DNA of 64,000 bases from IMG/VR virus record IMGVR_UViG_2915168811_000001. One strand, given 5' to 3'. Position 1 is the stretch's first letter. The number at the start of each line of letters is the position of its first letter. Positions 1 to 64,000 of the stretch are shown piece after piece. The DNA is from a virus. Made by a program: the position numbers and the translations under genes. The notes under the pieces were generated by a model. It had not been told where the DNA came from. It was given only the letters and a program-made list of their open reading frames with translations, and did no database searches.

Positions 1-2
1 AG

Positions 3-302
3 CAGTCCGCCCGCACCCGCGCGATCAATTCGGCTGTGAAGCACGGATGGGTGCCACCCCTCGCCTGGGATGACATCGACATCGACCCTGCGCCGCCGGA
101 ACCGGAGACGGGGCCCGCCGAGGTGGATCACGTCGTGTTCGATCTCGCTCTCGCCGGGCAACCCGTGACCGTCGCGGTATCCGAGCGTGCGTCGCTCATC
201 TACGCCCTCAGTGATGCGAAACGATCCCGATCAGAAGTCGCCGCGGTGCTCGGCATGACCACCGCAGCCGTCCAAGCCAGATTGCAGCGCCGCGCTGCAT
301 GA
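3..302 (+). CDS. 5'-partial HTH DNA-binding protein of actinobacterial mobile elements
   Basis: Frame is open from the window edge; GWVPPLAWDDID motif and C-terminal HTH (RSEVAAVLGMTTAAVQARL). Confidence 0.6.
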   Translation, partial: QSARTRAINSAVKHGWVPPLAWDDIDIDPAPPEPETGPAEVDHVVFDLALAGQPVTVAVSERASLIYALSDAKRSRSEVAAVLGMTTAAVQARLQRRAA

Positions 303-345
303 CCCACCGCCCGACATCCCGCCGGGCACCAACCGAAAGGCAGTC

Positions 346-1044
346 ATGACCATCCGCAACACCTGGGCCCTGCCCGCCATCGCCCTCGCCGGCGCCCTCG
401 CCTTCACCGGCTGCAGCGCCTCCACCCCGGAGCCGACGTCGCCGCCGCCCGCCGCCGAGCAGAAGGAAGCCCCGCCCGCAGAGACCGCAACGCCCGCAGG
501 CGCCGGCAACGTCCCTGAATGGGCGAACGGCGCGGTCGGCCTCGGCGACCTTATCGGCGGTCAGAAGACCGCGAGCTGGAACATTGAGGCGTTCCAGGTT
601 GGCACCGGAGTAACAGCGAAGGATTCGATGTTCGTCGACGCTGAGACGAACGAGAACCTACTCCCGGCCGGCTCCAAGGTCGTGTTCGTGAACTTCGAAT
701 ACACCAACATCTCCGACGCGCCGATCGGTGTTGGGTTCGGGTTCGGAAGCCCCGACGTCCGTTCTGCGAACTGGAACTTCGGCATCGGCCAGCCCGGCGA
801 ATCGAGTGCCGCCGGGTTCGAAGCGCAGGGCGTCTCCAACGAGCTCGTCAAGGTGGGGGCGGCCGGCGACAAGCAGTCGTTCGAGGTCGGGCCCGGCGAA
901 ACGGTGTCCCGCGCCATCAGCATTGGGTACGAGCCCGGCGTCTCCGCGCACGCGCGCGGCTTCATCCTCACGCCGGTCAGCGCTGACGGTGTGATGGATC
1001 ACGACAACTCCGAGCAGGCAGAGTTCGACATCACCATCAAGTAG
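346..1044 (+). CDS. Lipoprotein
   Basis: Signal peptide with lipobox AFTGC, Pro/Ala linker, SD GAAAGG. Confidence 0.8.
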   Translation: MTIRNTWALPAIALAGALAFTGCSASTPEPTSPPPAAEQKEAPPAETATPAGAGNVPEWANGAVGLGDLIGGQKTASWNIEAFQVGTGVTAKDSMFVDAETNENLLPAGSKVVFVNFEYTNISDAPIGVGFGFGSPDVRSANWNFGIGQPGESSAAGFEAQGVSNELVKVGAAGDKQSFEVGPGETVSRAISIGYEPGVSAHARGFILTPVSADGVMDHDNSEQAEFDITIK

Positions 1045-1137
1045 CACTCCCCCGCGGCGGCGCGCAGCCAGCACGGAGGCGCGCCGCCGCGCACAACCAC
1101 TGGTGAGGCCTCAAAAGCCCGCGATCGAAAGGGACAC

Positions 1138-1419
1138 ATGTCCGCCCAGCCCATGAAGCTCATCGATGTTGGATCGCTCCTGGTTCTTGACGTCCCCGAC
1201 CAGCATGCGACCATCACGCTGACCATCGAAGATGCGCAGCAGCTCGCCATGATGCTCTCGGCGAACCTCATCAAGCGCGGCGAAGGCGCGGCCGGAATGC
1301 AGGCGGCGTACCAGCTCGGCAAAGAGCATCTCGCGGCCGCCACCCTCCCGCAGCATCGGGATCCGGACACCGGCATCTCCACCGGCCCGACGAGCCCGTA
1401 CCTCTCCCGGGAGGTGTGA
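1138..1419 (+). CDS. Hypothetical protein
   Basis: SD GAAAGGGA; preceded by a degenerate box CCGCGCACAACC at 1087. Confidence 0.6.
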   Translation: MSAQPMKLIDVGSLLVLDVPDQHATITLTIEDAQQLAMMLSANLIKRGEGAAGMQAAYQLGKEHLAAATLPQHRDPDTGISTGPTSPYLSREV

Positions 1420-1422
1420 ACG

Positions 1423-1662
1423 ATGGCGCGATCGACTTTCGTGTCCGGGCACGCCCTCCAATTCGAGGGGGCCGCGCACGATGAGACTGGACGCAAGATC
1501 CCCCGGACCGGGAACTACGGCGACGGCCGAGGCCTGTGCAGCTGCGGCGCACTCTCCCCCAGCGTCGGTTCCGGCAACAGACGGAAGGCCTGGCATCGCG
1601 AGCACAAGGCTACGATCTCCGCCGCACATACTCCAGCACATGAGCGCCCTGATCAGACATAA
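1423..1662 (+). CDS. Small Cys/His protein (CSCG...WHREH), possibly Zn-binding
   Basis: SD GGAGG, C-x-C and H-x2-H motifs. Confidence 0.6.
   Translation: MARSTFVSGHALQFEGAAHDETGRKIPRTGNYGDGRGLCSCGALSPSVGSGNRRKAWHREHKATISAAHTPAHERPDQT
1622..1633 (+). promoter_or_regulatory. Class II box CCGCACATA, leaderless
   Basis: CCGCACAT + 10 nt + ATG at 1640. Confidence 0.7.
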
Positions 1663-2668
1663 AGCCGGAACAGTCACCGCAGGACAGCAGTCCGGCGGTC
1701 GGTTCAAGCAACTCCAGCGTGAAGCCGCCACTGGGCCGGCCGCGCCACGGACGCGGTGGCTTTCCGACGAAGAGACGCGCTACGCGACCGAACTGATGGA
1801 GGAGAGGTTCTACAGCTCCGTCGTTGCGAAGCACGGACGGAGGGCTGACCGCGTACGCGACGACATCATCCAGGACACCATCATCGACCTCGGGGTGCGA
1901 GCGCAGGCGATGGGCATTGAACGGCTGAACAAAAGCCACGCAGGCCTTACCGTTCGGATCATGCAGGCGCGCGCGATCAGCAACATCTACAGCGAACATC
2001 ACACCGCCGCCTCAGGGCGCAAAGCCCTGGAGAAGCATCGCCAGGAGTTCGAGGCAAGCCTGGGCAGAGAGCTTTCCTCAAGCGAAATCTCAGAGCTCGC
2101 CGAGGAAGTGCGGCTGAGTTTCGCCCCCGGACGACGCCCTACCGTCGGCTACCACGAGGAGTTCGAGGCCTCCAGGCTCCACAGGGTGGCCGAGGAAATC
2201 GGTGCGAACGCTGCCCGTGCAGGTGTTGCATACCGGGACGTTTACCCGACGGAGATGGACCCCGAGCGCAGCGAGCATTTAGAGCAAGTGCTCGAGAGTC
2301 TGCAAGGTGAAGAGGGCGATGCCGTGTCGAAGAAGTACGCCAAAGAGGCGCTGAAAGAGGCCCGCAGCAACGTGTGGACGATGCTGCAGTCGGCCACGCC
2401 AGGACTTCCGCCTGCCCTGGGCCTGTCGGCCTGGAATGCCCAGAAACAGCGTGCCGCGCTCACCGCCGTCGGCGGGGCGCACGAGGCAGCCCGGCAATAT
2501 CTCAGCGGCGCCCTTGACGGGCCCGGCGCCGACGCATTGTTCTCCCCGTTCGGCATTCGTGACGGAAGCGACGGGGCTGAAGACCGTGAAGCGGTCGCCC
2601 AGAAGCTCGCCGCCACCGGCGATGCGGCCGGCAAAGTGTGGAGTTCAGCGGCTCAGACGCGTCGCTGA
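1640..2668 (+). CDS. N-terminally tagged protein with sigma70 region 2/3-like segments
   Basis: Shared tag RHKAGTVTAGQQSGGRFKQLQR; DDIIQDTIIDL (region 2-like) and EFEASLGRELSSSEISELAE (region 3-like). Confidence 0.5.
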   Translation: MSALIRHKAGTVTAGQQSGGRFKQLQREAATGPAAPRTRWLSDEETRYATELMEERFYSSVVAKHGRRADRVRDDIIQDTIIDLGVRAQAMGIERLNKSHAGLTVRIMQARAISNIYSEHHTAASGRKALEKHRQEFEASLGRELSSSEISELAEEVRLSFAPGRRPTVGYHEEFEASRLHRVAEEIGANAARAGVAYRDVYPTEMDPERSEHLEQVLESLQGEEGDAVSKKYAKEALKEARSNVWTMLQSATPGLPPALGLSAWNAQKQRAALTAVGGAHEAARQYLSGALDGPGADALFSPFGIRDGSDGAEDREAVAQKLAATGDAAGKVWSSAAQTRR

Positions 2669-2704
2669 CTCAACGGCGGCGCATCGGTTGCTACAGTCAA
2701 GCTC

Positions 2705-3052
2705 ATGGCAACGAAACAGACTGTGCAGTTCATCGACGACGTCGACGGTTCAACCATCGACGGCGGCACCGACCCCGCTGTGCAGTTTGGGCTCGACGGC
2801 CGGGCGTACGAAATCGACCTCACGGATGAGAACGCCGCAGCCCTGCGCAGCACCTTCGCACCGTACATCGCAGCAGGACGGAAGGCGCAGTCACGCACCA
2901 GCGCATCAGCTGCGCCTGCTGCCGCCAAGGATCCTGATCGTGTCGTCCTGCTCGCCGAAGCGCGCGTCTGGGCTCGCGAGAACGGTCACACCGTGTCGGA
3001 CCGCGGCCGTATCGCGGCACCGATCATGGACGCATTCCTCGCACAGCGGTAA
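2705..3052 (+). CDS. lsr2: Lsr2-family nucleoid-associated protein
   Basis: IDDVDG, FGLDGRAYEIDL, RVWARENG..VSDRGRI; leaderless after extended -10 TGCTACAGT (2689-2697). Confidence 0.95.
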   Translation: MATKQTVQFIDDVDGSTIDGGTDPAVQFGLDGRAYEIDLTDENAAALRSTFAPYIAAGRKAQSRTSASAAPAAAKDPDRVVLLAEARVWARENGHTVSDRGRIAAPIMDAFLAQR

Positions 3053-3085
3053 CAGCGCCGACACTCTGACCTAGGAGGTTCGATC

Positions 3086-3286
3086 GTGGAAGTCACCACG
3101 TACCTGTTCATCTCCCTGTCAGCTGTTGGCGCAGCCATGGCCGTGTACGGACTCCAGGGGCTCGTGAAGCGCCGTCGGGCAGCGGCCGAGCCGCAGGATC
3201 CCGGCGCCAAGGTGCCGCCATACACAATGGGTGTCGTGCTCGGCGTCCTCCTCATCCTGATCGGACTCCTCGGCGCGCTCTTGTAG
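3086..3286 (+). CDS. Small two-TM membrane protein
   Basis: SD AGGAGG; two hydrophobic segments. Confidence 0.65.
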   Translation: MEVTTYLFISLSAVGAAMAVYGLQGLVKRRRAAAEPQDPGAKVPPYTMGVVLGVLLILIGLLGALL

Positions 3287-3291
3287 CTCAG

Positions 3292-3303
3292 CCGCGCATC
3301 ACT
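3292..3303 (+). promoter_or_regulatory. Class I box CCGCGCATCACT + hairpin
   Basis: Followed by GGTCGGA-CGC-TCCGGCC, SD and ATG 3342. Confidence 0.75.
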
Positions 3304-3341
3304 GCCTTCGAGGTCGGACGCTCCGGCCGCGAGAGGTGGCC

Positions 3342-3902
3342 ATGAGTGTGAACCCCGTCCTGTACTTGGACGTCGACGGCGTGATCAATTTCGCAGGCGG
3401 CCGCGGCTCGCACGCGAAGAAGTCCGGCCTTGGCCACACCCGGCGGACCAGTGTGTTCGCACGCTCAACTGTGCGCGCGTACGGAGCCCCTGCACCGGCG
3501 CCGCAGTCGTACGAGATTCGCTGGAGCGCCGAGCTGCTGCGGAAACTGTCCGCGATCGAAGGTCTCGACATCGTCTGGCTGAGCACCTGGCGTGACGCCA
3601 CCGCTGACCTCGAGCGAGCGTTGTCCTGGCGCGGTCCCGTCGGATGCCTCGACTGGGTTGACGGCCCGGCAGGGGCTGAGCATTCCGGGAAGGTGCCGGC
3701 GCTGCTGCAAGACCAGGCCTTCAGACCTCGCCCGTTCATCTGGGCTGATGACGAGGCCCACGACTTCTACCTCCCTGAACACCGCGCGCGCACCGCAGGG
3801 ACGCCGCAGCTGCTTATCGCCCCGGTCGAGAGCATCGGCCTGACTGCAGCCAACCTCGACGAGATCGCCGCGTTCGCGCACGAACACCGTGCATCACTGT
3901 AG
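3342..3902 (+). CDS. HAD-domain protein (RNA-repair-associated HAD type)
   Basis: LYLDVDGV, WLSTW, FIWADDE. Confidence 0.8.
   Translation: MSVNPVLYLDVDGVINFAGGRGSHAKKSGLGHTRRTSVFARSTVRAYGAPAPAPQSYEIRWSAELLRKLSAIEGLDIVWLSTWRDATADLERALSWRGPVGCLDWVDGPAGAEHSGKVPALLQDQAFRPRPFIWADDEAHDFYLPEHRARTAGTPQLLIAPVESIGLTAANLDEIAAFAHEHRASL
3887..3898 (+). promoter_or_regulatory. Class I box variant CCGTGCATCACT
   Basis: Lies in the last codons (RASL*) of the upstream gene; imperfect hairpin follows. Confidence 0.65.
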
Positions 3903-3947
3903 AGAGGTCGCAGCTGCGTCCCGCTTGCCGCCGTCGAAGGGACGCCC

Positions 3948-4295
3948 ATGGCCGACGAATTGATCCTGTTCCGAGTCGCCCTGGGGAGCACCCCAACCCG
4001 CGAAGAGGTGGACAGTCACCTTGAGACTTTGAGCAACAGAGACCTTGTGACGACCCAGCTCCTTATCGAACGGGACGGGGCCCGGATTGCAGGGCTGGAT
4101 AGGTCGACTTCGCATGAATGCGTCACCGCGACCGTCAACGGCCGGGCTGCCACCGAAAAGCGCAAGGACGACAAAGCCCGCCAGGTGTCCAGAGTCATTC
4201 TGCTGGCCGTGATTGGGGTCATGATCACGATGGTGCTCGTCCTGCCTGCGCTCGTGCATGGTGTCGAAAATTTCCTGACCTCCCACACCCATTAG
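3948..4295 (+). CDS. Hypothetical membrane protein
   Basis: SD GAAGGGA; C-terminal TM. Confidence 0.6.
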   Translation: MADELILFRVALGSTPTREEVDSHLETLSNRDLVTTQLLIERDGARIAGLDRSTSHECVTATVNGRAATEKRKDDKARQVSRVILLAVIGVMITMVLVLPALVHGVENFLTSHTH

Positions 4296-4330
4296 AACTT
4301 CTCACGAGACCACCAACCAGGAAGGGCGTC

Positions 4331-5017
4331 ATGCCTGAACCCACCATGCCCGTCTGGGCTGAACACCTAGCCGTCTTCGACACTGAGACGACCGGGACCG
4401 ACACGAACACGGACCGTATCGTTACGGCGACGGTCGGCATCATCGGTCCGTACGGCACCCTCGAGTTCGCGCGCTCCTGGCTGATCAACCCCGGCATCCC
4501 GTCCGCTCCGGAAGCGGTCGAAATTCACGGTGTCACCAACGAGCGCGCGGCCGCGGAGGGTGCCGACCCGAGCGTCGCGGTCGCGGCGATCCTTGATGCT
4601 CTGCACACAACCGGGCTGCCGGTTGTGGCGTACAACGCTGCATTCGACCTCTCCATCCTGCGCGCGGAATGCGAACGGTACGGCGTCGAGTTCGCGCTGC
4701 CGCCTGCGGGGATCATCGACCCGTTCATCATCGACAAGGCGAAGTGGAAGTTCCGCAAAGGTAAGCGCACCCTCGCCGTCGTCTGCGAGCTGTACGGCGT
4801 CGAACTGCTGGATGCGCACGATGCGACCGCGGACGCCGTCGCCGCCGGCCAGCTCGCACAGAAGCTCGTCACCCGATACCCGGGCATGGAGCCTGACGGG
4901 CTGCAGCGCCTACAAGCAATCTGGCAGCGCGACCAGGCCGCCGGCTATCAGGAGTTCCGCCGTCGAAGTGAGCCTGAGTTCGTCGTGGACAGCGGCTGGC
5001 CGGTGTACGACCGATGA
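4331..5017 (+). CDS. DEDDh 3'-5' exonuclease (DnaQ-like)
   Basis: VFDTETTG, AYNAAFD, HDATAD. Confidence 0.9.
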   Translation: MPEPTMPVWAEHLAVFDTETTGTDTNTDRIVTATVGIIGPYGTLEFARSWLINPGIPSAPEAVEIHGVTNERAAAEGADPSVAVAAILDALHTTGLPVVAYNAAFDLSILRAECERYGVEFALPPAGIIDPFIIDKAKWKFRKGKRTLAVVCELYGVELLDAHDATADAVAAGQLAQKLVTRYPGMEPDGLQRLQAIWQRDQAAGYQEFRRRSEPEFVVDSGWPVYDR

Positions 5018-5187
5018 CAGGCATACCGCTGATTGCAGCGATCCCCTTCGCGCTCAGCGTGCTGTTCGGCCTGGTTCTCTCCCTGTCCGGCAAGCGCGAG
5101 CTGCGTGTGCTGGCCACGGTGACCATAGTCGCTGGGGTGGCAGGCGTCGCTCTCTGTGCGCTCCTACTGCCCCTCATCTTCGGCTGA
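5014..5187 (+). CDS. 57-aa two-TM protein (not in ORF track)
   Basis: ATGA overlap with the exonuclease stop; hydrophobic. Confidence 0.55.
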   Translation: MTGIPLIAAIPFALSVLFGLVLSLSGKRELRVLATVTIVAGVAGVALCALLLPLIFG

Positions 5188-5199
5188 CCGCGCATAACT
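5188..5199 (+). promoter_or_regulatory. Class I box CCGCGCATAACT + hairpin
   Basis: Directly after a TGA; GCCGGA-CGG-TCCGGC, SD GGAGG. Confidence 0.75.
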
Positions 5200-5240
5200 C
5201 CAGGTGAAAGCCGGACGGTCCGGCCCACCTGGAGGTCGTC

Positions 5241-5645
5241 GTGAATGAGTATCTGCTGTCGCCCGCCGAGTTCAACGCGACTGCTCGCAAGATCGAAGCG
5301 ATCAACGCCCGCGCCGCCAAGCGCGGATTCACTGGCTCGTTCCGGCTCGCAGGTGTGTCGGAGATCATCCAGGAAACCAGCCCGACCGGGCTCCCCGTCG
5401 CGCGCGTGATGTACCGGTGCACGTTGGACGGCGAAGCGCCCAGCTACGGCGGCTGGCGCTTCCTCGCCGCGCTCGAGGGACTGCCCGCGGCCGGCGGCGG
5501 CGACGTCGCCTGGATTGTCCGTTGCGCCCCCGGGGTCAGCGACGAAGGGGTCGACCGGAGCACACTCCGCGTGGGCTTTTGCTCCCACTGCGGCGTCGCC
5601 CGCGCGAACCGCCGGAAGCTCTTCCTGGTGCAGCACGTCGAGTCC
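5241..5645 (+). pseudogene. 5' part of a ~394-aa conserved hypothetical gene split by an insertion
   Basis: 135 codons ending VQHVES join in frame to GEYRQVGSTCAKDFLG at 10441. Confidence 0.85.
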
Positions 5646-5888
5646 AGACACCGATTGAAACAGATATGGGTCTGCCTAGGCAAGTCGCAGACCCGTGACC
5701 AGGCTGTGCTCGGGTGTCCTAACGCTCACCCTCGAACGGGTCTACTACGCTGTGGAGACCGTGCTCGGGACAGCTGAACGCGATTCGGAGCCCTCGGCCC
5801 TCTCCTGCCTCGAACGGCTCTGGGATGCAGTCCGCACCGCACCCGGAGCACGTTCGGTATATTTCATCCTCCGGGGAAACACCGGAAG

Positions 5889-6110
5889 TCATGCGTCATC
5901 TCCGTCCGTGATCTCGACGGACAGGCCAAGCGCAGTCGCGAGCTTGCGAGCCGTGCGCATCGACGGCTCGTGACCGAGTTCCACCCGCGACACGGTCGGG
6001 CGGGACACTCCCGCCTTCTCGGCTAGTTCATCCTGCGACCACCCGCGCTCAAGTCGCGTCATTTGCACACTCTTTCCGAAGCCCTTGGCCTGTCCTGGAG
6101 GTCGGCTCAT
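5889..6110 (-). CDS. XRE HTH regulator
   Basis: RLERGWSQDELAEKAGVSRPTVSRVELG. Confidence 0.9.
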   Translation of the reverse strand: MSRPPGQAKGFGKSVQMTRLERGWSQDELAEKAGVSRPTVSRVELGHEPSMRTARKLATALGLSVEITDGDDA

Positions 6111-6113
6111 GAG

Positions 6114-7205
6114 TCACCCCGACACCGTCGTAGGCGTGGACAGCTGCCGTTCCGCACGTGCCCGCAAGATCTTTCCGTAGAGGGTCATTCCGTCCCAATC
6201 GACGACCTCGTCACCGGAGTCGTCGGTCGCGACAGGAACCATAATTCGTTGGCGTCCTAGCCGATGGAGAGTCAACTTGTATCCGAATCCGAACTTCGGG
6301 ACGCACTGTTGCGTAAGCATTGTGACCAACATGAGGAGCGCCTCCTCAGTGGCATTCTCCGCAGCTGGCTCGAGCACCGTTACATCATCGGAGGCGTTGA
6401 ACGGCATCGGCTGGTACTTGGCGTGGCCGGTACCACCGTCACCGTTATAGATCAGCGAAACCCAGCCGCCGGGGAACAGCGCGGGGACGTCAGCAAGGCC
6501 TACGATGCTGTTATTGACCCGGGAGCCTGCAACGAAGGGCATCCGGCCCGGTTTGCGATGGGCCGCGATCAAGCGTTTCCCCTTATGAGCGTGGAAGATG
6601 CCGCGCTGCTGACGAGGCAAGTCGATGACGAACATCGGTGCAAACCTCAGATCCGGGAGGTCTGTGTCGGCAACGACGTCATCAGACGTGCGGGCGCTGT
6701 TTGCGCGAGTGACTGCGCGGGCAGTCAGTTCTTCACCGAGCCGCGTCATGCCCTCCCAGTCCACGACCCGGTCGCCGAAGTCGTCGGTCGTCACGGGGAC
6801 CATGATCCGGGTCTTCACGAGACGTGCCATGGAGACGCCATACCCCCACGAGAACTTCTGCATGGCCCTGCGCATGATCGTCGTCAAGAGTAAGCCGGAG
6901 TGAGCGTTCAGCAGCTTATGGCGAAAGATCAAGAAGTTCTGCGCCGTGTAGAAGGATACCGGCTGGTAGAAAGTCGCCTGGGTCTTGAGGGTAACGGTGA
7001 TGCAGTTACCAGCTTCACGGATAACACCCTGATCAGCGACAATCGCGGCAATGCTGTTCGCCGAATGCGTCTGACTGAGATACGGAACTTTCGGTTCACC
7101 ACTCTTGAGGTGAACCTTGTCAAACCAGGCCGACGACGACTTCATCGTGTCGAAGACATCTGTGATCAGCATCGGGGCGAACGTCAGATCATCATACGCA
7201 CTCAT
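6114..7205 (-). CDS. RM specificity subunit (BcgIB/HsdS-like, two TRDs)
   Basis: Duplicated KF.[WF]GY....RL...RIMVP...VVDW.GM blocks; overlaps the MTase stop. Confidence 0.8.
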   Translation of the reverse strand: MSAYDDLTFAPMLITDVFDTMKSSSAWFDKVHLKSGEPKVPYLSQTHSANSIAAIVADQGVIREAGNCITVTLKTQATFYQPVSFYTAQNFLIFRHKLLNAHSGLLLTTIMRRAMQKFSWGYGVSMARLVKTRIMVPVTTDDFGDRVVDWEGMTRLGEELTARAVTRANSARTSDDVVADTDLPDLRFAPMFVIDLPRQQRGIFHAHKGKRLIAAHRKPGRMPFVAGSRVNNSIVGLADVPALFPGGWVSLIYNGDGGTGHAKYQPMPFNASDDVTVLEPAAENATEEALLMLVTMLTQQCVPKFGFGYKLTLHRLGRQRIMVPVATDDSGDEVVDWDGMTLYGKILRARAERQLSTPTTVSG

Positions 7206-9208
7206 GCGTCATCACCGACCTCGAATCCCGTGCCCTTGTTATGCACCGGTGTAATGAGGGCACCATAACCATGGGTGTGCATGTCGACCTGCCAGGTGAT
7301 GTAGTCCGCCACCGTGGTGTAGAAGTCGTCGTAGGTCGGCGGCTGGTCGTTGAAATAGAAGTAGCTGTGCTGCCACTCGTCGGTCGCAATGATCTCTGAA
7401 CGCACCACAAACGATGTGTCATCGGGCACGCCGTCCCGGAGGACCTCAAGCAGATGCTTGCGCCGATCGGCAGCGCGCCCGTCGTCGACCAGGCCGACGT
7501 GTTGGCGGACCTTGTAACCATCGTCTTTGAAGTCCACGAAGGCAGTCTTCTTCGTCTCGGGGTGGGGTACCCCCGCTGTGAAGAGCGCAATGACTGCATG
7601 AGTACCGATGCCGTGGAACGTGTCCGGATTCATCGTTAAGACGGCATCAAGCGTGTGATGCTTGAGAATCTTCGCCTTGAGGGCCTTATCAACCTTGTTC
7701 TTCCCGACCATGGCAGACTGCGGGACGATCGCGGCGAGGCGGCCCCGAACTTCCAGCTGAGACAGCGCCCGCTCAAGGAAGGACAGTTCGGACAGGTGCC
7801 AGGTGGTCGGGTCCTTCGCCTGCGAATACGGCGGGTTCATGAGCACCTTCGTGAATCCCTCCAGACGACCAGGGCGCTCGGGGTTGTACGGGAAGAAATC
7901 GTCCCGTGTGGTGTCGAAGAAGCTCCTGCGCTGGAAATTCGCCTTTCCGTCACCGCGCAGGATCATATTCGTAGTGCCGACAGCGAAGAGTTTGTCCTGG
8001 AGTTCGACGCCATGCAGCTGGAACCTTTTGATCTCGTCGAGGCGTTCAGCGAGGCGAGTGGGGTCGCCACCATACCGCGTAGTTGCGTCGGCGAACATGC
8101 GGCGCATCGCAGCGATTAGGAACGCCCCAGAGCCTGCGGTCGGATCGAGCACCACGTCGTCACTGTTCACGTCGATCAGCTCGGCCATAAGGTCCGTGAT
8201 GTGGTGCGGTGTGAGCACGATACCCAGCGAGTTTCCGTCGGAGCCGCCGTACTTCACGAACTCACCGTAGAAGTTTCCCAGCACGTCGAACGCCGAGTGG
8301 GAGGGAGACGATACGACCTCGAAGACCTCATGATCGAGGATCTCCGTGAAGTGCTGGAGCGGTGTCTTCCCGAGATCGCGGTTCCGCTGGTTCAGCAACA
8401 CGTGACGCTTGATGAAGGCGAAGCGATCGAGCATGATCCCGATCTTCTGCTTCGGCCCAAGGTCGGCCTCGGGGCTCTCCAGGAACTCCTTCGCGGCGTT
8501 GTAGACTTTCTCGCCGTCCCGGTATCCGTTGCGCTGGTCACCGGCGAGGTCGGCGAGCAGTTCGGGGCGGTACTTGAGCGCCAGCAGGATCGCAGAGACC
8601 AGCGTCGCCTTGTTCTCGTTCTCCAACGAGGCGTAGTTGCGCATACCCTCGTGAAGATTTGCCGCCACCTTGCGAATCTCACGGACCTCGCGCTCCTCGC
8701 GAGGTAGCTCACCGAGCACGGCGACGCGGTAGTACTCGTTGATGTTCTCCGCCGCGAACGGTGTGAGCGTCTCCAGCCCGTCCAACACCCTGGACTCCGT
8801 CCGAGGAGCGACGAAAGCAATCGACATGTCGTAGTGACTCTCGGTACCGGCGACACCCACCGCGAAAACCTTCTTGCCGGTCCTATCAGCGAAGGTCTTC
8901 GCATAGTGCACGGCACCGTTCAGTGCGTATTTGACGCGCGCAGGAGGATCAAGTGCTATGCGGCCCTCCTCGTCGAGCATGACAGAGTCCTCGAACCGAG
9001 CCTTGTCCTCCACAACCACGATGAACTCGCCCGACTCAATGACGAACTCGGGCTTGCCTCGACCAGAACCATCGGACTTGGATGCGCCTTCGAGGGCCTC
9101 GTAGATGTAGGCGGGAGCGTCGGAGCAGCTCTGCTCCCACGGTCTGGGGTAGCCGATCTCACGCAACATGTCGCGTACGAACTGGTCGGTGCTTCTCTCG
9201 TTCCCCAT
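7202..9208 (-). CDS. Fused endonuclease/N6-adenine methyltransferase (BcgIA-like, type IIB/IIG)
   Basis: PEF...VEDK nuclease-like motif, LDPTAGSGAFL, MNPPY. Confidence 0.85.
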   Translation of the reverse strand: MGNERSTDQFVRDMLREIGYPRPWEQSCSDAPAYIYEALEGASKSDGSGRGKPEFVIESGEFIVVVEDKARFEDSVMLDEEGRIALDPPARVKYALNGAVHYAKTFADRTGKKVFAVGVAGTESHYDMSIAFVAPRTESRVLDGLETLTPFAAENINEYYRVAVLGELPREEREVREIRKVAANLHEGMRNYASLENENKATLVSAILLALKYRPELLADLAGDQRNGYRDGEKVYNAAKEFLESPEADLGPKQKIGIMLDRFAFIKRHVLLNQRNRDLGKTPLQHFTEILDHEVFEVVSSPSHSAFDVLGNFYGEFVKYGGSDGNSLGIVLTPHHITDLMAELIDVNSDDVVLDPTAGSGAFLIAAMRRMFADATTRYGGDPTRLAERLDEIKRFQLHGVELQDKLFAVGTTNMILRGDGKANFQRRSFFDTTRDDFFPYNPERPGRLEGFTKVLMNPPYSQAKDPTTWHLSELSFLERALSQLEVRGRLAAIVPQSAMVGKNKVDKALKAKILKHHTLDAVLTMNPDTFHGIGTHAVIALFTAGVPHPETKKTAFVDFKDDGYKVRQHVGLVDDGRAADRRKHLLEVLRDGVPDDTSFVVRSEIIATDEWQHSYFYFNDQPPTYDDFYTTVADYITWQVDMHTHGYGALITPVHNKGTGFEVGDDA

Positions 9209-9421
9209 GGGCAACACTCTCACTCACTGATTGCATCAAATATCTAACAATGACAGTACTTGACTACGCATGCTCGGAGCTAAAGCAACGCGCTGGAAGA
9301 TGCCCCGCACAGCGGGGCCGGGAGCCTCCACGAGAGCGGCGACGTGGCGTAAGTGCGTCGATTCACCGAGCACGACTGCCTGTCGCGCCAGCCGCTCTCC
9401 CAGACCTCGGAAGAGACCGCC

Positions 9422-9976
9422 ATGACCACCAGCACCGACATAGAGACCACACCCAGCGCCTGGATCGGCTGCCTCGCCTGCTACAACAACGGACGACTCG
9501 TAGGCGCGTGGTTCGATGCCGAGACTGCCGACACCGTGACTCTCGCAGATGTCCACGACGGCGCGAACCACGTGCGCCGAGACTGTGAGGAGATGTGGGT
9601 GCTGGACCATGAGAACATCCCTACCAAGGGCGAGATGAGTCCCTCGGAGGCCGCCGAGTGGGGTCGCGTCATCGTCTCGGTCCCCGAGCGCGATCGTCCG
9701 GCGCTGTGCGCTTGGGTCGCGTCCGGCGACTACATCGCGGAAGGAGCGGGAGACATTCCGTCGGTGAACGACTTCGAGGAACGGTACGCCGGACATTGGG
9801 ACAGCTTCCGCGACTACGCCGTGGACTTCGCAGAGGACATCGGGTTGCTGAACGACGCGCCAGAAACGCTGGCAACCTACTTCGACTGGGATGCCTGGGC
9901 TCGCGATTTGGCGATGGATTACACGACAGTGGCAGCAGGCGGTGGATGCGGCGTGTACGTCTTCCGCGCCCTGTGA
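9422..9976 (+). CDS. ardA: Antirestriction protein ArdA
   Basis: WIGCLACYNNGRLVGAWFD ... YFDWDAWARDL; acidic. Confidence 0.92.
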   Translation: MTTSTDIETTPSAWIGCLACYNNGRLVGAWFDAETADTVTLADVHDGANHVRRDCEEMWVLDHENIPTKGEMSPSEAAEWGRVIVSVPERDRPALCAWVASGDYIAEGAGDIPSVNDFEERYAGHWDSFRDYAVDFAEDIGLLNDAPETLATYFDWDAWARDLAMDYTTVAAGGGCGVYVFRAL

Positions 9977-9988
9977 GAGGAGGCGGTC

Positions 9989-10180
9989 ATGAGCGCAGAG
10001 TCCAACGCCCACAGCCACGCCCAGGACTTCCGTTGGTGGGTCGGCAACCCCGAGATGAGCGACGAGGAAGCGCACTTGCATGATCTACTCGCCCTGCATC
10101 GGGCGACGGGCGATCTGATCCGTGAGCAGCGTGACATCCTCGGGCATTATGACACCGACGTCGAACCTGCCCTCGTCTAG
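9989..10180 (+). CDS. Small hypothetical protein, 3' end probably created by a deletion
   Basis: SD GAGGAGG; runs into the antisense recombinase remnant. Confidence 0.5.
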   Translation: MSAESNAHSHAQDFRWWVGNPEMSDEEAHLHDLLALHRATGDLIREQRDILGHYDTDVEPALV

Positions 10181-10411
10181 GTCATCTACGAGCTGGGCGA
10201 ACCCCTCCCGTCCGCGTCTCGCATACCGAGAGGCCGAGCGGTCGTCATCACGGTACGACTGCGGGTGTGCTGACCAACCCTGGTCGGAGATCGCACGGAT
10301 GTTGTCGTCGTGCTGCTGGTCGGTGCTCTTGCCCCGACCCTTAGCGTCTTTGGAGACCCTCAGGTACTCCCTGGCTACCGTCTTGCGGGTCGTGCTCTTC
10401 TGACTACTCAT
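10160..10411 (-). pseudogene. Truncated large serine recombinase (N-terminal catalytic fragment)
   Basis: EYLRVS, YRDDDRSAS, REGFAQLVDDL; similarity stops after ~85 aa (left limit approximate). Confidence 0.8.
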
Positions 10412-10440
10412 CACTCACATCTATTAATAACTATATCTCC

Positions 10441-11220
10441 GGCGAGTACCGCCAGGTGGGTTCCACCTGCGCCAAGGACTTCCTCGGCTGGTCCGGGAAC
10501 CCCGTCTGGATCGACGAGGAGAAGGTGCGCGACGAGATCGATGCCGCCATCGGCACCGGCGGGGATCTGTCCTGGACACCACGCACTGTGCTGGCGGCGG
10601 CGATCGCGGCTGTGGCCGCGTGCGGCTGGGCGCCAGCCTCCTGGGATGGCGTCACGACCGCGGAGCGTGTCCGTGTACTTCTCGGCGGAGGTCGCACGAA
10701 GCGTGACAGCGAGCTCGTCGAGGGAATCTCTGAACATATTGACGCCGCAGAAGCTCAGGTGGACGCTGACCTCGCGGACGCACTGGCCCTCTCCTCATCC
10801 GCGCGCGACGGGTATGTCGCGAACCTGCACTCCGCCCTCGCGGCTGACGCGGTCACGCCGCGCACGTTCGGTTTGATCTGCTCCGCGGTCTCGTACCTGG
10901 CGCGCGAACGCCAGGAGACCGCCATCCGGGCAAAAGGCGAGGCTTTTGAGCCGGAATGGCTCGGCGAGATCAACGAGAAGATCACCTTCTCAGGCCAGGT
11001 CACAACCTGCATGCCCGTGGAAGGGTTCGCCTACGGAACCACTGAAATGTTCGTCATCGTGACCACGGAGACCGCCTTGGTGAAGTTCACGACCGCAGCC
11101 CGCTGGGCTGACGACCTGAAGCGCGGCGACCAGGTCACACTGACCGCCAAGGTGAAGAAGCACGACGGATACAACAAGAAGAAGCAGACCGTCGTCACCC
11201 GGCCGAAGCCGGTGAAGTGA
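10441..11220 (+). pseudogene. 3' part of the split gene, with OB-fold-like C-terminus
   Basis: In frame with 5241-5645; ends VTLTAKVKKHDGYNKKKQTVVTRP. Confidence 0.85.
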
Positions 11221-11279
11221 CCACGCCCGTCACGTAGGTTCGCCCGCACCGTGCGCTGTCTGGGCTACTGTGTGAGGCG

Positions 11280-11906
11280 ATGACCTCCTCAGACATTGAA
11301 CGACGTACGCAGCTCAGCGAGCTGAACATGGCGGTGGCGCGCGCCGTCGGGACTCATCCGCAATGCATCACTGCGGTGGCAATTCTCGTCGAGCTCGGGC
11401 GCCTGAAAGGGTTCGATCTTGTTCCCCGCGCGGTCTCCGTCTCGGGTAGATCTGGTGCTACTTTCCTTGCGACCGGTGGGGCAGCGAAAGCCTCACTGAT
11501 CCGTCAGGGTGTCCCCGTTGAGTCGATGGCGACTCAAAAGGCGATGGTGAGCGACGGCTTCGTGGACTCACCGTTCCTCAACTCGGGCCACATGGTCGCG
11601 ATCGATGAAACGTCGAGGACACTTCTGGATCCGTCCTTCTCGCAGTTTTCAAGAGCAGGCTTCCCCATGGCTGGCATTACAGCGAAATTTGGGGATGGAG
11701 CAAAAACACTAGAGATGCCACTGTCCGAGGACAGTTTCGTCGTCTATCACCTGGACGCAGATACCGGCGGCTGGCGCGATCAGTACGAATTCGCGCAAGC
11801 GCACATCGGTTCGATGCCGTCCGAGATCTCGGATCATCTCAGTGCTGGCGGCGACCCGCTCACGCACAGCGTATGCCTCGGCCTGGACGGCTCTATCCTC
11901 GTCTGA
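11280..11906 (+). CDS. Hypothetical protein
   Basis: 208-aa ORF; TACTGT -10-like hexamer 8 nt upstream of ATG. Confidence 0.6.
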   Translation: MTSSDIERRTQLSELNMAVARAVGTHPQCITAVAILVELGRLKGFDLVPRAVSVSGRSGATFLATGGAAKASLIRQGVPVESMATQKAMVSDGFVDSPFLNSGHMVAIDETSRTLLDPSFSQFSRAGFPMAGITAKFGDGAKTLEMPLSEDSFVVYHLDADTGGWRDQYEFAQAHIGSMPSEISDHLSAGGDPLTHSVCLGLDGSILV

Positions 11907-11949
11907 CGGTCCAGATTTTCGTCCCTGCTTCGTCTTTGGAGCGCTCACG

Positions 11950-11961
11950 CCGCGCATCACT
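11950..11961 (+). promoter_or_regulatory. Class I box + hairpin
   Basis: CCGCGCATCACT; GCTGC-AGATC-GCGGC. Confidence 0.75.
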
Positions 11962-11998
11962 CCGGTGACGCTGCAGATCGCGGCCGGAAGGCGGACCC

Positions 11999-12250
11999 GT
12001 GAAGATCAAGACCCTTTGGGCAACCCGGAAATCTTGGGAGGGCCCTCCGGAGCTTCTCATCGCCCAGGACGAAGCCGGCATGGACGACAACTTCGAATGG
12101 TTCGCTGAGCGGCAGGCCATCGAACTGAAGGCAATGGGCGATGACCTCGGCGAGCACCGCGTCATCATGCTTGAGGTCGACGGATCGGCGATCGAGCGCG
12201 CGTTCACTGCGCCGACAGTTCCCGGGACAGTGCAGGGCACGACGTCGTGA
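11999..12250 (+). CDS. Hypothetical protein
   Basis: SD GGAAGG; follows box. Confidence 0.65.
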   Translation: MKIKTLWATRKSWEGPPELLIAQDEAGMDDNFEWFAERQAIELKAMGDDLGEHRVIMLEVDGSAIERAFTAPTVPGTVQGTTS

Positions 12251-12293
12251 ACACCCTCCCCGGAGTGCTGGCCTGACCTCAACCGCGAGTAGG

Positions 12294-12305
12294 CCGCGCA
12301 TCACT
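12294..12305 (+). promoter_or_regulatory. Class I box + hairpin
   Basis: CCGCGCATCACT; GGCTGCA-CGG-TGCGGCC. Confidence 0.75.
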
Positions 12306-12346
12306 GTGGTGAGGCTGCACGGTGCGGCCGGACAGGACGTCGCCTC

Positions 12347-12931
12347 ATGAGCATGAGAATGCTTGACCTCAACGACACCCTCACTCGGGATGTGTTTGTG
12401 CGCAGTTTGGTGCCGACCGAGACTTTCACTGTCAACTCAGTGAACCCCTATGGAGGCCAGCCCGAGAACACCCTGCTGTGGGTGCCGATCGCTGCGCTGC
12501 TCGGCGGGGCATGGATCGGCAGGCCGGTGAGCGATCTCGTGAAACTTACCGCAGCCGCAGCGTTCGACGATCCGTTCGGAGCTCCGAGATACCAGGTGTG
12601 GTCGCACGAGGTCGCAACCGGTGTGCCTCTGCGGATGCAACTGCGTGGTCTTGAGCAGGTCATTTACATAACCATGCTGCTTTGCCATGAGGCTTACGTG
12701 ATGCCTGCGCCGAGCTTTTCCTGCAAGCGCTGCGGGGCTGGGGTTGAACGGAAGCCGGAGCACTGGACGAGATGTGCTGGCTGCGGTTGGTCACGCAGGT
12801 GGGTCGTCGACCTGCATGCGCCCTGGCTCACCCTCGACCCACTCGAGCTTCACTTTGATCGAGAAGACGAGCGCCTCGTCACCGTCTGGTCCGACGAAAT
12901 CGCTACCAACCGCTCCAAAGGAGTCTCATGA
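12347..12931 (+). CDS. Hypothetical Zn-ribbon protein
   Basis: CKRC...CAGC. Confidence 0.6.
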   Translation: MSMRMLDLNDTLTRDVFVRSLVPTETFTVNSVNPYGGQPENTLLWVPIAALLGGAWIGRPVSDLVKLTAAAAFDDPFGAPRYQVWSHEVATGVPLRMQLRGLEQVIYITMLLCHEAYVMPAPSFSCKRCGAGVERKPEHWTRCAGCGWSRRWVVDLHAPWLTLDPLELHFDREDERLVTVWSDEIATNRSKGVS

Positions 12932-14043
12932 AACAGCTCTACTCCGGCGACCTGCGCGCCTACCCCGGCATCCCTGACCGCTGGTCTGGGCACAAGCGGG
13001 AGTACGCCGCGCGAGTGCTTAGCCTCCTCCAGAATGTGACGCCGGACCGCGACTTCACACCTGACCCAGAAGCGGACATCGAAGACTTCTGGGAGGACGC
13101 CGTCCGCCTTGCTGCGTCGTTCGTCGCCAGCCGCGGGGAGATGGATGTCGTCACCGGGAAGATCAAATGGTCTCCCGACGAACTCGAGCGCCGGTTGGGG
13201 CCAATCAGCTGGGATGAGGTCGGAGGGCGTCATTCCCGCGACCCGTTCATTGCGCACCCGTTGGTCCTGAAATACGGCGGCCGCGCAATGTCGCTCGCCA
13301 CTCATTGCAGCGAATGGCCTGACGACCCTTCCGGGGAGCGGGGCCCGCTCGACGAGGTCGACACTCTGGTGGACTGGATTGTCGCACGGAACGCGGCAGG
13401 GGTATCCGACGTCGTGGTGAAGAACGCACAGAGCAAGAGCGGCATCTGGGTGCTCCCGACCAGTTCGGACCGCGCCGAGGTGCGCGCTTGTGTGAGCCGC
13501 GCTCTCGAATGGACGGCCGTCAGGCTCGACGGTCTACGTGACGCACTGCTCGTGCAGGACATGGTCGACCTGGAGAGCGAGGTCCGCTTCTTCGTGGTCG
13601 ACGGCGAGGTCGTCACCGCGGCCGGCAACGTCGAGGAGTTCACTCCCCTGGACATGGTGTCCCGCCCGGATGACGGCTTGAGTGTCGAGCTCGGGGCCTA
13701 TGTGGATGCGCGTCTGCGCGTGCACCGCGGACACCTCACGCAGGGAGGCCCGTCCGAAATCATCCACGCCCCGGACACCATGCGCGCCCAGTTCCTTGCC
13801 GCGAAGCAGATCGCGGCCGAGCACGGCGGCACCATCGTGCTCGACATGGCGATGCTTGACGGCAGTCCCGTCCTGGTCGAAATCAACGAGCTCACGAACT
13901 CCGGGCTGTACGCATCCGATCCGTGGGCGGTTGCTCGGCGGCTGGTGACAGCCAAGGACCGCGGGTACGGGCAGCTGCGCGACAACCCGATCGGCGGCAT
14001 CGTGTTTCGCCAGAACGGGTGCGGCCGCGCATCACTGGAGTGA
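12928..14043 (+). CDS. ATP-grasp domain protein (R2K/DUF4343-like)
   Basis: EVRFFVVDG, VLDMA, LVEINELTNSGLY. Confidence 0.7.
   Translation: MKQLYSGDLRAYPGIPDRWSGHKREYAARVLSLLQNVTPDRDFTPDPEADIEDFWEDAVRLAASFVASRGEMDVVTGKIKWSPDELERRLGPISWDEVGGRHSRDPFIAHPLVLKYGGRAMSLATHCSEWPDDPSGERGPLDEVDTLVDWIVARNAAGVSDVVVKNAQSKSGIWVLPTSSDRAEVRACVSRALEWTAVRLDGLRDALLVQDMVDLESEVRFFVVDGEVVTAAGNVEEFTPLDMVSRPDDGLSVELGAYVDARLRVHRGHLTQGGPSEIIHAPDTMRAQFLAAKQIAAEHGGTIVLDMAMLDGSPVLVEINELTNSGLYASDPWAVARRLVTAKDRGYGQLRDNPIGGIVFRQNGCGRASLE
14025..14036 (+). promoter_or_regulatory. Class I box + hairpin
   Basis: Inside the last codons (RASLE*) of the upstream gene; GCCCGC-GCCC-GCGGGC. Confidence 0.75.
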
Positions 14044-14073
14044 GCCCGCGCCCGCGGGCCCCGAAAGGCACCC

Positions 14074-14412
14074 ATGTTTGAGCGCATCCCAGCTGGCATT
14101 CGCGAGCGAGCCGTTGTCGCGTATGCCAACGCGACGGAGTACCCACGCGTATTTGCCTACGACGAACTGACCGAGTTCGAGCTGGCGAAGTTCGAAGGGG
14201 ACGTCGAAGAAATCCACTACGCCCTGTTTGAGGCAGCCACTGGCAAGGACTGGGACGCGGTCCTCGCCGCGGCGGTCCGCCACCTGTACACGGTGTGCGC
14301 GCCTTCCGGGGATGGGGCAGGGCCGTTCGACACGCTCTCCGCCGAGGATCTCGCCTGGTGGCAGGACCGGGTCAAGCGGCCCGCCGAAATCCTGAAGGAG
14401 GCAGCGCGATGA
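14074..14412 (+). CDS. Hypothetical protein
   Basis: SD GAAAGG; follows box. Confidence 0.65.
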   Translation: MFERIPAGIRERAVVAYANATEYPRVFAYDELTEFELAKFEGDVEEIHYALFEAATGKDWDAVLAAAVRHLYTVCAPSGDGAGPFDTLSAEDLAWWQDRVKRPAEILKEAAR

Positions 14413-14963
14413 ATGACGCCGAGCTTCACGCTGAACACGAGCGGTGGATCCAAACTCCTGGCCGCAAAGAGTTCGCCGTCTACCCGCGCAAAGCGCACCG
14501 CGACTTCTACATGATCACCGCCGAGCCTGACGGTTCGTTCGCTTGGGCCTGGTTCGACTTGGATGTGCGCGTCCCCGCCGAGCTGAGCACGTCCACGTTC
14601 CCGACGGCCGCCGGTGCACTGCGGTCTGCGGCCGATAACTTCGAGGATTGTTCAGGCGTCAACCCCACCCTTCCTCCAACCATGCGCGCCGCGGCGACGC
14701 GGCTGGAGAAGGTGCACGCCGACCCGGAGCCGACCTCCCCCGAACCAGCTGCGGCAGTTCCCACGATCCAATGGGTCTCGGACCGCCTCCGCTGCGGCAT
14801 GGACCTCGACCCGACGGAGTTCGGTGATTCCGAAGCTGACGGTGTCCGCTTGGACTCCTCAGGCCGCGAGTACATCCGGATCACGCGGTTCAGTGAGGAT
14901 GGGCAGAAGCTCGGCTACGCTCGCCTGTACGCCACCTTCCAGCTTGAGGAGCTCCCCGTATGA
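14409..14963 (+). CDS. Hypothetical protein
   Basis: SD AAGGAGG; ATGA overlap. Confidence 0.6.
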   Translation: MNDAELHAEHERWIQTPGRKEFAVYPRKAHRDFYMITAEPDGSFAWAWFDLDVRVPAELSTSTFPTAAGALRSAADNFEDCSGVNPTLPPTMRAAATRLEKVHADPEPTSPEPAAAVPTIQWVSDRLRCGMDLDPTEFGDSEADGVRLDSSGREYIRITRFSEDGQKLGYARLYATFQLEELPV

Positions 14964-15784
14964 CTCGAATCACGGTCGAACTTGGAGACATCACCCGTCA
15001 GAGAGTGGACGCAATCGTGAACGCGGCGAACCGTGCCATGCGTGGCGGCGGAGGCGTCGACGGCGCGATTCACCGCGCCGGCGGGCCCGCTGTGCTCGCG
15101 GAGTGCGTGGAACGATTCCCGCGCGGGCTCGACACCGGAGATGCCGGATGGACGATCGCAGGCAACATGCCAGCCGGGCACGTGATCCACACCGTCGGCC
15201 CGAACTTCGGTGCAGGCGAGACTGACCCGCAGCTGCTCACATCCTGCTACCGGCGTTCCCTCGAAGTCGCCGACGAGCTCGGTGCGAAGACCGTCGCCTT
15301 CCCGCTGATCAGCGCCGGCATCTACCGCTGGCCGATCCAGAGCGCTGTGGAGATCGCGATCGACACCGTGGCTCAGTCCCCCACCCGTGTCGACGAGGTT
15401 CGTTTCGTGGCGTTCGATCAGGCGATCTATGACCGGCTCCGCGCCGCCGCGCTGGCCGTGTCCCCGCCGGAGGTCGCGCCGGGATCCATCGGAGCTCTGT
15501 TCGATCCTGAACCGGCCCAGTGGGGGTACCGCGGCGACCCGTACCTGTGGCGGGAGCTGCGCGCACAGACCGCGGACGTCCCCGTTCCTGCCACCGCCGA
15601 CGAGCTGAAAGCGGACCTGCTGGAGCGTATCTCCCGCATCTGCGACCTGAACGAAGAGGACGCTTCGCAGGTGCCGGCGTTCAACCCCGGGCACGGAATG
15701 TCGGCCGGGCAGGTCAACACCCAATGGTGGCTCAACATCGGACTCCCCGCCATAGTCGGCGAGGCGTTCAGGCCGGGCAAGTGA
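14960..15784 (+). CDS. Macrodomain ADP-ribose hydrolase (YmdB-like) with an extra C-terminal domain
   Basis: GDIT, IVNAAN, GGGGVDGAIH, VIHTVGP, FPLISAGIY; C-terminal QWGYRGDPYLW domain. Confidence 0.92.
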   Translation: MTRITVELGDITRQRVDAIVNAANRAMRGGGGVDGAIHRAGGPAVLAECVERFPRGLDTGDAGWTIAGNMPAGHVIHTVGPNFGAGETDPQLLTSCYRRSLEVADELGAKTVAFPLISAGIYRWPIQSAVEIAIDTVAQSPTRVDEVRFVAFDQAIYDRLRAAALAVSPPEVAPGSIGALFDPEPAQWGYRGDPYLWRELRAQTADVPVPATADELKADLLERISRICDLNEEDASQVPAFNPGHGMSAGQVNTQWWLNIGLPAIVGEAFRPGK

Positions 15785-15791
15785 CATCGTT

Positions 15792-15980
15792 ATGGAGCCG
15801 GATGATTGGGATGCGCTGCCTGACTCGCAGCGCCAGCTTGTCCGCGACGCCATTGAGGCCGAGCGCGAAAGTCTGGTCTCAGCGATCCGGGATGCGCAAA
15901 GTCCGGAGGTCGCTGAGACCAGGCAGCGGGAGCTCGCGCAGATCGACGCATTGTCGGCTGACATTCACCGTAAGGAGTAG
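15792..15980 (+). CDS. Small hypothetical protein
   Basis: 62-aa co-directional ORF. Confidence 0.4.
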   Translation: MEPDDWDALPDSQRQLVRDAIEAERESLVSAIRDAQSPEVAETRQRELAQIDALSADIHRKE

Positions 15981-16066
15981 GCGCACTTTCTGGCGCTGAC
16001 CGGCGACGCCACGCGCGGCTGCTCCTGTCGCGTTGCCGGTGTCTGAAGCTCGGCGTACACTTCGAG

Positions 16067-16082
16067 TCGAACACATGTTCGA
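16067..16082. promoter_or_regulatory. LexA (SOS) box
   Basis: TCGAAC-ACAT-GTTCGA, the actinobacterial consensus, just upstream of umuD. Confidence 0.92.
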
Positions 16083-16097
16083 GCGAAAGTGGAGAAA

Positions 16098-16538
16098 ATG
16101 CGAACACTCGAGGGGGCCCCGACTCCCTACTGGGGACCGTTTCCCTCGATGCCTGCCGCGTCCGAAGCTGTTCAGGCCGGCTTCCCCTCCCCCGCCCAGG
16201 ACTACTTCGACGGCGACCTTGACCTCGGGGAGCTGCTCATGCCGAGCCGGGTGTCCTCATACGTCGTCACGGCTGCCGGCGACTCCATGATTCGCGCCGG
16301 CATCTTCGACGGCGACAAGCTCATCATCGACCGCGCCATCAACGCGATCAGCGGCCACGTCGTGATTGCCGTGCTCGACGGCGAGCTCACCGTCAAACGC
16401 CTCTCCATCGACGCTGGCGGACAGGTGGTCCTGCGCGCCGAGAACCCCCTCTACCCTGACATCCAGATCCACGGCCTGGCCGACCTCACCGTGTGGGGCG
16501 TTGTGACCTGGGTGCTTCACCGACCTTCCCGTGTGTGA
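16098..16538 (+). CDS. umuD: UmuD-like S24 peptidase, Pol V subunit
   Basis: AGFPSPA cleavage site, GDSM (Ser), TVKRL (Lys). Confidence 0.93.
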   Translation: MRTLEGAPTPYWGPFPSMPAASEAVQAGFPSPAQDYFDGDLDLGELLMPSRVSSYVVTAAGDSMIRAGIFDGDKLIIDRAINAISGHVVIAVLDGELTVKRLSIDAGGQVVLRAENPLYPDIQIHGLADLTVWGVVTWVLHRPSRV

Positions 16539-16542
16539 GGAT

Positions 16543-17772
16543 CTACCCCGGGGTTCGACGCCCGGCGCGTTCGGCGAACCTGTCGATGGCGTCAAGCACC
16601 GCCTGCGCCCGCCACACTGCAGGACCGTTGTGCTCCGTCTTCATCGCAAGCACCCCGCTGTCCTTCAGCTCTCGCAGCGCCCGATAGATGTTCTCATTCG
16701 AGACCCCAACGCCCAGCGCCGCCGCCTCGGCGGTGAAGGCCGGATGCTCCATCGCGTAGTCAAGGATCCGCAGCTTCGCGCTGCCGGCCCGCGGCCTGCT
16801 CGCTTCCAGCCATTGATCCCGGACTTCATCGAGTTCGGACATGAGCTGTCGTCCATTCGGCACAGCCCTGAGGCTGGCGGACGCGAACTGCTCGACGATC
16901 GGCGACAGGTTCCCGCTCCGGAACTCGTTCAATGCCTCGTGGTACCCCTCGATGTCAGTGAGCAGCCCCGCCGACACCGGCACGGCGACGTTGCGCGTCA
17001 GCCCGCTCCCTCGAAGCATCCCCTGAGCGAGCGCGCGGCCGGTACGGCCATTGCCGTCGCTGAACGGGTGGATGGTTTCAAATTGGGCGTGCGCGGTCGC
17101 GACATGCAGCAGCGGTGTGATGTCGTCCCGGCCCGCATACTCGGCAAGGTCCGCCATCAGCTCGGGTACTCGACCGGCCGCCGGCGCCACGAACTCCGCG
17201 CCGATGGGGCTCTCGTTCTTCTTGCCGATCCACACCTGATCCGCTCGGAAGTGACCAGGAGTGTGCCGCACCTGCCCGTCCATCAGGACGCGATGCATCT
17301 CCAGTATTGCCGAGACGCTCAGGTCATCAGAGAGCCCGATCGCCGTGATCATGGCCCGGGTGTTGGCGACAATTTCAGAAGCGTTGCGCTTGCCGCCGCC
17401 CACCGCTTCAGCCGTGAAGATCTGCCGAGCGGACGCGGTCAAATGCTCGATCTGGGAGGAGGAAGCTGCCTCGGAGCGCAGCAGGATCGGCCCGAACGCT
17501 TGCAGGCGGCTCCCGGACGCTTCATCGAATCGAGCCAGCTCAGCCTCCGCCTCCTGGGCGAGCTTCGTCGTCGCAGCGTCGACCGTCGGCGACAACGCGG
17601 CAATGAAGGGCGGCACCGCGGCTTCGTACTTTTCGTTCAAGTTGAAGTGCCGGGAAGCCGCGGGGCCCATCGTCGCCGTAGGTCCACTGGCCCAGACCAG
17701 TTCTTCGTACTCGAGCGCCGGCCACGCCTCACCGACACCTCCGAGCGCATCGCCATTCGGCAGTGTCCGCAT
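16543..17772 (-). CDS. Fic-family protein
   Basis: HPFSDGNGRTGR; N-terminal SSSQIEH inhibitory-helix-like motif; C-terminal HTH. Confidence 0.92.
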   Translation of the reverse strand: MRTLPNGDALGGVGEAWPALEYEELVWASGPTATMGPAASRHFNLNEKYEAAVPPFIAALSPTVDAATTKLAQEAEAELARFDEASGSRLQAFGPILLRSEAASSSQIEHLTASARQIFTAEAVGGGKRNASEIVANTRAMITAIGLSDDLSVSAILEMHRVLMDGQVRHTPGHFRADQVWIGKKNESPIGAEFVAPAAGRVPELMADLAEYAGRDDITPLLHVATAHAQFETIHPFSDGNGRTGRALAQGMLRGSGLTRNVAVPVSAGLLTDIEGYHEALNEFRSGNLSPIVEQFASASLRAVPNGRQLMSELDEVRDQWLEASRPRAGSAKLRILDYAMEHPAFTAEAAALGVGVSNENIYRALRELKDSGVLAMKTEHNGPAVWRAQAVLDAIDRFAERAGRRTPG

Positions 17773-17875
17773 GCGAGTTCCGTACCTTCCGTCTTGCGGC
17801 CTTGGCCGATCCACTCGCGTCCACCACTTTCGATAACTGACAACCTGATGCCCCAAAACTATCACTTAGTCACAC

Positions 17876-17908
17876 AAGTGACAATGAAGGCCGGTTTCGT
17901 TGTCACTT
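17876..17908. repeat. 13-bp inverted repeat between divergent fic and umuC
   Basis: AAGTGACAATGAA-N7-TTCGTTGTCACTT (12/13 match). Confidence 0.7.
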
Positions 17909-17924
17909 ATTCGGGGTCAACGAC

Positions 17925-19214
17925 GTGACCGGGCCACTTCAGCAGATAGCGCTGATCGACTGCGTCTCGTTCTACGCGGCCTGCGAGCGCGTGTTCGAGC
18001 CGAAGCTGCTGGGAGTCCCAATAGTTGTACTTTCAAATAATGACGGATGTGTAGTAGCGGCGAGCACCGAAGCGAAGGCTTTGGATCGCGAAATTATGGG
18101 CAAGCCCTGGTTTCAAATCGAAGGCTGGTGCAAGGCGAAAGGGGTGATCGCCCGGTCTTCGAACTACGAGCTGTACGGCAGCTTGTCGGCGCGGGTCATG
18201 GAGATCATTGGGCGCTATTCAGCATGGTCCGAGATTTATTCAATCGATGAGTCGTTCGTAGGGCTCCGCGGCACCCCCGCCGAGCTCACCCGCGTCGGTC
18301 AGGCCATCAGGGCGGACGTGCTCAAATGCACCGGGGTGCCCGTCCGCGTCGCCATCGGACGCACGAAGACTCTCGCGAAAGTCGCAGCGATCGGCATCAA
18401 GAAGAGCCCGGCCATGAACGGGGTCCTGCACCTCGGCGGGTACAGCGACGACGTCCTCTCCCAGATCCTCGGCACCATCCCCACCACGGACCTGTGGGGT
18501 GTCGCCGGCCGCACCGGCAAGAAGCTCACCGCGATGGGGATCCACACCGCGCGCGACCTGCGCGACGCCGACGCGAAAGCGATCCGGAAGAAGTTCAGCG
18601 TCGTCATGGAGCGCACCGTCATGGAACTGCGGGGCGAGCCGTGCATCCCGCTCGAAGACCAGCCGCCGCCCCACAAGGAGCAGCTGATCTTCTCCCGATC
18701 CTTCTCGAAGAAGATCGTCGACCTCGCCGAGCTTGAGCAGGTCCTCGCGATCTACGCGCAGCGCGTGTCCGGCCGGCTGCGCGCACAGAACCTCGTCGCG
18801 ACACAGCTGCAAGCATGGGCGGCGACCGGCTGGGCGCAAAGCGGACCCTCCCACTCCCCTAGCGTCTCCGTCTCGCTCGGCGTCCCGACCGACGACCCGA
18901 TCCATCTCGCACGGGCCGCAAAACAGCTGATGCCGCGCGCGCTCCCCGACATGCGTTACGCCCGCGCCGGCGTCGTGCTCACAGGCCTGCAGCCCAAAAC
19001 CGGGCTCGCCCCACTGTCCCTATTCGAGCCAGAGTTCGAAGGGCGCAAAGTCGGCGAGACGCTCGACGCCATCACCCAGAAGCTCGGCGACGGCGCGATC
19101 GGTGTCGGCCGCGGAGGCCTCAAACGGCCGTCCTCCTGGGAGATGAAGCGAGAGATGCTCTCCAAACGAGCCACCACCCACTGGGACGAGCTCGCGGTCG
19201 TTAATGCCAGCTAG
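17925..19214 (+). CDS. umuC: UmuC-like Y-family DNA polymerase
   Basis: DCVSFYAACE, SNNDGC, YSIDESF, W.MKRE.LS C-terminus. Confidence 0.95.
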   Translation: MTGPLQQIALIDCVSFYAACERVFEPKLLGVPIVVLSNNDGCVVAASTEAKALDREIMGKPWFQIEGWCKAKGVIARSSNYELYGSLSARVMEIIGRYSAWSEIYSIDESFVGLRGTPAELTRVGQAIRADVLKCTGVPVRVAIGRTKTLAKVAAIGIKKSPAMNGVLHLGGYSDDVLSQILGTIPTTDLWGVAGRTGKKLTAMGIHTARDLRDADAKAIRKKFSVVMERTVMELRGEPCIPLEDQPPPHKEQLIFSRSFSKKIVDLAELEQVLAIYAQRVSGRLRAQNLVATQLQAWAATGWAQSGPSHSPSVSVSLGVPTDDPIHLARAAKQLMPRALPDMRYARAGVVLTGLQPKTGLAPLSLFEPEFEGRKVGETLDAITQKLGDGAIGVGRGGLKRPSSWEMKREMLSKRATTHWDELAVVNAS

Positions 19215-19227
19215 ACTCACTCCGTCG

Positions 19228-19239
19228 CCGCGCATCACC
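19228..19239 (+). promoter_or_regulatory. Class I box variant CCGCGCATCACC
   Basis: 14 nt after the umuC stop; weak hairpin, SD GGAAGGA. Confidence 0.7.
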
Positions 19240-19278
19240 GTGGATGAGCTTCGACAACCGACGCCCGGAAGGACCACC

Positions 19279-19599
19279 GTGCACCAGATCAACTCCCCCA
19301 CCAGCGCCACCGAAATGCCTCTGCCCCGCGTAGTCATCGGCGGGGTGCTCCGCGACGTCCGCCTGCAGAAACAGCTCACCCTGCGCACCGTGGCGGAGGC
19401 GGCGCCCGCCGCGCTCGGATACGTCTCCGAAGTGGAGCGCGGCATCAAGGAGCCGTCCAGCGAAGTGCTCGGCGGAATCGTTGCCGCCCTCGGTATCCCC
19501 CTGTCAGAGCTGTTTCGCGAGGTCAGCTTCCGGATGCAGGTGTCCGAGCAGCTCTCCGTTGCTCCGATCCCCGTGGACAGCGTTCGTCAGCACAGCTGA
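19279..19599 (+). CDS. ClgR-like XRE transcription regulator
   Basis: GGVLRDVR..KQLTLR...LGYVSEVERGIKEPSSEVL. Confidence 0.8.
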   Translation: MHQINSPTSATEMPLPRVVIGGVLRDVRLQKQLTLRTVAEAAPAALGYVSEVERGIKEPSSEVLGGIVAALGIPLSELFREVSFRMQVSEQLSVAPIPVDSVRQHS

Positions 19600-19682
19600 A
19601 GAGTGATTCACGATTCCAGTGTGTTCGATGCCTGATACTGGTCGTGAGGAGCGGGAGCGGGTCCCGTCCAGCAGGGGCATCA

Positions 19683-19949
19683 ATGAGATCTGTATCTGAA
19701 GCCGAGTTCGCGGCGATCGTCGAGAGAGTTCTCGACAGCAGCCATCGCTACATACAGGCTGCTGTCTCCGGCCACTCCGTCATGCTCACCTTCACGTCGA
19801 ACTCGAGACGGATCGATCAGAGGGTGAACATCGACTTCGACCTCGCCGGCGGCAACCCTGTCATCCATCAGAACTTTCATGGCTCGAACCAGCCATTGTT
19901 CTTCGCGAGAAAGGTCCGCGACGGAATCGTGGAGGCCCTCGCGCGATGA
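19683..19949 (+). CDS. Hypothetical protein
   Basis: SD AGGGG. Confidence 0.5.
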   Translation: MRSVSEAEFAAIVERVLDSSHRYIQAAVSGHSVMLTFTSNSRRIDQRVNIDFDLAGGNPVIHQNFHGSNQPLFFARKVRDGIVEALAR

Positions 19950-19961
19950 CCGCGCATCACT
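19950..19961 (+). promoter_or_regulatory. Class I box + hairpin
   Basis: Directly after a TGA; CCGCA-CGG-TGCGG. Confidence 0.75.
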
Positions 19962-20001
19962 AGGGTGAAGATCCGCACGGTGCGGCTCTCGGAAGGGCAT
20001 C

Positions 20002-20907
20002 ATGTCGGTCATCACCCCCAGCATCCACGCGCAGCTCAGCCAGCTCATCGGGGCCGAACTCACTGAGGCGGCAGCGCTTGACGCTTTCAACCGCATCACC
20101 CTCTCGCTATCCGCCGAACCCGGCGGCGATTCGATCATTGCCGCCGACGAGACGGCAGCCGACGCGGTCGCAGCGGTGGAAGGTGTCAGTAGTGCCGATG
20201 CCGTTGCAGCCCGTAATCGCCGCACAATCGGTGTGATCGCGGAGGCTGTGAAGCTCGGCCACATGCTGCTTACTCCGACCAATCCCGCCTGGCCCGCACG
20301 CCTGAACGACCTCGGCGCCCGCCGACCTGTGCTGCTTTGGGCGCGCGGAAACCTCGCAGTGCTCAGCGGAGACTCCGTCTGCCTGACCGGGGCTCGAGCC
20401 TCGTCGGCGTACGGCGAGCAGATGGCCGCTCACCTGACTGCTGGCCTCGCCGGTGTGACTCTGATGAACGGCGGTGCGTACGGCATCGACGCCGCTACGC
20501 TGCGAGTCGCTCTGCGGAACGATCTTCCGACTGTGGTTGTCCAAGCATCCGGTATTGACCGCGTCTACCCTGCGGCGCACAGCGAACTCAACGACCGGGT
20601 CGCCACCAATGGCCTGATCGTGACGGAGTACGCCCCCGGCACCGCCCCGACCCGCTGGCGCTTCCTTCGTCGGAACGTCGTGATCGCCGCCCTCGCGTCT
20701 GCGACCGTCATCATCGAAGCTGGCGCCCGCTCCGGCAGCCTGTCCGTCGCCGGAAACGCCCTCGAGCTCGGTCGGCCGGTCGGCGCAGTCCCTCATTCTG
20801 CGCTCTCGAGCACAGGCGAAGGTCCGCACCGTCTGATCCGTGAACACGGTGCTGCTCTCGTCACCAGCAGCGCCGACATCATGTCGCTTGCAAAGGACGG
20901 AGCATGA
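20002..20907 (+). CDS. dprA: DprA/Smf DNA-processing protein
   Basis: LWARGN, GARASSAYG, GGAYGIDA, RFLRRN, EAGARSGSL. Confidence 0.9.
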   Translation: MSVITPSIHAQLSQLIGAELTEAAALDAFNRITLSLSAEPGGDSIIAADETAADAVAAVEGVSSADAVAARNRRTIGVIAEAVKLGHMLLTPTNPAWPARLNDLGARRPVLLWARGNLAVLSGDSVCLTGARASSAYGEQMAAHLTAGLAGVTLMNGGAYGIDAATLRVALRNDLPTVVVQASGIDRVYPAAHSELNDRVATNGLIVTEYAPGTAPTRWRFLRRNVVIAALASATVIIEAGARSGSLSVAGNALELGRPVGAVPHSALSSTGEGPHRLIREHGAALVTSSADIMSLAKDGA

Positions 20908-20953
20908 CCGCGCCGAAGTACAGCCGAGTCGTGGGCGCGAGGCGTGTGAAGTC

Positions 20954-21715
20954 GTGACCATTCACATCGTCGAGCTGCCGCGGCTTGTGCACGCAGGGAT
21001 GGTTCCTCATCTCTGCTCGGGACTGCCACAGCATCTCAATGGAGGGCAGGTGGAGCTGCGCTGCCGAGCGTTAGCTGACGGGGACCCGGACCCCGTCGCT
21101 CGAGCGGCGGTCGAGGAGATTGTTGTCCGCCGGCACGGCTCCATCCTGGTGCGGGGCGCATCCGAACAGTTCATCGCTGCGCTGACGGTCGCCGCCAATA
21201 TCGCAAAAACGGAAAGTGGGGACGGTGCCGCGTACGTCCTAGTGCCACAGGATCCCGAAGATATGGTGTTCCGTCATGGTGGCGTAACCGTCACATTGGG
21301 CGACCTGATCGCTCATCTGGAGCGGATCCCTGAAAGCCGCTGGCGGACAGGAACTGTTCGATCTGAAGACGGGCGAACGAACTGCTTCTTCGGCCATCTG
21401 CATCACTACGGAGTGTTCATGTCTAGCTACGCCGCCACCCTCCCCGAGGCGACGGCGAAGTGTTCAGGCGAGGAAGTGTTCGCCTCCCGGCTGTGGGACT
21501 GGTTCGAATCCACCTGGGCGACGACGTACCGGATCTACCCGGTCAACGACGGCGAATCCCTCAAATACCCGCAACCGAACCCGAAATCGCGCGTGCTCGC
21601 ATTCCTGGCCGCGCTCCGCTCCGGCGCCGAGCCAAACACCACGCGGTCGCTGGATGCCGAATACTTGCATGGCGAGCATGTTGCCTGCTGCTCCCCAGAA
21701 CGGATGACCTCATGA
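20954..21715 (+). CDS. Hypothetical protein
   Basis: Co-directional; stop overlaps the next start. Confidence 0.55.
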   Translation: MTIHIVELPRLVHAGMVPHLCSGLPQHLNGGQVELRCRALADGDPDPVARAAVEEIVVRRHGSILVRGASEQFIAALTVAANIAKTESGDGAAYVLVPQDPEDMVFRHGGVTVTLGDLIAHLERIPESRWRTGTVRSEDGRTNCFFGHLHHYGVFMSSYAATLPEATAKCSGEEVFASRLWDWFESTWATTYRIYPVNDGESLKYPQPNPKSRVLAFLAALRSGAEPNTTRSLDAEYLHGEHVACCSPERMTS

Positions 21716-22539
21716 TCGAACGCACCACCCTCGAGCCCCGCTACTTCGAACGCATGGCTCGCTCCATCGGAGACAAAGTCCGCCTGCTCGAATGGGTGCT
21801 CCCCGGCCGCGTGGCCGACATCGGTGCAGGCGGTGGAGATCTCTCCCTCGCGCTCGGCGGCCTGGATGACGTGCACACAGTGTTCGCGCTGGACGACTCC
21901 GATGACGCGCTCGAACTGCTTACCGATGTGCCCGGCGTGACCGCGGTGCGCGGCTCATTCGGAGAAGCGCTCGAAGCATTGCCCGGAGGCCAGGTCGACA
22001 CGATCGTCTGCTCCAGCGTGATGCACGAGGTGTATTCCTATGGCGGCGGCTGGGCAGCTATCGACCTGGCACTCGAATCCGCCTGGGCGGCGCTGCGACC
22101 CGGCGGACGGCTCGTCATTCGAGACGGTGTCATGCCGGAGGCGCAAGGATGTCCGGTGAGAATGTGGACGCCCGACAATGACCTCGCCCGCGAGTACGCC
22201 GCCCTCACACCGCATCCTGAATTGCAGATCATCGAGGATGCCGACGGATGGTGGGTAGGGAGCGCGCATGCCATCGCCGAGGCACTGCTCACCCTCACCT
22301 GGGGCCGCGGCTCCCTCGCGCGCGAAGCGCAGGAGCGATACCAGCTCGCCACGGAGAGCGAATACCGGCTCATGGTCGAACCGCACGGCTTCACCCAGAT
22401 CCACTCCGAGTCGTACACGCTCCCTGGCTACCGCGACCACCTGCGGCAATACCGGGTCGAGAGTGCGCAGGATCCAAACTGGTTCCCACTGACCAATGCC
22501 GTCTGGGTGTTTGAGAAGGTCGACCGCGCATCACTCTGA
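21712..22539 (+). CDS. Class I SAM-dependent methyltransferase
   Basis: ADIGAGGG, CSSVMHE, LRPGGRLVIRD. Confidence 0.85.
   Translation: MIERTTLEPRYFERMARSIGDKVRLLEWVLPGRVADIGAGGGDLSLALGGLDDVHTVFALDDSDDALELLTDVPGVTAVRGSFGEALEALPGGQVDTIVCSSVMHEVYSYGGGWAAIDLALESAWAALRPGGRLVIRDGVMPEAQGCPVRMWTPDNDLAREYAALTPHPELQIIEDADGWWVGSAHAIAEALLTLTWGRGSLAREAQERYQLATESEYRLMVEPHGFTQIHSESYTLPGYRDHLRQYRVESAQDPNWFPLTNAVWVFEKVDRASL
22524..22535 (+). promoter_or_regulatory. Class I box + hairpin
   Basis: Inside RASL* of the upstream gene; CGCA-GGT-TGCG. Confidence 0.75.
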
Positions 22540-22573
22540 CGTAGGGCGCAGGTTGCGGCCGCGAAGGAGAGTC

Positions 22574-23062
22574 ATGGACGCCCCTCATCAGCAACAGCTC
22601 GAGCCAGCTCGCGTCCGTGAAGCAGTCATCGTCGACGTCGACGGGACCCTTTGCGATGTCAGCAGCATTCGCCACTACATCGCCGAGGGGCTGCTGAATC
22701 GTGACTTCACGTCCTTCCATGGAGCCTCACGACTCTGTCCGCCCATTCAGGCCACGTTCGCTTGGGTCGACAAACACCGTGCCGCCGGCCGCACGGTCAT
22801 CGTTGTCACTGCCCGAGCTCAGCGCTGGGAGTTCTTAACGAGGCAGTGGCTTCGCAAATGGGAGTTCCAGCACGACTGGCTGTTCATGCGCGGAGATCGC
22901 GACGAGCGCCGCGACGATTTCGTGAAGGCTGACATTCTCGCCCGCATCCGCGCTGCCGGCTACACCGTCGTCGCCGCGATCGACGACAACCCCACCGTCA
23001 TCGCACTGTGGGAGCGAGAGCAGATCCCTGTCACCGTTGTGCCCGGGTGGTGGGAAGCGTGA
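22574..23062 (+). CDS. Polynucleotide-kinase-type 3'-phosphatase (HAD, like the PseT C-terminal domain)
   Basis: VDVDGTL, VTAR, LFMR..D.R.D..VK, IDD. Confidence 0.85.
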   Translation: MDAPHQQQLEPARVREAVIVDVDGTLCDVSSIRHYIAEGLLNRDFTSFHGASRLCPPIQATFAWVDKHRAAGRTVIVVTARAQRWEFLTRQWLRKWEFQHDWLFMRGDRDERRDDFVKADILARIRAAGYTVVAAIDDNPTVIALWEREQIPVTVVPGWWEA

Positions 23063-23079
23063 ACACCAAGCGCGGAGTT

Positions 23080-24171
23080 ATGAGCCTCGAAACCCTCGAG
23101 CGCAGCCTCCACTTCCTCGACCTCACCGGCATCACCGACCCCGGGCAGGTCGAAATCCGCCGTCTGTACCTGCAGATCGCGAACGGATCCGTACCGGCCG
23201 GACCAGTCCTTGCGGGGCTCGAAACCGTCGCTGGCGGGGAGCTCGCTGTGGGGACCCTGCCGATCCGCACCGACCCGCGCACCCTCGTACACCGGTTCGA
23301 CTGGCAATGGTGGAGCAACTGCGCCGCGCTCGAAAGATTCGTCGCGGAGCATGGGCGGCTCCCAAGCACAGTGTCCGCCGACCCTGAAGAGAAGCGGCTG
23401 GGCTTTTGGGTGCAGACCCAGAGGAATTCAATAGCCGGGAGGGGTACGCCGTTGATCGCAGACCAGGTCGCCCGGCTCGTACTCGTTCCTGGGTTCGTTG
23501 TAGACCGTGCGCCGACATGGGGTGATCGCTTCGCGGCGCTCGAAAGGTTCGTCGCGGTGCACGGGCGGACCCCAAGCAAGGTGTCAGCTGACCCGGAGGA
23601 GAAGCGGCTGGGCGTCTGGGCGAACAAACAGAGGAGTTCAATCGCCGGCAGGGGTACGCCGTTGACCGCGGAGCAGGTCGCCCGGCTTGTGCTCATCCCC
23701 GGGTTCGTTACGGACCGCGCACCGACATGGGGTGAAAGCTGCGCAGCTGTCGAGTTGTTTGTCGCGGAGCACGGCCGGGTCCCAAGTACGGTGTCTACGG
23801 ACCCGGAAGTAAGACGGCTGGGCGGCTGGGTGCAGACTCAGAAAAGCAGGATCGCGGGCAGAGGGGCAGCGCTGAGCCCGGATCAGGTCGCCAGGCTCGA
23901 GCTCATTCCTGGTTTCGCTACAGACCGTGCTCTGATATGGCTCGAAAGCATCGCCGCGGTCGAGACGTTCGTTACTGCACAAGGTCGGCTCCCGCAGCAG
24001 AAGGCCACTGGTCCGGAAGAGAAGCGGCTGGGCGGCTGGGTGGACAACCAGAAAAGGTCAATCGCAGGCAGAGGTGGGACGTTGACCGCAGATCAGGTCG
24101 CCCGGCTCGTACTCATCCCTGGGTTCGTTACGCCAGTTGTCCGCCGCCACTTGGACGGCAAGCAGGGGTGA
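23080..24171 (+). CDS. Helicase-associated (HA) repeat protein
   Basis: Four 70-aa repeats W....AALERFVAEHGR.P......EKRLG.WV..Q. Confidence 0.85.
   Translation: MSLETLERSLHFLDLTGITDPGQVEIRRLYLQIANGSVPAGPVLAGLETVAGGELAVGTLPIRTDPRTLVHRFDWQWWSNCAALERFVAEHGRLPSTVSADPEEKRLGFWVQTQRNSIAGRGTPLIADQVARLVLVPGFVVDRAPTWGDRFAALERFVAVHGRTPSKVSADPEEKRLGVWANKQRSSIAGRGTPLTAEQVARLVLIPGFVTDRAPTWGESCAAVELFVAEHGRVPSTVSTDPEVRRLGGWVQTQKSRIAGRGAALSPDQVARLELIPGFATDRALIWLESIAAVETFVTAQGRLPQQKATGPEEKRLGGWVDNQKRSIAGRGGTLTADQVARLVLIPGFVTPVVRRHLDGKQG
23308..24132 (+). repeat. Four 210-bp coding direct repeats
   Basis: Units start at 23308, 23518, 23728 and 23938. Confidence 0.9.
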
Positions 24172-24186
24172 CCGCGCGCCGCCGCG

Positions 24187-24198
24187 CCGCGCATCACT
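24187..24198 (+). promoter_or_regulatory. Class I box + hairpin
   Basis: GGCTGCA-TGG-TGCAGCC. Confidence 0.75.
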
Positions 24199-24241
24199 CT
24201 GGGTGAGGCTGCATGGTGCAGCCAGACTTGGAGTGCTCTGC

Positions 24242-26512
24242 ATGACCGTCACTGCTTTGGCCGCGCCGCCCGCCCTTGGCACTAAGTTCGCTTTGCGCCG
24301 CGATCAGCAGGACGCTGTTGCTGCGCTGTATAACCATTTCGTGGCGAAGGACCGTAAGTTCGGCCGGTACATTTCGGCGTGCGGGACCGGGAAAACTGTG
24401 GTGATGGCGAGGCTGCCTGAGGTGCTGAAAGCGAGCACCGTCGTGGTGTTGGTGCCGAGTTTGAACCTGGTCACGCAGACTTGGGATGCGTTCGCGCGGC
24501 AGCTTGGCGTTGACGGGTTTCAGGGGTTCATCGTCTGCAGTGACGATCAGCGTTCGCGCGCGAAAGCGACGGACTCCGACTCGGTCGATGATGAGGACCG
24601 GATCACCACGAAAGTTCAAGCGAACGTAACGGAAGATGAGCTGGCTGCGAAGTTCCACGGGCAGGTACTTCGGGATCCCGCCACGATCGGTCATGCCCTC
24701 GACACGATGACGAACCGCACCATTGTGTTCTCCACGTACCAGTCCGTGCATCTGCTGCGCGACGGCCTACGTGCCTCCCGATCCGGTGAGGTGGATCTGC
24801 TGATGTGCGATGAAGCCCACTTCCTGGTGCAGTCCAAGCCTGAGAAGGTGAAGGATCGCCAGCATCCCGCCAATATCGTGCTGAAGCAGCTGCCCGCGAA
24901 ACGGAAGCTGTTCGCGACCGCGACGCCTCGCACAGTGGAGGGGTCCGGCGTGTTCTCCATGGATGACACTGAGCTGTTCGGAAAAGTCGCGCATGAATAC
25001 AGCTACCCGGAGGCGGTCAAGGACGGCGTCGTTGCTGAGTTCGACATCGTTGTCTGCCAGGTGGATCGTGAGCAGGACCTCACCCGGTTCACGTCGGAGC
25101 TGAGGGACCGGTTCGGGCTCGGAGGCCCTGTTGGCCTCGGTTACGACATCTCCCACGACAAAGTCCGCAGCATCGTGATCTCCCACACCCTGTCGAACAT
25201 GATCAAAGACGGCCGGGTTTCTCGGGCGCTCACCTACTCGTCCAGTATTCCCAGGCTGAAACAGAACGCCGCGGACCTGAACCGTTTCCTCGGTCCGGGC
25301 TGCGCGGTGCCGCTGTCCTCCCAGTCGAGCACGAAGCAGCGCATCGAAGGGGTGCGCAAGCTGGATGCAGGCGAAATCAACGTCATCACGAACTGCGGGC
25401 TGTTCGGCGAAGGGCATGACACCCCGGCTCTGGACGCGGTCGCGTTCGTGGACCCCCGCCAGTCCGTCACCCAGATCGTCCAGGCCATCGGTCGCGCCTG
25501 CCGCATACCGTACGGCCAGTCCGGGAAACGCGCCATCGTGCTCGTGCCGGTGGATGACTTCGACTACGACCAGCAGGGACGACTTCAAGTGGACATCCAC
25601 GGCCGCGCGACTGTAGATACCGCCGCAGTCAGGAAGGCACAGAACGGGCAGTTCGCCCTGCTCGAAACCGTGCTCGCCGCCATGTCATCGCCGGGCCTGC
25701 GCCTCGTTGACGCTGCGGAAGGTATCCGCGGGGAGCTTGCAGGTCGCGGGCGCCGCAGCGGCCAGACGCCTGAGGCGGTCCGGCCGCTGCGTGGAATGCC
25801 GGGCAAAGAGCACAAACCGGGCGTCGGCATTAGCCCGGCCGAGCTTGAAGTCATGCTGAATGAAACCCCTGCGGAGGCCCCATCTGTGGGTGCTGACGCG
25901 GAAGTGAACTTGATCGTCGACCGTCCGTTTACGGACCGCAGTGACGCTTTCGACACGTCCGGGCTGACGGCGAAAGATGAGTTGATCGCAGCGTTTGTGC
26001 GGGAAAGTGCAGTGAACCCGCTGATGATCGCAGACCACCGGGGATACCTCAGTGCAACCGTCGACCACGCCATCCGCGACGCCGAAACCGGGGAGCGCGT
26101 CATCACGGACTATCGACCTGATGTGAAACTCTGGCGCACGTACCAGCTGATCCGCACTCGCGCTGGTCGTGCGACACTGCTGAAGCACCTCCCTTCCAGC
26201 CGCACAATTGAAGGTGACGTGGACGGGAAGCCGATGTTCCTTGACCTGGACCGGGACGCTTTGCGTGACATCACCGGTCGGTCCCATGAGCTTCGCTTAC
26301 AGGTCGCGGCGATCAGCGCTGCGATCCCGTCCGCGAACCTCATTCAGCTTGGTGTCAAAGCTGCGTGCTCCGAAGCGCGTCTGATCGGTGGCCCGAACCT
26401 GAACGCTCAAACCCGGAAGCATCGCAACGGCGAGCAGTCCCAAGTGTTCGAGCGCGCGTTCCGTTACGCCGGGTGGGAGCCGGGAAAGGATTGGACCGAA
26501 CTGACCCCGTGA
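24242..26512 (+). CDS. SF2 DEAH-box helicase (ResIII/TtrA-like)
   Basis: ACGTGKT, CDEAH, TATPR, QAIGRACR. Confidence 0.9.
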   Translation: MTVTALAAPPALGTKFALRRDQQDAVAALYNHFVAKDRKFGRYISACGTGKTVVMARLPEVLKASTVVVLVPSLNLVTQTWDAFARQLGVDGFQGFIVCSDDQRSRAKATDSDSVDDEDRITTKVQANVTEDELAAKFHGQVLRDPATIGHALDTMTNRTIVFSTYQSVHLLRDGLRASRSGEVDLLMCDEAHFLVQSKPEKVKDRQHPANIVLKQLPAKRKLFATATPRTVEGSGVFSMDDTELFGKVAHEYSYPEAVKDGVVAEFDIVVCQVDREQDLTRFTSELRDRFGLGGPVGLGYDISHDKVRSIVISHTLSNMIKDGRVSRALTYSSSIPRLKQNAADLNRFLGPGCAVPLSSQSSTKQRIEGVRKLDAGEINVITNCGLFGEGHDTPALDAVAFVDPRQSVTQIVQAIGRACRIPYGQSGKRAIVLVPVDDFDYDQQGRLQVDIHGRATVDTAAVRKAQNGQFALLETVLAAMSSPGLRLVDAAEGIRGELAGRGRRSGQTPEAVRPLRGMPGKEHKPGVGISPAELEVMLNETPAEAPSVGADAEVNLIVDRPFTDRSDAFDTSGLTAKDELIAAFVRESAVNPLMIADHRGYLSATVDHAIRDAETGERVITDYRPDVKLWRTYQLIRTRAGRATLLKHLPSSRTIEGDVDGKPMFLDLDRDALRDITGRSHELRLQVAAISAAIPSANLIQLGVKAACSEARLIGGPNLNAQTRKHRNGEQSQVFERAFRYAGWEPGKDWTELTP

Positions 26513-26519
26513 GTCCGCA

Positions 26520-26531
26520 CCGCGCATCACT
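26520..26531 (+). promoter_or_regulatory. Class I box + hairpin
   Basis: GGCCGAA-GCT-TTCGGCC. Confidence 0.75.
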
Positions 26532-26574
26532 CCTGATGTAGGCCGAAGCTTTCGGCCGGAATCAGGAGCCAGTC

Positions 26575-29500
26575 TTGTCGATCCCTCGTGCCGCTCAGCA
26601 GGCAATTTCAGCTTTGGAAGCGCTCGCGTCCATCCCGGCGGGAGGCGAAGCTGATTCTGTTCAGCGGGAGGTGCTTTCGGCTTGGACTGGTTGGGGTCCG
26701 CTCGCACCGGCGCTGGGTGTTCTCGTGGATGAGCGGTGGCAGGACACCGCCGATCGGCTCGAAGCGCTGCTGTCGCCGGAGGCGTTCACCTGGGCGCAGG
26801 ACGTGTGCGACACAAGCTACTTCACTCCCACGGTCGTCGGCGAGGCGGTGTTCGATCTGCTGCGCCGTTCCGGCTTCACGGGCGGCCGCGTGCTCGAACC
26901 CGGCGTCGGGTCCGGCGCGCTCATCACCGCAGCTCCTGCGGACTGGGCGATCGACTGGACCGGCATTGACGCTGACCCGACCGCGGCGCGGATCGCGCAG
27001 CTGCTGCACCCGGACGCCACGATCATCGCGAAGCCGCTGCAGGACCAGCAGTTCCCGTCAGGCTCATTCGACGCGGTGATCGGAAACGTGCCGTTCTCGA
27101 AATCAGGCGTGTACGACCCGAACTTCAGTGTGCACAAGCGCCCTTCACTGCACACCTACTTCACGGTGCGCGCACTCGACGCCGTCAAGCCCGGCGGATA
27201 CCTCGTGCTGATCACGAGCCGCTACTTCCTCGACTCCATCGACGACATTGCAGACACCGTGTTCGGCGGTCTCGCCGACCTGATGGCTGCGGTGAGGCTC
27301 CCATCCGGCGCGTTCGACGGCACTGAAGTGGTCGCCGATATTCTCGTGCTGCGCCGCCGGGAGGATCCGCGAATTTCAGGCGGCGTCCTCCCGATGGAGA
27401 TGGTCCAGCGGAGCGTCCGATCGTACGCGCGGTACGGCGACACTTCTACCACCGAAATGCTGGTGCAGCGGCGATCCGAGGTGCCGCACGAAGTGCGTGA
27501 ATTCAGCGTCACCGTGTCATCGCTCTGGGAGGATCACCCCGCGTTGATTGCAGGGCGCATGGAACCCACCGGCTACCTTCCGGCGCCGCTGAAAGTGCGG
27601 ACTGATGATGTGGCAGGGTCGATCCGCGCCGCAGTGCATGCGGCGAAGGCGCTGTACTCCCCTGAGGACCAGCGACCCGTCGACTCACTTCCGGGGCTTC
27701 CCGAGATCGCACTGTGCGACGCGGAGGGCCGCAAGGAGGGGTCCTTCCACCTGATCGACGACGTCGTGCACCAGGTGGTCGGCGGTTCACTGCGAGCGAC
27801 GACGAAAGCCTCCAAGGAGCTCCGAGCGCTGATCGCTCTGCGCGACGCTGCCGTGGCGCTGATTGAGCTTGAATCAGACACCGCTCTTGCCGACGCGAAG
27901 ATCGCTCCGCAGCGCGCCGCCACGCTTGCGCTGTACGAAGCGTACGTCAGCTCGTTCGGGGCGATCGGCCGAGGCAACCTCACCGAGGGGAAGCCGGACC
28001 CGGACACCGGAGCCCCGTCGTACACCTGGCGTCGCCCGTTGATGGGCGGGTTCCGGAAGGATCCCGACTACCTCACCGTGCTCGCCATTGAGCATTTCGA
28101 TCAGGACACCGGCGAGGCTTGCCCCGCGCCGATCCTGCTGCGCCGCGTGAACTTCGCCCCCGTCCCCGTCACGAGCACGGACAGCCCTGCTGAGGCGGTC
28201 CACCTTGCAACGGACCGCTCAGGGGTGGTCGACATCGATCACGTCGCCTCCCTGCTCGGTACCGACATTCCGGGCGCCGAAGAAGCCACCGCCGGTCTGG
28301 TGTTCACAGATCCAGTGCGGCAGGAGCTCGTCACCGCGGGCGAATATCTGTCAGGGAATGTCCGGGTGAAGCTCGCGGCGGCGGAGGCCGCTGGCGCGGA
28401 CGCCAACATGGAGGCGTTGCGCGCAGTCCTTCCCGCACAGCTGGGCCCGCTCGACATTCGTCCGCAGCTCGGCGCACCCTGGATCAGCGCTGACATCATC
28501 CGCACCTTCATCGGCGACGTACTGAAGATGAACCCTTCCGTGAGCTACATTCCGGAGCTCGCTGTTTGGGAGGTCGGGAAGTCCTACGGCGGCGACCTGC
28601 AGTCCCGCACCGAGTTCGGCACACCGGACATCGAGCCTGTGAAGCTGCTGGAGCTCGCGCTGAACGGCGCAGTCCCGGTTCTGTCGGACGAAGTGTTCGT
28701 GGACGGGCGATGGAAGAAGGTGAAGAACTCCACGAAATCCCTCGCCGCAGAGCAGAAGCAGCTCGCGATCCAGCAGCGCTTCGAGGTCTGGCTGTGGGAG
28801 GAAAAAGACCGAGCCGATCAGGTGTGCAACGAGTTCAACCGCCGTTTCCGCTCGCACCGCCCGCGCCGCGGCGACGGCCAGCACCTCAGCTTCCCGGGAC
28901 TCAGCACCTCAATTGAACTGTGGCCGCACCAGAAAGATGCTGTGCAGCGGATCATCACCGACCAGCGCACCATCCTCCATCACCCGGTCGGCGCCGGCAA
29001 GACGCTCGAAGCTATCGTCGGCGCGGTGAAGCTCAAGCAGCTCGGCCTCGCTCAGAAGCCGCTCATTACCGTCCCGAACCACCTGCTCGAGCAGATCGCA
29101 CGCGAAGCACGTACCGCCTACCCGACGGGCCGTTTCCTGATCGCCGGACGTGACGAGGTCACGAAGGAGAACAAGCGCCTGTTCGCGGCCCGCTGCGCCA
29201 CGGGCGACTGGGACGCCGTCATCATGACGCACACCGCCTTCGCCTCCATCCCCGTCAGCGCGGAGCTTGAAAGCCGCTGGGTTGAGGAACGGAAAGCCGA
29301 ACTGCGCGACGCCATGTCGAGCATCGAGCAGTACTCGAAAGGGCAGAAGAAGGTCGCGGCCGCCGTGCGCCGCCTGGAATCCCAGCTGATGGAACTGCGC
29401 GACGACGCCCGCCGGGACGAGCACACCATCACGTTCGAACAGCTCGGCGTTGACCATGTCAGCGTGGATGAATTCCACATGTTCCGCCGACTGATGGTCA

Positions 29501-31326
29501 CCTCCAACAGTCAGTCGGGGTTCTCGCTCGGTCATTCCAAGCGCGCCACCGACCTGCTGCTGAAAGTGCGTTCACTCACCGACCGGCACCCGGGAAAGCC
29601 CGTGTTCGCTGGCTTCACCGGCACCCTGATCTCGAACACGCTCGCGGAAGTGTTCGTGTGGCAGTCGTACGTCCAGCCTGAACGCCTTCAGGAGGCTGGG
29701 GTCAGTAATTTCGACGCCTGGGCGGCGACGTTCGTGCGCTTCGAGACAGCGGTCGAAGTGAAGCCGACCGGTCAGGGGTTCCACATGCGCCGCCGGCCGC
29801 GCGCCATCCGGAACGCACCGGAGCTCTACGCGATGCTTTCCGAGAATTGCGACCGCGTCACCGCGGAGCAGATCAATCTCGAGCGCCCGACGCATGAAAC
29901 CCATGACGTCGTCAGCCAGCCGAGCGATGTGCAGCAGGACATCGTGGAAAGCCTCGCCTACCGCGCGGACCGAATCTACGCCGGTGGGGTGGACCCCCGA
30001 GAGGACAACATGCTCGCCATCTGCGGCACCGGGCGCGCAGTGGCGTTGGACCCGCGCCTGCTGCATGCCGACGGCGGCAGTCCCAAGATGAGTGACGCGA
30101 CCGCGAGGATCACCAAGCACTACCTGCAGAACCGAGGGCGCGCCTTTCCTGGCTCCGCGGTACCGGGAATGTTCCAGCTGGTGTTCTGCGACCTCGGCAC
30201 GCCGAAGCCCGGCGACACATCCACGTACGGTCGCCTTCGCGCTGAACTGATCGCGGGAGGGATCCCCGCCGCCATGATCCGTTTCGTGCACGAAGCGACC
30301 ACCGATAAGGCGCGCGCTGCGCTGTTCGCTCAGTGCCGTTCAGGTGAGGTGGCTGTGCTGATCGGTTCGACGGCGAAGATGGGGATGGGCACCAACATTC
30401 AGACCCGCCTCGGCGCGCTGCATCACCTCGATGCGCCCTGGCTGCCCTCCGACCTCGAGCAGCGCAACGGCCGGGCCCTCCGCCCGAAGAATCACTGCCC
30501 GCACGTCGACATCTACCGCTACGTCACCGAAGGCACCTTCGACGCCCTCACCTGGGAGACACTGCACCGCAAGGAGCTGTCGATCGGCCGGTTCCTGAAC
30601 GCAGGGGACGTGGAGCGCGACATCGACGACGTCACTGAGGCTGCCCTGTCGTACGGTCAGGTGAAAGCGCTCGCTACCGGTCGCCCTGAGCTGCTGCGGC
30701 ACGCGGAGATCTCCGCCGAACTCCAGAAGCTCCGCCTCATGCGTTCCGTGTGGGCGCAGCAGGTCAACGCCGCGCACAGCGGAATCGCCACACTGAACGG
30801 TTACGCCGACGGCGGGGAGCGCAGACTGGAACGCCTGGCCGAAGCGACGGGCCGTGACCGGAATAGGCGGGATGAAACTGATCTGCTCGCTACCGACGTG
30901 GTGGAAGCCGCCCGGAAGAAACTGACGGGATCCTTCTACAGCCCCCGGCGATCATGTGACGGACTCTCCCTCTCCCTGAAAAGCTCATCGCTGTCTGGCT
31001 TCGAGGTGACAGTGGAGCACGAATATCTGAACCTCCACTCGTTCGCGCTCACCCGGAAGGAGATTCGCCGCGGCCCCCGTCATGTCGCGAAACTGATCCG
31101 CTCGACGGTGCAGAACTTCAGCGACGACCTGCCCGAAATGATGAAGCGGCTGTCCTCGGACATCGTCGAATACCGCCGGCGGGCGGATGAGAGCCGACGG
31201 TTCGTAGAAACGGCGGTGTTCGACCGGGAGGCAGAACTCAGCGAGCTGGTCGCGGAGCGCGCGCGTCTCGAATCTGAGATGGCCCAATCAGCCGAGCCGG
31301 CACATCTGGAAGCCGTCGCGGCGTAG
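26575..31326 (+). CDS. DarB-like N6-methyltransferase/SNF2 helicase fusion
   Basis: LEPGVGSG, IGNVPF, VGAGKT, DEFH, EQRNGR. Confidence 0.9.
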   Translation: MSIPRAAQQAISALEALASIPAGGEADSVQREVLSAWTGWGPLAPALGVLVDERWQDTADRLEALLSPEAFTWAQDVCDTSYFTPTVVGEAVFDLLRRSGFTGGRVLEPGVGSGALITAAPADWAIDWTGIDADPTAARIAQLLHPDATIIAKPLQDQQFPSGSFDAVIGNVPFSKSGVYDPNFSVHKRPSLHTYFTVRALDAVKPGGYLVLITSRYFLDSIDDIADTVFGGLADLMAAVRLPSGAFDGTEVVADILVLRRREDPRISGGVLPMEMVQRSVRSYARYGDTSTTEMLVQRRSEVPHEVREFSVTVSSLWEDHPALIAGRMEPTGYLPAPLKVRTDDVAGSIRAAVHAAKALYSPEDQRPVDSLPGLPEIALCDAEGRKEGSFHLIDDVVHQVVGGSLRATTKASKELRALIALRDAAVALIELESDTALADAKIAPQRAATLALYEAYVSSFGAIGRGNLTEGKPDPDTGAPSYTWRRPLMGGFRKDPDYLTVLAIEHFDQDTGEACPAPILLRRVNFAPVPVTSTDSPAEAVHLATDRSGVVDIDHVASLLGTDIPGAEEATAGLVFTDPVRQELVTAGEYLSGNVRVKLAAAEAAGADANMEALRAVLPAQLGPLDIRPQLGAPWISADIIRTFIGDVLKMNPSVSYIPELAVWEVGKSYGGDLQSRTEFGTPDIEPVKLLELALNGAVPVLSDEVFVDGRWKKVKNSTKSLAAEQKQLAIQQRFEVWLWEEKDRADQVCNEFNRRFRSHRPRRGDGQHLSFPGLSTSIELWPHQKDAVQRIITDQRTILHHPVGAGKTLEAIVGAVKLKQLGLAQKPLITVPNHLLEQIAREARTAYPTGRFLIAGRDEVTKENKRLFAARCATGDWDAVIMTHTAFASIPVSAELESRWVEERKAELRDAMSSIEQYSKGQKKVAAAVRRLESQLMELRDDARRDEHTITFEQLGVDHVSVDEFHMFRRLMVTSNSQSGFSLGHSKRATDLLLKVRSLTDRHPGKPVFAGFTGTLISNTLAEVFVWQSYVQPERLQEAGVSNFDAWAATFVRFETAVEVKPTGQGFHMRRRPRAIRNAPELYAMLSENCDRVTAEQINLERPTHETHDVVSQPSDVQQDIVESLAYRADRIYAGGVDPREDNMLAICGTGRAVALDPRLLHADGGSPKMSDATARITKHYLQNRGRAFPGSAVPGMFQLVFCDLGTPKPGDTSTYGRLRAELIAGGIPAAMIRFVHEATTDKARAALFAQCRSGEVAVLIGSTAKMGMGTNIQTRLGALHHLDAPWLPSDLEQRNGRALRPKNHCPHVDIYRYVTEGTFDALTWETLHRKELSIGRFLNAGDVERDIDDVTEAALSYGQVKALATGRPELLRHAEISAELQKLRLMRSVWAQQVNAAHSGIATLNGYADGGERRLERLAEATGRDRNRRDETDLLATDVVEAARKKLTGSFYSPRRSCDGLSLSLKSSSLSGFEVTVEHEYLNLHSFALTRKEIRRGPRHVAKLIRSTVQNFSDDLPEMMKRLSSDIVEYRRRADESRRFVETAVFDREAELSELVAERARLESEMAQSAEPAHLEAVAA

Positions 31327-31329
31327 ACA

Positions 31330-31341
31330 CCGCGCATCACT
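31330..31341 (+). promoter_or_regulatory. Class I box + hairpin
   Basis: GCCGC-ACCGC-GCGGC. Confidence 0.75.
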
Positions 31342-31383
31342 ACTGGTGAGCCGCACCGCGCGGCCGGAAACAGGAGTCGAGCA

Positions 31384-31935
31384 ATGTCCAGCACGCAGGA
31401 ACGCCTCTACATCGAACAGATCAAGCACCTCGACAAGGCCGCACAGCACGTGCGGGACGCCGCCGAGTCGTTCGAGCGCTCCGACACGGACGGCTCCCTG
31501 TCCCAGTGGTCCAGCGTGCTGCACGGAACGCTGGAGCATTTGCGCGCGGAGATCGCAGCAAACGGCGGAACCGCTGTGTTCCCGGCACTGTTTCTGCTGG
31601 ACGGCACCGTCGCTTCCACTCATCAGGCGAGCGGCCAGTACGGCCCCTTCTGGGTGCTGAATGACGCTGCAGAAGAAGAGCTCGGCAGGCGTTTCCTCAA
31701 CACATCCAGCGCGCAGTCGGCAAAAACTCGCGCCGCCAACAACCGCAAGAAGGGCGTCACCGTCGGCACCATCCGCGTCGCCGCGTACGCCGACCTCTGG
31801 GCGCCGGAAAGCGCCACCGGGCTTGCCGGCGCATTGCAAGTCAGCGCGCGTGTGTTCCCGAACGTCGAGGCGCTCAAGGCGGGCGACTTCACCGTCGTGA
31901 CGACCGAAGTGATCGAGGTTGACGATGCGGCCTAG
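31384..31935 (+). CDS. Hypothetical protein
   Basis: SD AGGAG; follows box. Confidence 0.7.
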   Translation: MSSTQERLYIEQIKHLDKAAQHVRDAAESFERSDTDGSLSQWSSVLHGTLEHLRAEIAANGGTAVFPALFLLDGTVASTHQASGQYGPFWVLNDAAEEELGRRFLNTSSAQSAKTRAANNRKKGVTVGTIRVAAYADLWAPESATGLAGALQVSARVFPNVEALKAGDFTVVTTEVIEVDDAA

Positions 31936-32251
31936 GTCCCGTAGTGGCCCGCTAGTCCAGTTCGCCGTCGTCCGAAAGACCGGGTATATCTCGACCTACC
32001 CCTGGTCGATGCTGTGCGGCACCGCGGTGCTGGCGCCGAACGCATACCGGCAGCCGTACCCGCCAGTGCTGTTCCGGATCCGGAATCGCTGGTGGCCGTG
32101 CCCATGGTTCGTCGTACAGCTGTCCTGGCTGTCCAGCGCGCACTATCCCGGCACCGTCCGCAACGCACCCAAAGACGGGTACGACTCCGCCCCCTCCCCC
32201 GAGGTCGCCGCCGCTATGGTCGCGACCTCCGAACCGACTGGAGCGCTATGA
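31925..32251 (+). CDS. Hypothetical protein
   Basis: Overlaps both neighbours; SD GAGG. Confidence 0.45.
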   Translation: MRPRSRSGPLVQFAVVRKTGYISTYPWSMLCGTAVLAPNAYRQPYPPVLFRIRNRWWPCPWFVVQLSWLSSAHYPGTVRNAPKDGYDSAPSPEVAAAMVATSEPTGAL

Positions 32252-32646
32252 GCTTCTGGGCCCCATACCTACTGGGTGTCGCCACCATCCCGGGCCTGAT
32301 CGTGCTCGGCGCGCTCGGCTACCTGCTCGCCAGGCGAGATGGAGATCGCGCGGCCAAATGTGACCACTGCGACTGGCGATTCGCCGGACTTGCGGAGAAC
32401 TTCGACCGGGACGACATCAGCCTGATTTCGGCCCATCGCCGGAAGCGGCCGATGCGCGCGCACGCCGCGGTTTCGGAGTACTGGCACAACGCCGTCGTCA
32501 ACCGAACACGGAAGCATCGCGCTGCCTGGACCGCCTTCATGGAGTCCCCTGAAGGCGCACCGTGGCGCGCGATGGAAGCACCCTACGCCTCCCGACTCGG
32601 CACCAAAGGCCACCAACACCAACCGAAAGAGGACTTCCCATGCTGA
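32248..32646 (+). CDS. Hypothetical membrane-anchored protein
   Basis: N-terminal TM, CDHC. Confidence 0.55.
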   Translation: MSFWAPYLLGVATIPGLIVLGALGYLLARRDGDRAAKCDHCDWRFAGLAENFDRDDISLISAHRRKRPMRAHAAVSEYWHNAVVNRTRKHRAAWTAFMESPEGAPWRAMEAPYASRLGTKGHQHQPKEDFPC

Positions 32647-33401
32647 CGATCGCGACCGACGGATCCACGCGCGGCAACCCGGGCCCGACCGGCTGGGCTT
32701 GGGCGGCTGAGGACGGCAACTGGGAGTCCGGCTCCCTCGCGTCCGGCACGAACAACATCGGTGAGCTACTCGGCGTGATCCGCGCGATCGAAGCGCACAT
32801 GGACGTCCCGCATATCCGCATCGAATCGGACTCCCAGTACGTCGTCGACGCGGCAACGAAATGGGGGAAGAACTGGCGTCGCAATGGATGGGTGAACGGG
32901 GCCGGGAAGAGGGTCGCCAACAAAGGGCTCGTCGCGCAGTTGGTCGAGCTCGTCGACGCACACCCGAACGTAGAAGTCGTCTGGGTGCGCGGGCATGCCG
33001 GCCACATCCTGAACGGCTGGGCTGACAACTGTGCCACCGCAGCATCGGCACAGGGCAAGCTCGGCATCATCTCCACGTTCGGGTCCGCGCACGGCGGTGA
33101 ACTACTGGATGTCACCATCCCGGCACCGACCGCCGACGAAGACCGGATAAGCGACAAGAAACGGGCAAAGCGTGCCAACAAGGACGCGTTCGCCAACCTC
33201 ACCGCGCTCGGTCACGCCCTCGGGCTCACCGCCGTGAAAGCAGGCTGGGCCCTCACCGACGCGGGACTCCGGGATCCGGAAACACGGGAACCCACCGCCG
33301 CGGCGCGGGGCGCCGGCCTGTGCAAAGAGGTGAAAGGCGCCGAATACGTCCAGTACCTTTGGCACACCGAAAAGACCGCAGCAAAGCTGCAGAAGGCTTG
33401 A
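32640..33401 (+). CDS. rnhA: Ribonuclease HI with C-terminal extension
   Basis: TDGSTRGNPG, TNNIGEL, SDSQY, WVRGHAG..N..AD. Confidence 0.92.
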   Translation: MLTIATDGSTRGNPGPTGWAWAAEDGNWESGSLASGTNNIGELLGVIRAIEAHMDVPHIRIESDSQYVVDAATKWGKNWRRNGWVNGAGKRVANKGLVAQLVELVDAHPNVEVVWVRGHAGHILNGWADNCATAASAQGKLGIISTFGSAHGGELLDVTIPAPTADEDRISDKKRAKRANKDAFANLTALGHALGLTAVKAGWALTDAGLRDPETREPTAAARGAGLCKEVKGAEYVQYLWHTEKTAAKLQKA

Positions 33402-33406
33402 TCAGC

Positions 33407-34018
33407 ATGACGCTCTCGGAATTCCTCGACACATACCCTCGACTCCTGCTCGCAGTTTTCGGCGTAGCCGCCCTCATCGTCGCTGTGGTTACCCTCATCA
33501 ACTGGGCGATAGGTCGAAACGAAGCACGGAAGCGTGACGCTTTCGTCTCCGCACTGAAACAGCACATCACCTCACTGGAGATCTCCCCCGACGGGATGAC
33601 ATTCAAGATCGTCACCAACGGCGAAGTACCAGCGCTCCCTCCCCGATGGGAAAAGCAGCAAGCGATCACAGTGGAATCTTCCATGGAGCAGGTGTTTACA
33701 GCCAAGGTTTCGGGTGTCAAGGGAATTGCCGCTGTGCATCCACATTCGATCTGGGAGAGTTACCACTCCGCATGTCAGTGGATTCAAATCCCGATCGAAA
33801 CGAACAAGACGTATGCCGTTCCATCAGTCAGAGCAGGACACATACGGCGGGCGATCTACACGTCTTCCGCCCGGGGGATCCTGACGCCTGTGGCCATGGC
33901 CAAGCATCTAGTGGATGAATCCGACGTCAAGGTCAGGAATGCGGGGTACTGCCTCACAGTATGGGTGCAGTTCAGAGGTGAGGACATCTTGCATGAAACC
34001 CGAATGATGCCGAAGTGA
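33407..34018 (+). CDS. Hypothetical membrane protein
   Basis: N-terminal TM. Confidence 0.55.
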   Translation: MTLSEFLDTYPRLLLAVFGVAALIVAVVTLINWAIGRNEARKRDAFVSALKQHITSLEISPDGMTFKIVTNGEVPALPPRWEKQQAITVESSMEQVFTAKVSGVKGIAAVHPHSIWESYHSACQWIQIPIETNKTYAVPSVRAGHIRRAIYTSSARGILTPVAMAKHLVDESDVKVRNAGYCLTVWVQFRGEDILHETRMMPK

Positions 34019-34069
34019 TTACGCGCGGTGCCCTCAGGGTAAAGTTCACCGTAACTTCAAGGGGGAATT

Positions 34070-34861
34070 GTGGGGATCTTTTCGAGGAAACGAGAGCGCG
34101 CAGCTGGCGAAGCCGCGGCGCCCTCAGGCAGTGATGGGACTTTCGTCGCCCCGTCAGACATGACTATCCCGTACGCGAAGTTGGGAGTTGCTACAAAGCA
34201 TCTCGACGAAGGACGGATTGCCGAGGGTATGCCGCTATTGCGTGATGCGGCTGAGGCGGGAGTGCCTGAGGCGATGTTGCAGCTGGGGATTTTGCATGAA
34301 CTCTCCGGTGAAGATGAGGTGGGGTTCAATTGGATAGTGAGAGCCGGCGAAAGTGGCTCTCGGGACGCGATGAGAATGCTGTCCGGCCATTACATGCAGC
34401 CAGAAACGGTTCTGTATTCCATCCAGTGGACCAAGAAGTTGGCAGACGCCGGCGACGCCGATGCGGGCCAATTTCTTCCGCACCTCGTGAAGGCGTACCA
34501 GGGCGACAGCGGTGGGCAGACCATGGTCGGCATCATCCTGACCAAGAGCGGGCAACCCGAACGGGCTGAGCCCTGGTTTGAAAGCGCCGCCGATCTAGGG
34601 AACCCTGCCGCGATGTTGCAGCTCGCCTTTGCATACATGGTTCCTTGGCAGGAGGACACAGCTCTTGACTGGGCCTCAAGGGCCTCCGCTGCGGGGAGCC
34701 CTCGAGCTGCCGAAGCCGTCGATGTTATCCGCGGATTGATCCGGGGCGACGTGAAGTCCATGCGTGATGCCAGCACCCTATTGGCTGCCCGCGGTCACGG
34801 CACTAAATCGGAGCAGTGGGCCAGCTTGGCCGCTGATGTTGAACGGGCGAGGGGAAACTGA
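34070..34861 (+). CDS. Sel1/TPR-like repeat protein
   Basis: Repeated AAEAG..EAM.QLG and WF..AADLG...AM motifs. Confidence 0.75.
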   Translation: MGIFSRKRERAAGEAAAPSGSDGTFVAPSDMTIPYAKLGVATKHLDEGRIAEGMPLLRDAAEAGVPEAMLQLGILHELSGEDEVGFNWIVRAGESGSRDAMRMLSGHYMQPETVLYSIQWTKKLADAGDADAGQFLPHLVKAYQGDSGGQTMVGIILTKSGQPERAEPWFESAADLGNPAAMLQLAFAYMVPWQEDTALDWASRASAAGSPRAAEAVDVIRGLIRGDVKSMRDASTLLAARGHGTKSEQWASLAADVERARGN

Positions 34862-35007
34862 TGGGCGACTGGGATTTCGCGGACGGACTGGAGGGCGACG
34901 CGCTCGCTGACGCGCTTTCGAGCGGTGGCACTGCGGAGGATTGGGCCTTCGTAGATGCAGTGGACGAGGAAGCCGACGAGGGCGAAGGAAACACCGACAC
35001 TGTTTAG
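34861..35007 (+). CDS. 48-aa very acidic peptide (not in ORF track)
   Basis: TGATG coupling to the Sel1 gene; 16 D/E and no K/R. Confidence 0.6.
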   Translation: MGDWDFADGLEGDALADALSSGGTAEDWAFVDAVDEEADEGEGNTDTV

Positions 35008-35027
35008 TGCCGTGAGCGCGTTCAGCA

Positions 35028-35039
35028 CCGCGCATCACT
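35028..35039 (+). promoter_or_regulatory. Class I box + hairpin
   Basis: GGCTGCA-CCG-TGCGGCC. Confidence 0.75.
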
Positions 35040-35115
35040 GAGGGCGAGGCTGCACCGTGCGGCCGCCCCTGGAGGTCACTGTGCTGTACTTGTCGCCCAA
35101 CTCAGCGAACTCGGC

Positions 35116-37731
35116 ATGCTCATGAGCGGCGAGCTCGAACTGCAAGTAAACCGGGCCCGCGCCGCGACGACCGGCGGCGCGAACGTGCCCGACGTCCCTC
35201 AGGTGGGGTCCGCCGTCGAGATGAAGTCTCGGCTGCAGGAGGCGCGACTTGCAGTACAGGCGAACGTTTCTGCCGCTGTTGAAGCGCAGGCGTCCGCGCG
35301 CGCGATTGTGGACGCGAAGAAACGTGAGCTCGAAGCAATGATTCGCGGGCTGGACGCAGAGCTTGCACCGCTCCGGGCGAAGATGGAGAGGTTCGAGGAC
35401 GGGATCGCTGCCGTGCAGCTGTACCTTGGCCGCGGCGAAGAGGTCGTTGTCATCAGCGATGGTGAGCCTGCGCCCGCTGGCACCCCGGTGATGCTTCGCC
35501 AGCAGGTGCTCGCCATGGATGAGGAGACCGCGATCGCTGCCGGCGAGGGCGGCATCGACTTCCGGGATATTGACGTGTTTGCGGACTGGCTGCGCGTCCC
35601 CGAGAACCTGCAGCAGGTGCTCCCTGAGCAGAAAGGCATCGTTGCCTGCCAGCCGCGCCGTCAGGCGAAGGACTACAGCGACGACCCACTGCTGAACGCG
35701 AAGCTGAACGAGAACAACTGGTACACCTACTGGCTGATTCGCAACGGTGAACGGCTATGGCTGACGACCGGCGAGTTCATCGTCGGAAGCACCATCTGCC
35801 CGAAACTGGATGAATTCACCGGCCTGTTCCGCGGGCGCGACGGAAAGCCCCTCTCCCCCGGCTCGCACTACTGGGTTGAAGCGGAAAAGAAGGCTGACCG
35901 CATGACCCGCCACTACATGAAGGTGGCGATGCTGCTGCAGGGCATCAACGACCGCACCGCTGTGCTCGACCCTAAACCCGCCGGTCTGAGTTTCATCGAC
36001 CAGGCCTCCTATGAGCGCGGCGAAGTGGTCCTGATCACTGACAGCGAGCTCGCGATCGGTACCGGACGGCCTTCGTTCCCGAAGTGGATCGCCGAGAAGC
36101 GTGCTGAGCTGACGGAAGGAATGCGGATCGCGTTCGACCCGTCCTACTCCCTCGGGTATCGGGTGTGGAACCGGGACTACGAACCAGCCAACGCCATACC
36201 GCAGGGACTCACGCCTGAGGCGGGGATCTACCAGGCCGCGAGGTATGACGGAGCCGAGTACGGCTTCGAGTTCAAATTTCTGTTCGCTCGCACCGACCAA
36301 ATCTGGAACGACCGCACGGGGTATTCCACGCCGAAGAAGAAGGCGGGTGCACGGTTCGGCCAAAACGATGACTTCTGGATTCCCGTAGACAACCTGACGC
36401 TCGACGAGATCAACTACTACCTCGAGTCCCGTTCTGAGCGGGCCCACTACCTGAAGCTGATCCCGCTGCTACGCCAGGTGCGTGACCTGCTCGCGGCCGA
36501 ACGTGAAGCGCAGACCCCGTTCGCTCAGGCCCTCGCCGGGCGCCTCATGGCCGACCTCGGCGTCGATGCGGCAGACGCAGTCGATATGGCCTGGGAGCTC
36601 GTATGCTGGTATCGCAGCGCCCGCAAGTGGCAGGAGCCCGTGCAAGCCGACGATGCGAAAGCATACGTGCAGACGATTGCTGAGGCGAAACGACGCCTCC
36701 GCGCGCATCTCACTGGCGACGTCGTTGTGCGCGCAGCTAAAGCCCTCCCCGGGGAACTGATGGCGGTCGCGAGACGCTCCAGCGGATACCTTGCGGTGTA
36801 CCGCCAGGAGACCGCACACGAAAACCTCAAGGACCGCCCCTTCGTCCGAATCACCCTCCTCACCGCCAAGGGCGAATTGAAAGGCGAGGAGCCGTGGCAG
36901 CTGCTGAAGCGCGCGCAGGTGTCCCGCTGGATGGTGCTGCATCAGACCGAGGCTTTCACTGAACTCTCGCTTGACGTCGCCCGCGGCGCACAGCTCACCG
37001 ACGACGAGGTGAAAGCCTCCATCGAACGCTGCCGCGCCATGTACCCGGACGACGAACTTCTGTCCGTGCGGGTCGGGAAGACCAGGGGCTACCGCAGCCA
37101 GTCGAACCAGCACGTCGAAGCCTGGTGGCTGAGCTCACACAAGCAGGAAGACCGCTACGGGCGCGTATCCAGCAAAGCCGATGAGCCGGATCTTCGGCGC
37201 CGGAAGTTCGAGATCAACGAATCCACGATCGCCGGTGGGTTCTCCTTCTACAGAGACACCGTGGCTTTGGATCACCGCGACAACTTCCGGGACGAGGGGT
37301 TCTCCTACCCGTGGGAGGTGGGAGGAGACGTGTCCGCGGACCTCGAAGTATTTCACGACGCAGAGGTGGCGCAGAAGGCCATGACGCTCGCGGACGTTAA
37401 TCACGAACGGCAGCGGGAACAGAATGTGCGACGCAACTTCGTATACCGGCTTGCCGGAGCCGCTGAGAAACTGGTGACCGATGAGCATGAAGGCGAGCTG
37501 CGCGCTCGATACGTCGACGACTACGGCACCGAGATCGGCTACGCGGAATGGCGAAGGGGCATCAAGGTGACCGTACGTAGGGTGGACGGTCTCACCGGGC
37601 GGTTGGTCACCGCCGTCACCGACGGACACGCGATCGGCGGGCGGCGGCTCGGCGACCTCTACCCGGATATGGAGCTGTGGGCGGCCGCAGACTACGTTAT
37701 CCCGGCGCCGGTCGGTGGGAGTGCTGGCTAG
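35116..37731 (+). CDS. Large hypothetical protein with N-terminal coiled coil
   Basis: 871-aa ORF; no catalytic motif recognised. Confidence 0.8.
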   Translation: MLMSGELELQVNRARAATTGGANVPDVPQVGSAVEMKSRLQEARLAVQANVSAAVEAQASARAIVDAKKRELEAMIRGLDAELAPLRAKMERFEDGIAAVQLYLGRGEEVVVISDGEPAPAGTPVMLRQQVLAMDEETAIAAGEGGIDFRDIDVFADWLRVPENLQQVLPEQKGIVACQPRRQAKDYSDDPLLNAKLNENNWYTYWLIRNGERLWLTTGEFIVGSTICPKLDEFTGLFRGRDGKPLSPGSHYWVEAEKKADRMTRHYMKVAMLLQGINDRTAVLDPKPAGLSFIDQASYERGEVVLITDSELAIGTGRPSFPKWIAEKRAELTEGMRIAFDPSYSLGYRVWNRDYEPANAIPQGLTPEAGIYQAARYDGAEYGFEFKFLFARTDQIWNDRTGYSTPKKKAGARFGQNDDFWIPVDNLTLDEINYYLESRSERAHYLKLIPLLRQVRDLLAAEREAQTPFAQALAGRLMADLGVDAADAVDMAWELVCWYRSARKWQEPVQADDAKAYVQTIAEAKRRLRAHLTGDVVVRAAKALPGELMAVARRSSGYLAVYRQETAHENLKDRPFVRITLLTAKGELKGEEPWQLLKRAQVSRWMVLHQTEAFTELSLDVARGAQLTDDEVKASIERCRAMYPDDELLSVRVGKTRGYRSQSNQHVEAWWLSSHKQEDRYGRVSSKADEPDLRRRKFEINESTIAGGFSFYRDTVALDHRDNFRDEGFSYPWEVGGDVSADLEVFHDAEVAQKAMTLADVNHERQREQNVRRNFVYRLAGAAEKLVTDEHEGELRARYVDDYGTEIGYAEWRRGIKVTVRRVDGLTGRLVTAVTDGHAIGGRRLGDLYPDMELWAAADYVIPAPVGGSAG

Positions 37732-37746
37732 CTTTGTGCGCTGCGG

Positions 37747-37758
37747 CCGCGCATTTCT
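37747..37758 (+). promoter_or_regulatory. Class I box variant CCGCGCATTTCT
   Basis: Downstream sequence nearly identical to the 35028 copy. Confidence 0.7.
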
Positions 37759-37798
37759 GAGGGCGAGGCCGCACCGTGCAACCCAGAAAGCGAGCGCC

Positions 37799-38086
37799 AT
37801 GAGCGTCGTCGACGGATATTTCACCACCCGTATTACTTGCGAGGAACGTGAGGAATTGATCGACTCGGTCGGCCGGGACCGGAACGGTCCCGCTGACCAG
37901 TACGGTGTCGGAGCTTCGCTCACTGACGTCAGCGGCACGTACGGCGATCCGAAGATCTACACCCGTTGGGAGAACCGGGTAACCGATGTCCCGCTGTTCG
38001 ACGACACCCTCTGGCCGAACAGTGATCGGCCCTGCGAGCACCGACGGTATGACCCGATCCCCGGCTATGTCGCGGACGAGGACTGA
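37799..38086 (+). CDS. Hypothetical protein
   Basis: Single gene between two boxes. Confidence 0.6.
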   Translation: MSVVDGYFTTRITCEEREELIDSVGRDRNGPADQYGVGASLTDVSGTYGDPKIYTRWENRVTDVPLFDDTLWPNSDRPCEHRRYDPIPGYVADED

Positions 38087-38091
38087 CACCG

Positions 38092-38103
38092 CCGCGCATC
38101 ACT
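38092..38103 (+). promoter_or_regulatory. Class I box + hairpin
   Basis: GCCGCA-GCG-TGCGGC. Confidence 0.75.
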
Positions 38104-38142
38104 GTGGTGAGGCCGCAGCGTGCGGCGAGTGAATGGAGCGCT

Positions 38143-38850
38143 ATGCCTGAACCAATGAACATCGCCGAGCTGACGTATCGGCTTCGGCACGCCAGCGGTC
38201 GGGATTCGAAATCGGCGCTCCTGAAACTCTGCCTCGCGTCCGCTGAAGCGCTTACTGTGACTGACGACCAGCTCGCTGACACCGAACGGTTCATCCGCCA
38301 GACGTTCGCCGACGAAGCCATGATCGACGACACCGGCACCGGCGAATTCATCGCCGAAACACGGCTTGATGACGTCATGCCCGCCCTTGCGGCTGCGTTC
38401 GCTGCATGGAAATCCAGTTTCGTGGCTGAACAGCACGGAGATCTAAACCCTGACCGTCAGGACTTACTTGAGCGTTTCGATCGTTGGAGCGCACAGCCAG
38501 AAACTGGCAGCATCGTGCGTAACGAGCGGTGGCGGGAATTCGCGCGCGAGCTGCGAGCGGCGATTTCGCGTCCCGATACCGCTCTGCCGAGCAGCGCTGC
38601 TTCGCTTGAGCGTTTCGCTCGTGCGCTGAACAGCGCCGGGTGGACATGCGCTGGGGGCGCGCATGAGCCTGGTCAGTTCGACACCTGCGCGCAATGCTGC
38701 GCAGCTTCCTTGGAGCAGGCCAAGCTCACGTACGCGGCGGCGTTCGGGGGTGCCAAAGATGAGGTGAATCCGGCGGAGCATGAGGACTGGTGCCACTACG
38801 GCAGGTGCAGTGCGCCATGCCATTGCACCTGCGATCTGGTGCATTCCTGA
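38143..38850 (+). CDS. Hypothetical Cys-rich protein
   Basis: SD GGAG; C-terminal Cys/His clusters. Confidence 0.6.
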   Translation: MPEPMNIAELTYRLRHASGRDSKSALLKLCLASAEALTVTDDQLADTERFIRQTFADEAMIDDTGTGEFIAETRLDDVMPALAAAFAAWKSSFVAEQHGDLNPDRQDLLERFDRWSAQPETGSIVRNERWREFARELRAAISRPDTALPSSAASLERFARALNSAGWTCAGGAHEPGQFDTCAQCCAASLEQAKLTYAAAFGGAKDEVNPAEHEDWCHYGRCSAPCHCTCDLVHS

Positions 38851-39140
38851 TGGCCAGCATGCCCCAAGCTCCGGCCACTTTCGTCGCCTGCCGGTCGTCA
38901 ATTCCTGGTGGGCAGATCACCCACCTCGTTCAACTCGACGAGAGCGGATCGAACGGCGGACGCCCGACGATGTGCGGCCTCACTCGATTTGACGATCGCG
39001 ATGAAGAGGGGTTTGCAGTCCCCCGGACCGCCGGCCTGCCCGGCTGGAGTCTCGGCGGAGGTCATTCCGGCGCCGACGTCAATCAAACCGAATGCGACGG
39101 CTGCTACTCCGCGGCCGGCGCCAGCATGGAGGGAAGCTGA
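38850..39140 (+). CDS. Hypothetical protein
   Basis: TGATG coupling. Confidence 0.55.
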   Translation: MASMPQAPATFVACRSSIPGGQITHLVQLDESGSNGGRPTMCGLTRFDDRDEEGFAVPRTAGLPGWSLGGGHSGADVNQTECDGCYSAAGASMEGS

Positions 39141-39601
39141 TGGCCACCTACGCCAAAACCACCGAGGTTTCGTCCGATAAATCGCGGCGTGAAATCGAAA
39201 CGACCCTGCAGCGGTACGGCGCCACCCATTTTGGCTACATGTCGGAGCCTGGGTTGGCGAGGATCGCGTTCCAGAGCGGGAACCGGCAGGTTCGCTTTCT
39301 GCTCCCGCTCCCGAACGAGAACGACCGCGAGTTCACCCATCACTCCAAAGGGCCGCGGACAGCTTCCGCGCGCGAGACTGCGTATGAGCAGGCAGTGAAG
39401 CAGCGCTGGCGCGCGCTCGCGCTGATCGTGAAGGCGAAGCTCGAGGCCGTGGAGTCAGGTATCGCAGAGTTCGATCAGGAGTTCTACGCGTACACGGTGC
39501 TCCCCAACGGGAGGACGGTGTACGAGGAGACCGGCGATCAGGTTGCAACGATGATTGAGGCCCGCATGCCGGGACGCCTCATGCTCGAAAGCGGTGAGTA
39601 G
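39140..39601 (+). CDS. Conserved phage/plasmid hypothetical protein
   Basis: YA..T.V...KSR.EIE..L.RYGA; WRAL.L.VKAKLEAVESGI. Confidence 0.7.
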   Translation: MATYAKTTEVSSDKSRREIETTLQRYGATHFGYMSEPGLARIAFQSGNRQVRFLLPLPNENDREFTHHSKGPRTASARETAYEQAVKQRWRALALIVKAKLEAVESGIAEFDQEFYAYTVLPNGRTVYEETGDQVATMIEARMPGRLMLESGE

Positions 39602-39603
39602 AT

Positions 39604-39924
39604 ATGGCGGATAAGTTCCTTCGCCTCGAGCGGGCTCCTCATCTCGTGCATCCCGGCAACCCCATCTGCGGAATCTGCAAAGTCAACACCACCCTGGACG
39701 ACGGATCTTGGCTGTGTGGCTCATGCGGAACCACCTGGCCGGCGGATGATCTAGAAGCGAGCTCCGAGCAGGGCTGCCTGTATGAGTACTGGGCCGGCGA
39801 GCCCCTCACCGGCCCTGTCTGCCCGCCGGAGCTCGCAGCGTCAGCGCACTTCTACTTCATGGACAAGACGCCCGAGGAGCGCGACCACTGGGTGCGAGTC
39901 ATGGCGGCGTCGGACCGCAGGTAG
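39604..39924 (+). CDS. Zn-ribbon hypothetical protein
   Basis: CGIC...CGSC. Confidence 0.6.
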   Translation: MADKFLRLERAPHLVHPGNPICGICKVNTTLDDGSWLCGSCGTTWPADDLEASSEQGCLYEYWAGEPLTGPVCPPELAASAHFYFMDKTPEERDHWVRVMAASDRR

Positions 39925-40028
39925 CTGCAGATACATGGCTGAGCTCCGTCTATGTACATCAGGGGTTCAACCCTGCAGACCGATTTCATGAGGCGAGGTT
40001 GAGGCGGAGACGCCAGCGATGAAGGGCA

Positions 40029-40040
40029 CCGCGCATACCT
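40029..40040 (+). promoter_or_regulatory. Class I box variant CCGCGCATACCT + hairpin
   Basis: GGGTTGG-ATTCA-CCGACCC. Confidence 0.72.
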
Positions 40041-40082
40041 GTAGGTGAGGGTTGGATTCACCGACCCGCCAAAGGAGCGGTC

Positions 40083-40847
40083 GTGTCGGAGAAGTCGCGT
40101 GTAAGCCGTCGACCACGCATCACCCACCGGTCCGCAGATCCCTTTGAACCCAATGGCGTCGATCAGCCTGGCCGTGTCGGCACAGCGACACTGGCGGCCG
40201 TAGCGGCGCTGTTAATCGGCGGCGCGGGCGTTGCACTGTGGGCTGCGCTGCAGCCGGCGGAGCCTATTGTGGCGCCTCTCCCTGCCAGTTAGTTTGCCCG
40301 CGAAGCAGATGCGTATGTGGCGGGAGCTGACGGCGTCCTTCCTGTGACCGTAGACACATCAGATGGTGCTGCCCCCATGTCTGTCTCGGACATGGGGCCG
40401 AACACTGTGTTCATCCCCGCTCTTGGCGTCTACATGCCCGTCCAAGCTGACTCCACATTTGTTGCGAGCCAGTACGACGGCTTCACCACTATTCAGGTCC
40501 CCGAGGACCCCTTCCAGGCCGTGCGCTACGCCGGCGGCGGGCAGATGGTGGGCGGCGACACCGGTACCACTCTGATCGCAGCGCATGTCAGCACCTCTAG
40601 TGGATGGGGTGCACTACGCAACCTGCATCAGCTTGAAGGCGGCGAAGTCATCTACACCTCTGACGGGCAAGGCAGCAGTCAGGCCTGGCAAGTCACAGCG
40701 ATGCGAGTGGAGCAGCACACCGACTTCCCGCAGGAGTACTGGTCGCCGGACGGCCCGAGGCGTCTCGTCGTGACGACGTGCGGTGGCCCGGTTAATCAGC
40801 AGGGTCAGTTCGCTCAAAACATCTTTGTGGAGGCGGTGCCTATGTGA
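40083..40847 (+). pseudogene. Class F-like sortase interrupted by an in-frame TAG
   Basis: TM anchor (40083-40292) and catalytic part (IAAHV, LVVTTCGG) are in the same frame, with TAG at 40290-40292. Confidence 0.75.
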
Positions 40848-40963
40848 CTCAGCCGCGGCTTCACATCTCAGCGAGGCAGACCTTACCCACGTTTTACCCG
40901 AACAGCCCCAATACCGAGGAACCCGCCGAGCGCAGTTCCAGAAACTCAAGGAGGAAGCCACAC

Positions 40964-42298
40964 ATGGCCGCCCAAAACCATTCACCCGTCGCGACGCCGC
41001 AAGCTCGCGGATGGCTCAAGAAGACCATTGCCACGTTAGCGTTGACCGTGATCGCATCAGCGAGCCTCACCCTACCTGCAGCGTCAGCGCACGCAGCAGG
41101 AATCGACATCGAGAACCTGCCGGCTCCAACGCTTGCACCTTCGAGCGCTTGTGGTGCGGGGGCCGAGCAGTTGGTGCTCCCCGAAGTCGAGGGTGTCCGG
41201 TACGAGATGTCCTACAACTTCGCGCAAAGCGCCTTCTTCGAACCTGGAGCCCAAATCCGTGTAGTAGCTGTCGACGCAGTCACCGGTGAACGCCTGGTCC
41301 CATACAGCGAAGGTGAAAGCCTGGGTCGCTGGTTACTACAGACCCCGAAACTCTGTGTCGAAGAGCTTCCCTGGGTCCCCGAGGCCATCCCCAGCGCCGG
41401 CGGAGAGTGCGGTGTTGCCGGGACACTGCCGAAGCCGCCTCGGTCGTTCACAAGATTGGCCCCCGAATCGGGTCCGGACTGGGAAGAAAAGGGTATCTGG
41501 GAAGCGAACTTGCCCCATCCCGCCTGGACAGTCACGGACGTCGTGAACGGTGATGACGACAAGCCGATCTCAGGGACGTTCACCGCTAAGTCGAACTCCT
41601 TCTTCCCGGCCTACGTGTTCGCCCCAGATCTGCAGCTGGTGTTCAACATTGATGCGACGGCCACTCCGTGCGCACCTGCAGCTGTCGAAGTGACACCTCA
41701 AGCCCCCTGGTTGAACCCCGCGCTTGCCTGTGGGACCGAGGACACTGTGTTTATCCCCACCACGGAGGGTGTGCTGTACACCCAGACCCGTGAAGGCAGT
41801 GTCGTCATGGTCACAGCGACAGCAGAGGACGGTTACGTGCTGAAGGATGGAGCGGAGGCAACTTGGACGTTCACGCTGAGCATGATGGATGATTGCGGCA
41901 CTGTCACGAGCCCCTTCATCCCGCAGCTGGTGCCTGCAGAGCAGTGCGGCGTCGAAGCCACTGTGGTCACCCAGGCAGCAGAAGGTGTGATCTACACCCA
42001 CGCCCATGACGGAAACGTCGAGACCGTTGTTGCTACCCCCGCCGAGGGATTCATCTTCCCTCCCGGCACTGCTCACGAGTGGAGCTTTGAGATCCCCGCG
42101 ATCGAAGAGTGCCCGCCTAGCGAGCCGGAGGTAACCCCTTCCGTACCGGACGCAGATCCGGTCACAGAAGATAAGGGTGCAGTGACCGGCGAAGCGGTTG
42201 CCGCGAAATCAAACGCCGTCCTGTTCGGTGGCGCCGGAGCAGTCATGCTTGCCGGAGCTGTCGGCGCCCTCATGCTTCTTCGTCGACGCATGAGCTAG
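40964..42298 (+). CDS. Secreted surface-anchored protein
   Basis: Signal peptide (AHA), repeated EGV.Y modules, AVTG + TM + RRR tail. Confidence 0.8.
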   Translation: MAAQNHSPVATPQARGWLKKTIATLALTVIASASLTLPAASAHAAGIDIENLPAPTLAPSSACGAGAEQLVLPEVEGVRYEMSYNFAQSAFFEPGAQIRVVAVDAVTGERLVPYSEGESLGRWLLQTPKLCVEELPWVPEAIPSAGGECGVAGTLPKPPRSFTRLAPESGPDWEEKGIWEANLPHPAWTVTDVVNGDDDKPISGTFTAKSNSFFPAYVFAPDLQLVFNIDATATPCAPAAVEVTPQAPWLNPALACGTEDTVFIPTTEGVLYTQTREGSVVMVTATAEDGYVLKDGAEATWTFTLSMMDDCGTVTSPFIPQLVPAEQCGVEATVVTQAAEGVIYTHAHDGNVETVVATPAEGFIFPPGTAHEWSFEIPAIEECPPSEPEVTPSVPDADPVTEDKGAVTGEAVAAKSNAVLFGGAGAVMLAGAVGALMLLRRRMS

Positions 42299-42306
42299 TT
42301 CCATCG

Positions 42307-42350
42307 CAGAGAAATGAGGCTGCGGGTTATCTCGTAGCCTCATTTCTCTG
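42307..42350 (+). terminator. Intrinsic terminator-like hairpin
   Basis: CAGAGAAATGAGGCT...AGCCTCATTTCTCTG. Confidence 0.8.
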
Positions 42351-42399
42351 TGTGCCCAGTGCGCTCGAATGCCGCGTCACGCGCTCCGTGCGCCGTGCG

Positions 42400-42411
42400 C
42401 CGCGCATTACT
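42400..42411 (+). promoter_or_regulatory. Class I box variant CCGCGCATTACT + hairpin
   Basis: GGGCGC-ACGGA-GCGTCC, SD AAGGAG. Confidence 0.72.
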
Positions 42412-42450
42412 GATGGCCCCGGGCGCACGGAGCGTCCAGCAAGGAGAATC

Positions 42451-42696
42451 ATGCGCACTACTTCAGCAGCTCAGCAAGTCCTGGAGAGTCCCCCGACGGA
42501 CGTCGCCACGCATCGCACCGTGTCCCCACCGAACCAACGTGTCATGGTCAGCGAAGAGGCCGTGCACGAACTCGCACGGATGTTGTATCTCGACGCTACA
42601 TTCGAAGACGGGTTGGACACCTCAATGCATCGCGATCGCTGGCTTGCAAAAGCCCGCGCCATGCTGCTCACCCTCGCCCATAAGTTCGGTGCGTAA
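42451..42696 (+). CDS. Hypothetical protein
   Basis: SD AAGGAG; follows box. Confidence 0.6.
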   Translation: MRTTSAAQQVLESPPTDVATHRTVSPPNQRVMVSEEAVHELARMLYLDATFEDGLDTSMHRDRWLAKARAMLLTLAHKFGA

Positions 42697-42775
42697 AACT
42701 GGTCTGCGTGCCGGCAGCTGGGCGATACCGTCTCGAATGCCTGCAGGCTCCCCCAGCGCTCGCCCAGGTGACCCC

Positions 42776-42961
42776 GTGACTGAGTTGCTGCGCCAGAGAG
42801 TCGTTACTGCGCGAAAGGAGCACCCCTGTTCCAGCTGTGACGGTGTGGCTGCCGTCGTGGGTGAGAGGTACTCACGGGCGACCTACGTTTCCGACGGACA
42901 CATCTTCGATTGGGTGCAGTGCGAACCCTGCATTCGGGTTTACGGCAAGGTTCGGGAATAG
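42776..42961 (+). CDS. Small Zn-finger protein, possibly prematurely stopped
   Basis: TARKEHPCSSC...CEPC; the frame stays open after the TAG until 43117. Confidence 0.5.
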   Translation: MTELLRQRVVTARKEHPCSSCDGVAAVVGERYSRATYVSDGHIFDWVQCEPCIRVYGKVRE

Positions 42962-43107
42962 TCCTCCGCGGCCGACAGCGTTCGCCGCGACGTTCACTCT
43001 GAGCGGGCTCATGACACCGTAGCCACGGACCCGGATGCCCTGGCGTGGCAGTTGCGCAGTGCGGCGGAGCAGGGGCTGCGGAACAAGGTGCGCTCGGCGA
43101 ATTCGCG

Positions 43108-43119
43108 CCGCGCATGACT
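43108..43119 (+). promoter_or_regulatory. Class I box variant CCGCGCATGACT + hairpin
   Basis: GGCCGC-ACAGG-GTGGCC. Confidence 0.72.
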
Positions 43120-43158
43120 GTGTGCGAGGGCCGCACAGGGTGGCCGCGAGAGGTACAT

Positions 43159-43425
43159 ATGAGCACCAGCACCAGCACCGAGACCACCAGCACTATTGAG
43201 CTGCTTCCTGATCTGGAGGGGTACGTGCACGGCATCGTCAACCTGGACCCGCCGACCGTGCAGTGCGACGGATGCGGAAAGACGCACACCGAGGCGACGC
43301 TGAACCTGGCTATCATCACGTCTCGGATCCTGTTCCTTCCGCGCCGCTACGCCGAAGATCAGCGACGCATGTGCGACAGCTGCTGGGATGCTGCCGGTTA
43401 CCCGCGCGAGCTTCGTAAGGCGTAA
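43159..43425 (+). CDS. Small Zn-finger protein
   Basis: CDGC...CDSC; SD GAGG. Confidence 0.6.
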   Translation: MSTSTSTETTSTIELLPDLEGYVHGIVNLDPPTVQCDGCGKTHTEATLNLAIITSRILFLPRRYAEDQRRMCDSCWDAAGYPRELRKA

Positions 43426-44760
43426 CCGACTACACGGCTTCACTAAAGCGCGGTCGATCCCCTGATGGGTGATTGGCCGCGCTTTAGTGTGTTCGGGCCA
43501 CAACGCCAGGCGCCTGGGCCGGAGAGTCCTGCACCTGGGCTGCAGGGCCGTGTAACGCGTCGGCGTTGGCGCGCGGAGGGGTGTGTGAGTGCTGCTCCCC
43601 CGCCGACTACTGAGGCTCACGACCCCGCTGGCCAGCTCGATGAAGTGGTGTCAAGCGAGCTGCGCGGCCGTATTTCTCTGCCCGGGGATTTGTTGCGCAG
43701 CTTTGGAGACAGTTGTTTGGAGGCAGTCAGGAGCTTCAGTTTCACTCCGAAATGAGTCGGGTAGGCATCCGCTGAAGGTCAATTTGGTACCCCGAAGTCG
43801 AGTCAGATTCAGGGCGAATTTTGCTGCCTCGGGGCTCCCGAATGCGTGAAAAATTTCGGTCGATTTGGGGTATAAGAAGATGGTGCGCAGGTTCGAATGA
43901 GCACCTCAAGTTCGAATTTCGGTCGCCATTTCGGGTCGGAAGGTGCAGCGAAAAGGGCCGAGACGCGACGTCCGGGACGTCCTTGGATGCATCGATGACT
44001 CTATCGCGAGTGATTTTGAGGCCTCGCCAGTCCCGCGAACCCTCAAGGTGGGGTTGAGGCTTTTGCTCTCGCGCTCAGAATCTGGCCAAAGTTGATGATT
44101 CAATCAAAAAAGGTTTAGGCTGAAAACCTGCGTAGTCTTGGTTTTCAGCCTATCGCCGATTTTGGGTTTGTCAAGTCGGGAAAACGTGGCCAGCTTCTGG
44201 ATGACTTCAGGGTCGTTTATGGCCAGCTTTTTTGGCCAACTTCCGCTCTATGACTGGATTTGGACAGGTTCGCCGGTTTGGACACACTCAAAGTGTGTGC
44301 GTATGTGTGCGTATGTGTGCGTATGTGTGTGTATGTGTGTGTGCACCCCCTTATCTATCTATCTATTAAAGAAATAGATATATAAGTTGGCATCTTGGCC
44401 GCGCCCTACTCCCGTAAGGGATCAAGGGAGGCCACAAGGGTGCCCAGTGCCTGGCCAGACTGGCCACAAACCACCAAAACCCCGGAATTCCGCGGATCTT
44501 CAATTTTCACGCCGATTTTCGCCCCGCCGAGCCTGAAGTGCGCTCCACACGCCCGCTGACGATCGTTGGCCCCACCTCGGCAGCTCGATCTCGGATCACC
44601 GATTTACGTCTTTGGCGACCCCGGCTGACGTCAGGGTCGCTGCCGGGATTATCTGTCTTGCGAGGTGTGCGCAACGGGGCTCTCGGCCTTGAGTTCGCAA
44701 GTCCTTGAATCTGGGAAATTGCTGGGAGTGGTTGCCAAACCGGGTCATGAGCTGATTTCG
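43426..44760. other. Non-coding origin-like region (oriV, oriT or centromere candidate)
   Basis: Lower GC, 13-bp IR at 44116-44152, repeated TGGCCA(RCTT), 10-bp tandem repeat, AT-rich tract at 44351-44385. Confidence 0.55.
44293..44344 (+). repeat. Tandem 10-bp repeat (GTATGTGTGY)n
   Basis: About five units visible. Confidence 0.9.
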
Positions 44761-44772
44761 CCGCACATATGC
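44761..44772 (+). promoter_or_regulatory. Class II box CCGCACATA, leaderless
   Basis: CCGCACAT + 10 nt + ATG at 44779. Confidence 0.7.
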
Positions 44773-44778
44773 CAACAC

Positions 44779-45888
44779 ATGAGCAACTCGCGCCAGGACC
44801 CGCCCCGCCACGATCGCGGCAGCAAAGTTGCCGGTCAGAGTGCCGGCGGCCGCTACAAAGATCACATCCGCACCGCCGCGTCGCTCATGTACTCCGACGC
44901 TGAAGGTGCGAGCGAACAGCGCAATGCGATCCTCGCGCGGCTCGCGCAGACCGGCTCAGTGCCAGCAACTACGGTCGAATCCGCGACCGACCCGAAATTC
45001 ACCGACGGCATCGATGTGTGGTGGTCCCAGCACTTCGAGCGCATGGAGCAGCCGCCCGAAGGCAAAGCGTTCAAGATCATGCCGGACGACTACACGCCGA
45101 AGGAAACCGGTGGGCTCGCCCTCTCCGGCAAGCGGCGCACGCATCGCATTCGGTACTCGGGCGCCGGCGTCGAACTCCGCATGCCGTCAGCCACCTCGAT
45201 CCGCCGATTCTCCGCCGAGAACGGCAAGCGATCCTTTGATGTGCCGATCGAGCTCGAGCACGGCGGCGGCAAAGTCTCCGGGTTCGTGCGCGTCACGCAA
45301 GGTGCCGCTGGCGTCTGGGATGTCCAGGCGCTGAACTTCCCCGGGCAGGCCGGTGGCCGCGCCGCCGAGGCCGTCGCTGCAGTGCTTGAAGCTCGCCGGC
45401 CGTCCCTGGCTCTTCGCGATGCGGAGCGCCAGTACGAAGCGCAGCGAATCGCCGTCGCGAAGGGCGTGAACCTCCCAACTGCCACCGGGGCGTCAGCACT
45501 GCACCAGCGTCGCATCAACCGCACCTCGCGCGCTGGCGTCGAGCTGAAGGCTCCGCGGGTGCCGTCCGCGGTCGTGACCGGTGGCGCGTACGACCACGGC
45601 ACCAACACGATGATGGTCCGCCTCGGTAAACGCACGTACGGCTACCAGGTCGACCCGAAGGTGTTTCGCGAAGTCATGGGTTCCGGAGCGCCGGGGCGCG
45701 CGTACAACGAGCTCGTGAAAAACCGCAGCAAGCGGGTGGAACTCAAGCACTGCAACAAATGCTCGCGGTGGTCGCACGGCGCTGTTCGCCACGCCTGCCC
45801 GGCGAAACCGAAGACGACCGGCACCCAGGATGCGTTCCGTTCCAGCGTCGCCACGATGCTGCTCAGCACGCTGAAAAAGGCCGCGTAA
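44779..45888 (+). CDS. N-terminally tagged protein with KTSC-like domain and Zn finger
   Basis: Tag RHDRGSKVAGQSAGGRYKDHIR; S.....AYD....M.V.....Y.Y.V....F.......PGR.YN..VK; CNKC..H.C. Confidence 0.7.
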   Translation: MSNSRQDPPRHDRGSKVAGQSAGGRYKDHIRTAASLMYSDAEGASEQRNAILARLAQTGSVPATTVESATDPKFTDGIDVWWSQHFERMEQPPEGKAFKIMPDDYTPKETGGLALSGKRRTHRIRYSGAGVELRMPSATSIRRFSAENGKRSFDVPIELEHGGGKVSGFVRVTQGAAGVWDVQALNFPGQAGGRAAEAVAAVLEARRPSLALRDAERQYEAQRIAVAKGVNLPTATGASALHQRRINRTSRAGVELKAPRVPSAVVTGGAYDHGTNTMMVRLGKRTYGYQVDPKVFREVMGSGAPGRAYNELVKNRSKRVELKHCNKCSRWSHGAVRHACPAKPKTTGTQDAFRSSVATMLLSTLKKAA

Positions 45889-45904
45889 CCATTTTCGATG
45901 AGCA

Positions 45905-45916
45905 CCGCGCATCACT
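45905..45916 (+). promoter_or_regulatory. Class I box + hairpin upstream of ssb
   Basis: TGAGC...GCTCA stem. Confidence 0.72.
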
Positions 45917-45983
45917 AAACCTGAGCAGCAATCCCGCCGCTCACCTCCAGCCGGAGAAACGAATCAAACTCAAGGAGAATAAA

Positions 45984-46682
45984 ATGGCTGGCCGTACCCC
46001 CATCACAATCGTTGGCAACATCACCGAGGACCCCAAGCTGCTTTTCACGCAGGCCGGTGTCGCGATCGTCAACCTCACGGTTGCGCACACCCCGAGCCAC
46101 TTCGACAAGAGCACGAACTCCTGGGTTGATGAGCCCACCACCTTCATGCCCGTCAAGGCGTTCCGTGAGCTGGCTCAGCACGCAGGCGCTTCGTTCACGA
46201 AGGGTTCCCGCGTCGTCGTCACCGGCGATCTGAAGACCGAGACGTGGCAGGCGAAGGACGTCAACAACCAGCTGATGGTTGACCCGAACGGCCAGCCGGT
46301 GATGCGCAGCAAGGTCGTCATCGAGGCGGAGGACATCGGCGGCAGCGTCCGTTACGGCACGATCACCGGGTTTCAGAAGGCGGCCCCGAACACTGGAGCA
46401 GCTGCTCCGGTGGCTCAGGCGGCTCCGCAGGGCCAGGTGATGCAGCCGCAGGGCCAGCCGGTCCAGCAGTTCGCTCCGCAGGGCCAGCCCCAGCAGCAGC
46501 AGCAGTTCACCCAGCAGGCTCCGCAGGGCCAGCCGGTCCAGCAGTTCGCGCAGCAGGCTCCGCAGGGCCAGCCCCAGCAGCAGTTCGCTCCGCAGGGCCA
46601 GCCGATCCAGCAGGGTCAGCCTGTCGCCGCGGGCGTCCAGGGTCAGCCTGCCGCTCCGGGCCTGTCGGACCTCGCTTTCTAG
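45984..46682 (+). CDS. ssb: Single-stranded DNA-binding protein with Gln-rich tail
   Basis: ITIVGNITEDP, KGSRVVVTG; QAPQGQP repeats; DLAF tip. Confidence 0.93.
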   Translation: MAGRTPITIVGNITEDPKLLFTQAGVAIVNLTVAHTPSHFDKSTNSWVDEPTTFMPVKAFRELAQHAGASFTKGSRVVVTGDLKTETWQAKDVNNQLMVDPNGQPVMRSKVVIEAEDIGGSVRYGTITGFQKAAPNTGAAAPVAQAAPQGQVMQPQGQPVQQFAPQGQPQQQQQFTQQAPQGQPVQQFAQQAPQGQPQQQFAPQGQPIQQGQPVAAGVQGQPAAPGLSDLAF

Positions 46683-46697
46683 GGAGACCCGACATTT

Positions 46698-46733
46698 CGA
46701 CCCCGCCAGCTTCTCCGGAGGCTGGCGGGGTCG
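46698..46733 (+). terminator. GC-rich hairpin after ssb
   Basis: CGACCCCGCCAGC...GCTGGCGGGGTCG. Confidence 0.75.
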
Positions 46734-46746
46734 TCCCCGTTTCCCC

Positions 46747-46760
46747 GGATCGCATGTGTG
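46747..46760 (+). promoter_or_regulatory. tra-region motif GGATCGYATGTGTG, copy 1
   Basis: Also at 51097 and 52448; all three are intergenic. Confidence 0.65.
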
Positions 46761-46793
46761 TGAGTGAACGACAGATTTCCTGAAAGGACCGCA

Positions 46794-47660
46794 ATGGGCG
46801 AGCAGCCGATCCGCCTTCGAGCAGGGGCAGTAACGCGAGCGCGATATGCTTTCGCGTCGAAAACGGGGCGCACCGTGCTCGCGTTCACCGTTGTCGCCGC
46901 ACTGTCCGCTGGTGCCGCCTGGCAGTGGCCAGTCGTTGAGCGCGCGTTCTACGACGTCACAGGTCTCCAGTCCCCTCAAGAGGTCGCCGAACGGGAGGAG
47001 CGCGCTGTTTCCGCGTCCCGCCTCGAAATGATGATCGAAGAGGCGGTAGGGGTTGAGCTCGAAGGCACTTCGGTCGATACGGTGAAGAAGAGCTTCGCTG
47101 AGCTGCAGAAGGAAATCACTCACGCACGTGCAGAACTGAAAGCGCGCACGACCGCCTCAGAACTTGATGACGCGCGCCGCACGCTGTCGGCAGCTCTGGA
47201 CACTCATGAACGCGCAGTGGTTGACGCCGCAGCTGCGAAGAAGAAAGCAGACGACGAAGCCGCTGCTGCACTTGCCGCTCAGCAAGCGGCGGACGCCGCA
47301 GCCGCTCAGGCAGCCGCCGAGGCAGCTGCAGCTACGGCTGCCCAGGGTGGAGGTGTCAGCCAAGGCGGCGGCGGCGGAAACCCAGGTGGTGGTGGCGGTG
47401 GCGGCGGCGGCGCGCCTGCCGCTCCCCCAGCAAGCACCACACGAGCCACGCAGAGCCTGTCAATGACCTGCTCGGGCAGCGAATCAGTGACAGTGTCCGC
47501 GAACGGCGGAGGCAACGTCGTCGTCACCGCAAACGGGGTGTCCTCATCTGGAGCTGGAAGCGCCTCCGTGACTGTGCAGGTTTCAGGTGCCCTGAACGCT
47601 ACGGCGTCCGGTGACGGCAGCGTCTCGATCTTCGCCTCGGCGACGTACACCTGCAGGTGA
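46794..47660 (+). CDS. Membrane-anchored coiled-coil, Gly-rich protein
   Basis: N-terminal TM, Ala-rich coil, poly-Gly linker. Confidence 0.7.
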   Translation: MGEQPIRLRAGAVTRARYAFASKTGRTVLAFTVVAALSAGAAWQWPVVERAFYDVTGLQSPQEVAEREERAVSASRLEMMIEEAVGVELEGTSVDTVKKSFAELQKEITHARAELKARTTASELDDARRTLSAALDTHERAVVDAAAAKKKADDEAAAALAAQQAADAAAAQAAAEAAAATAAQGGGVSQGGGGGNPGGGGGGGGGAPAAPPASTTRATQSLSMTCSGSESVTVSANGGGNVVVTANGVSSSGAGSASVTVQVSGALNATASGDGSVSIFASATYTCR

Positions 47661-48079
47661 TCGACATGGATCAGGTCATCGCTACCCTCCCCGACGGATG
47701 GCAGTTCGTCCTCGGGGCAATCATCGTGCTCGGTATCCTGTTCCGCCGCCGCGGGACATCCAACAAGGACCCTAAGAGAGCGTTCGACAGTGAGCAGCGC
47801 AGAAAAGGCTTCGCGCTCGCGTCCTCCCAATGCGAGATGAGTACGCCGTGGATGACCAGATGCACCGCAACCGCATCCCACGCCGATCACTTCTACCCGC
47901 ACGCCAAAGGCGGAGCCTCGTCAATGATGAACCTCGTTGCCGCGTGCGCGCCGCACAACCTCTCCAAAGGAGCGAAGCTGCCATCCGCGGTCGACCGCGC
48001 GCTGATCTCCGCCCGCCGCCGCAACTACTTCCCCGCCGATCTCGAGCGCAAGCCCGGCGAATGGTACCGAGGGGTATGA
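47657..48079 (+). CDS. Membrane-anchored HNH endonuclease
   Basis: N-terminal TM; ADHFYPHAKGG...NLVAACAPHNLSKG. Confidence 0.8.
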   Translation: MIDMDQVIATLPDGWQFVLGAIIVLGILFRRRGTSNKDPKRAFDSEQRRKGFALASSQCEMSTPWMTRCTATASHADHFYPHAKGGASSMMNLVAACAPHNLSKGAKLPSAVDRALISARRRNYFPADLERKPGEWYRGV

Positions 48080-48080
48080 C

Positions 48081-50402
48081 ATGACCGAACACACCGAACA
48101 TCGTGACGAAGCCGAGGAAAGCATCCCGCCTGAGCGGGAAGACACAAGCTCGACCAAGCCGCGATCCGTGGACGGCAAAGTACAAGCAAGTGCGCAGCGC
48201 ACAGAGTCTGCGATCGACGCCAGGATTCAAGCGATCGGCAAGCAGCCACCGCCAGCAAAGCCCAGCGTCCCGCTGAATCGAGCAACCCCTTCCGCAGTGA
48301 GCACCTCTGCGCAAGGCGCAAGGACAGCAGCTGCCGGCGTGAAAGGGGCGGGTGCCGCCGCGGCATCTGTCGGCGGCGCCACCGCGGCCGCCCAGCATGT
48401 CTCCGCTGCGGGGAGCACCGCAAAAAGCGCCGCCACTGCTGCGAAGACCGCGAAGGCTGGATCCCTCCAAGGCGCGGCCGTGGAGAAAGGCGTCAGCTCC
48501 GCCCTCAACAAGGGTCTGCGGATCAATAGCTCCACCCCTGACTCGAAACTCGGAGCCGCCAAAGCCCTTGCGTCGAATGTTGTCTCCGGCGCCGCGGGAG
48601 GAGCCGCCACCGGAGCGGCGGGCTCCGCACCCGGAGCTATCGCTGGCGCGGCCCTCGGCGCGGCGAAAGGGGTGGCTTCCACTGCAGCCACCAACAAGCC
48701 GTTCCGGAACCTCCTCATCGGGGTTGCAGCTGTTCTCGCAGCCGCCCTCTTCGCTTTACCTGTCGGCGTCGCCGTCGCTCTCGCGGCCGTTGCTTCGACC
48801 TCCATGGGGTCTTCGCTGATGATCGCGTCCAGTGACTCTGCCGCCACTCATGGGTTGAGCTCAGATGAGGTGGAAGCCGCCGTAGGGCGGGCAGAAGGTG
48901 GCGATGTCGCCCCGTGGACGATATTCGCGGCGATCCCCCAGGTCCTCACCCTCTCGGACGAAACTGGACCGGAACCGTCAGAGCTCGACGACTTCCTCGC
49001 GAAATTCACTGCCGCTCTGGATGAGAAAGATCCGACCCGTGAGCTGCGCAACGTAGACGCCGGTGCGGTGACCGACGAGATGCTGACATCACGGGCACGC
49101 ACCGTGCTTCCGCCTGAAGAAGGCGGTGACCCGGACGCATGGGCTGCGCAGGAAGCGGTCAAGGCCCTGTACGTCGACGCGCTCACCGCCGCGTCAGCTA
49201 CCCCCGATGAGGCGGAGCGGATCTACAACCTGTCCCTCGCGTTCGAGCTCGGCGCCGCACCGACCTGCGGCCTGGATCTCGGAGGAGCTCCTGCGGGAGG
49301 GGACAGCGGCGGCGGGAACACATTGGACACGATGTCTCCGGAGCAGATCGCGAACGGGCGGGTGATTATCGGTGTCGCGAAAACCATGTTCGGCAAGGAC
49401 TGGGAGCAAGCCGCGGTGATCGCCATCATGACATCGCTTCGTGAATCCGGCGGGATGAAGATTTTCGCGAACGACGGTGTGATCGGTAACCGTCCCGGGG
49501 AAGCGGAACGAACCGATGAGTACCCCGCTTCCGCCTACGACCTTGTCGCCAAATCCATGACCCTCCCCCACCAGGCTGTCGGTTCGGACTACGTCTCCTT
49601 GGGGCTGTTCCAGCAGCAGCTGACCGGGTCGTGGGGCACGCTCGACGGCAAGAACTGGAAGAACGACCCCATGGGGACGATGCAGCGTCTCATGGACCCT
49701 GCGTTCTCCACCTACGCTTTCTTCCGGGTCATGCAGACCAAAGAAGGCTGGCAGACCGGCGACCCTGTCGTCATCTCCCACAAAGTCCAGGGTTCCGCCC
49801 ACCCGGACGGGCCCGCTGAGCATCTTCCGACGGCGAAAGCGTTCGTCAAGCAACACTCCGACGCAGCCGAAGTGCCACTTCCCACCGGCGCGACGCCTGC
49901 TGATTCCGCCGCCGGCGATGCAGTCTGCGACGGAGCGCTCACCGCAGGCCTCATCGTCGGCGGGTTCACGCACCCGCTCGGCAAGGAATTCCCGTGGGCG
50001 AGCTACGTGGACGACGGCGGCTCCCATTCCGCTGGCGCCATGGACATTCCGGCGCCGTCCGGAACTCCGGTGTACGCGATCGCCGCTGGCACCGTCCTGG
50101 CGTCCGGATGGGAGGAAGGCGGCGGCGGCAACCTCATCTCGATCATGCACGCCGACGGCAACGCTTCCGCGTACGCTCACCTCTCCCAAATGGATGTGAA
50201 GCCAGGGCAGGTGGTGAAAGCAGGCCAGCGGATCGGGCTTGTCGGATCGACAGGCAACTCGAGCGGTCCGCATCTGCATTTCGAGATCCGCGTGAACGGG
50301 AAATGGGGCAAGTTCGTGAAAGCCCACCAGTACATGAAGAAGCACGGTATCGAGATGGGCCCGTGCACCGCCGCTGCATCTGTGTGCGGAATGTCCCAGT
50401 AG
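48081..50402 (+). CDS. Conjugative peptidoglycan hydrolase (M23 peptidase, probable lysozyme-like domain)
   Basis: TM; LRES...SLGLFQQ; H...MDI, YAHL, GPHLHFE. Confidence 0.85.
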   Translation: MTEHTEHRDEAEESIPPEREDTSSTKPRSVDGKVQASAQRTESAIDARIQAIGKQPPPAKPSVPLNRATPSAVSTSAQGARTAAAGVKGAGAAAASVGGATAAAQHVSAAGSTAKSAATAAKTAKAGSLQGAAVEKGVSSALNKGLRINSSTPDSKLGAAKALASNVVSGAAGGAATGAAGSAPGAIAGAALGAAKGVASTAATNKPFRNLLIGVAAVLAAALFALPVGVAVALAAVASTSMGSSLMIASSDSAATHGLSSDEVEAAVGRAEGGDVAPWTIFAAIPQVLTLSDETGPEPSELDDFLAKFTAALDEKDPTRELRNVDAGAVTDEMLTSRARTVLPPEEGGDPDAWAAQEAVKALYVDALTAASATPDEAERIYNLSLAFELGAAPTCGLDLGGAPAGGDSGGGNTLDTMSPEQIANGRVIIGVAKTMFGKDWEQAAVIAIMTSLRESGGMKIFANDGVIGNRPGEAERTDEYPASAYDLVAKSMTLPHQAVGSDYVSLGLFQQQLTGSWGTLDGKNWKNDPMGTMQRLMDPAFSTYAFFRVMQTKEGWQTGDPVVISHKVQGSAHPDGPAEHLPTAKAFVKQHSDAAEVPLPTGATPADSAAGDAVCDGALTAGLIVGGFTHPLGKEFPWASYVDDGGSHSAGAMDIPAPSGTPVYAIAAGTVLASGWEEGGGGNLISIMHADGNASAYAHLSQMDVKPGQVVKAGQRIGLVGSTGNSSGPHLHFEIRVNGKWGKFVKAHQYMKKHGIEMGPCTAAASVCGMSQ

Positions 50403-50415
50403 GAAAGGTGAACTC

Positions 50416-51075
50416 ATGAGCAAAAAGACTCTGTTACTGCTCGGCGGTGCAGTGCTCGCGGCGGTAGCTATCGTCGCGGCATTGTTTCTGCTGCGCCCCG
50501 CAGCGACCGAATCCCAGCCCGTGAACCCGCCCGCTGAACTCGGGTTAGACCAGGGGAATAGCACTGCGGATGATGCGGTCGTGACGCCAGAGGGCGACAG
50601 CATCATCCTCCCTGACAACTCCGGCTACATTACGGGCCCGAACGGCGAAACGCAGGCGACGACAGTCGAGATGGGTGACGTCCCGCAGCAGTTCCTCGAC
50701 CAGGGGGCTCGTCTCGCCGAGGTGTGGGTGAACTTCGACTCCTCAAAGGGCGCGGAGCGGGAAGCTAACCTCGCGACAGTGATCCCCAACGCCGCCGACT
50801 GGGCATCACATCGCCCGTCAGTGCACACGACCTCGAAATCGTCAGGGGATCCGACCTGGAAGACCATCTCGGTGGTGCAGTCCGCCCGAGCTGACGCGGA
50901 GATGTCGATGTCGATCGACGGCCAGCACCGCGTCGTCACGGAGGTTTCCTTCCAGGCGAAGCACTGGTCCAGCGGAATCACGTACATGGGATCAGAAACC
51001 ACAACGTCTGTGTGGGTGTTCATCTTCGACCAGAACGGAGCACTGGTGGACGTCATCGAGCCGGACATCGCATAG
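50416..51075 (+). CDS. Membrane-anchored protein of the conjugation block
   Basis: N-terminal TM; gene context. Confidence 0.65.
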   Translation: MSKKTLLLLGGAVLAAVAIVAALFLLRPAATESQPVNPPAELGLDQGNSTADDAVVTPEGDSIILPDNSGYITGPNGETQATTVEMGDVPQQFLDQGARLAEVWVNFDSSKGAEREANLATVIPNAADWASHRPSVHTTSKSSGDPTWKTISVVQSARADAEMSMSIDGQHRVVTEVSFQAKHWSSGITYMGSETTTSVWVFIFDQNGALVDVIEPDIA

Positions 51076-51096
51076 TTTCCAGCCCGCTCTCGAACT

Positions 51097-51110
51097 GGAT
51101 CGTATGTGTG
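51097..51110 (+). promoter_or_regulatory. tra-region motif, copy 2
   Basis: GGATCGTATGTGTG. Confidence 0.65.
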
Positions 51111-51162
51111 TCAGTAGACGGGTTTTCAAGGGTTGCCCGCAGCACACACGAAAGGGGCCATC

Positions 51163-51777
51163 ATGGCTTGGAAAGACACCATCGACGAAGAGGCTACCGA
51201 CTTCAGCGCACCCGAGGTGCCGCTTCCCGATGTCGAACTTGACGGCGAAACCGGCAGTGCGGACGCCACCGAAGACACTTACGAGGATCTCGGAGACAGC
51301 ACCACGCTGGCCAGCGCCGGGAAGCCCCGCGCCAAGAAGCGTGCCGGTGGCGCGGCAGCGACCGGTCTAACCCGCAGTCAGGTGCTCGGTGTGATCGCCA
51401 CCCAGGATGCGGTTGCGGAAGCCACGCAGGGCGCCCGCGACGTTCTCGGCTCGCTCTACAAGTCGGACACGGACGTCGACGAGCTCACCGTCATGATCGT
51501 CTCGCAGCGAAAGCTGTCATCCGACCCACTCTCGGACCTGCTCAGCCTGCTTGAAGCGATGAAGCAGAATCCGTTCCTGGCGATCGCTCAGCTCACCGGG
51601 ATGGATAAAGCCACCCGCAGCCGAGTGCACGCCATTCTCGCCGCGGCCGGTGCGCAGCTCGAAGCCATGCCGAAGGGTGAAGCAGAAGCTGCGGCAGCCC
51701 TGGGTATGGCGCTGCAGGGTGTCACTTCCGCGCAGGAGGACACCCTCGCTGAAGCACAGCTGATCCGCGAAGGCTAA
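51163..51777 (+). CDS. Hypothetical protein
   Basis: SD GAAAGGGG; acidic N-terminus. Confidence 0.7.
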   Translation: MAWKDTIDEEATDFSAPEVPLPDVELDGETGSADATEDTYEDLGDSTTLASAGKPRAKKRAGGAAATGLTRSQVLGVIATQDAVAEATQGARDVLGSLYKSDTDVDELTVMIVSQRKLSSDPLSDLLSLLEAMKQNPFLAIAQLTGMDKATRSRVHAILAAAGAQLEAMPKGEAEAAAALGMALQGVTSAQEDTLAEAQLIREG

Positions 51778-51780
51778 GTC

Positions 51781-52395
51781 ATGGCGCGCTGCGTGAGCTG
51801 GAGGTACCGGTCATCCACCGGGCATGCAAACCACCTCCCCGGTGGGTGCCGGAAATGCTGGTCCCCGTGCCGAGCGAAAGTGGCTCGCCGCGGCGATCGA
51901 TGCCTGGACTGTGTACGCTCCATCCTCACCTGCCCGGACCAGCGGGTGCGCGCCGCCCTCCTCGATGAAGTGAAGCTCCCTGACGACGTTCTGGAGATGC
52001 TAATTTCCGACCCGCATGTCGTCATCGCCTCTCGAGCGGCTGAACTTCGAGCCGCTCGAGAGGCCGCAGCGGATCCGGAAAGCCCGTCAGATGACGAGCT
52101 AGAGCCGGATCTAAGCGGGGAGGACACGAACCCGGTCGACGAAGCCAGTGCGATCAGTGAGACGGGCTTCGACGCGGACGGGCCCTGGCCGCTGCCTGCA
52201 GGCGAGGGCGAAGGCGAGGAGGCGGTCGATCACGTGCTCACCACTGAAACCGACATGGTCTCAGAGCAGGAGCCTGCGGACACCCTCCGAGGGATTCGCG
52301 ACGCGAACGGTACCGCCCCGCGCTCACCCCAGAAGGTAAGCCGTACCCGAAACATCAGCCTGACCGACGCGTACGGCGACCCTGCAGCCCAGTAA
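51781..52395 (+). CDS. Hypothetical Cys-rich/acidic protein
   Basis: Co-directional ORF. Confidence 0.55.
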   Translation: MARCVSWRYRSSTGHANHLPGGCRKCWSPCRAKVARRGDRCLDCVRSILTCPDQRVRAALLDEVKLPDDVLEMLISDPHVVIASRAAELRAAREAAADPESPSDDELEPDLSGEDTNPVDEASAISETGFDADGPWPLPAGEGEGEEAVDHVLTTETDMVSEQEPADTLRGIRDANGTAPRSPQKVSRTRNISLTDAYGDPAAQ

Positions 52396-52447
52396 CACAG
52401 CCGATCCAACCCCGCCTTGCGCCCGCAGGCGGGGTTGTTCGCTTCCC

Positions 52448-52461
52448 GGATCGTATGTGTG
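52448..52461 (+). promoter_or_regulatory. tra-region motif, copy 3
   Basis: GGATCGTATGTGTG. Confidence 0.65.
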
Positions 52462-52494
52462 GGGGTGAAGCGGAAAATCACCTTTGGAGGATCA

Positions 52495-53589
52495 GTGGCG
52501 AAGCGTAAGCCTGGCGAGACGAACATTCGGGAAGCCTTCGAGATGCCCGCCGTTGCGGAGAACCCATCATCCCTCACGGTGATCAAACAGGCATCACGGA
52601 AAAAGCTCCTCCGCTTCGCCGTCTACGTGATGGCGTTCGGCTTGGTCCCGCTCTGCATCGGCATCGTGCTGATCATGTTCACCGAAAGCGGTTCAGGAAA
52701 AGGTGACGCCAACGCATCGGTCACCTCGGAGTCCGTAAACGGGGCGCTCGGAAAGGCGGCGGCGACGCTCGCCATTTCCGACTGGCTCGGCCAGGACCCG
52801 CAGCCGCTGCCCGGCGGCACTGTCATCTCCTGGGACGGGTTCACCGAACGGGACGCGCCCGCTCCGAAAACCGACTCTGAAGTGAAAGTGACGTACGCGG
52901 AAGAGCTCCACCGTTTCACACTCGTCGACAGCGCAGGGCGGGTGTTCGACTCCCAGGTGATGGTGCTCGTCGACGGGGTCCGCGGCACGAAAGCAGTGGG
53001 AACGCCGACGCTGATGCCTCGCCCCGCCAACGCGACCAGTGAGTTCACCGGTGAGGTGCCGTGGTTCGGATACACGAACACCACCGCCCCAGACCCCGTG
53101 GTCACTGCGGTGCAGGGATGGGCGGAAGCATTCACCTCAGGCTCCCCGAAGCGACTAAAGCAGGAAGTTGCCGACCCGACCGCCGATCACGCCTTCGTTC
53201 CACTGGCCGGGGTAGCGACTGTGGAGCAGAAGATCATCGCGTCAGCGGTACTGACCCCGGCGGAGCCTGACTCGCCGGCGCCGACGCAGATGCTCGCCCG
53301 CGTTGAGCTGATGCTCACCTGGGTGGATGCGCCAGCGCAGGACACGACCGCGGCAGCGCCGACCCTCACCCCGGTCACCTTCGACGTCCTGATCACTGGC
53401 ATCGACACCGCGTCACCCCGCGTCGTCTCCTGGGGCGGCGTCGGCGACGGCCCGACCTTGAAGCCGTACTCCTCCGCGCTCGTCGGCGTCAGCCTCAAGG
53501 AGCCGGAAAAGAAGAGCGCAGACGGCGAGCCCGTCACGCCTGGCAGCGCGGTGGAGAGCGCACCCGCAGCAGAGACCACGAAGGGCTAA
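52495..53589 (+). CDS. TcpC/VirB8-like conjugation protein
   Basis: Single TM plus two extracellular domains, directly upstream of the VirB4-like gene. Confidence 0.55.
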   Translation: MAKRKPGETNIREAFEMPAVAENPSSLTVIKQASRKKLLRFAVYVMAFGLVPLCIGIVLIMFTESGSGKGDANASVTSESVNGALGKAAATLAISDWLGQDPQPLPGGTVISWDGFTERDAPAPKTDSEVKVTYAEELHRFTLVDSAGRVFDSQVMVLVDGVRGTKAVGTPTLMPRPANATSEFTGEVPWFGYTNTTAPDPVVTAVQGWAEAFTSGSPKRLKQEVADPTADHAFVPLAGVATVEQKIIASAVLTPAEPDSPAPTQMLARVELMLTWVDAPAQDTTAAAPTLTPVTFDVLITGIDTASPRVVSWGGVGDGPTLKPYSSALVGVSLKEPEKKSADGEPVTPGSAVESAPAAETTKG

Positions 53590-53593
53590 AGCC

Positions 53594-56131
53594 ATGGCAA
53601 AGAAAATCCAGACCGCACCCGAAATCCCGGTCTCCCCGCAGTGGGAAACCCGCTCCCTGAAGCCGCTCAGCGACGGACGAGTACCCGGTGTCGACGGATC
53701 GATGTGGCTGTACGGCAGCGTGCCGATGTCGGCGATCATCGACGCGAAGTCGATGGACAAAATGCTGGCCGGCGGCGGCAGCCTGCACTCCGTATACGAG
53801 GAGCTCGCGAAGCTCGCGTCCGCGGGAATCAACCGCGCAGCTTCGAAGGCGAGCTACCGCGAATTCCACCTGCTGCTGCTGAACGTGCCTTCATACTACG
53901 AGGCGCCGGAAAGCTCACCGATCCGCGGATACCTCAACACCGAGTTCCGTGACCGTATCGTGCAGCGCCGAGAACTTCTCTTCGGAGTAAAGCTGCGCTC
54001 GAGCGGCACCGCCGCTGCTGGAACCGGCAGAGAGAAGCTGAAAGGCGCGATCGACTCGTTCCTCTACACGCTGATGTACACCGGCACGCAGCTGTCCGAC
54101 TACGACCAAGATCACCGCGAAATCGCCGGCATCTTCTCCCGCGCCGGCATCACCATCCCCTCCAAAGACTCCCTGCGCTGGTCAGACTCCTGGTGGTCGC
54201 ACGGCCGCGCGAAAGCGATCCCAACTCTCCCCCACGACGACCATCTCCACTACATCTACGAGATGAACGCGAAACGGGAGATTGAAGCGAACTACGACGT
54301 CGCATCCTGCCGCAACTGGCCTGAAGGCGACGAGCGGATCCAGGGTGAATTCGCGATCTCGTTCACCGCGCTGAACAACCTCGACGTCGGCGTGACTTCT
54401 GTTGAGGATTCCGTGGTGCGCTGGGCCCCGGCGCTGCTGGACGCAGGCGCCCGCGTCATCTCCGTGCGCGGGACCGTGGAGCCGCAGCGCGTCACCCGAG
54501 CGCAGCTGAAATCGCAGAAGAAGCGCATCGAACAGGACATGGAGGCGTTCGCTGAGAAGAACCGCAGCTCCCCCGACGAGCAGCGCCAGCGCCGCGACGA
54601 GCTCGCGATGCTGGAAACCTCCTACGCCCGCGACGAAGCCCCAGCGACACTGTTCGACTGCTCGGTCATTGTCGGCTTCGACTCCGTCGTGGAAGACCTA
54701 CGGAAGGTGACGCCGGTCGCTCTCGACCTGAACCCGCTGACGAACCTGCAGGCGGCCGCGTGGTACGAAACAATGATCTGCTCCAACGTGCGCGCGAACC
54801 CGCTGAAGCAGGATCTGCCGTGCACGACGATCGCCTACGCGGGCATTTCGAACCTCTCCCAGGTCGGTGACCCACCCAAATCCCCCAAGGCCGCGCTACT
54901 GGGCTTCACGGAGCGCGACGGGCAGCCCGTGTACGTCTCAGCGAACGCAGCGTCGCTCGCAGACGGTTACCCCCTCATGATCGTGCCGGGGGCCACTGGT
55001 GCTGGAAAGTCTCAAGTGCTGCAGTGGCTCGCGCACCAGTGGGGTCTCGCCGGCGTCCCGCAGTACATCATCGACCCGAAGCCGAAGTCTGACTTCTCCG
55101 CAGCAGTGAAGGCATCCGGCGGTGACGTGCACTCGTTCGACGGGTTCATTGAGGCTGACGGCCCACTTGACCCGATCCGGTACGCCGGCCCCGCGAACCT
55201 GCAGCTCGGCGTCCAGATCGCCTCCGACATGCTCGCCCGGGTCCGTCCGCTCTCCACCGAGCTGATGAACCAGATGGAGACCCCGCTCGCGAACGCCATC
55301 CGGTACGGCGTCGAGCAGGGGGCGACCGCGACCGGCGAGGCGCTCATCATCGCGGCGAGGGACAACGTCATCCCGCAGAACATCGTCGATCAGATCGTCG
55401 GCTTCGCGCAGACGTACCCCATGTTCCGGGCGACGTTCGGCCTGCATCCCGGCACGTCGTCGCTGTCCGTCTCCGACGGCATCACGCTGTTCATGGCAGG
55501 CAACTCGCAGTTCGAGTTCCCGGCCGCCGGCGCAACCGACATCACCCTCGCGACCCCTGGCGTGCGCACTTCGGTGAACGTGATGCGTCAGCTGGTGCGC
55601 GCCTCAGTTATGAACCTGTCCGGCCGCGGCGGCGTCCTGCACATCGACGAGGAGTGGATCTACGAGCTCGCGGCGCCAGATGAGCTCGTGCAGCTTGGAC
55701 GTCTCGCCCGGTCACAGAACGTGCTCGTCTGCCTGTACACGCAGACGCCGAAGGGCCCGCTCAATCTCGGGCTTGGTGGCTTCATCTCACGCGGCATCAT
55801 CGGCCATATCCCCGCCGAAGGTGAGGATCGCAGCCAGGCTGAAGCTGGCTTGAAGCTGTTCGGGTCCACGTCCGGAGAGATCCTGTCACGAGTCGTCGCG
55901 CCCGGCGAGGAGTCAGGGCGGCTGAACTGGCATTCGCTGAAAGCTCTGTGGGAACGCAACGACGACGGCACCCGAACCCTGCACCGCCCCGCAGTGTTCT
56001 TCCACGCTGACCTGCATGGCAACATCGCCCCGGTTGAAGTGCAGATCCCGCCGTCGTTCTTCGAGCTCGCCTCCACGAACCCGGAAGACGTACAACGTCG
56101 CGAAGCGAAAGCCGCCGGAGCATTCGTGTAG
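53594..56131 (+). CDS. VirB4-like conjugative ATPase
   Basis: GATGAGKS, IIDPK, LHIDEEW, LYTQ; 845 aa. Confidence 0.85.
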   Translation: MAKKIQTAPEIPVSPQWETRSLKPLSDGRVPGVDGSMWLYGSVPMSAIIDAKSMDKMLAGGGSLHSVYEELAKLASAGINRAASKASYREFHLLLLNVPSYYEAPESSPIRGYLNTEFRDRIVQRRELLFGVKLRSSGTAAAGTGREKLKGAIDSFLYTLMYTGTQLSDYDQDHREIAGIFSRAGITIPSKDSLRWSDSWWSHGRAKAIPTLPHDDHLHYIYEMNAKREIEANYDVASCRNWPEGDERIQGEFAISFTALNNLDVGVTSVEDSVVRWAPALLDAGARVISVRGTVEPQRVTRAQLKSQKKRIEQDMEAFAEKNRSSPDEQRQRRDELAMLETSYARDEAPATLFDCSVIVGFDSVVEDLRKVTPVALDLNPLTNLQAAAWYETMICSNVRANPLKQDLPCTTIAYAGISNLSQVGDPPKSPKAALLGFTERDGQPVYVSANAASLADGYPLMIVPGATGAGKSQVLQWLAHQWGLAGVPQYIIDPKPKSDFSAAVKASGGDVHSFDGFIEADGPLDPIRYAGPANLQLGVQIASDMLARVRPLSTELMNQMETPLANAIRYGVEQGATATGEALIIAARDNVIPQNIVDQIVGFAQTYPMFRATFGLHPGTSSLSVSDGITLFMAGNSQFEFPAAGATDITLATPGVRTSVNVMRQLVRASVMNLSGRGGVLHIDEEWIYELAAPDELVQLGRLARSQNVLVCLYTQTPKGPLNLGLGGFISRGIIGHIPAEGEDRSQAEAGLKLFGSTSGEILSRVVAPGEESGRLNWHSLKALWERNDDGTRTLHRPAVFFHADLHGNIAPVEVQIPPSFFELASTNPEDVQRREAKAAGAFV

Positions 56132-56143
56132 GCGCATAAACAG

Positions 56144-56194
56144 AAACAGAAGCAGGGCCCTGCTCAGTTGACCATCAGGGCCCTGCTTCTGTTT
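56144..56194. terminator. Bidirectional terminator
   Basis: 19-bp perfect IR AAACAGAAGCAGGGCCCTG between convergent genes. Confidence 0.85.
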
Positions 56195-56210
56195 AAGGGT
56201 GGACAGTCGT

Positions 56211-56906
56211 CTAGTTTGAGGTCCATCCTGCGGGCAGTCGCACTGGGAGACTGTCCGACTCCATGATGTAGACCAGGTCGTGAGAGTCTTCCGGGCTGCC
56301 GTAGTTGAAGCTGAACTGTTCTGTATCGAAATCGAACCCTTCGTCCTCTTCCAGGCCGGTCTTCGCCTCAGATGTGTGGACGCAGATAACGGTGTCCTCT
56401 GCACCTGATCGAGGATTGATGATCTGCGGAGCCACCCACCCTTCGTCATCAGTGGTGCGTTCTGGACTGACGATCAACTCCGGATAGAGATGCTGCGCTT
56501 CGCGCGCCACGTTCTTCCCCACGGCGTACATCGCATATCCGTCGTCCGGATACTGCTTGAGGTGAGCCAGCATCGCGCCCTGGATCGCTGCGAGGCGCTC
56601 CGTCTGCGTCATGTTTTCGAGATGGCCGAACGGCGACTTGTCCTCGGGTGCTTCCGGATCATCGTCGTAGACGGCGCAGTCGTTGATGTTCACGCGGACC
56701 CGGCCGGTCCCTTCAATGGTGTCGACTTCGATGACGACGGCGCCGTCGATCTCCGACCGGTACTGGATCAATTCGACCGCGCCGGGCATGTCATCTCCGC
56801 TGGTGATCGGCGGCGCGGACACCTCCGGGCGGTTCTGGGGCGCCCACTGCCCGCCGATCTGTTCTCCGGCTTTTACGGCGCCGGCTGCCTGTCGTTGAGT
56901 GCTCAT
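56211..56906 (-). CDS. N-terminally tagged acidic hypothetical protein
   Basis: Tag RQAAGAVKAGEQIGGQWAPQNR. Confidence 0.75.
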   Translation of the reverse strand: MSTQRQAAGAVKAGEQIGGQWAPQNRPEVSAPPITSGDDMPGAVELIQYRSEIDGAVVIEVDTIEGTGRVRVNINDCAVYDDDPEAPEDKSPFGHLENMTQTERLAAIQGAMLAHLKQYPDDGYAMYAVGKNVAREAQHLYPELIVSPERTTDDEGWVAPQIINPRSGAEDTVICVHTSEAKTGLEEDEGFDFDTEQFSFNYGSPEDSHDLVYIMESDSLPVRLPAGWTSN

Positions 56907-56912
56907 GGGTGG

Positions 56913-56924
56913 GAGTATGTGCGG
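56913..56924 (-). promoter_or_regulatory. Class II box CCGCACATA, leaderless
   Basis: CCGCACAT + 10 nt + ATG at 56906. Confidence 0.7.
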
Positions 56925-56951
56925 CGGCTCCTGCGGCGCGAATTACGTCCC

Positions 56952-56963
56952 CCGCACATATTC
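56952..56963 (+). promoter_or_regulatory. Class II box CCGCACATA
   Basis: Divergent partner, upstream of the tagged gene at 57015. Confidence 0.65.
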
Positions 56964-57014
56964 CTACGTGCAGTCAGTCGATAGCGCACCGGAATAGGGA
57001 GACAGGAAGTCCAC

Positions 57015-57902
57015 GTGAACATCATCAGGCATCGCCGAGGCGAAACCGTTGCTGGCAATAAGTCAGGCGGTCGGTTTAAGAAACAGATCCGCCCTGAGTC
57101 CGACGGCATGAATCTCGCCGCGCCCGCGCACCTCGGACTCATCCCGGAGGAGCTCGAGGTGCAGTCGAAGTTCGTCCCTGAACCAGCGTTCATTCAGACG
57201 CCCGAGGAGATCGCCGCCGACAAGCGTGCGGTGAGACGCTGGTACGCGCCTCTGAGCAAAGGCCAGAGGCGCAACTGGAGTGACGTATCAGGTAAGTCGC
57301 ATCGTGACGATGGCCCGGCCCGGCTGGACCTGGAGTACGGAGAGCGCAGCTACTGGCAGCACGGCGAACTGCATCGCATGGACGGCCCGGCGGTCATAAG
57401 CCAGCATGGACGAAACGTCGAATACTGGGAGCACGGCAAGAGGGCGCGATCCGACGGCGGACCAGTGCTGGTGACCTACAGCCAGGGCGTGGAGACGCAG
57501 AGCTGGCTTGACGAAAATGAGCAGCCGCACCGGGAGGGCGCCCCAGCCGTCATGCGTTCGGACGGATTCGTGGAATGGCGCCAGCACGGGTACCTTCACC
57601 GTGAAGACGGTCCGGCGCGAGTCGACGAGAACGGGACACAGTTCTACTTCGAGGACGGTGTGCTGAACCGAGCTGATAACCAACCCAGCGTTGTATATGC
57701 AGACGGTGGCTTGGAGTGGTGGGAGGACGATGGCCGTGCGCTCACGAGAAAACTCGACGCGGAAGGCAATGACGTCACCCCACGGGACGCTGAAGGCAAC
57801 GTACTCCCGCCCGAGCTATACCCCGAGCACATGCTCCCTCATGGCGGAAACCGAACGTCTCTCATCCAACGGCGGGTACGAGCGTCGATGGCACTTCAGT
57901 AA
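57015..57902 (+). CDS. N-terminally tagged protein with HRxDGPA repeats
   Basis: Tag RHRRGETVAGNKSGGRFKKQIR; HRDDGPA, HRMDGPA, HREGAPA, HREDGPA. Confidence 0.8.
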   Translation: MNIIRHRRGETVAGNKSGGRFKKQIRPESDGMNLAAPAHLGLIPEELEVQSKFVPEPAFIQTPEEIAADKRAVRRWYAPLSKGQRRNWSDVSGKSHRDDGPARLDLEYGERSYWQHGELHRMDGPAVISQHGRNVEYWEHGKRARSDGGPVLVTYSQGVETQSWLDENEQPHREGAPAVMRSDGFVEWRQHGYLHREDGPARVDENGTQFYFEDGVLNRADNQPSVVYADGGLEWWEDDGRALTRKLDAEGNDVTPRDAEGNVLPPELYPEHMLPHGGNRTSLIQRRVRASMALQ

Positions 57903-57918
57903 CTCTGTCCAGAGGCGT

Positions 57919-57930
57919 CCGCGCATCACT
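57919..57930 (+). promoter_or_regulatory. Class I box with no intact downstream gene
   Basis: CCGCGCATCACT followed by a tnpB-like remnant. Confidence 0.6.
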
Positions 57931-57933
57931 GCG

Positions 57934-58047
57934 AACCCGGCCTTCACGAGCCGGCGCTGCAACTGGTGCGGACACATCGGCAAGGGGCACCACAGAAACC
58001 AAGCGGCCCGCTCCTGCGCTCAGTGCGTCTGCACCAGTAACGCCGAC
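57934..58047 (+). pseudogene. TnpB (IS200/IS605) Zn-ribbon remnant
   Basis: NPAFTSRRCNWCGH...RNQA..SCAQC..TSNAD. Confidence 0.55.
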
Positions 58048-58637
58048 TTCACCTCCAAGTCTGCGAGAGTCCCGTCGTTCAGGACTACGGCATCGAAATC
58101 GCCCGCGGTGAGCGCATGCTCGGACACATGATCTGAGCCGGCCGCGACCGGGTGACCCGGACGTTGGACCCATACGGTTTCGCCACCAAGCGTGGCCACC
58201 ATGCTGAGCTCGTTCGGAAACCGCACGCCAGTGACGAGGACTGTCGATCCAGCCTGCTGATGTGTGCGGATGCGACGGCTCACCTCATTCACCCAGGCGT
58301 CCTCACAAAGCTGACGGACAACGTCGGTGCCGAGCGCCTGCAGCATAGCCCGAACCTTCGGTACCCGCTTCGCCTCCACGTAGCCGGCCAGCTGAACGAC
58401 TCGGCTGACCAGCATCAGACCGCTCAACAGCGACCCATCAGGCAGCGTCACTAGGTCTTCGTTCTTGACGAGCACGAGCGGATCGATTTTTAGAAGCGCC
58501 TCAAGCAGAGGGTCGCTCATCCCAATCACCACAGCGTCGCTCCCGAGCTGCTCAGCGATGAAATTCGCCAGCGCGTCCTTACCGTGCTCCTTCGGGCCGC
58601 CGAGGCCGATCAGGCGAGGGGCGGGCGCCCCGTTCAT
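58020..58637 (-). CDS. Phage-type deoxynucleoside monophosphate kinase
   Basis: IGLGGPKEHGKD, R.MLQALGTD..R, VRFPNE, HVSE. Confidence 0.8.
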   Translation of the reverse strand: MNGAPAPRLIGLGGPKEHGKDALANFIAEQLGSDAVVIGMSDPLLEALLKIDPLVLVKNEDLVTLPDGSLLSGLMLVSRVVQLAGYVEAKRVPKVRAMLQALGTDVVRQLCEDAWVNEVSRRIRTHQQAGSTVLVTGVRFPNELSMVATLGGETVWVQRPGHPVAAGSDHVSEHALTAGDFDAVVLNDGTLADLEVKSALLVQTH

Positions 58638-58738
58638 ACCCGGCCCAGGAATCGGCGGCATTCGCAGCCACCAACGCCGCAGGACTTCTCGCCCGCATGA
58701 GCGCTCTTGCGGTGCTCGCACCACTGACAATCAGGCAT
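58634..58738 (-). CDS. 34-aa Cys/His microprotein (not in ORF track)
   Basis: MPDCQWCEHRKSAHAGEKSCGVGGCECRRFLGRV; SD GAGGAGG; ATGA overlap with the kinase. Confidence 0.65.
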   Translation of the reverse strand: MPDCQWCEHRKSAHAGEKSCGVGGCECRRFLGRV

Positions 58739-58789
58739 GATGCCCTCCTCGAAGTTGATGGGTCGCCCGGATGGCTAGCCCTCCATTAC

Positions 58790-58801
58790 AGGTATGCGCG
58801 G
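58790..58801 (-). promoter_or_regulatory. Class I box variant CCGCGCATACCT
   Basis: Upstream of the microprotein/kinase unit. Confidence 0.7.
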
Positions 58802-58856
58802 CGGGCTGTGAGGATCGCTCCTTCCGCAGAGCTACGTCTCGGCGTAGCCTGTCGGC

Positions 58857-59549
58857 ATGTGCGGACGCGTGATCGTGGACTACGACGAGATGATGCCAGT
58901 GGCGTCCGAATCGATGCTGGCCGACTGGTTATCCGGTATCCCGGAAGGCGCGGAGTCATCCTGGAACCTGAAACCCACACAGGGTCTTCCGATCGCGTTC
59001 ACGTCGCCGAAGGATGAAGCGAAGCGCTTCGAACTCGCCCATTGGTCACTGGTGCCTCCGTGGTCGAAGACGCTCACCTCGAAATACCCGACGTTCAACG
59101 CCCGCAGCGAGACGGTCACCGAGAAGCCAACGTTCAAGAACGCGGTGAAATCGAACCGATGCGTGATCCCGGTTTCCGGCTTCTACGAGTGGACCGGCCC
59201 GAAGGGCGACCGCACCCCGCACGCGATCTTCGGCCCATCCAAACTACTGCCGATGGCCGGGATTTACTCCTGGTGGCGCGACCCTGAAGCGCCGGAGGGT
59301 GAAGGATGGACCCTCACCGCGACGATCCTGACTCGCGCGTCGGCGGGAGTGATGGAGCAGATCCACGACCGCATGCCCGTGTTCCTCGACGACGAACTGA
59401 TGGGTGACTGGCTCGACCCCGGAACGGTCGGGGACCAGCTGCTCGTCGACGCCGTCTCGGAAGCCGCGGTGCCCTACTCAGAGCTTCTGCGCGAGCACGT
59501 AGTCGGACCGCTGCGGGGTGACGGGCCCGAGCTGCTGCTGCCCGTCTAG
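58857..59549 (+). CDS. SRAP/HMCES abasic-site protein
   Basis: MCGR start, FNARSET, GFYEW, IHDRMPV; leaderless after TAGCCT. Confidence 0.93.
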   Translation: MCGRVIVDYDEMMPVASESMLADWLSGIPEGAESSWNLKPTQGLPIAFTSPKDEAKRFELAHWSLVPPWSKTLTSKYPTFNARSETVTEKPTFKNAVKSNRCVIPVSGFYEWTGPKGDRTPHAIFGPSKLLPMAGIYSWWRDPEAPEGEGWTLTATILTRASAGVMEQIHDRMPVFLDDELMGDWLDPGTVGDQLLVDAVSEAAVPYSELLREHVVGPLRGDGPELLLPV

Positions 59550-59558
59550 GGTTGAGCC

Positions 59559-60020
59559 ATGGAGAACCGGAAACCTCTCGACAAAGAGCTGATGCCGCGC
59601 TCGTACTATTACGTTCTCATGATTTTCGCGACACCGCTTGGACTGCATCGTTTCGCCACCGGGCACAAGAAACATGCGATGCTGTTTCTTGGCACTTTCG
59701 GGCTGGGGCTGGGCTTCGTCACCTTTGCGGAAGCTTTCGGGGAGACCGGAAAACCTATTGCCGGTGGCATCGGATTCGCGCTGCTCGTCGTGTTCCTGCT
59801 TCTGCTTATCACGGACCTGGTGATGTACCCGTTCGCCGTGGGAGCGCTTTACGATCGGGTGCTGAATTCGCGCCGCATGAAAGCCCTGCAACTCAGCGCA
59901 GCAAACGCCCCCGCTGCTGACGCAGCGCCGGAGCCCCTGCTGCCACCTCTCCCGGCCCCCGAGAGCGCATCACTTTACGAGCACCTGCGCTCCGACCCGA
60001 ATCGACGAAGCGTTTCCTAG
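59559..60020 (+). CDS. TM2-domain-like membrane protein
   Basis: LGLHRF.TG; hydrophobic segments. Confidence 0.7.
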   Translation: MENRKPLDKELMPRSYYYVLMIFATPLGLHRFATGHKKHAMLFLGTFGLGLGFVTFAEAFGETGKPIAGGIGFALLVVFLLLLITDLVMYPFAVGALYDRVLNSRRMKALQLSAANAPAADAAPEPLLPPLPAPESASLYEHLRSDPNRRSVS

Positions 60021-60041
60021 ACGGCGACGGTCAGCGCGAGC

Positions 60042-60917
60042 TCACAGGGTGATGAGCATGTTGCGCGGTTGGGTCCGCTTCGGGAACGGGGTGCGCATAT
60101 TCTTCTTGCAGCCGTGATGGGCAGAGTATGTGCGATGCATCGCGACCATTGCGATACCTTCACTCTTCTTAACTACTTCGCCACAGAAGTGACACTTCTG
60201 CCGGCCCGGTGCCGGACCTGTCTCAAGAAGCTTGTCCCACTCAATTGCATGGGTGAACATCTGTTTCACGACGTCGTCCGGCTCACCGTTCATAGCGAAA
60301 AGCAATGCCGCTCGTGCTGCGTCGCGTCGTATTGCGCCGGGGCTGCTTGCGGCTTCTGCGAAACCGGGGATCAGCTCGGCCAGACGGCCCTGCTCTGAAT
60401 CAAAAGTTGGCTTCTTCGTCAGCAGCGGCTCAGGGTCGCGAGGCCCTTCCAACGCCTCGGGGATCCAGACGACTTTGGCGTATGTCGCGTCGATGACGTA
60501 ATCCTCCCCATCTTCGAGCTCCTCATCCTCGTCAGGGGCGAGGGACTGCATGGCGAACATATTGTCGACGATTTCTCTGACCTTCGGATTGTGGTCGATC
60601 GCATGCTTATCTGGGCCAAGAACCTTCGCAAGATTCCAGTGATCGTCTTCCTCGCCGAATCCCAGAATGAGGTATTCAGCTTCAGGATGCTCAGCCTGCA
60701 CGAGGTACGCCGCATTTTGCAGCAGCAGCTTCTCTTTGCGCAGCTGAGCGATGGCAATCTGCTCGGTGATGGCTGCGAGCTCGTTTTCGTTCATCGACTG
60801 GACGGCGAGCGGCGGACCAGAAGCTTCAGTGCGATGCGCCTGCGCGAACTTCCCGCCCATGGACACTCCAGCAGTTCGGGATCCCGCATCATGGCGGCGT
60901 GCATTCAAGTTGCTCAT
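60042..60917 (-). CDS. N-terminally tagged hypothetical protein
   Basis: Tag RHDAGSRTAGVSMGGKFAQAHR; C-terminal CHFC...H.GC. Confidence 0.75.
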   Translation of the reverse strand: MSNLNARRHDAGSRTAGVSMGGKFAQAHRTEASGPPLAVQSMNENELAAITEQIAIAQLRKEKLLLQNAAYLVQAEHPEAEYLILGFGEEDDHWNLAKVLGPDKHAIDHNPKVREIVDNMFAMQSLAPDEDEELEDGEDYVIDATYAKVVWIPEALEGPRDPEPLLTKKPTFDSEQGRLAELIPGFAEAASSPGAIRRDAARAALLFAMNGEPDDVVKQMFTHAIEWDKLLETGPAPGRQKCHFCGEVVKKSEGIAMVAMHRTYSAHHGCKKNMRTPFPKRTQPRNMLITL

Positions 60918-60923
60918 GTCAGA

Positions 60924-60935
60924 AGTGATGCGCGG
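60924..60935 (-). promoter_or_regulatory. Class I box, leaderless
   Basis: CCGCGCAT + 10 nt + ATG at 60917. Confidence 0.75.
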
Positions 60936-60963
60936 GGAAGCCAGAATCAAGACTTAGGTGCAC

Positions 60964-61656
60964 TCAGCTGACAGGCAACATGACGCTCGGCCGATGCCAG
61001 TACAGCTCGTCGTAGCTTCTCTTCGAGCTGGCCACGGTGGCGATCCGGCCGTTCCATGGCAGCCAGTCGGCACCCTCCTGGTCGCAAGCGATGACCTGCC
61101 CTCGGCGCGCCTGTACCCAGTCGCTGAGCTCGGAAAAATCGATGTCCCTGTTGGAGTGCGTGTAGCGGCCGCCCCGCGTGCGATCCCATCTGCCGGCCCC
61201 TGCTTGGTAGGGCGGGTCGATGAACCAGGTCGCCTCAATGTCGGGGGCGTCCCGGTAGTCGCCGTGAACGACCTCAAAATGCCGGCAGTCGTCGATGACC
61301 TCGGCGAGATGCCTGATCATCGGATCGAAGCGAGCCGCCATGCGTTCCGTCACCCGGAACAGTGCCGGAGTATCGCGGGTGGTGCGGCCAGCCGCGAACG
61401 CGACCAGCAGGTCGTCGCACCACTCCCCCGCTGTCGGCGTCGGTCTTGCGAGGATCTCCGCGGTGCTCAGGCCGAGTAGGTGTACCCAGAGGTCGGCGAC
61501 GCGGTCATCGCGCTCCACCAGGATCACCCGGTCTACGCTGCGTCGATGGTGGACTGCGTAGCCCGCAGCGCCCGCGAAAGGTTCGACGATGGTGCGCAGC
61601 TGGGGCGCGGGATATTGGGGTGCGAGGCGGCGTTTAGCGCCGTAGAACTTGAACAC
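60964..61656 (-). CDS. Orphan Dam-like DNA adenine methyltransferase
   Basis: FYGAK, VEPFAGAAG, FIDPPY. Confidence 0.85.
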   Translation of the reverse strand: MFKFYGAKRRLAPQYPAPQLRTIVEPFAGAAGYAVHHRRSVDRVILVERDDRVADLWVHLLGLSTAEILARPTPTAGEWCDDLLVAFAAGRTTRDTPALFRVTERMAARFDPMIRHLAEVIDDCRHFEVVHGDYRDAPDIEATWFIDPPYQAGAGRWDRTRGGRYTHSNRDIDFSELSDWVQARRGQVIACDQEGADWLPWNGRIATVASSKRSYDELYWHRPSVMLPVS

Positions 61657-61818
61657 TCAGCAGGACTGATCGCAGGGGCGCGACCAGCAGGTGTAGCAGT
61701 CCACCGGCGAGTACAAGCACTGGTCGATCGCATCTCCGTCTGAGTCGAGGTCACCGTGGCAAGCAGGACATGTGCCAGCAATAGAGGGAGTGTCTACATC
61801 TGCACAGAAGTTCGCCAT
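61657..61818 (-). CDS. 53-aa Cys-rich protein
   Basis: CPAC...CYTC...CDQSC; SD GGAG. Confidence 0.65.
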   Translation of the reverse strand: MANFCADVDTPSIAGTCPACHGDLDSDGDAIDQCLYSPVDCYTCWSRPCDQSC

Positions 61819-61857
61819 GGCGCTCCAGACGGGCCGCACGGTGCAGCCTTCACCTGT

Positions 61858-61869
61858 ATTGATGCGCGG
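61858..61869 (-). promoter_or_regulatory. Class I box variant CCGCGCATCAAT + hairpin
   Basis: GGCTGCA-CCG-TGCGGCC. Confidence 0.72.
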
Positions 61870-61885
61870 TGGGGACCAAATTGGA

Positions 61886-61910
61886 TCTATTCGTAAAATA
61901 TACGAATAGA
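61886..61910. promoter_or_regulatory. NrtR-type operator palindrome
   Basis: TCTATTCGTA-AAATA-TACGAATAGA with a GT-N7-AC core, next to extended -10 TGCTACGCT. Confidence 0.7.
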
Positions 61911-61926
61911 GTGCTACGCTGTTCAC

Positions 61927-62778
61927 ATGACCACAACATTTCACGCACAGGACGCACACGGCACCGCCGCAGCGAGTGGCTTTACGCCCTTCCAATTCCC
62001 TGGAGGAGAGTGGCACCTTTGGATCGACCCCGACGCGGTGGTTGAGGAAACTCACGCCACCGTTACCGGGGCCACCGCCGATGACCTCGTACTCCTCGGG
62101 CTCTGGGCGGACGCAATGCATCAGCGAGGGCTCCGAGCCGTCGCGCATCTCCCCTATCTGCCGGCTGCTCGAGCGGACCGCGGTACACCCTTCGGAGCAA
62201 AGGTCTACGCAGCGATGCTGAACGCGGCCGAGCTGGACGAGGTCGTCGTCTTCGACCCGCACTCCCCCGTCGCGCCGGAGCTCGTCAACAACATCCGAGT
62301 CGTTCACTCCACCGACATCGTCGTGCAGCGGGTCATTCCGGCCCTCAACGGATACGGCAAGCTCGCGGGCATCATCGCCCCAGACCACGGCGCCGCCGAC
62401 CGGGCAGGCCGGGTCGCAGAAATGGCGGGGCTTCCGCTGTTCATCGCTGACAAGCACCGGGACTTCGACACCGGCAAGATCACCGGAATGAGCGTCCCTG
62501 AGCTGCCCGCTGACGGACTGCTGCTGGTCGTCGACGACATCTGCGACGGCGGCGGGACCTTCATCGGGCTCGCCGAACAGGCCGGGGTCGGCCGCGATCG
62601 GCTCGCCCTCTGGGTATCCCACGGCATCTTCTCCGGAAGCGCAGTCCGGCTGCACGACCACTTCGCCCACGTCTGGACATCCGACTCGCACCCGGGAGCT
62701 ACCGGCTCCACCGCCGGCGGCCGTGCACACATCATCGAACTCGCCCCGCACCTCGAGGCAGACAGGAACGCATCATGA
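61927..62778 (+). CDS. Prs-like pyrophosphokinase (candidate ADPR-PP synthase)
   Basis: FPGGE, PYLPAARADR, FDPHS, APDHGA, VDDICDGGGTF. Confidence 0.9.
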   Translation: MTTTFHAQDAHGTAAASGFTPFQFPGGEWHLWIDPDAVVEETHATVTGATADDLVLLGLWADAMHQRGLRAVAHLPYLPAARADRGTPFGAKVYAAMLNAAELDEVVVFDPHSPVAPELVNNIRVVHSTDIVVQRVIPALNGYGKLAGIIAPDHGAADRAGRVAEMAGLPLFIADKHRDFDTGKITGMSVPELPADGLLLVVDDICDGGGTFIGLAEQAGVGRDRLALWVSHGIFSGSAVRLHDHFAHVWTSDSHPGATGSTAGGRAHIIELAPHLEADRNAS

Positions 62779-64000
62779 ATACCAGCCGCTTCGCCCCCAT
62801 CTACCCGCTCATGCTGACCGACGTGTACAAGCTCGGCCACAAGGCTGTCTACGAGCTCGCCGGCAACACGGAGATCGTCTACTCCAACTGGACCAACCGC
62901 GGCAGCCGGATCCCCGGAGTTGAGCACGTCGTGCACTTCGGCCTGCAGGCCTTCCTGGCCAAGCTCGAGGACTGGTTCGCCCCGTTCTTCGCAGCAGACG
63001 AAGACGAGGTTGCCAGCCTGTACGAGGAGCGGCTCGCGCAGATCCTGGGCCCGAACAACATCGGCTCGGACCACATCCGCGCGCTGCACCGAAAGGGCTA
63101 CCTGCCGCTGACCTTCAGCGCCGTTCCCGAAGGGACCCCGGTGCCGCTGCGCGTACCGTCCTTCACGTTCGAGAACACCGACCCGGACTTCTTCTGGCTC
63201 ACCAACTACATCGAGTCCGTCATCTCCGCCGAGGTGTGGCAGCCGTCCACTTCAGCGACCATCGCCCGCGAGTTCCGCCACATCCTCGAAACGGGAGCGG
63301 CACGCACCGGAGCGCCGATCGAAGCGGTCGACTGGCAGGGTCACGACTTCTCCTTCCGAGGAATGTCGAGCGTAGACACCGCCGCGGCGTCCGGCGCCGG
63401 GCACCTGCTGTCCTTCACCGGCACCGACTCACTTCCGTCCCTGGACTGGATCGAGCAGTACTACGGCGGCGACTACATCGCAGGGTCCGTGGCCGCGACC
63501 GAGCACAGCGTCATGTGCACCGGCGCTGCAGTGTTCGGCGAGCGGGAGCTGTTCAGCCGCCTCATCGACCTGTATCCGACCGGCATCTTCTCCGTCGTCA
63601 GCGACACCTTCAACCTCTGGGACGTCATGACGGAGTTCCTGCCCGCCATGAAGGAGCGGATACTCGCTCGCGACGGGAAGATGGTGATCCGCCCCGACTC
63701 CGGCGACCCCGCCGACATCCTCTGCGGCACCGCCTCCTGGCCCACCGTCGGCGCGAACCCAGCCGAGCGCGGCGTCGTGGAGTTGCTCTGGGACACCTTC
63801 GGCGGCACTGTCAACGAGGCCGGCTTCAAGGTCCTCGACCCGCACGTCGGCGCGATCTACGGCGACTCCATCACCCGCGAGCGGGCGCAGAACATCATCG
63901 ACCGTCTCGCAACGAAAGGCTTCGCTTCCACCAACGTCGTCTTCGGGGTCGGGTCGTTCACGTACCAGTACAACACCCGCGACACCTTCATGAGCGCGGT
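62775..64000 (+). CDS. NAMPT/NadV-like phosphoribosyltransferase, 3'-partial (not in ORF track)
   Basis: TDVYKLGH, HDFSFRG, ATEHSVM, VSDT, IRPDSGDP, IYGDSIT; ATGA overlap. Confidence 0.93.
   Translation, partial: MNTSRFAPIYPLMLTDVYKLGHKAVYELAGNTEIVYSNWTNRGSRIPGVEHVVHFGLQAFLAKLEDWFAPFFAADEDEVASLYEERLAQILGPNNIGSDHIRALHRKGYLPLTFSAVPEGTPVPLRVPSFTFENTDPDFFWLTNYIESVISAEVWQPSTSATIAREFRHILETGAARTGAPIEAVDWQGHDFSFRGMSSVDTAAASGAGHLLSFTGTDSLPSLDWIEQYYGGDYIAGSVAATEHSVMCTGAAVFGERELFSRLIDLYPTGIFSVVSDTFNLWDVMTEFLPAMKERILARDGKMVIRPDSGDPADILCGTASWPTVGANPAERGVVELLWDTFGGTVNEAGFKVLDPHVGAIYGDSITRERAQNIIDRLATKGFASTNVVFGVGSFTYQYNTRDTFMSA

Follow-up and report, generated by a model that had tools for sequence, protein, structure and literature searches.

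Five window genes share an N-terminal tag

The window, a 64,000-nucleotide stretch of DNA that lies on a 217,787 bp contig, encodes five unrelated soluble proteins headed by a gapless 22-residue tag (Table 1). The tag starts at residues 6, 10, 5, 5 and 8, and seven of its columns are invariant across the five proteins. A six-frame scan of the window finds it in those proteins only, and 20 Markov shuffles contain no instance of the full tag pattern. Each protein is 231–369 aa long with a single cargo, and BLASTP detects no similarity among the five bodies (best E 0.83), bearing out an earlier note that had placed a tag within ten residues of the start of five unrelated proteins.

Table 1 Tags, promoter boxes and transfer genes in the window
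Feature	Position	Strand	Remarks
CCGCACATA box	1622..1630	+	18 nt 5′ of 1640 ATG, leaderless
Tag, residues 6–27	1655..1720	+	342-aa gene 1640–2668, conserved core cargo, weakly sigma-like
Fic-family gene, start with probable tag of short flavour (P-R-x3-G-R-Y)	16543..17814	−	45% identity to tagged pACHL01 Fic
CCGCACATA box	44761..44769	+	18 nt 5′ of 44779 ATG, leaderless
Tag, residues 10–31	44806..44871	+	369-aa KTSC-domain gene 44779–45888, upstream of ssb and transfer cluster
Transfer-associated cluster	45987..53589	+	SSB, HNH, M23 peptidase, membrane proteins, conserved gene directly 5′ of VirB4-like gene
VirB4-like ATPase, weak AAA_10	53594..56131	+	Marker of the megaplasmid family
Tag, residues 5–26	56829..56894	−	Acidic 231-aa gene 56211–56906
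CCGCACATA box	56916..56924	−	18 nt 5′ of 56906 ATG, leaderless; diverges from 56952 box
CCGCACATA box	56952..56960	+	63 nt 5′ of GTG start of leadered gene 57015
Tag, residues 5–26	57027..57092	+	295-aa repeat protein 57015–57902, GTG start
Tag, residues 8–29	60831..60896	−	291-aa gene 60042–60917, Zn-ribbon-like stretch at C-terminus
General element box CCGCGCATCAC	60925..60935	−	18 nt 5′ of 60917 ATG

Homologues of the tagged proteins retain the peptide. Among 69 homologues of the KTSC protein (start 44779), 60 fit a relaxed tag pattern and most of the others look truncated, and the G-x-F core is kept in all 11 aligned members of the 1640 family. A homologue of the 57015 protein on Curtobacterium pS16 also begins with a tag-like stretch. 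The tag is disordered in an AlphaFold2 model of the 1640 protein, and in the 44779 protein pLDDT is below 50 for the tag and about 95 for the body. The 44779 body has a KTSC fold and its earlier KTSC label is supported, whereas the label 'sigma-like' for the 1640 cargo is weak: two of 11 family members match Sigma70_r2 (best E 0.0023), and fold comparison gave no match. Absent from the earlier list is the Fic gene (start 17814, −), which probably carries a sixth tag of shorter flavour.

The window is a member of the pACHL01/pMP7017 family of actinobacterial megaplasmids, which includes the published conjugative plasmid pMP7017 (PMC8313286). VirB4-, VirD4- and FtsK-like genes are present in the family core; terminase and portal are absent, and PF03237 and PF04860, the only two families tried, had no match on five related plasmids, so that a particle of an unfamiliar type is conceivable. 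The VirD4-like gene, found in all five relatives compared, lies outside the window stretch, and MOB-suite recognised no relaxase. Judged by homology, the element is putatively conjugative.

Related megaplasmids carry their own tag flavours

Each of the relatives examined has a distinct tag flavour, carried by many of its proteins. About 50 of the 541 pACHL01 proteins are tagged, and pMP7017 has its own flavour on six or seven. The pACHL01 flavour is multi-copy in only five pACHL01-type megaplasmids among 72,556 plasmids scanned, and none of 400 random Actinomycetes genomes has a multi-copy tag. Orthologous cargo bears the flavour of its own element: in 11 of 13 comparisons, which are not independent of one another (p 0.001), tags are closer to others from the same element than to the tags of orthologues. 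Flavours differ even among elements of one host family, that of G689 being very different, and tags are highly variable inside pS16. In 73 tags, codon positions 1 and 2 approach 2 bits and position 3 lies close to background, and free third positions beside fixed residues indicate selection at the amino-acid level.

The cargo is diverse and soluble. Clustering of 184 tagged proteins by body yields 56 clusters, in support of the portable peptide that the earlier note had proposed; the linkage of this protein-level tag to conjugative-type megaplasmids and to the phage head modules described below is likewise supported. The tag sits at the N-terminus in 68 of 69 and 117 of 119 best hits among plasmid-type proteins. 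A hydrophobic helix is found in 0 of 76 tagged and 9 of 129 untagged proteins. A Sec or Tat signal peptide, already discounted by the earlier note, is rejected because none of the 76 has a hydrophobic 19-mer above 1.8 and no RR is conserved. A likeness to the GGQ of release factors or Pup was also discarded, as Arg, Lys or Glu often replaces the Gln and the motif does not lie at the C-terminus.

The proposed link to VirB4 fared less well. A strict tally of tag and VirB4 across 401 Micrococcaceae genomes gave 17 against 5 genomes, with 2 shared; one of the 17 is the unpublished genome G410, used for that tally only. This weak co-occurrence is largely accounted for by element fragments and divergent flavours (G453, G443 and G512 aside), and tag-rich replicons without VirB4 are fragments of the pACHL01/pMP7017 family. 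Tagged genes are not clustered near VirB4 and lie only modestly near FtsK/VirD4 (significant in one of four plasmids), so VirB4 is not singled out.

Promoter boxes are associated with the tag

Exactly four CCGCACATA boxes occur in the window against 0.3 expected, and each precedes a tagged gene. Those at 56924 (−) and 56952 (+) form a single divergent pair. The 60917 gene instead lies under CCGCGCATCAC, the general box of the element (15 copies against 0.2 expected), at 18 nt from its ATG; the leaderless box genes are thus 1640, 44779, 56906 and 60917, all tagged. The promoter sub-class claimed earlier for the tagged genes therefore stands within the window but is not tag-specific in relatives, where the tag is carried by about a fifth of leaderless-box genes (27 of 123 on pACHL01 and 21 of 98 on the A. 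caoxuetaonis plasmid). The box is a general private promoter on these two plasmids, which indicates enrichment of the tag and no tag-specific regulon. Box and tag are associated, with odds ratios of about 5 and 13, and in Leucobacter HY1910 the DNA of box, ATG and tag is near-identical in 12 genes. The tag also occurs behind SD-led starts within operons and is retained under different boxes and in different lineages.

Phage head polyproteins contain a related motif

The core R...G-x3-G-G-Q-F is found directly ahead of effector modules in phage head polyproteins that include portal, MuF and protease fusions. The modules behind it comprise ADP-ribosyltransferase, zeta kinase, NUDIX and oxidoreductase domains, several of them fused to portal, MuF or protease. 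Profile–profile comparison matches the window flavour to this motif at 88% over 15 columns. A tblastn search with a 26-aa tag against annotated phages returned no match; this search has low sensitivity, as a DNA-pattern scan of viral contigs did find the motif. The phage motif lies at module boundaries and is mostly internal (60 against 34), limiting the N-terminal rule to plasmids and indicating that a free N-terminus is unnecessary. The genetic setting is of conjugative or phage-head type: the window has a VirB4-like gene and an M23 cluster, its relatives carry VirD4/FtsK, and the phage motif belongs to head modules.

A candidate address for proteins that travel with DNA

The tag is selected as protein, portable and element-specific in flavour, and has its core in common with the phage effector-module motif. 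As the explanation of these sequence patterns we favour, at even chances, a short linear address for proteins co-delivered with DNA and read by an element-encoded transfer component. A disordered motif, whose core runs from an upstream Arg through Gly and G-[QRKE]-[FWY] to a downstream His/Arg and Glu, would label soluble proteins that accompany the DNA of a mobile element into a new cell. The aromatic core may be bound by a VirD4-like coupling protein or FtsK-like translocase in the first place, and less probably by VirB4. Cargo such as DNA ligase, CCA enzyme, Fic and possibly a sigma factor would pass to the recipient and help establishment there. New cargo may be gained by recombinational copying of a cassette of box, ATG and tag, which would account for the promoter association seen in the window. 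A plasmid-encoded SecY was rejected as general reader, being matched in the two Arthrobacter-type plasmids only.

Several observations sit less easily with an address. The wide variation within pS16 is hard to reconcile with one strict receptor, linkage to VirB4 is lacking, the phage motif is mostly internal, and the conjugative signals known so far tend to lie at the C-terminus or internally. Nor is there an obvious receptor common to capsids and conjugation machines, so what they share may be DNA or a host factor.

A host factor is one form of an explanation that we consider unlikely, in which the tag docks cargo inside the cell where it is made, on a hub such as RNA polymerase or another host machine, or on a scaffold or compartment of the element, and nothing is transferred. 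Use of one motif by phage and plasmid is simplest with a conserved host partner, the tagged genes are without linkage to VirB4, and their general promoter could be expressed after entry. However, the change of flavour among elements of one host family is more readily explained by a reader that the element encodes than by a host protein, and the phage motif is tied to head genes.

It is improbable that the peptide is a Clp-type degron that controls how long early or toxic proteins last or, within the polyproteins of phages, a release mark for prohead protease. The terminal peptide is disordered, the phage motif marks module boundaries and pACHL01 encodes four ClpC-N-domain proteins, but ClpC-N genes were matched in Arthrobacter-type plasmids only and not in pS16, no cleavage residue is conserved upstream of the phage motif, and DNA ligase and similar core cargo would be odd targets. 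We give slightly less credence to an Arg/Gly/aromatic arm that grips DNA, with cargo riding or sitting on the DNA of the element and no protein receptor. DNA is the sole thing common to capsids and conjugation, the tags of the window are basic, at a mean net charge of +2.5, and the peptide may resemble AT-hook-like arms; charge is not conserved, however (about 0 for the pACHL01 flavour, −1.6 for the phage motif), and generic DNA binding would not predict element-specific flavours. Copying of promoter, start codon and first codons as mere DNA, with a peptide of little function, suits the HY1910 genes and the box–tag association but is largely refuted as a whole explanation, and very improbable, given fixed residues over free third positions and tags at SD-led starts, within phage polyproteins and across boxes and lineages.

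An address read by the transfer machinery invites a broader conjecture, which we hold tentatively and think doubtful in full: one ancient motif would serve phage heads and actinobacterial conjugation as a label to travel with the DNA, its lineage flavours having co-evolved with an element-encoded reader and dozens of effectors having been recruited by copying of promoter–tag cassettes. Such a common label would predict transferred effectors and serve as a portable protein-delivery tool for actinobacteria. The choice of proteins that Gram-positive conjugative elements send to recipients is a largely open field in which known signals are degenerate. If the address reading is true, a conserved label of 20–30 residues on up to a tenth of megaplasmid genes would yield a whole list of candidate effectors at once, mostly of unknown function and linked to phage head cargo.

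Comparison with known systems

The motif appears uncatalogued: the tag profile has 0 matches among PDB sequences, Pfam and NCBIfam scans of 147 and 80 tagged proteins reveal no common family, and no record of it was found in the published literature covered, which left out subscription journals. The sequence that targets internal proteins of phage T4 to the capsid and the cargo-loading peptides of encapsulins are likewise short portable terminal peptides on unrelated cargo, but no sequence likeness to the tag was seen, and neither terminase nor portal was matched on the related plasmids.

Type IV secretion translocation signals, among them Xanthomonas XVIPCD, also label proteins for transfer through conjugation-type machines. 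Relaxase TSA is a further such signal (PMC3912908), and conjugative translocation signals, as in the F/pED208 conjutome, are degenerate and mostly C-terminal or internal (PMC11288057). Most of these signals take the form of charge patches at the C-terminus, folded surfaces within the protein or a C-terminal domain of about 120 aa; the tag, by contrast, is short, strongly conserved, N-terminal, disordered and linear, and is present on up to about 9% of the genes of a plasmid.

The 34-bp plasmid-specific regulon motif of pMP7017 overlaps the −10 region and ends CCACATA (Dineen et al. 2024, PMC10832533). One of the tagged genes of pMP7017 lies downstream of it. It resembles the window's box at least in being private to its element, and the portions of that paper available to us do not mention the peptide.

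A close parallel in concept is offered by the polyvalent proteins, whose effector modules are proposed to be delivered with DNA through phage heads or the conjugation apparatus, with ArdC-N as a 'header' for conjugative delivery (Iyer et al. 2017, PMC5512222). The parts of that account available to us describe no peptide of about 22 aa. In the window, by contrast, every cargo is encoded by a small gene of its own and individually tagged, and the header is a disordered peptide of about 22 aa and not a folded domain; several unrelated effector domains on one large polypeptide, a polyvalent trait, are lacking in the window proteins and fit the phage relatives only. In those relatives, the phage motif core heads just such modules within portal, MuF and protease fusions.

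Unrelated proteins share an N-terminal tag

Translation of genes 1640(+), 44779(+), 56906(-), 57015(+) and 60917(-), named by start position, yields proteins of 342, 369, 231, 295 and 291 amino acids, respectively, each with a 22-residue tag whose first residue lies at position 5-10. The five tags align without gaps, with seven invariant columns, and the bodies behind them are mutually unrelated by BLASTP, as an earlier note on this DNA had described. A six-frame scan of the window found no further match to the tag consensus, and 0 of 20 shuffles of the window sequence contained one. In AlphaFold models, the tag of the KTSC-domain protein 44779 is disordered (pLDDT under 50) before a well-folded body; that of the weakly sigma-like 1640 is disordered too, with a body modelled only partly with confidence.

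Features of the window
Feature	Position	Strand	Remark
R2K ATP-grasp gene	12928-14043	+	
umuD/umuC-like pair	16089-16538 and 17925-19214	+	split by Fic gene on opposite strand
Fic/Doc gene	16543-17814	-	start with probable short-flavour tag; pACHL01 homologue clearly tagged
DprA gene	20002-20907	+	
Second helicase	24137-26512	+	adjoins methylase-helicase fusion
Methylase + SF2 helicase fusion	26575-31326	+	1583 aa, DarB-like architecture, untagged
Sortase gene	40317-40847	+	
Short tandem array of units resembling CACACATA	44290-44350	-	immediately upstream of 44779 region; may be iterons or binding sites
VirB4-like ATPase	53594-56131		
dNMP kinase gene	58020-58730	-	
PRTase gene	61927-62778	+	

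The tag is a trait of a megaplasmid family

The VirB4-like ATPase of the window, on a contig of 218 kb, has matches in 15 of 72,556 plasmids, every one an actinobacterial megaplasmid: pACHL01, plasmids of Arthrobacter, Paenarthrobacter and Curtobacterium, Bifidobacterium pMP7017 and its kin, and Euzebya. The closest named relatives are in Leucobacter (55%) and Rathayibacter (49%). Five relatives have VirB4-like, VirD4-like and two FtsK-like proteins among their shared core genes, and no terminase or portal family matched on five related plasmids. pMP7017 is published as a conjugative plasmid (PMC8313286); from homology, we infer that the window's element conjugates. The methylase-helicase fusion and its neighbouring helicase are anti-restriction cargo of a typical kind. 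VirB4-like genes of 1344-1572 aa in four compared genomes (G003:C45, G004:C3, G005:C2, G512:C14) carry insertions at the Walker A region that are probably inteins.

Searched against 1.8 billion proteins, a profile built from the five tags retrieved 69, of which 68 have the tag at the N terminus. A broader profile matched 1,054 clusters, with the core within 35 residues in 117 of the best 119, and 184 tagged bodies fell into 56 clusters, bearing out the expected position and cargo diversity. Related plasmids carry a shorter flavour, R-x-P-x-G-x-P-x-G-G-Q-F, at the start of about 50 of 541 genes in pACHL01 and 29 of 448 in the A. caoxuetaonis plasmid; reversed-sequence controls gave zero matches at equal score, and annotated gene starts are consistent with the N-terminal position. 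In Curtobacterium pS16 there are 29-40 tags, of mixed flavours; pMP7017 has six or seven. An integrated element (G689, L213-L219) has about 13 genes that start with another flavour, which is rich in Gly and contains G-T-N-Q-H; two of these genes are short and resemble fragments. None of 400 random Actinomycetes genomes had multiple copies. As for the suggested co-occurrence with VirB4, the two tag-rich replicons without VirB4 that we inspected are fragments of the same megaplasmid family.

Arthrobacter sp. N1 carries a chromosomal island of pACHL01-type genes (2.33-2.42 Mb, L207-L212), 8-10 of them tagged, in which we found no VirB4-like gene. Both pACHL01 (L085:11238-12836) and the A. caoxuetaonis plasmid bear secG and secY, with no matches in pS16, G689 or pMP7017, and four Clp N-terminal-domain genes lie near the VirD4/FtsK cluster of pACHL01 (L086:42527-45951).

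Conservation acts on the peptide and not on a repeated stretch of DNA: across 73 tags the conserved columns hold about 2 bits at the first and second codon positions, with the third near background. In 11 of 13 comparisons a tag's flavour goes with its element and not with its cargo, a pattern that fits gene conversion, co-evolution with a reader encoded by the element, or the two together. The tag probably spreads by cassette copying, because 12 genes of Leucobacter HY1910 (L088, L092) share near-identical box, ATG and tag DNA, suggesting recent copying; the upstream box there contains a short inverted repeat.

The preceding box is a probable promoter, general in relatives

From its position, 18 nt before the ATG of leaderless genes, we infer that the box is a promoter. 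All four CCGCACATA boxes of the window precede tagged genes, and where a box of either kind starts 18 nt ahead of an ATG, the gene is tagged in all four cases; the fifth tagged gene is served by the general CCGCGCATCAC box (15 copies). The proposed promoter sub-class is significant in the window (p 0.001-0.004) but not tag-specific in relatives. In two of these the corresponding box, with 195 and 186 copies, is a general private promoter; only 27 of 123 and 21 of 98 leaderless-box genes are tagged (odds ratios about 5 and 13, from approximate gene counts), and many tagged genes start from ribosome-binding sites within operons. The association is an enrichment, not a dedicated regulon. In the window, the general element box CCGCGCAT(C/A)A, usually followed by GGTGA, occurs at gene boundaries at about 17 sites (1087-61869) and is a probable private promoter. 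A plasmid-specific box with a CCACATA end is published for pMP7017 (PMC10832533); both boxes are element-specific, with homology between them no more than a possibility.

Phage proteins carry the motif mostly internally

One tag-profile match has three internal motif copies, weak GNAT and SAM-lyase matches, and adjoins a Mu-like protease and capsid gene. A pattern scan returned 49 viral stretches, in which 60 occurrences of the motif are internal and 34 N-terminal, so a free N terminus is not essential. These proteins include fusions with portal, MuF, prohead-protease and capsid, and with ADP-ribosyltransferase, zeta kinase, NUDIX, 2H and Acb1 enzyme domains, the motif lying just upstream of the enzyme module in five mapped cases. 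They are polyvalent proteins, proposed in a published account as co-delivered with DNA (PMC5512222). Profile comparisons connect the flavours of the window, of pACHL01 and of phages (88-96%, 15-19 columns), although the phage set was chosen by a plasmid-like pattern and is not fully independent; members of the 44779 family, one after another, carry the phage-type flavour outright.

The tag may address effectors for co-delivery

We favour, at about an even chance, an address motif by which soluble effectors would be co-delivered with mobile DNA into a new cell, because such effectors, acting where mobile DNA enters a cell, are the common thread. Identified cargo, a minority of the whole (NAD-dependent ligase in two plasmids, CCA enzyme, Fic, LPD29, KTSC), would suit a role in establishment. 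Hydrophobic helices occur in 0 of 76 tagged proteins versus 9 of 129 untagged ones. VirB4 is not singled out: tagged genes are not close to it and only loosely close to FtsK/VirD4. Docking of cargo on an intracellular hub is possible but considerably less probable, and a degron or cleavage signal is unlikely. A DNA-binding arm is slightly less likely still. A neutral cassette is very improbable: 44779 and 1640 are conserved across the family with the tag kept, in 60 of 69 homologues by a relaxed pattern and 11 of 11 aligned relatives, respectively.

We found no Pfam, NCBIfam or PDB entry for the motif and no description of it in the open-access literature. Tests of position and architecture set it apart from each known family of substrate labels for co-transferred proteins, but as a candidate label it resembles them in presumed role.

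Follow-up and report, generated by a model that had tools for sequence, protein, structure and literature searches.

A recurrent promoter-like box and the small leader hairpin behind it in an actinobacterial conjugative plasmid

Genomic setting of the box

The window (the whole 64-kb stretch of DNA that was analyzed) comes from a large actinobacterial conjugative plasmid. The element is of the Micrococcales type and carries genes for a VirB4-like ATPase, an M23 peptidase, SSB, and DarB-, ImpB-, and DprA-type establishment functions; an HTH gene lies at 19279–19599. A short promoter-like word, the box CCGCGCAT(CACT), stands ahead of approximately 20 genes. The word CCGCGCAT was counted 23 times in the window, compared with 6.6 expected, and none of 100 shuffles reached 23. 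Twenty-two of these copies lie within short gaps, are oriented as the next gene, and begin 0–6 nt past the upstream stop codon. Among the 25 box copies of the window, 21 are on one strand; the other four, as well as copy -16804 of the related element L013, are on the opposite physical strand, each being sense to its own gene. Copies -61869 of the window and -16804 of L013 head divergent units.

Each leadered gene is preceded by the box, a small GC-rich hairpin, the SD, and the start codon, in this order. The hairpin-bearing cassettes of the window were as follows:

3292..3344, +, cassette of a HAD-family gene; box 3292–3303, hairpin 3312–3328 (7 bp, one T·G, loop cgc), SD, ATG 3342
5188..5243, +, cassette with box variant CATAACT; inner hairpin 5210–5224 (6 bp), outer helix of 9 bp up to the SD, GTG 5241
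11950..12001, +, cassette; hairpin 11970–11984 (5 bp with T·G, 5-nt loop), GTG 11999
12294..12349, +, cassette; hairpin 12313–12329 (dominant type, 7 bp with T·G), ATG 12347
14025..14076, +, cassette; hairpin 14044–14059 (6 bp, 4-nt loop, divergent arms), ATG 14074
19950..20004, +, cassette of a DprA-family gene; hairpin 19973–19985 (5 bp), ATG 20002
22524..22576, +, cassette of a PNKP-type phosphatase gene; short hairpin 22547–22557 (4 bp plus flanking pairs), ATG 22574
24187..24244, +, cassette of a helicase gene; hairpin 24207–24223 (7 bp, T-A replacing the T·G of the dominant type), outer helix of up to 10 bp including the SD, ATG 24242
26520..26577, +, cassette of a DarB-like methylase-helicase gene; hairpin 26541–26557 (7 bp, divergent arms), outer helix of 6–8 bp, TTG 26575
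31330..31386, +, cassette; hairpin 31350–31364 (5 bp, 5-nt loop), ATG 31384
35028..35125, +, cassette; hairpin 35048–35064, SD serving a 14-codon ORF (35081–35125) whose stop overlaps ATG 35122 of an 869-aa ORF
37747..37801, +, degenerate cassette with box CATTTCT; hairpin 37767–37783 (two C·A mismatches), ATG 37799
38092..38145, +, cassette; hairpin 38112–38126 (6 bp), ATG 38143
40029..40085, +, cassette with box CATACCT; hairpin 40049–40067 (7 bp with T·G, 5-nt loop, divergent arms), GTG 40083
42400..42453, +, cassette; hairpin 42421–42437 (6 bp with G·T, 5-nt loop), ATG 42451
43108..43161, +, cassette; hairpin 43129–43145 (6 bp with G·T, 5-nt loop), ATG 43159
45905..45986, +, long-leader copy of the SSB gene; hairpin 45923–45942 (one A·C), start 45984
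61816..61869, -, cassette heading a divergent unit; hairpin 61848–61832, ATG 61818 of a 53-aa ORF

Copies without a convincing hairpin (leadered) or without any hairpin (leaderless) were as follows:

19228..19281, +, leadered copy of the HTH gene
58736..58801, -, leadered box variant CATACCT serving a 34-aa Cys-rich ORF
1622..1642, +, leaderless copy CCGCACAT-N10-ATG of the sigma-like gene 1640–2668
44761..44781, +, leaderless copy CCGCACAT-N10-ATG
56904..56924, -, leaderless copy CCGCACAT-N10-ATG
60915..60935, -, leaderless copy CCGCGCAT-N10-ATG

Geometry and stability of the leader hairpin

In 17 of the 20 leadered window copies, a stem of 4–7 bp with a loop of 3–5 nt begins at CAT+12 to +16 (8–12 nt past the 12-mer) and ends 13–19 nt ahead of the start codon. 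The exceptions were 19228 and -58801 (no convincing stem) and 37747 (degenerate). The first-pass annotation had placed a stem-loop (5–7 bp, 3–5 nt loop) behind the core with the SD following it, and this architecture was recovered, together with all seven stems that it had quoted. The gap between the stem end and the SD is 0–6 nt, and the hairpin lies 20–35 nt past the upstream stop codon.

One common stem type, a near-palindrome of 17 bp (GGCYGCA-N3-TGCGGCC) just downstream of the promoter core, was found in 12 of the 20 window copies, and part of the likeness among the stems is thus due to common descent. Near-identity extends over approximately 35 nt (box, GTGAG, and stem) in six or seven window copies. 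The loops have no conserved sequence and range from 3 to 8 nt in length, and the stems vary inside a single element.

The stability of 38 leaders was evaluated by comparing each leader with 300 dinucleotide shuffles. The mean z score was −1.73, with 13 leaders below −2 (Fisher p 6e-14), compared with 0.01 for random window segments. The MFE was −13.0 kcal/mol for leaders and −7.0 kcal/mol for random window segments (Mann–Whitney p 7e-11). An Rfam 15 search of the whole window gave nothing at the gathering score, and the only match at the E-value threshold was at chance level.

Ten leaderless copies, in which the spacing is fixed (CAT-N9/10-ATG), folded into no stem (mean z +0.60), as had been proposed for this class in the first-pass annotation. 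The helicase gene is leadered and preceded by a hairpin in the window, while its ortholog is leaderless in three relatives, which indicates that the hairpin is part of the leader. No comparable GC hairpin was found at the three copies of the second promoter class of the element.

Covariation within the element and among its relatives

The first-pass annotation had claimed that the stem sequence changes while pairing is kept and had called for a covariation check on aligned copies. Covariation exceeded that of shuffled alignments in both a MAFFT alignment of 19 copies (A1) and a model-fitted alignment of 28 copies (A8). Paired cells amounted to 80.5% in A1 (74.1% shuffled, 0/500) and 79.3% in A8 (67.6% shuffled, 0/500), and double-change cells to 8 in A1 (3.2 shuffled, 1/500) and 18 in A8 (6.8 shuffled, 0/500). 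In slid controls for A8, pairing was 27–48%. Compensatory changes were observed in six of the seven pairs of A8, and the arms differ in at least five window copies with pairing intact, both arms changing jointly.

The box and hairpin are kept in four metagenomic relatives (L003/L014, L001/L004, L012, and L013), with unrelated stems and with the hairpin starting at CAT+8 (as in L013:12037) to CAT+15. Several unrelated stems or palindromes occur inside each of L003, L004, and L013. Between orthologous leaders, one G-C pair was replaced in compensation by A-U, and C was substituted by T three times, each time yielding sense-strand G·U; flanking unpaired positions varied freely. The hairpin is real and selectively maintained.

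Strand assignment

It had been stated in the first-pass annotation that non-Watson–Crick positions are mostly sense-strand G-T. Symmetric scoring gave 18 G·U and 17 A·C (10 and 8 in the fixed columns of A1), and the sense fold was more stable than the antisense fold in 25 of 38 leaders (Wilcoxon p 0.18). The inner core alone showed a wobble trend (approximately 8–11 vs. 2–3), of which 5–6 belong to one T·G column in near-identical copies. As neither the G·U/A·C counts nor the energy test was significant, the wobble argument for assigning the strand fails statistically. The broader proposal, a 5'-terminal RNA stem or ssDNA hairpin rather than a dsDNA operator, thus loses its strand argument and keeps the single-strand hairpin, for which the differing yet pairing arms and the orthologous compensations argue.

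The box as a putative promoter

No conserved −35 element was found upstream of the box, and sigma-70-type sites are nearly absent in 60 kb (0, 0, and 1 vs. approximately 2.4 expected per 20 kb). A purine is present at CAT+7 in 40 of 48 copies (83%). PDB matches to the profile of ORF 1640–2668 were nearly all sigma factors, in regions 2–3 (best E 5e-4), and 5 of its 46 relatives touch Pfam Sigma70_r2. We infer that CCGCGCAT would be the −10-like core of a −35-less promoter private to the element, read probably by the host RNA polymerase with an element-encoded, region-4-less sigma-like protein (a candidate).

The leaderless spacing and the purine preference suggest a transcription start 7–11 nt past CAT (CAT+7 to +11), and the stems start at CAT+11 to +16. 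In leadered genes, the first 20–30 transcribed nt would accordingly form a GC-rich stem-loop, starting 1–6 nt from the 5' end and ending just before the SD, so that the 5'-terminal placement of the first-pass annotation, read as an RNA stem-loop near the 5' end, would fit the geometry. With a start at CAT+11, 1–5 nt would be unpaired ahead of the stem, which is borderline for protection.

Outer helix and SD accessibility

A second, outer helix is present in about a third of the copies and missing from two thirds. It is copy-specific (permutation p 2e-4) and draws on CAT+1 to +10, mostly outside the promoter's own inferred transcript. Its use of nucleotides upstream of the likely start suggests some selection on read-through RNA or DNA. 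Read-through is expected, as no terminators were found between genes. The outer helix was absent from the first-pass annotation.

The SD is almost fully paired in the read-through RNA of five copies (5188, 24187, -61869, L004:2848, and L012:3863), and in -61869 it is paired from every modelled start. SD openness was 0.48–0.51 in RNAs starting at CAT+7 to +11 vs. 0.35 (p ~1e-4 to 5e-4). SD masking was not copy-specific; the unpaired value was 0.349 with native and 0.388 with swapped upstream sequence (p 0.28).

Interpretation and alternative explanations

The most likely reading of the hairpin is an mRNA leader structure of an ordinary kind, deployed unusually systematically. We put at about even the chance that transcripts made from the private −35-less promoter carry it as an RNA stem-loop at their 5' end or close to it, where it would stabilize the mRNA and leave the SD accessible. 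In analogy to the ompA, papA, aprE, and T7 phi10 leaders, a 5'-proximal stem-loop with an adjacent ribosome would hinder 5'-end-dependent decay (pyrophosphohydrolase, RNase E, and RNase J), and it would also prevent upstream sequence from pairing with the SD.

The copy-specific outer helix (p 2e-4), with its nucleotides upstream of the likely start, would also suit intercistronic processing or 3' protection, in which a two-tier stem-loop in read-through RNA is cut by an endonuclease (double-strand-specific or other) or blocks 3' exonucleases. The upstream cistron would end in a hairpin and the downstream one would begin just ahead of its SD, much as at the RNase III sites behind many phage T7 promoters, in keeping with the read-through expected without intergenic terminators and with hairpins 20–35 nt past the upstream stop. 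However, two thirds of the copies are without the outer helix, a 3' hairpin of this kind is missing from the genes that precede leaderless copies, and -61869 heads a divergent unit without an upstream cistron. An RNase III processing site comprises about two turns of dsRNA; the inner stems of 4–7 bp, and the two-tier stems of 11–17 bp found in only a few copies, are short for this enzyme, and identity as an RNase III site was rejected. We regard this explanation as unlikely, although it leads the alternatives. Next to it, and also unlikely, is translational control or a protein handle, in which the stem-loop, alone or together with the outer helix, governs how accessible the SD is (by masking, standby binding, or coupling to the upstream ORF) or binds an element-encoded RNA-binding regulator. 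The stem ends 0–6 nt ahead of the SD, the SD is nearly fully paired in five copies, its mean openness is higher in RNAs that start at CAT+7 to +11, and one stem sequence recurs in 12 of the 20 window copies. Masking was, however, not copy-specific (0.349 vs. 0.388, p 0.28), and the absence of a loop consensus together with stems that differ within one element makes a sequence-specific binder unlikely.

The near-palindrome of 17 bp just past the promoter core, the dominance of one type in the element, and the HTH gene at 19279–19599 would fit an inverted repeat in dsDNA bound by a dimeric regulator controlling all box promoters, but at least five window copies have different yet pairing arms that change together, single related elements hold several unrelated palindromes, and loop length ranges from 3 to 8 nt. 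A palindromic operator was rejected, as no conserved half-site was found, compensatory changes affect six of seven pairs, and the stems in L003, L004, and L013 are unrelated; a dsDNA operator is accordingly quite improbable. Still less probable is a sense-strand ssDNA hairpin acting as a priming or ssDNA-promoter signal on the strand transferred in conjugation. The element is conjugative and carries 21 of 25 window copies on one strand, but four window copies and L013 -16804 are on the other strand, sense to their own genes; the constant spacing from the SD and start codon suggests gene expression; and sense-strand G·T pairs become A·C on a template T-strand. The near-identity of approximately 35 nt in six or seven window copies raises the equally remote prospect that the hairpin has no function of its own and hitchhikes in a promoter-leader cassette spread by duplication or recombination, against which stand compensatory changes, seen both inside the element and between the orthologous leaders of related elements, and the conservation of stems amid variable flanks and loops.

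Comparison with known systems

An intrinsic terminator was rejected, as no box hairpin was terminator-like or followed by a T-tract, the tails beginning with the G/C-rich SD; the sole exception was L013:19417, where the stem starts at CAT+2 and is followed by a T-tract. Lambda-type nut sites consist of boxA and boxB with a conserved boxB loop and occur once or twice per operon; this identity was rejected because the loops share no consensus and the 64-kb window has more than 20 sites. In Frpo-type ssDNA promoters, which occur only on the transferred strand, a long hairpin encloses the −35 and −10; this identity was rejected because the stems of 4–7 bp exclude the box and copies occur on both strands. 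Phage N4 virion RNA polymerase promoters are hairpins that the template DNA strand forms ahead of the start, the hairpin itself being the promoter. They share with the present hairpins a 5–7 bp stem, a 3-nt loop, and adjoining conserved bases, whereas here the hairpin is downstream of the box and leaderless copies have none.

In phage T7, RNase III sites with long irregular hairpins follow many phage promoters, which are read by a single-subunit polymerase. Both systems place many short element-specific promoters in tiny gaps of co-directional genes, several followed directly by an RNA stem-loop that would shape the mRNA ends, but neither a single-subunit polymerase nor a long stem was seen in this element. 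Phage T4 late promoters are read by gp55 and have no −35. SigN is a plasmid-encoded sigma factor of B. subtilis pBS32 (PMC6751061). In these two systems, a mobile element supplies its own sigma-type factor and promoters with only the −10-region word conserved; the likeness covers the box and not the hairpin, and the box-reading factor here is a candidate only. We know of no leader hairpin described for SigN or gp55. The T7 phi10 leader is a 5' stem-loop leader.

The SAS of Cluster K mycobacteriophages is a 13-bp sequence, GGGATAGGAGCCC, that includes the SD and lies 3–8 bp ahead of the start; its extended form has upstream inverted repeats of 17 bp with a conserved consensus (PMC3203893). Shared features are an asymmetric, gene-oriented repeat at the starts of a gene subset in an actinobacterial host and an adjacent imperfect inverted repeat with a variable spacer in about half (PMC3203893). 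Membership in the SAS/ESAS class was rejected, as word, position, and stem length differ and only the architecture is alike (PMC3203893). Here, the conserved word is promoter-core-like and lies approximately 50 nt ahead of the start, and the stems of 4–7 bp are little conserved between elements.

Stem-loop stabilizers at the 5' end and the need for unpaired 5' nucleotides are listed in a review (PMC3997798), with the E. coli ompA and papA leaders and the B. subtilis aprE leader as examples (references within PMC3997798). Stability beyond composition, as expected of this class, was observed for the present leaders (z −1.73; −13.0 vs. −7.0 kcal/mol). In stabilizers of this class, the stem lies about 0–4 nt from the 5' terminus of the transcript, and its removal shortens mRNA half-life; the present stems would lie 1–6 nt from the putative start. 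The ompA, papA, aprE, and T7 phi10 leaders share with them a short stable stem-loop with the SD close behind, in a compact promoter-hairpin-SD unit, and the probable placement near the 5' end. The present system differs in that one module is used ahead of approximately 20 genes and recurs in related elements with other stems, and in that a third of the copies have an outer helix that extends upstream past the probable start.

Hairpins in the leadered cassettes

The first-pass annotation had described a short stem-loop behind leadered copies of the box, a promoter-like word (CCGCGCAT and variants) preceding genes, and the seven stems that it quoted were all found at their copies. In the leadered cassettes (box, hairpin, SD, and start codon), a GC-rich stem of 4–7 bp with a loop of 3–5 nt was present in 17 of the 20 window copies, beginning at CAT+12 to +16 (nucleotides past the CAT of the box) and ending 13–19 nt before the start codon. 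The exceptions were 19228 and -58801 (a leading minus denotes a minus-strand copy), with no convincing stem, and 37747, which was degenerate. The minimum free energies of 38 leaders (20 from the window and 18 from related loci) were compared with those of 300 dinucleotide shuffles, giving a mean z of -1.73 (z < -2 in 13 of the 38) and a Fisher's combined p of 6e-14; random window segments had a z of 0.01 and -7.0 kcal/mol versus -13.0 kcal/mol for the leaders. As had been claimed, leaderless copies lacked the hairpin, and ten of them were unstructured (mean z +0.60). The hairpins had no match in Rfam, and no T-tail was found after them, the lone T6 case being in a relative (L013:19417–19491, locus and coordinates). 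There, a UvrD-like helicase gene has a leader in which the box is followed by a 9–12 bp stem from CAT+2 and the T6 tract, and this stem looks like a terminator or attenuator.

A perfect box with its hairpin (57919–57954 (+), hairpin 57937–57954) has no ORF downstream and is convergent with gene 58020–58730 (-), into whose 3' end it points; it may thus make an antisense or small RNA. Cassette 35028 serves a 14-codon ORF (35081–35125 (+)) and not a long gene; the stop codon of this ORF overlaps the ATG at 35122 (ATGA) of an 869-aa ORF (35122–37731 (+)), an arrangement that looks like translational coupling via a putative leader peptide. Two cassettes precede small Cys-rich ORFs with CxxC pairs, 58634–58738 (-) of 34 aa and 61657–61818 (-) of 53 aa, which may encode zinc-ribbon proteins.

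Covariation and related elements

The pairing was kept beyond that of shuffles while the sequence changed, in agreement with the covariation claimed earlier, both in a MAFFT alignment of leaders (A1) and in a model-fitted alignment (A8), the latter being biased towards structure because it was fitted to structure.

Table. Pairing in the leader alignments and their shuffles
A1: MAFFT, 19 copies; paired cells 80.5% vs 74.1% shuffled (0/500); double changes 8 vs 3.2 (1/500)
A8: model-fitted, 28 sequences; paired cells 79.3% vs 67.6% shuffled (0/500); double changes 18 vs 6.8 (0/500)

Compensatory changes were seen in six of the seven pairs of A8, and slid controls paired at 27–48%. Related loci (L003/L014, L001/L004, L012, and L013), with helicases 46–47% and VirB4 proteins 64–66% identical to those of the window, carry the box and hairpin in the same position with unrelated stems and thus support the hairpin independently. 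Orthologous leaders showed one G-C to A-U compensation and three C-to-T stem changes, each leading to a sense-strand G.U, and their loops and unpaired flanking stretch were free to vary. In the window, the helicase gene has a leader with a hairpin, and in three relatives it is leaderless; therefore, the hairpin belongs to the leader. No such cassette was found in the transfer region of a Leucobacter relative (L002, VirB4 55% identical). A second promoter class, GGATCGYATGTGT, has three exact copies in the transfer-gene region (46747, 51097, and 52448 (+)), and as no comparable GC hairpin was found in their leaders, the hairpin is not common to all leaders of the element.

Wobble pairs and strand assignment

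The hairpin of the first-pass annotation was thus real, and the accompanying claim that its non-Watson–Crick pairs are mostly sense-strand G-T failed: symmetric scoring gave G.U and A.C at 18 to 17, and the fixed A1 columns gave 10 to 8. The ratio of 14 to 1 obtained when G.U is counted as a pair is a scoring artefact. The sense RNA was more stable than the antisense RNA for 25 of the 38 leaders (p 0.18). A wobble trend appeared in the inner core only and was largely due to one shared T.G column. At this column, the same stem occurs in the window in C-G, U.G, and U-A versions, the C.A intermediate being found solely in the degenerate 37747; as sense-strand evidence, the series is suggestive but anecdotal.

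The box as a probable promoter core and its candidate reader

CCGCGCAT occurs in 23 copies in the window versus 6.6 expected, and 22 box copies lie in tiny gaps, 0–6 nt past the upstream stop codon and oriented with the gene that follows. Because nothing conserved was found upstream of the box, it has no -35 element. In most leadered copies, the start codon lies 41–47 nt past CAT and is preceded by an SD. The box fits a -10-like promoter core with a predicted start 7–11 nt past CAT, based on the fixed spacing of leaderless copies (exactly 10 nt between CAT and start codon at 1622, 44761, -60935, and -56924 in the window; 9 or 10 nt in four metagenomic relatives), the presence of a purine at CAT+7 (40 of 48 copies), the copies that head divergent units, and the near absence of sigma-70-type promoter-like sites (0, 0, and 1 per 20 kb in window positions 1–60000 vs approximately 2.4 from shuffles). 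A literature search with the box 8-mer retrieved only unrelated primer matches, and when metagenomes were scanned for the box plus GTGAG, all matches were isolated and chance-like, without clusters. The four leaderless genes of the window (1640, 44779, 60917 (-), and 56906 (-)) and one in L004 (L004:11956) all start with ATGAGC (Met-Ser). Weak degenerate cassettes at 3886–3951 and 1087–1143 (+), with CCGTGCATCACT and CCGCGCACAACCACT plus GGTGAGG, scored 19–21 bits with the covariance model, neither having a clear stem.

The gene behind the leaderless box variant at 1622, ORF 1640–2668 (+), is a candidate for the reader of the -35-less box. Its putative sigma likeness comes from the family profile only, which retrieved almost only sigma factors from PDB (regions 2–3, best E 5e-4); five of 46 relatives touched Pfam Sigma70_r2. 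Single-sequence searches of Pfam, NCBIfam, and PDB gave no match, the last ~110 residues matched nothing, and Foldseek with the whole model returned nothing with E <= 0.001, sigma factors recurring among the weak rows.

Outer helix

In approximately one-third of the copies, CAT+1 to +10 pairs with the stretch immediately 5' of the SD, and in some of them with the SD as well, to form an outer helix that encloses the inner hairpin (strongest at 5188, 24187, 26520, 35028, L004:2848, and L012:3863). This complementarity is specific to each copy: the outer arms gave a mean duplex energy of -7.15 kcal/mol within copies versus -5.58 kcal/mol between copies (permutation p 2e-4), with a contribution from each half of the 5' arm. 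As most of the 5' arm would lie upstream of the inferred start, the outer helix would be possible only in read-through RNA or DNA. The SD was more open in short RNAs than in read-through RNA. Swaps of the upstream sequence between copies did not support a general, copy-specific occlusion of the SD in read-through RNA (p 0.28).

Interpretation of the hairpin

The evidence points to a structure under selection as a single strand, namely the sense strand of the gene, that is linked to the leader and lies between promoter core and SD. The earlier preference for a single-strand structure over a dsDNA operator was retained, while its assignment of the strand by wobble pairs was not. The compensatory changes and the several unrelated stems inside one element speak against a dsDNA operator, and a terminator was excluded, as there is no T-tract. 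A ssDNA signal on the transferred strand is likewise made less likely by four copies in the window and one in L013 that are on the opposite physical strand, each oriented with the gene it serves. The leading explanation, to which we give roughly even chances, is a 5'-proximal mRNA stem-loop like those of the ompA, aprE, and T7 phi10 leaders, which would shield the mRNA from decay that starts at the 5' end and leave the SD unobstructed (PMC3997798). Processing between cistrons or protection of 3' ends at the stem-loop is unlikely, and a translational or protein-binding role is slightly more so.

It is improbable, though conceivable, that the two-tier stem-loop distinguishes transcripts by their start point, tying translation to a gene's own promoter. 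RNA from that promoter would lack the outer 5' arm and form only the protective 5' hairpin with an open SD; read-through RNA would form the full outer helix, occluding the SD region or making a processing site. The translation of each gene would then need its own promoter to fire, even in long terminator-less arrays.

Among the repeated gene-start modules described for actinobacterial mobile elements, the nearest is the SAS/ESAS of Cluster K mycobacteriophages, whose function is likewise unknown (PMC3203893); the cassette differs from it in word, position, and stem length. The hairpin alone is a leader structure of an ordinary kind, here in unusually systematic use; what is unusual is this repetition, the occurrence of one promoter in leadered and leaderless forms, and the outer helix. 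If this reading is true, a giant actinobacterial conjugative plasmid drives approximately 20 window genes, in a region that includes establishment genes for anti-restriction and DNA repair, from a single compact and portable module of private promoter, 5' hairpin, and SD, a phage-like expression layout undescribed for this plasmid group. Such a module would be a natural, host-tested expression part for high-GC actinobacteria, and its approximately 40 natural stem variants could relate 5' structure to mRNA life and translation where RNase E and RNase J coexist.

The element and its genes

The window is part of a 217,787-bp contig and belongs to a large conjugative element of the Micrococcales type, in which establishment and anti-restriction genes form a long array, almost all of it on the + strand. 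It encodes an M23 peptidase, SSB, DarB-like methylase-helicase, ImpB/UmuC, DprA, PNKP-type and HAD phosphatases, R2K ATP-grasp, Macro domain protein, RNase H, and sortase. No nucleotide match was found in phage or plasmid collections, and a helicase-alignment search of genome contigs for close relatives in cultured genomes retrieved only distant helicases (27–31% identity). Further features are as follows:

53594–56131, VirB4-like AAA_10 ATPase, with relatives in Leucobacter, Rathayibacter, and Oerskovia
6114–10414 (-), gene block with an N6 DNA methylase (7202–9223) and no box copy
~56138–56200, perfect inverted repeat of ~19 bp per arm, with A/T runs on either side

The minus-strand block, possibly inserted cargo, interrupts the run of co-directional genes. 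The inverted repeat, which separates the end of the VirB4-like gene from convergent gene 56211–56906, is quite unlike the box hairpins and looks like the real, bidirectional terminator of the element.
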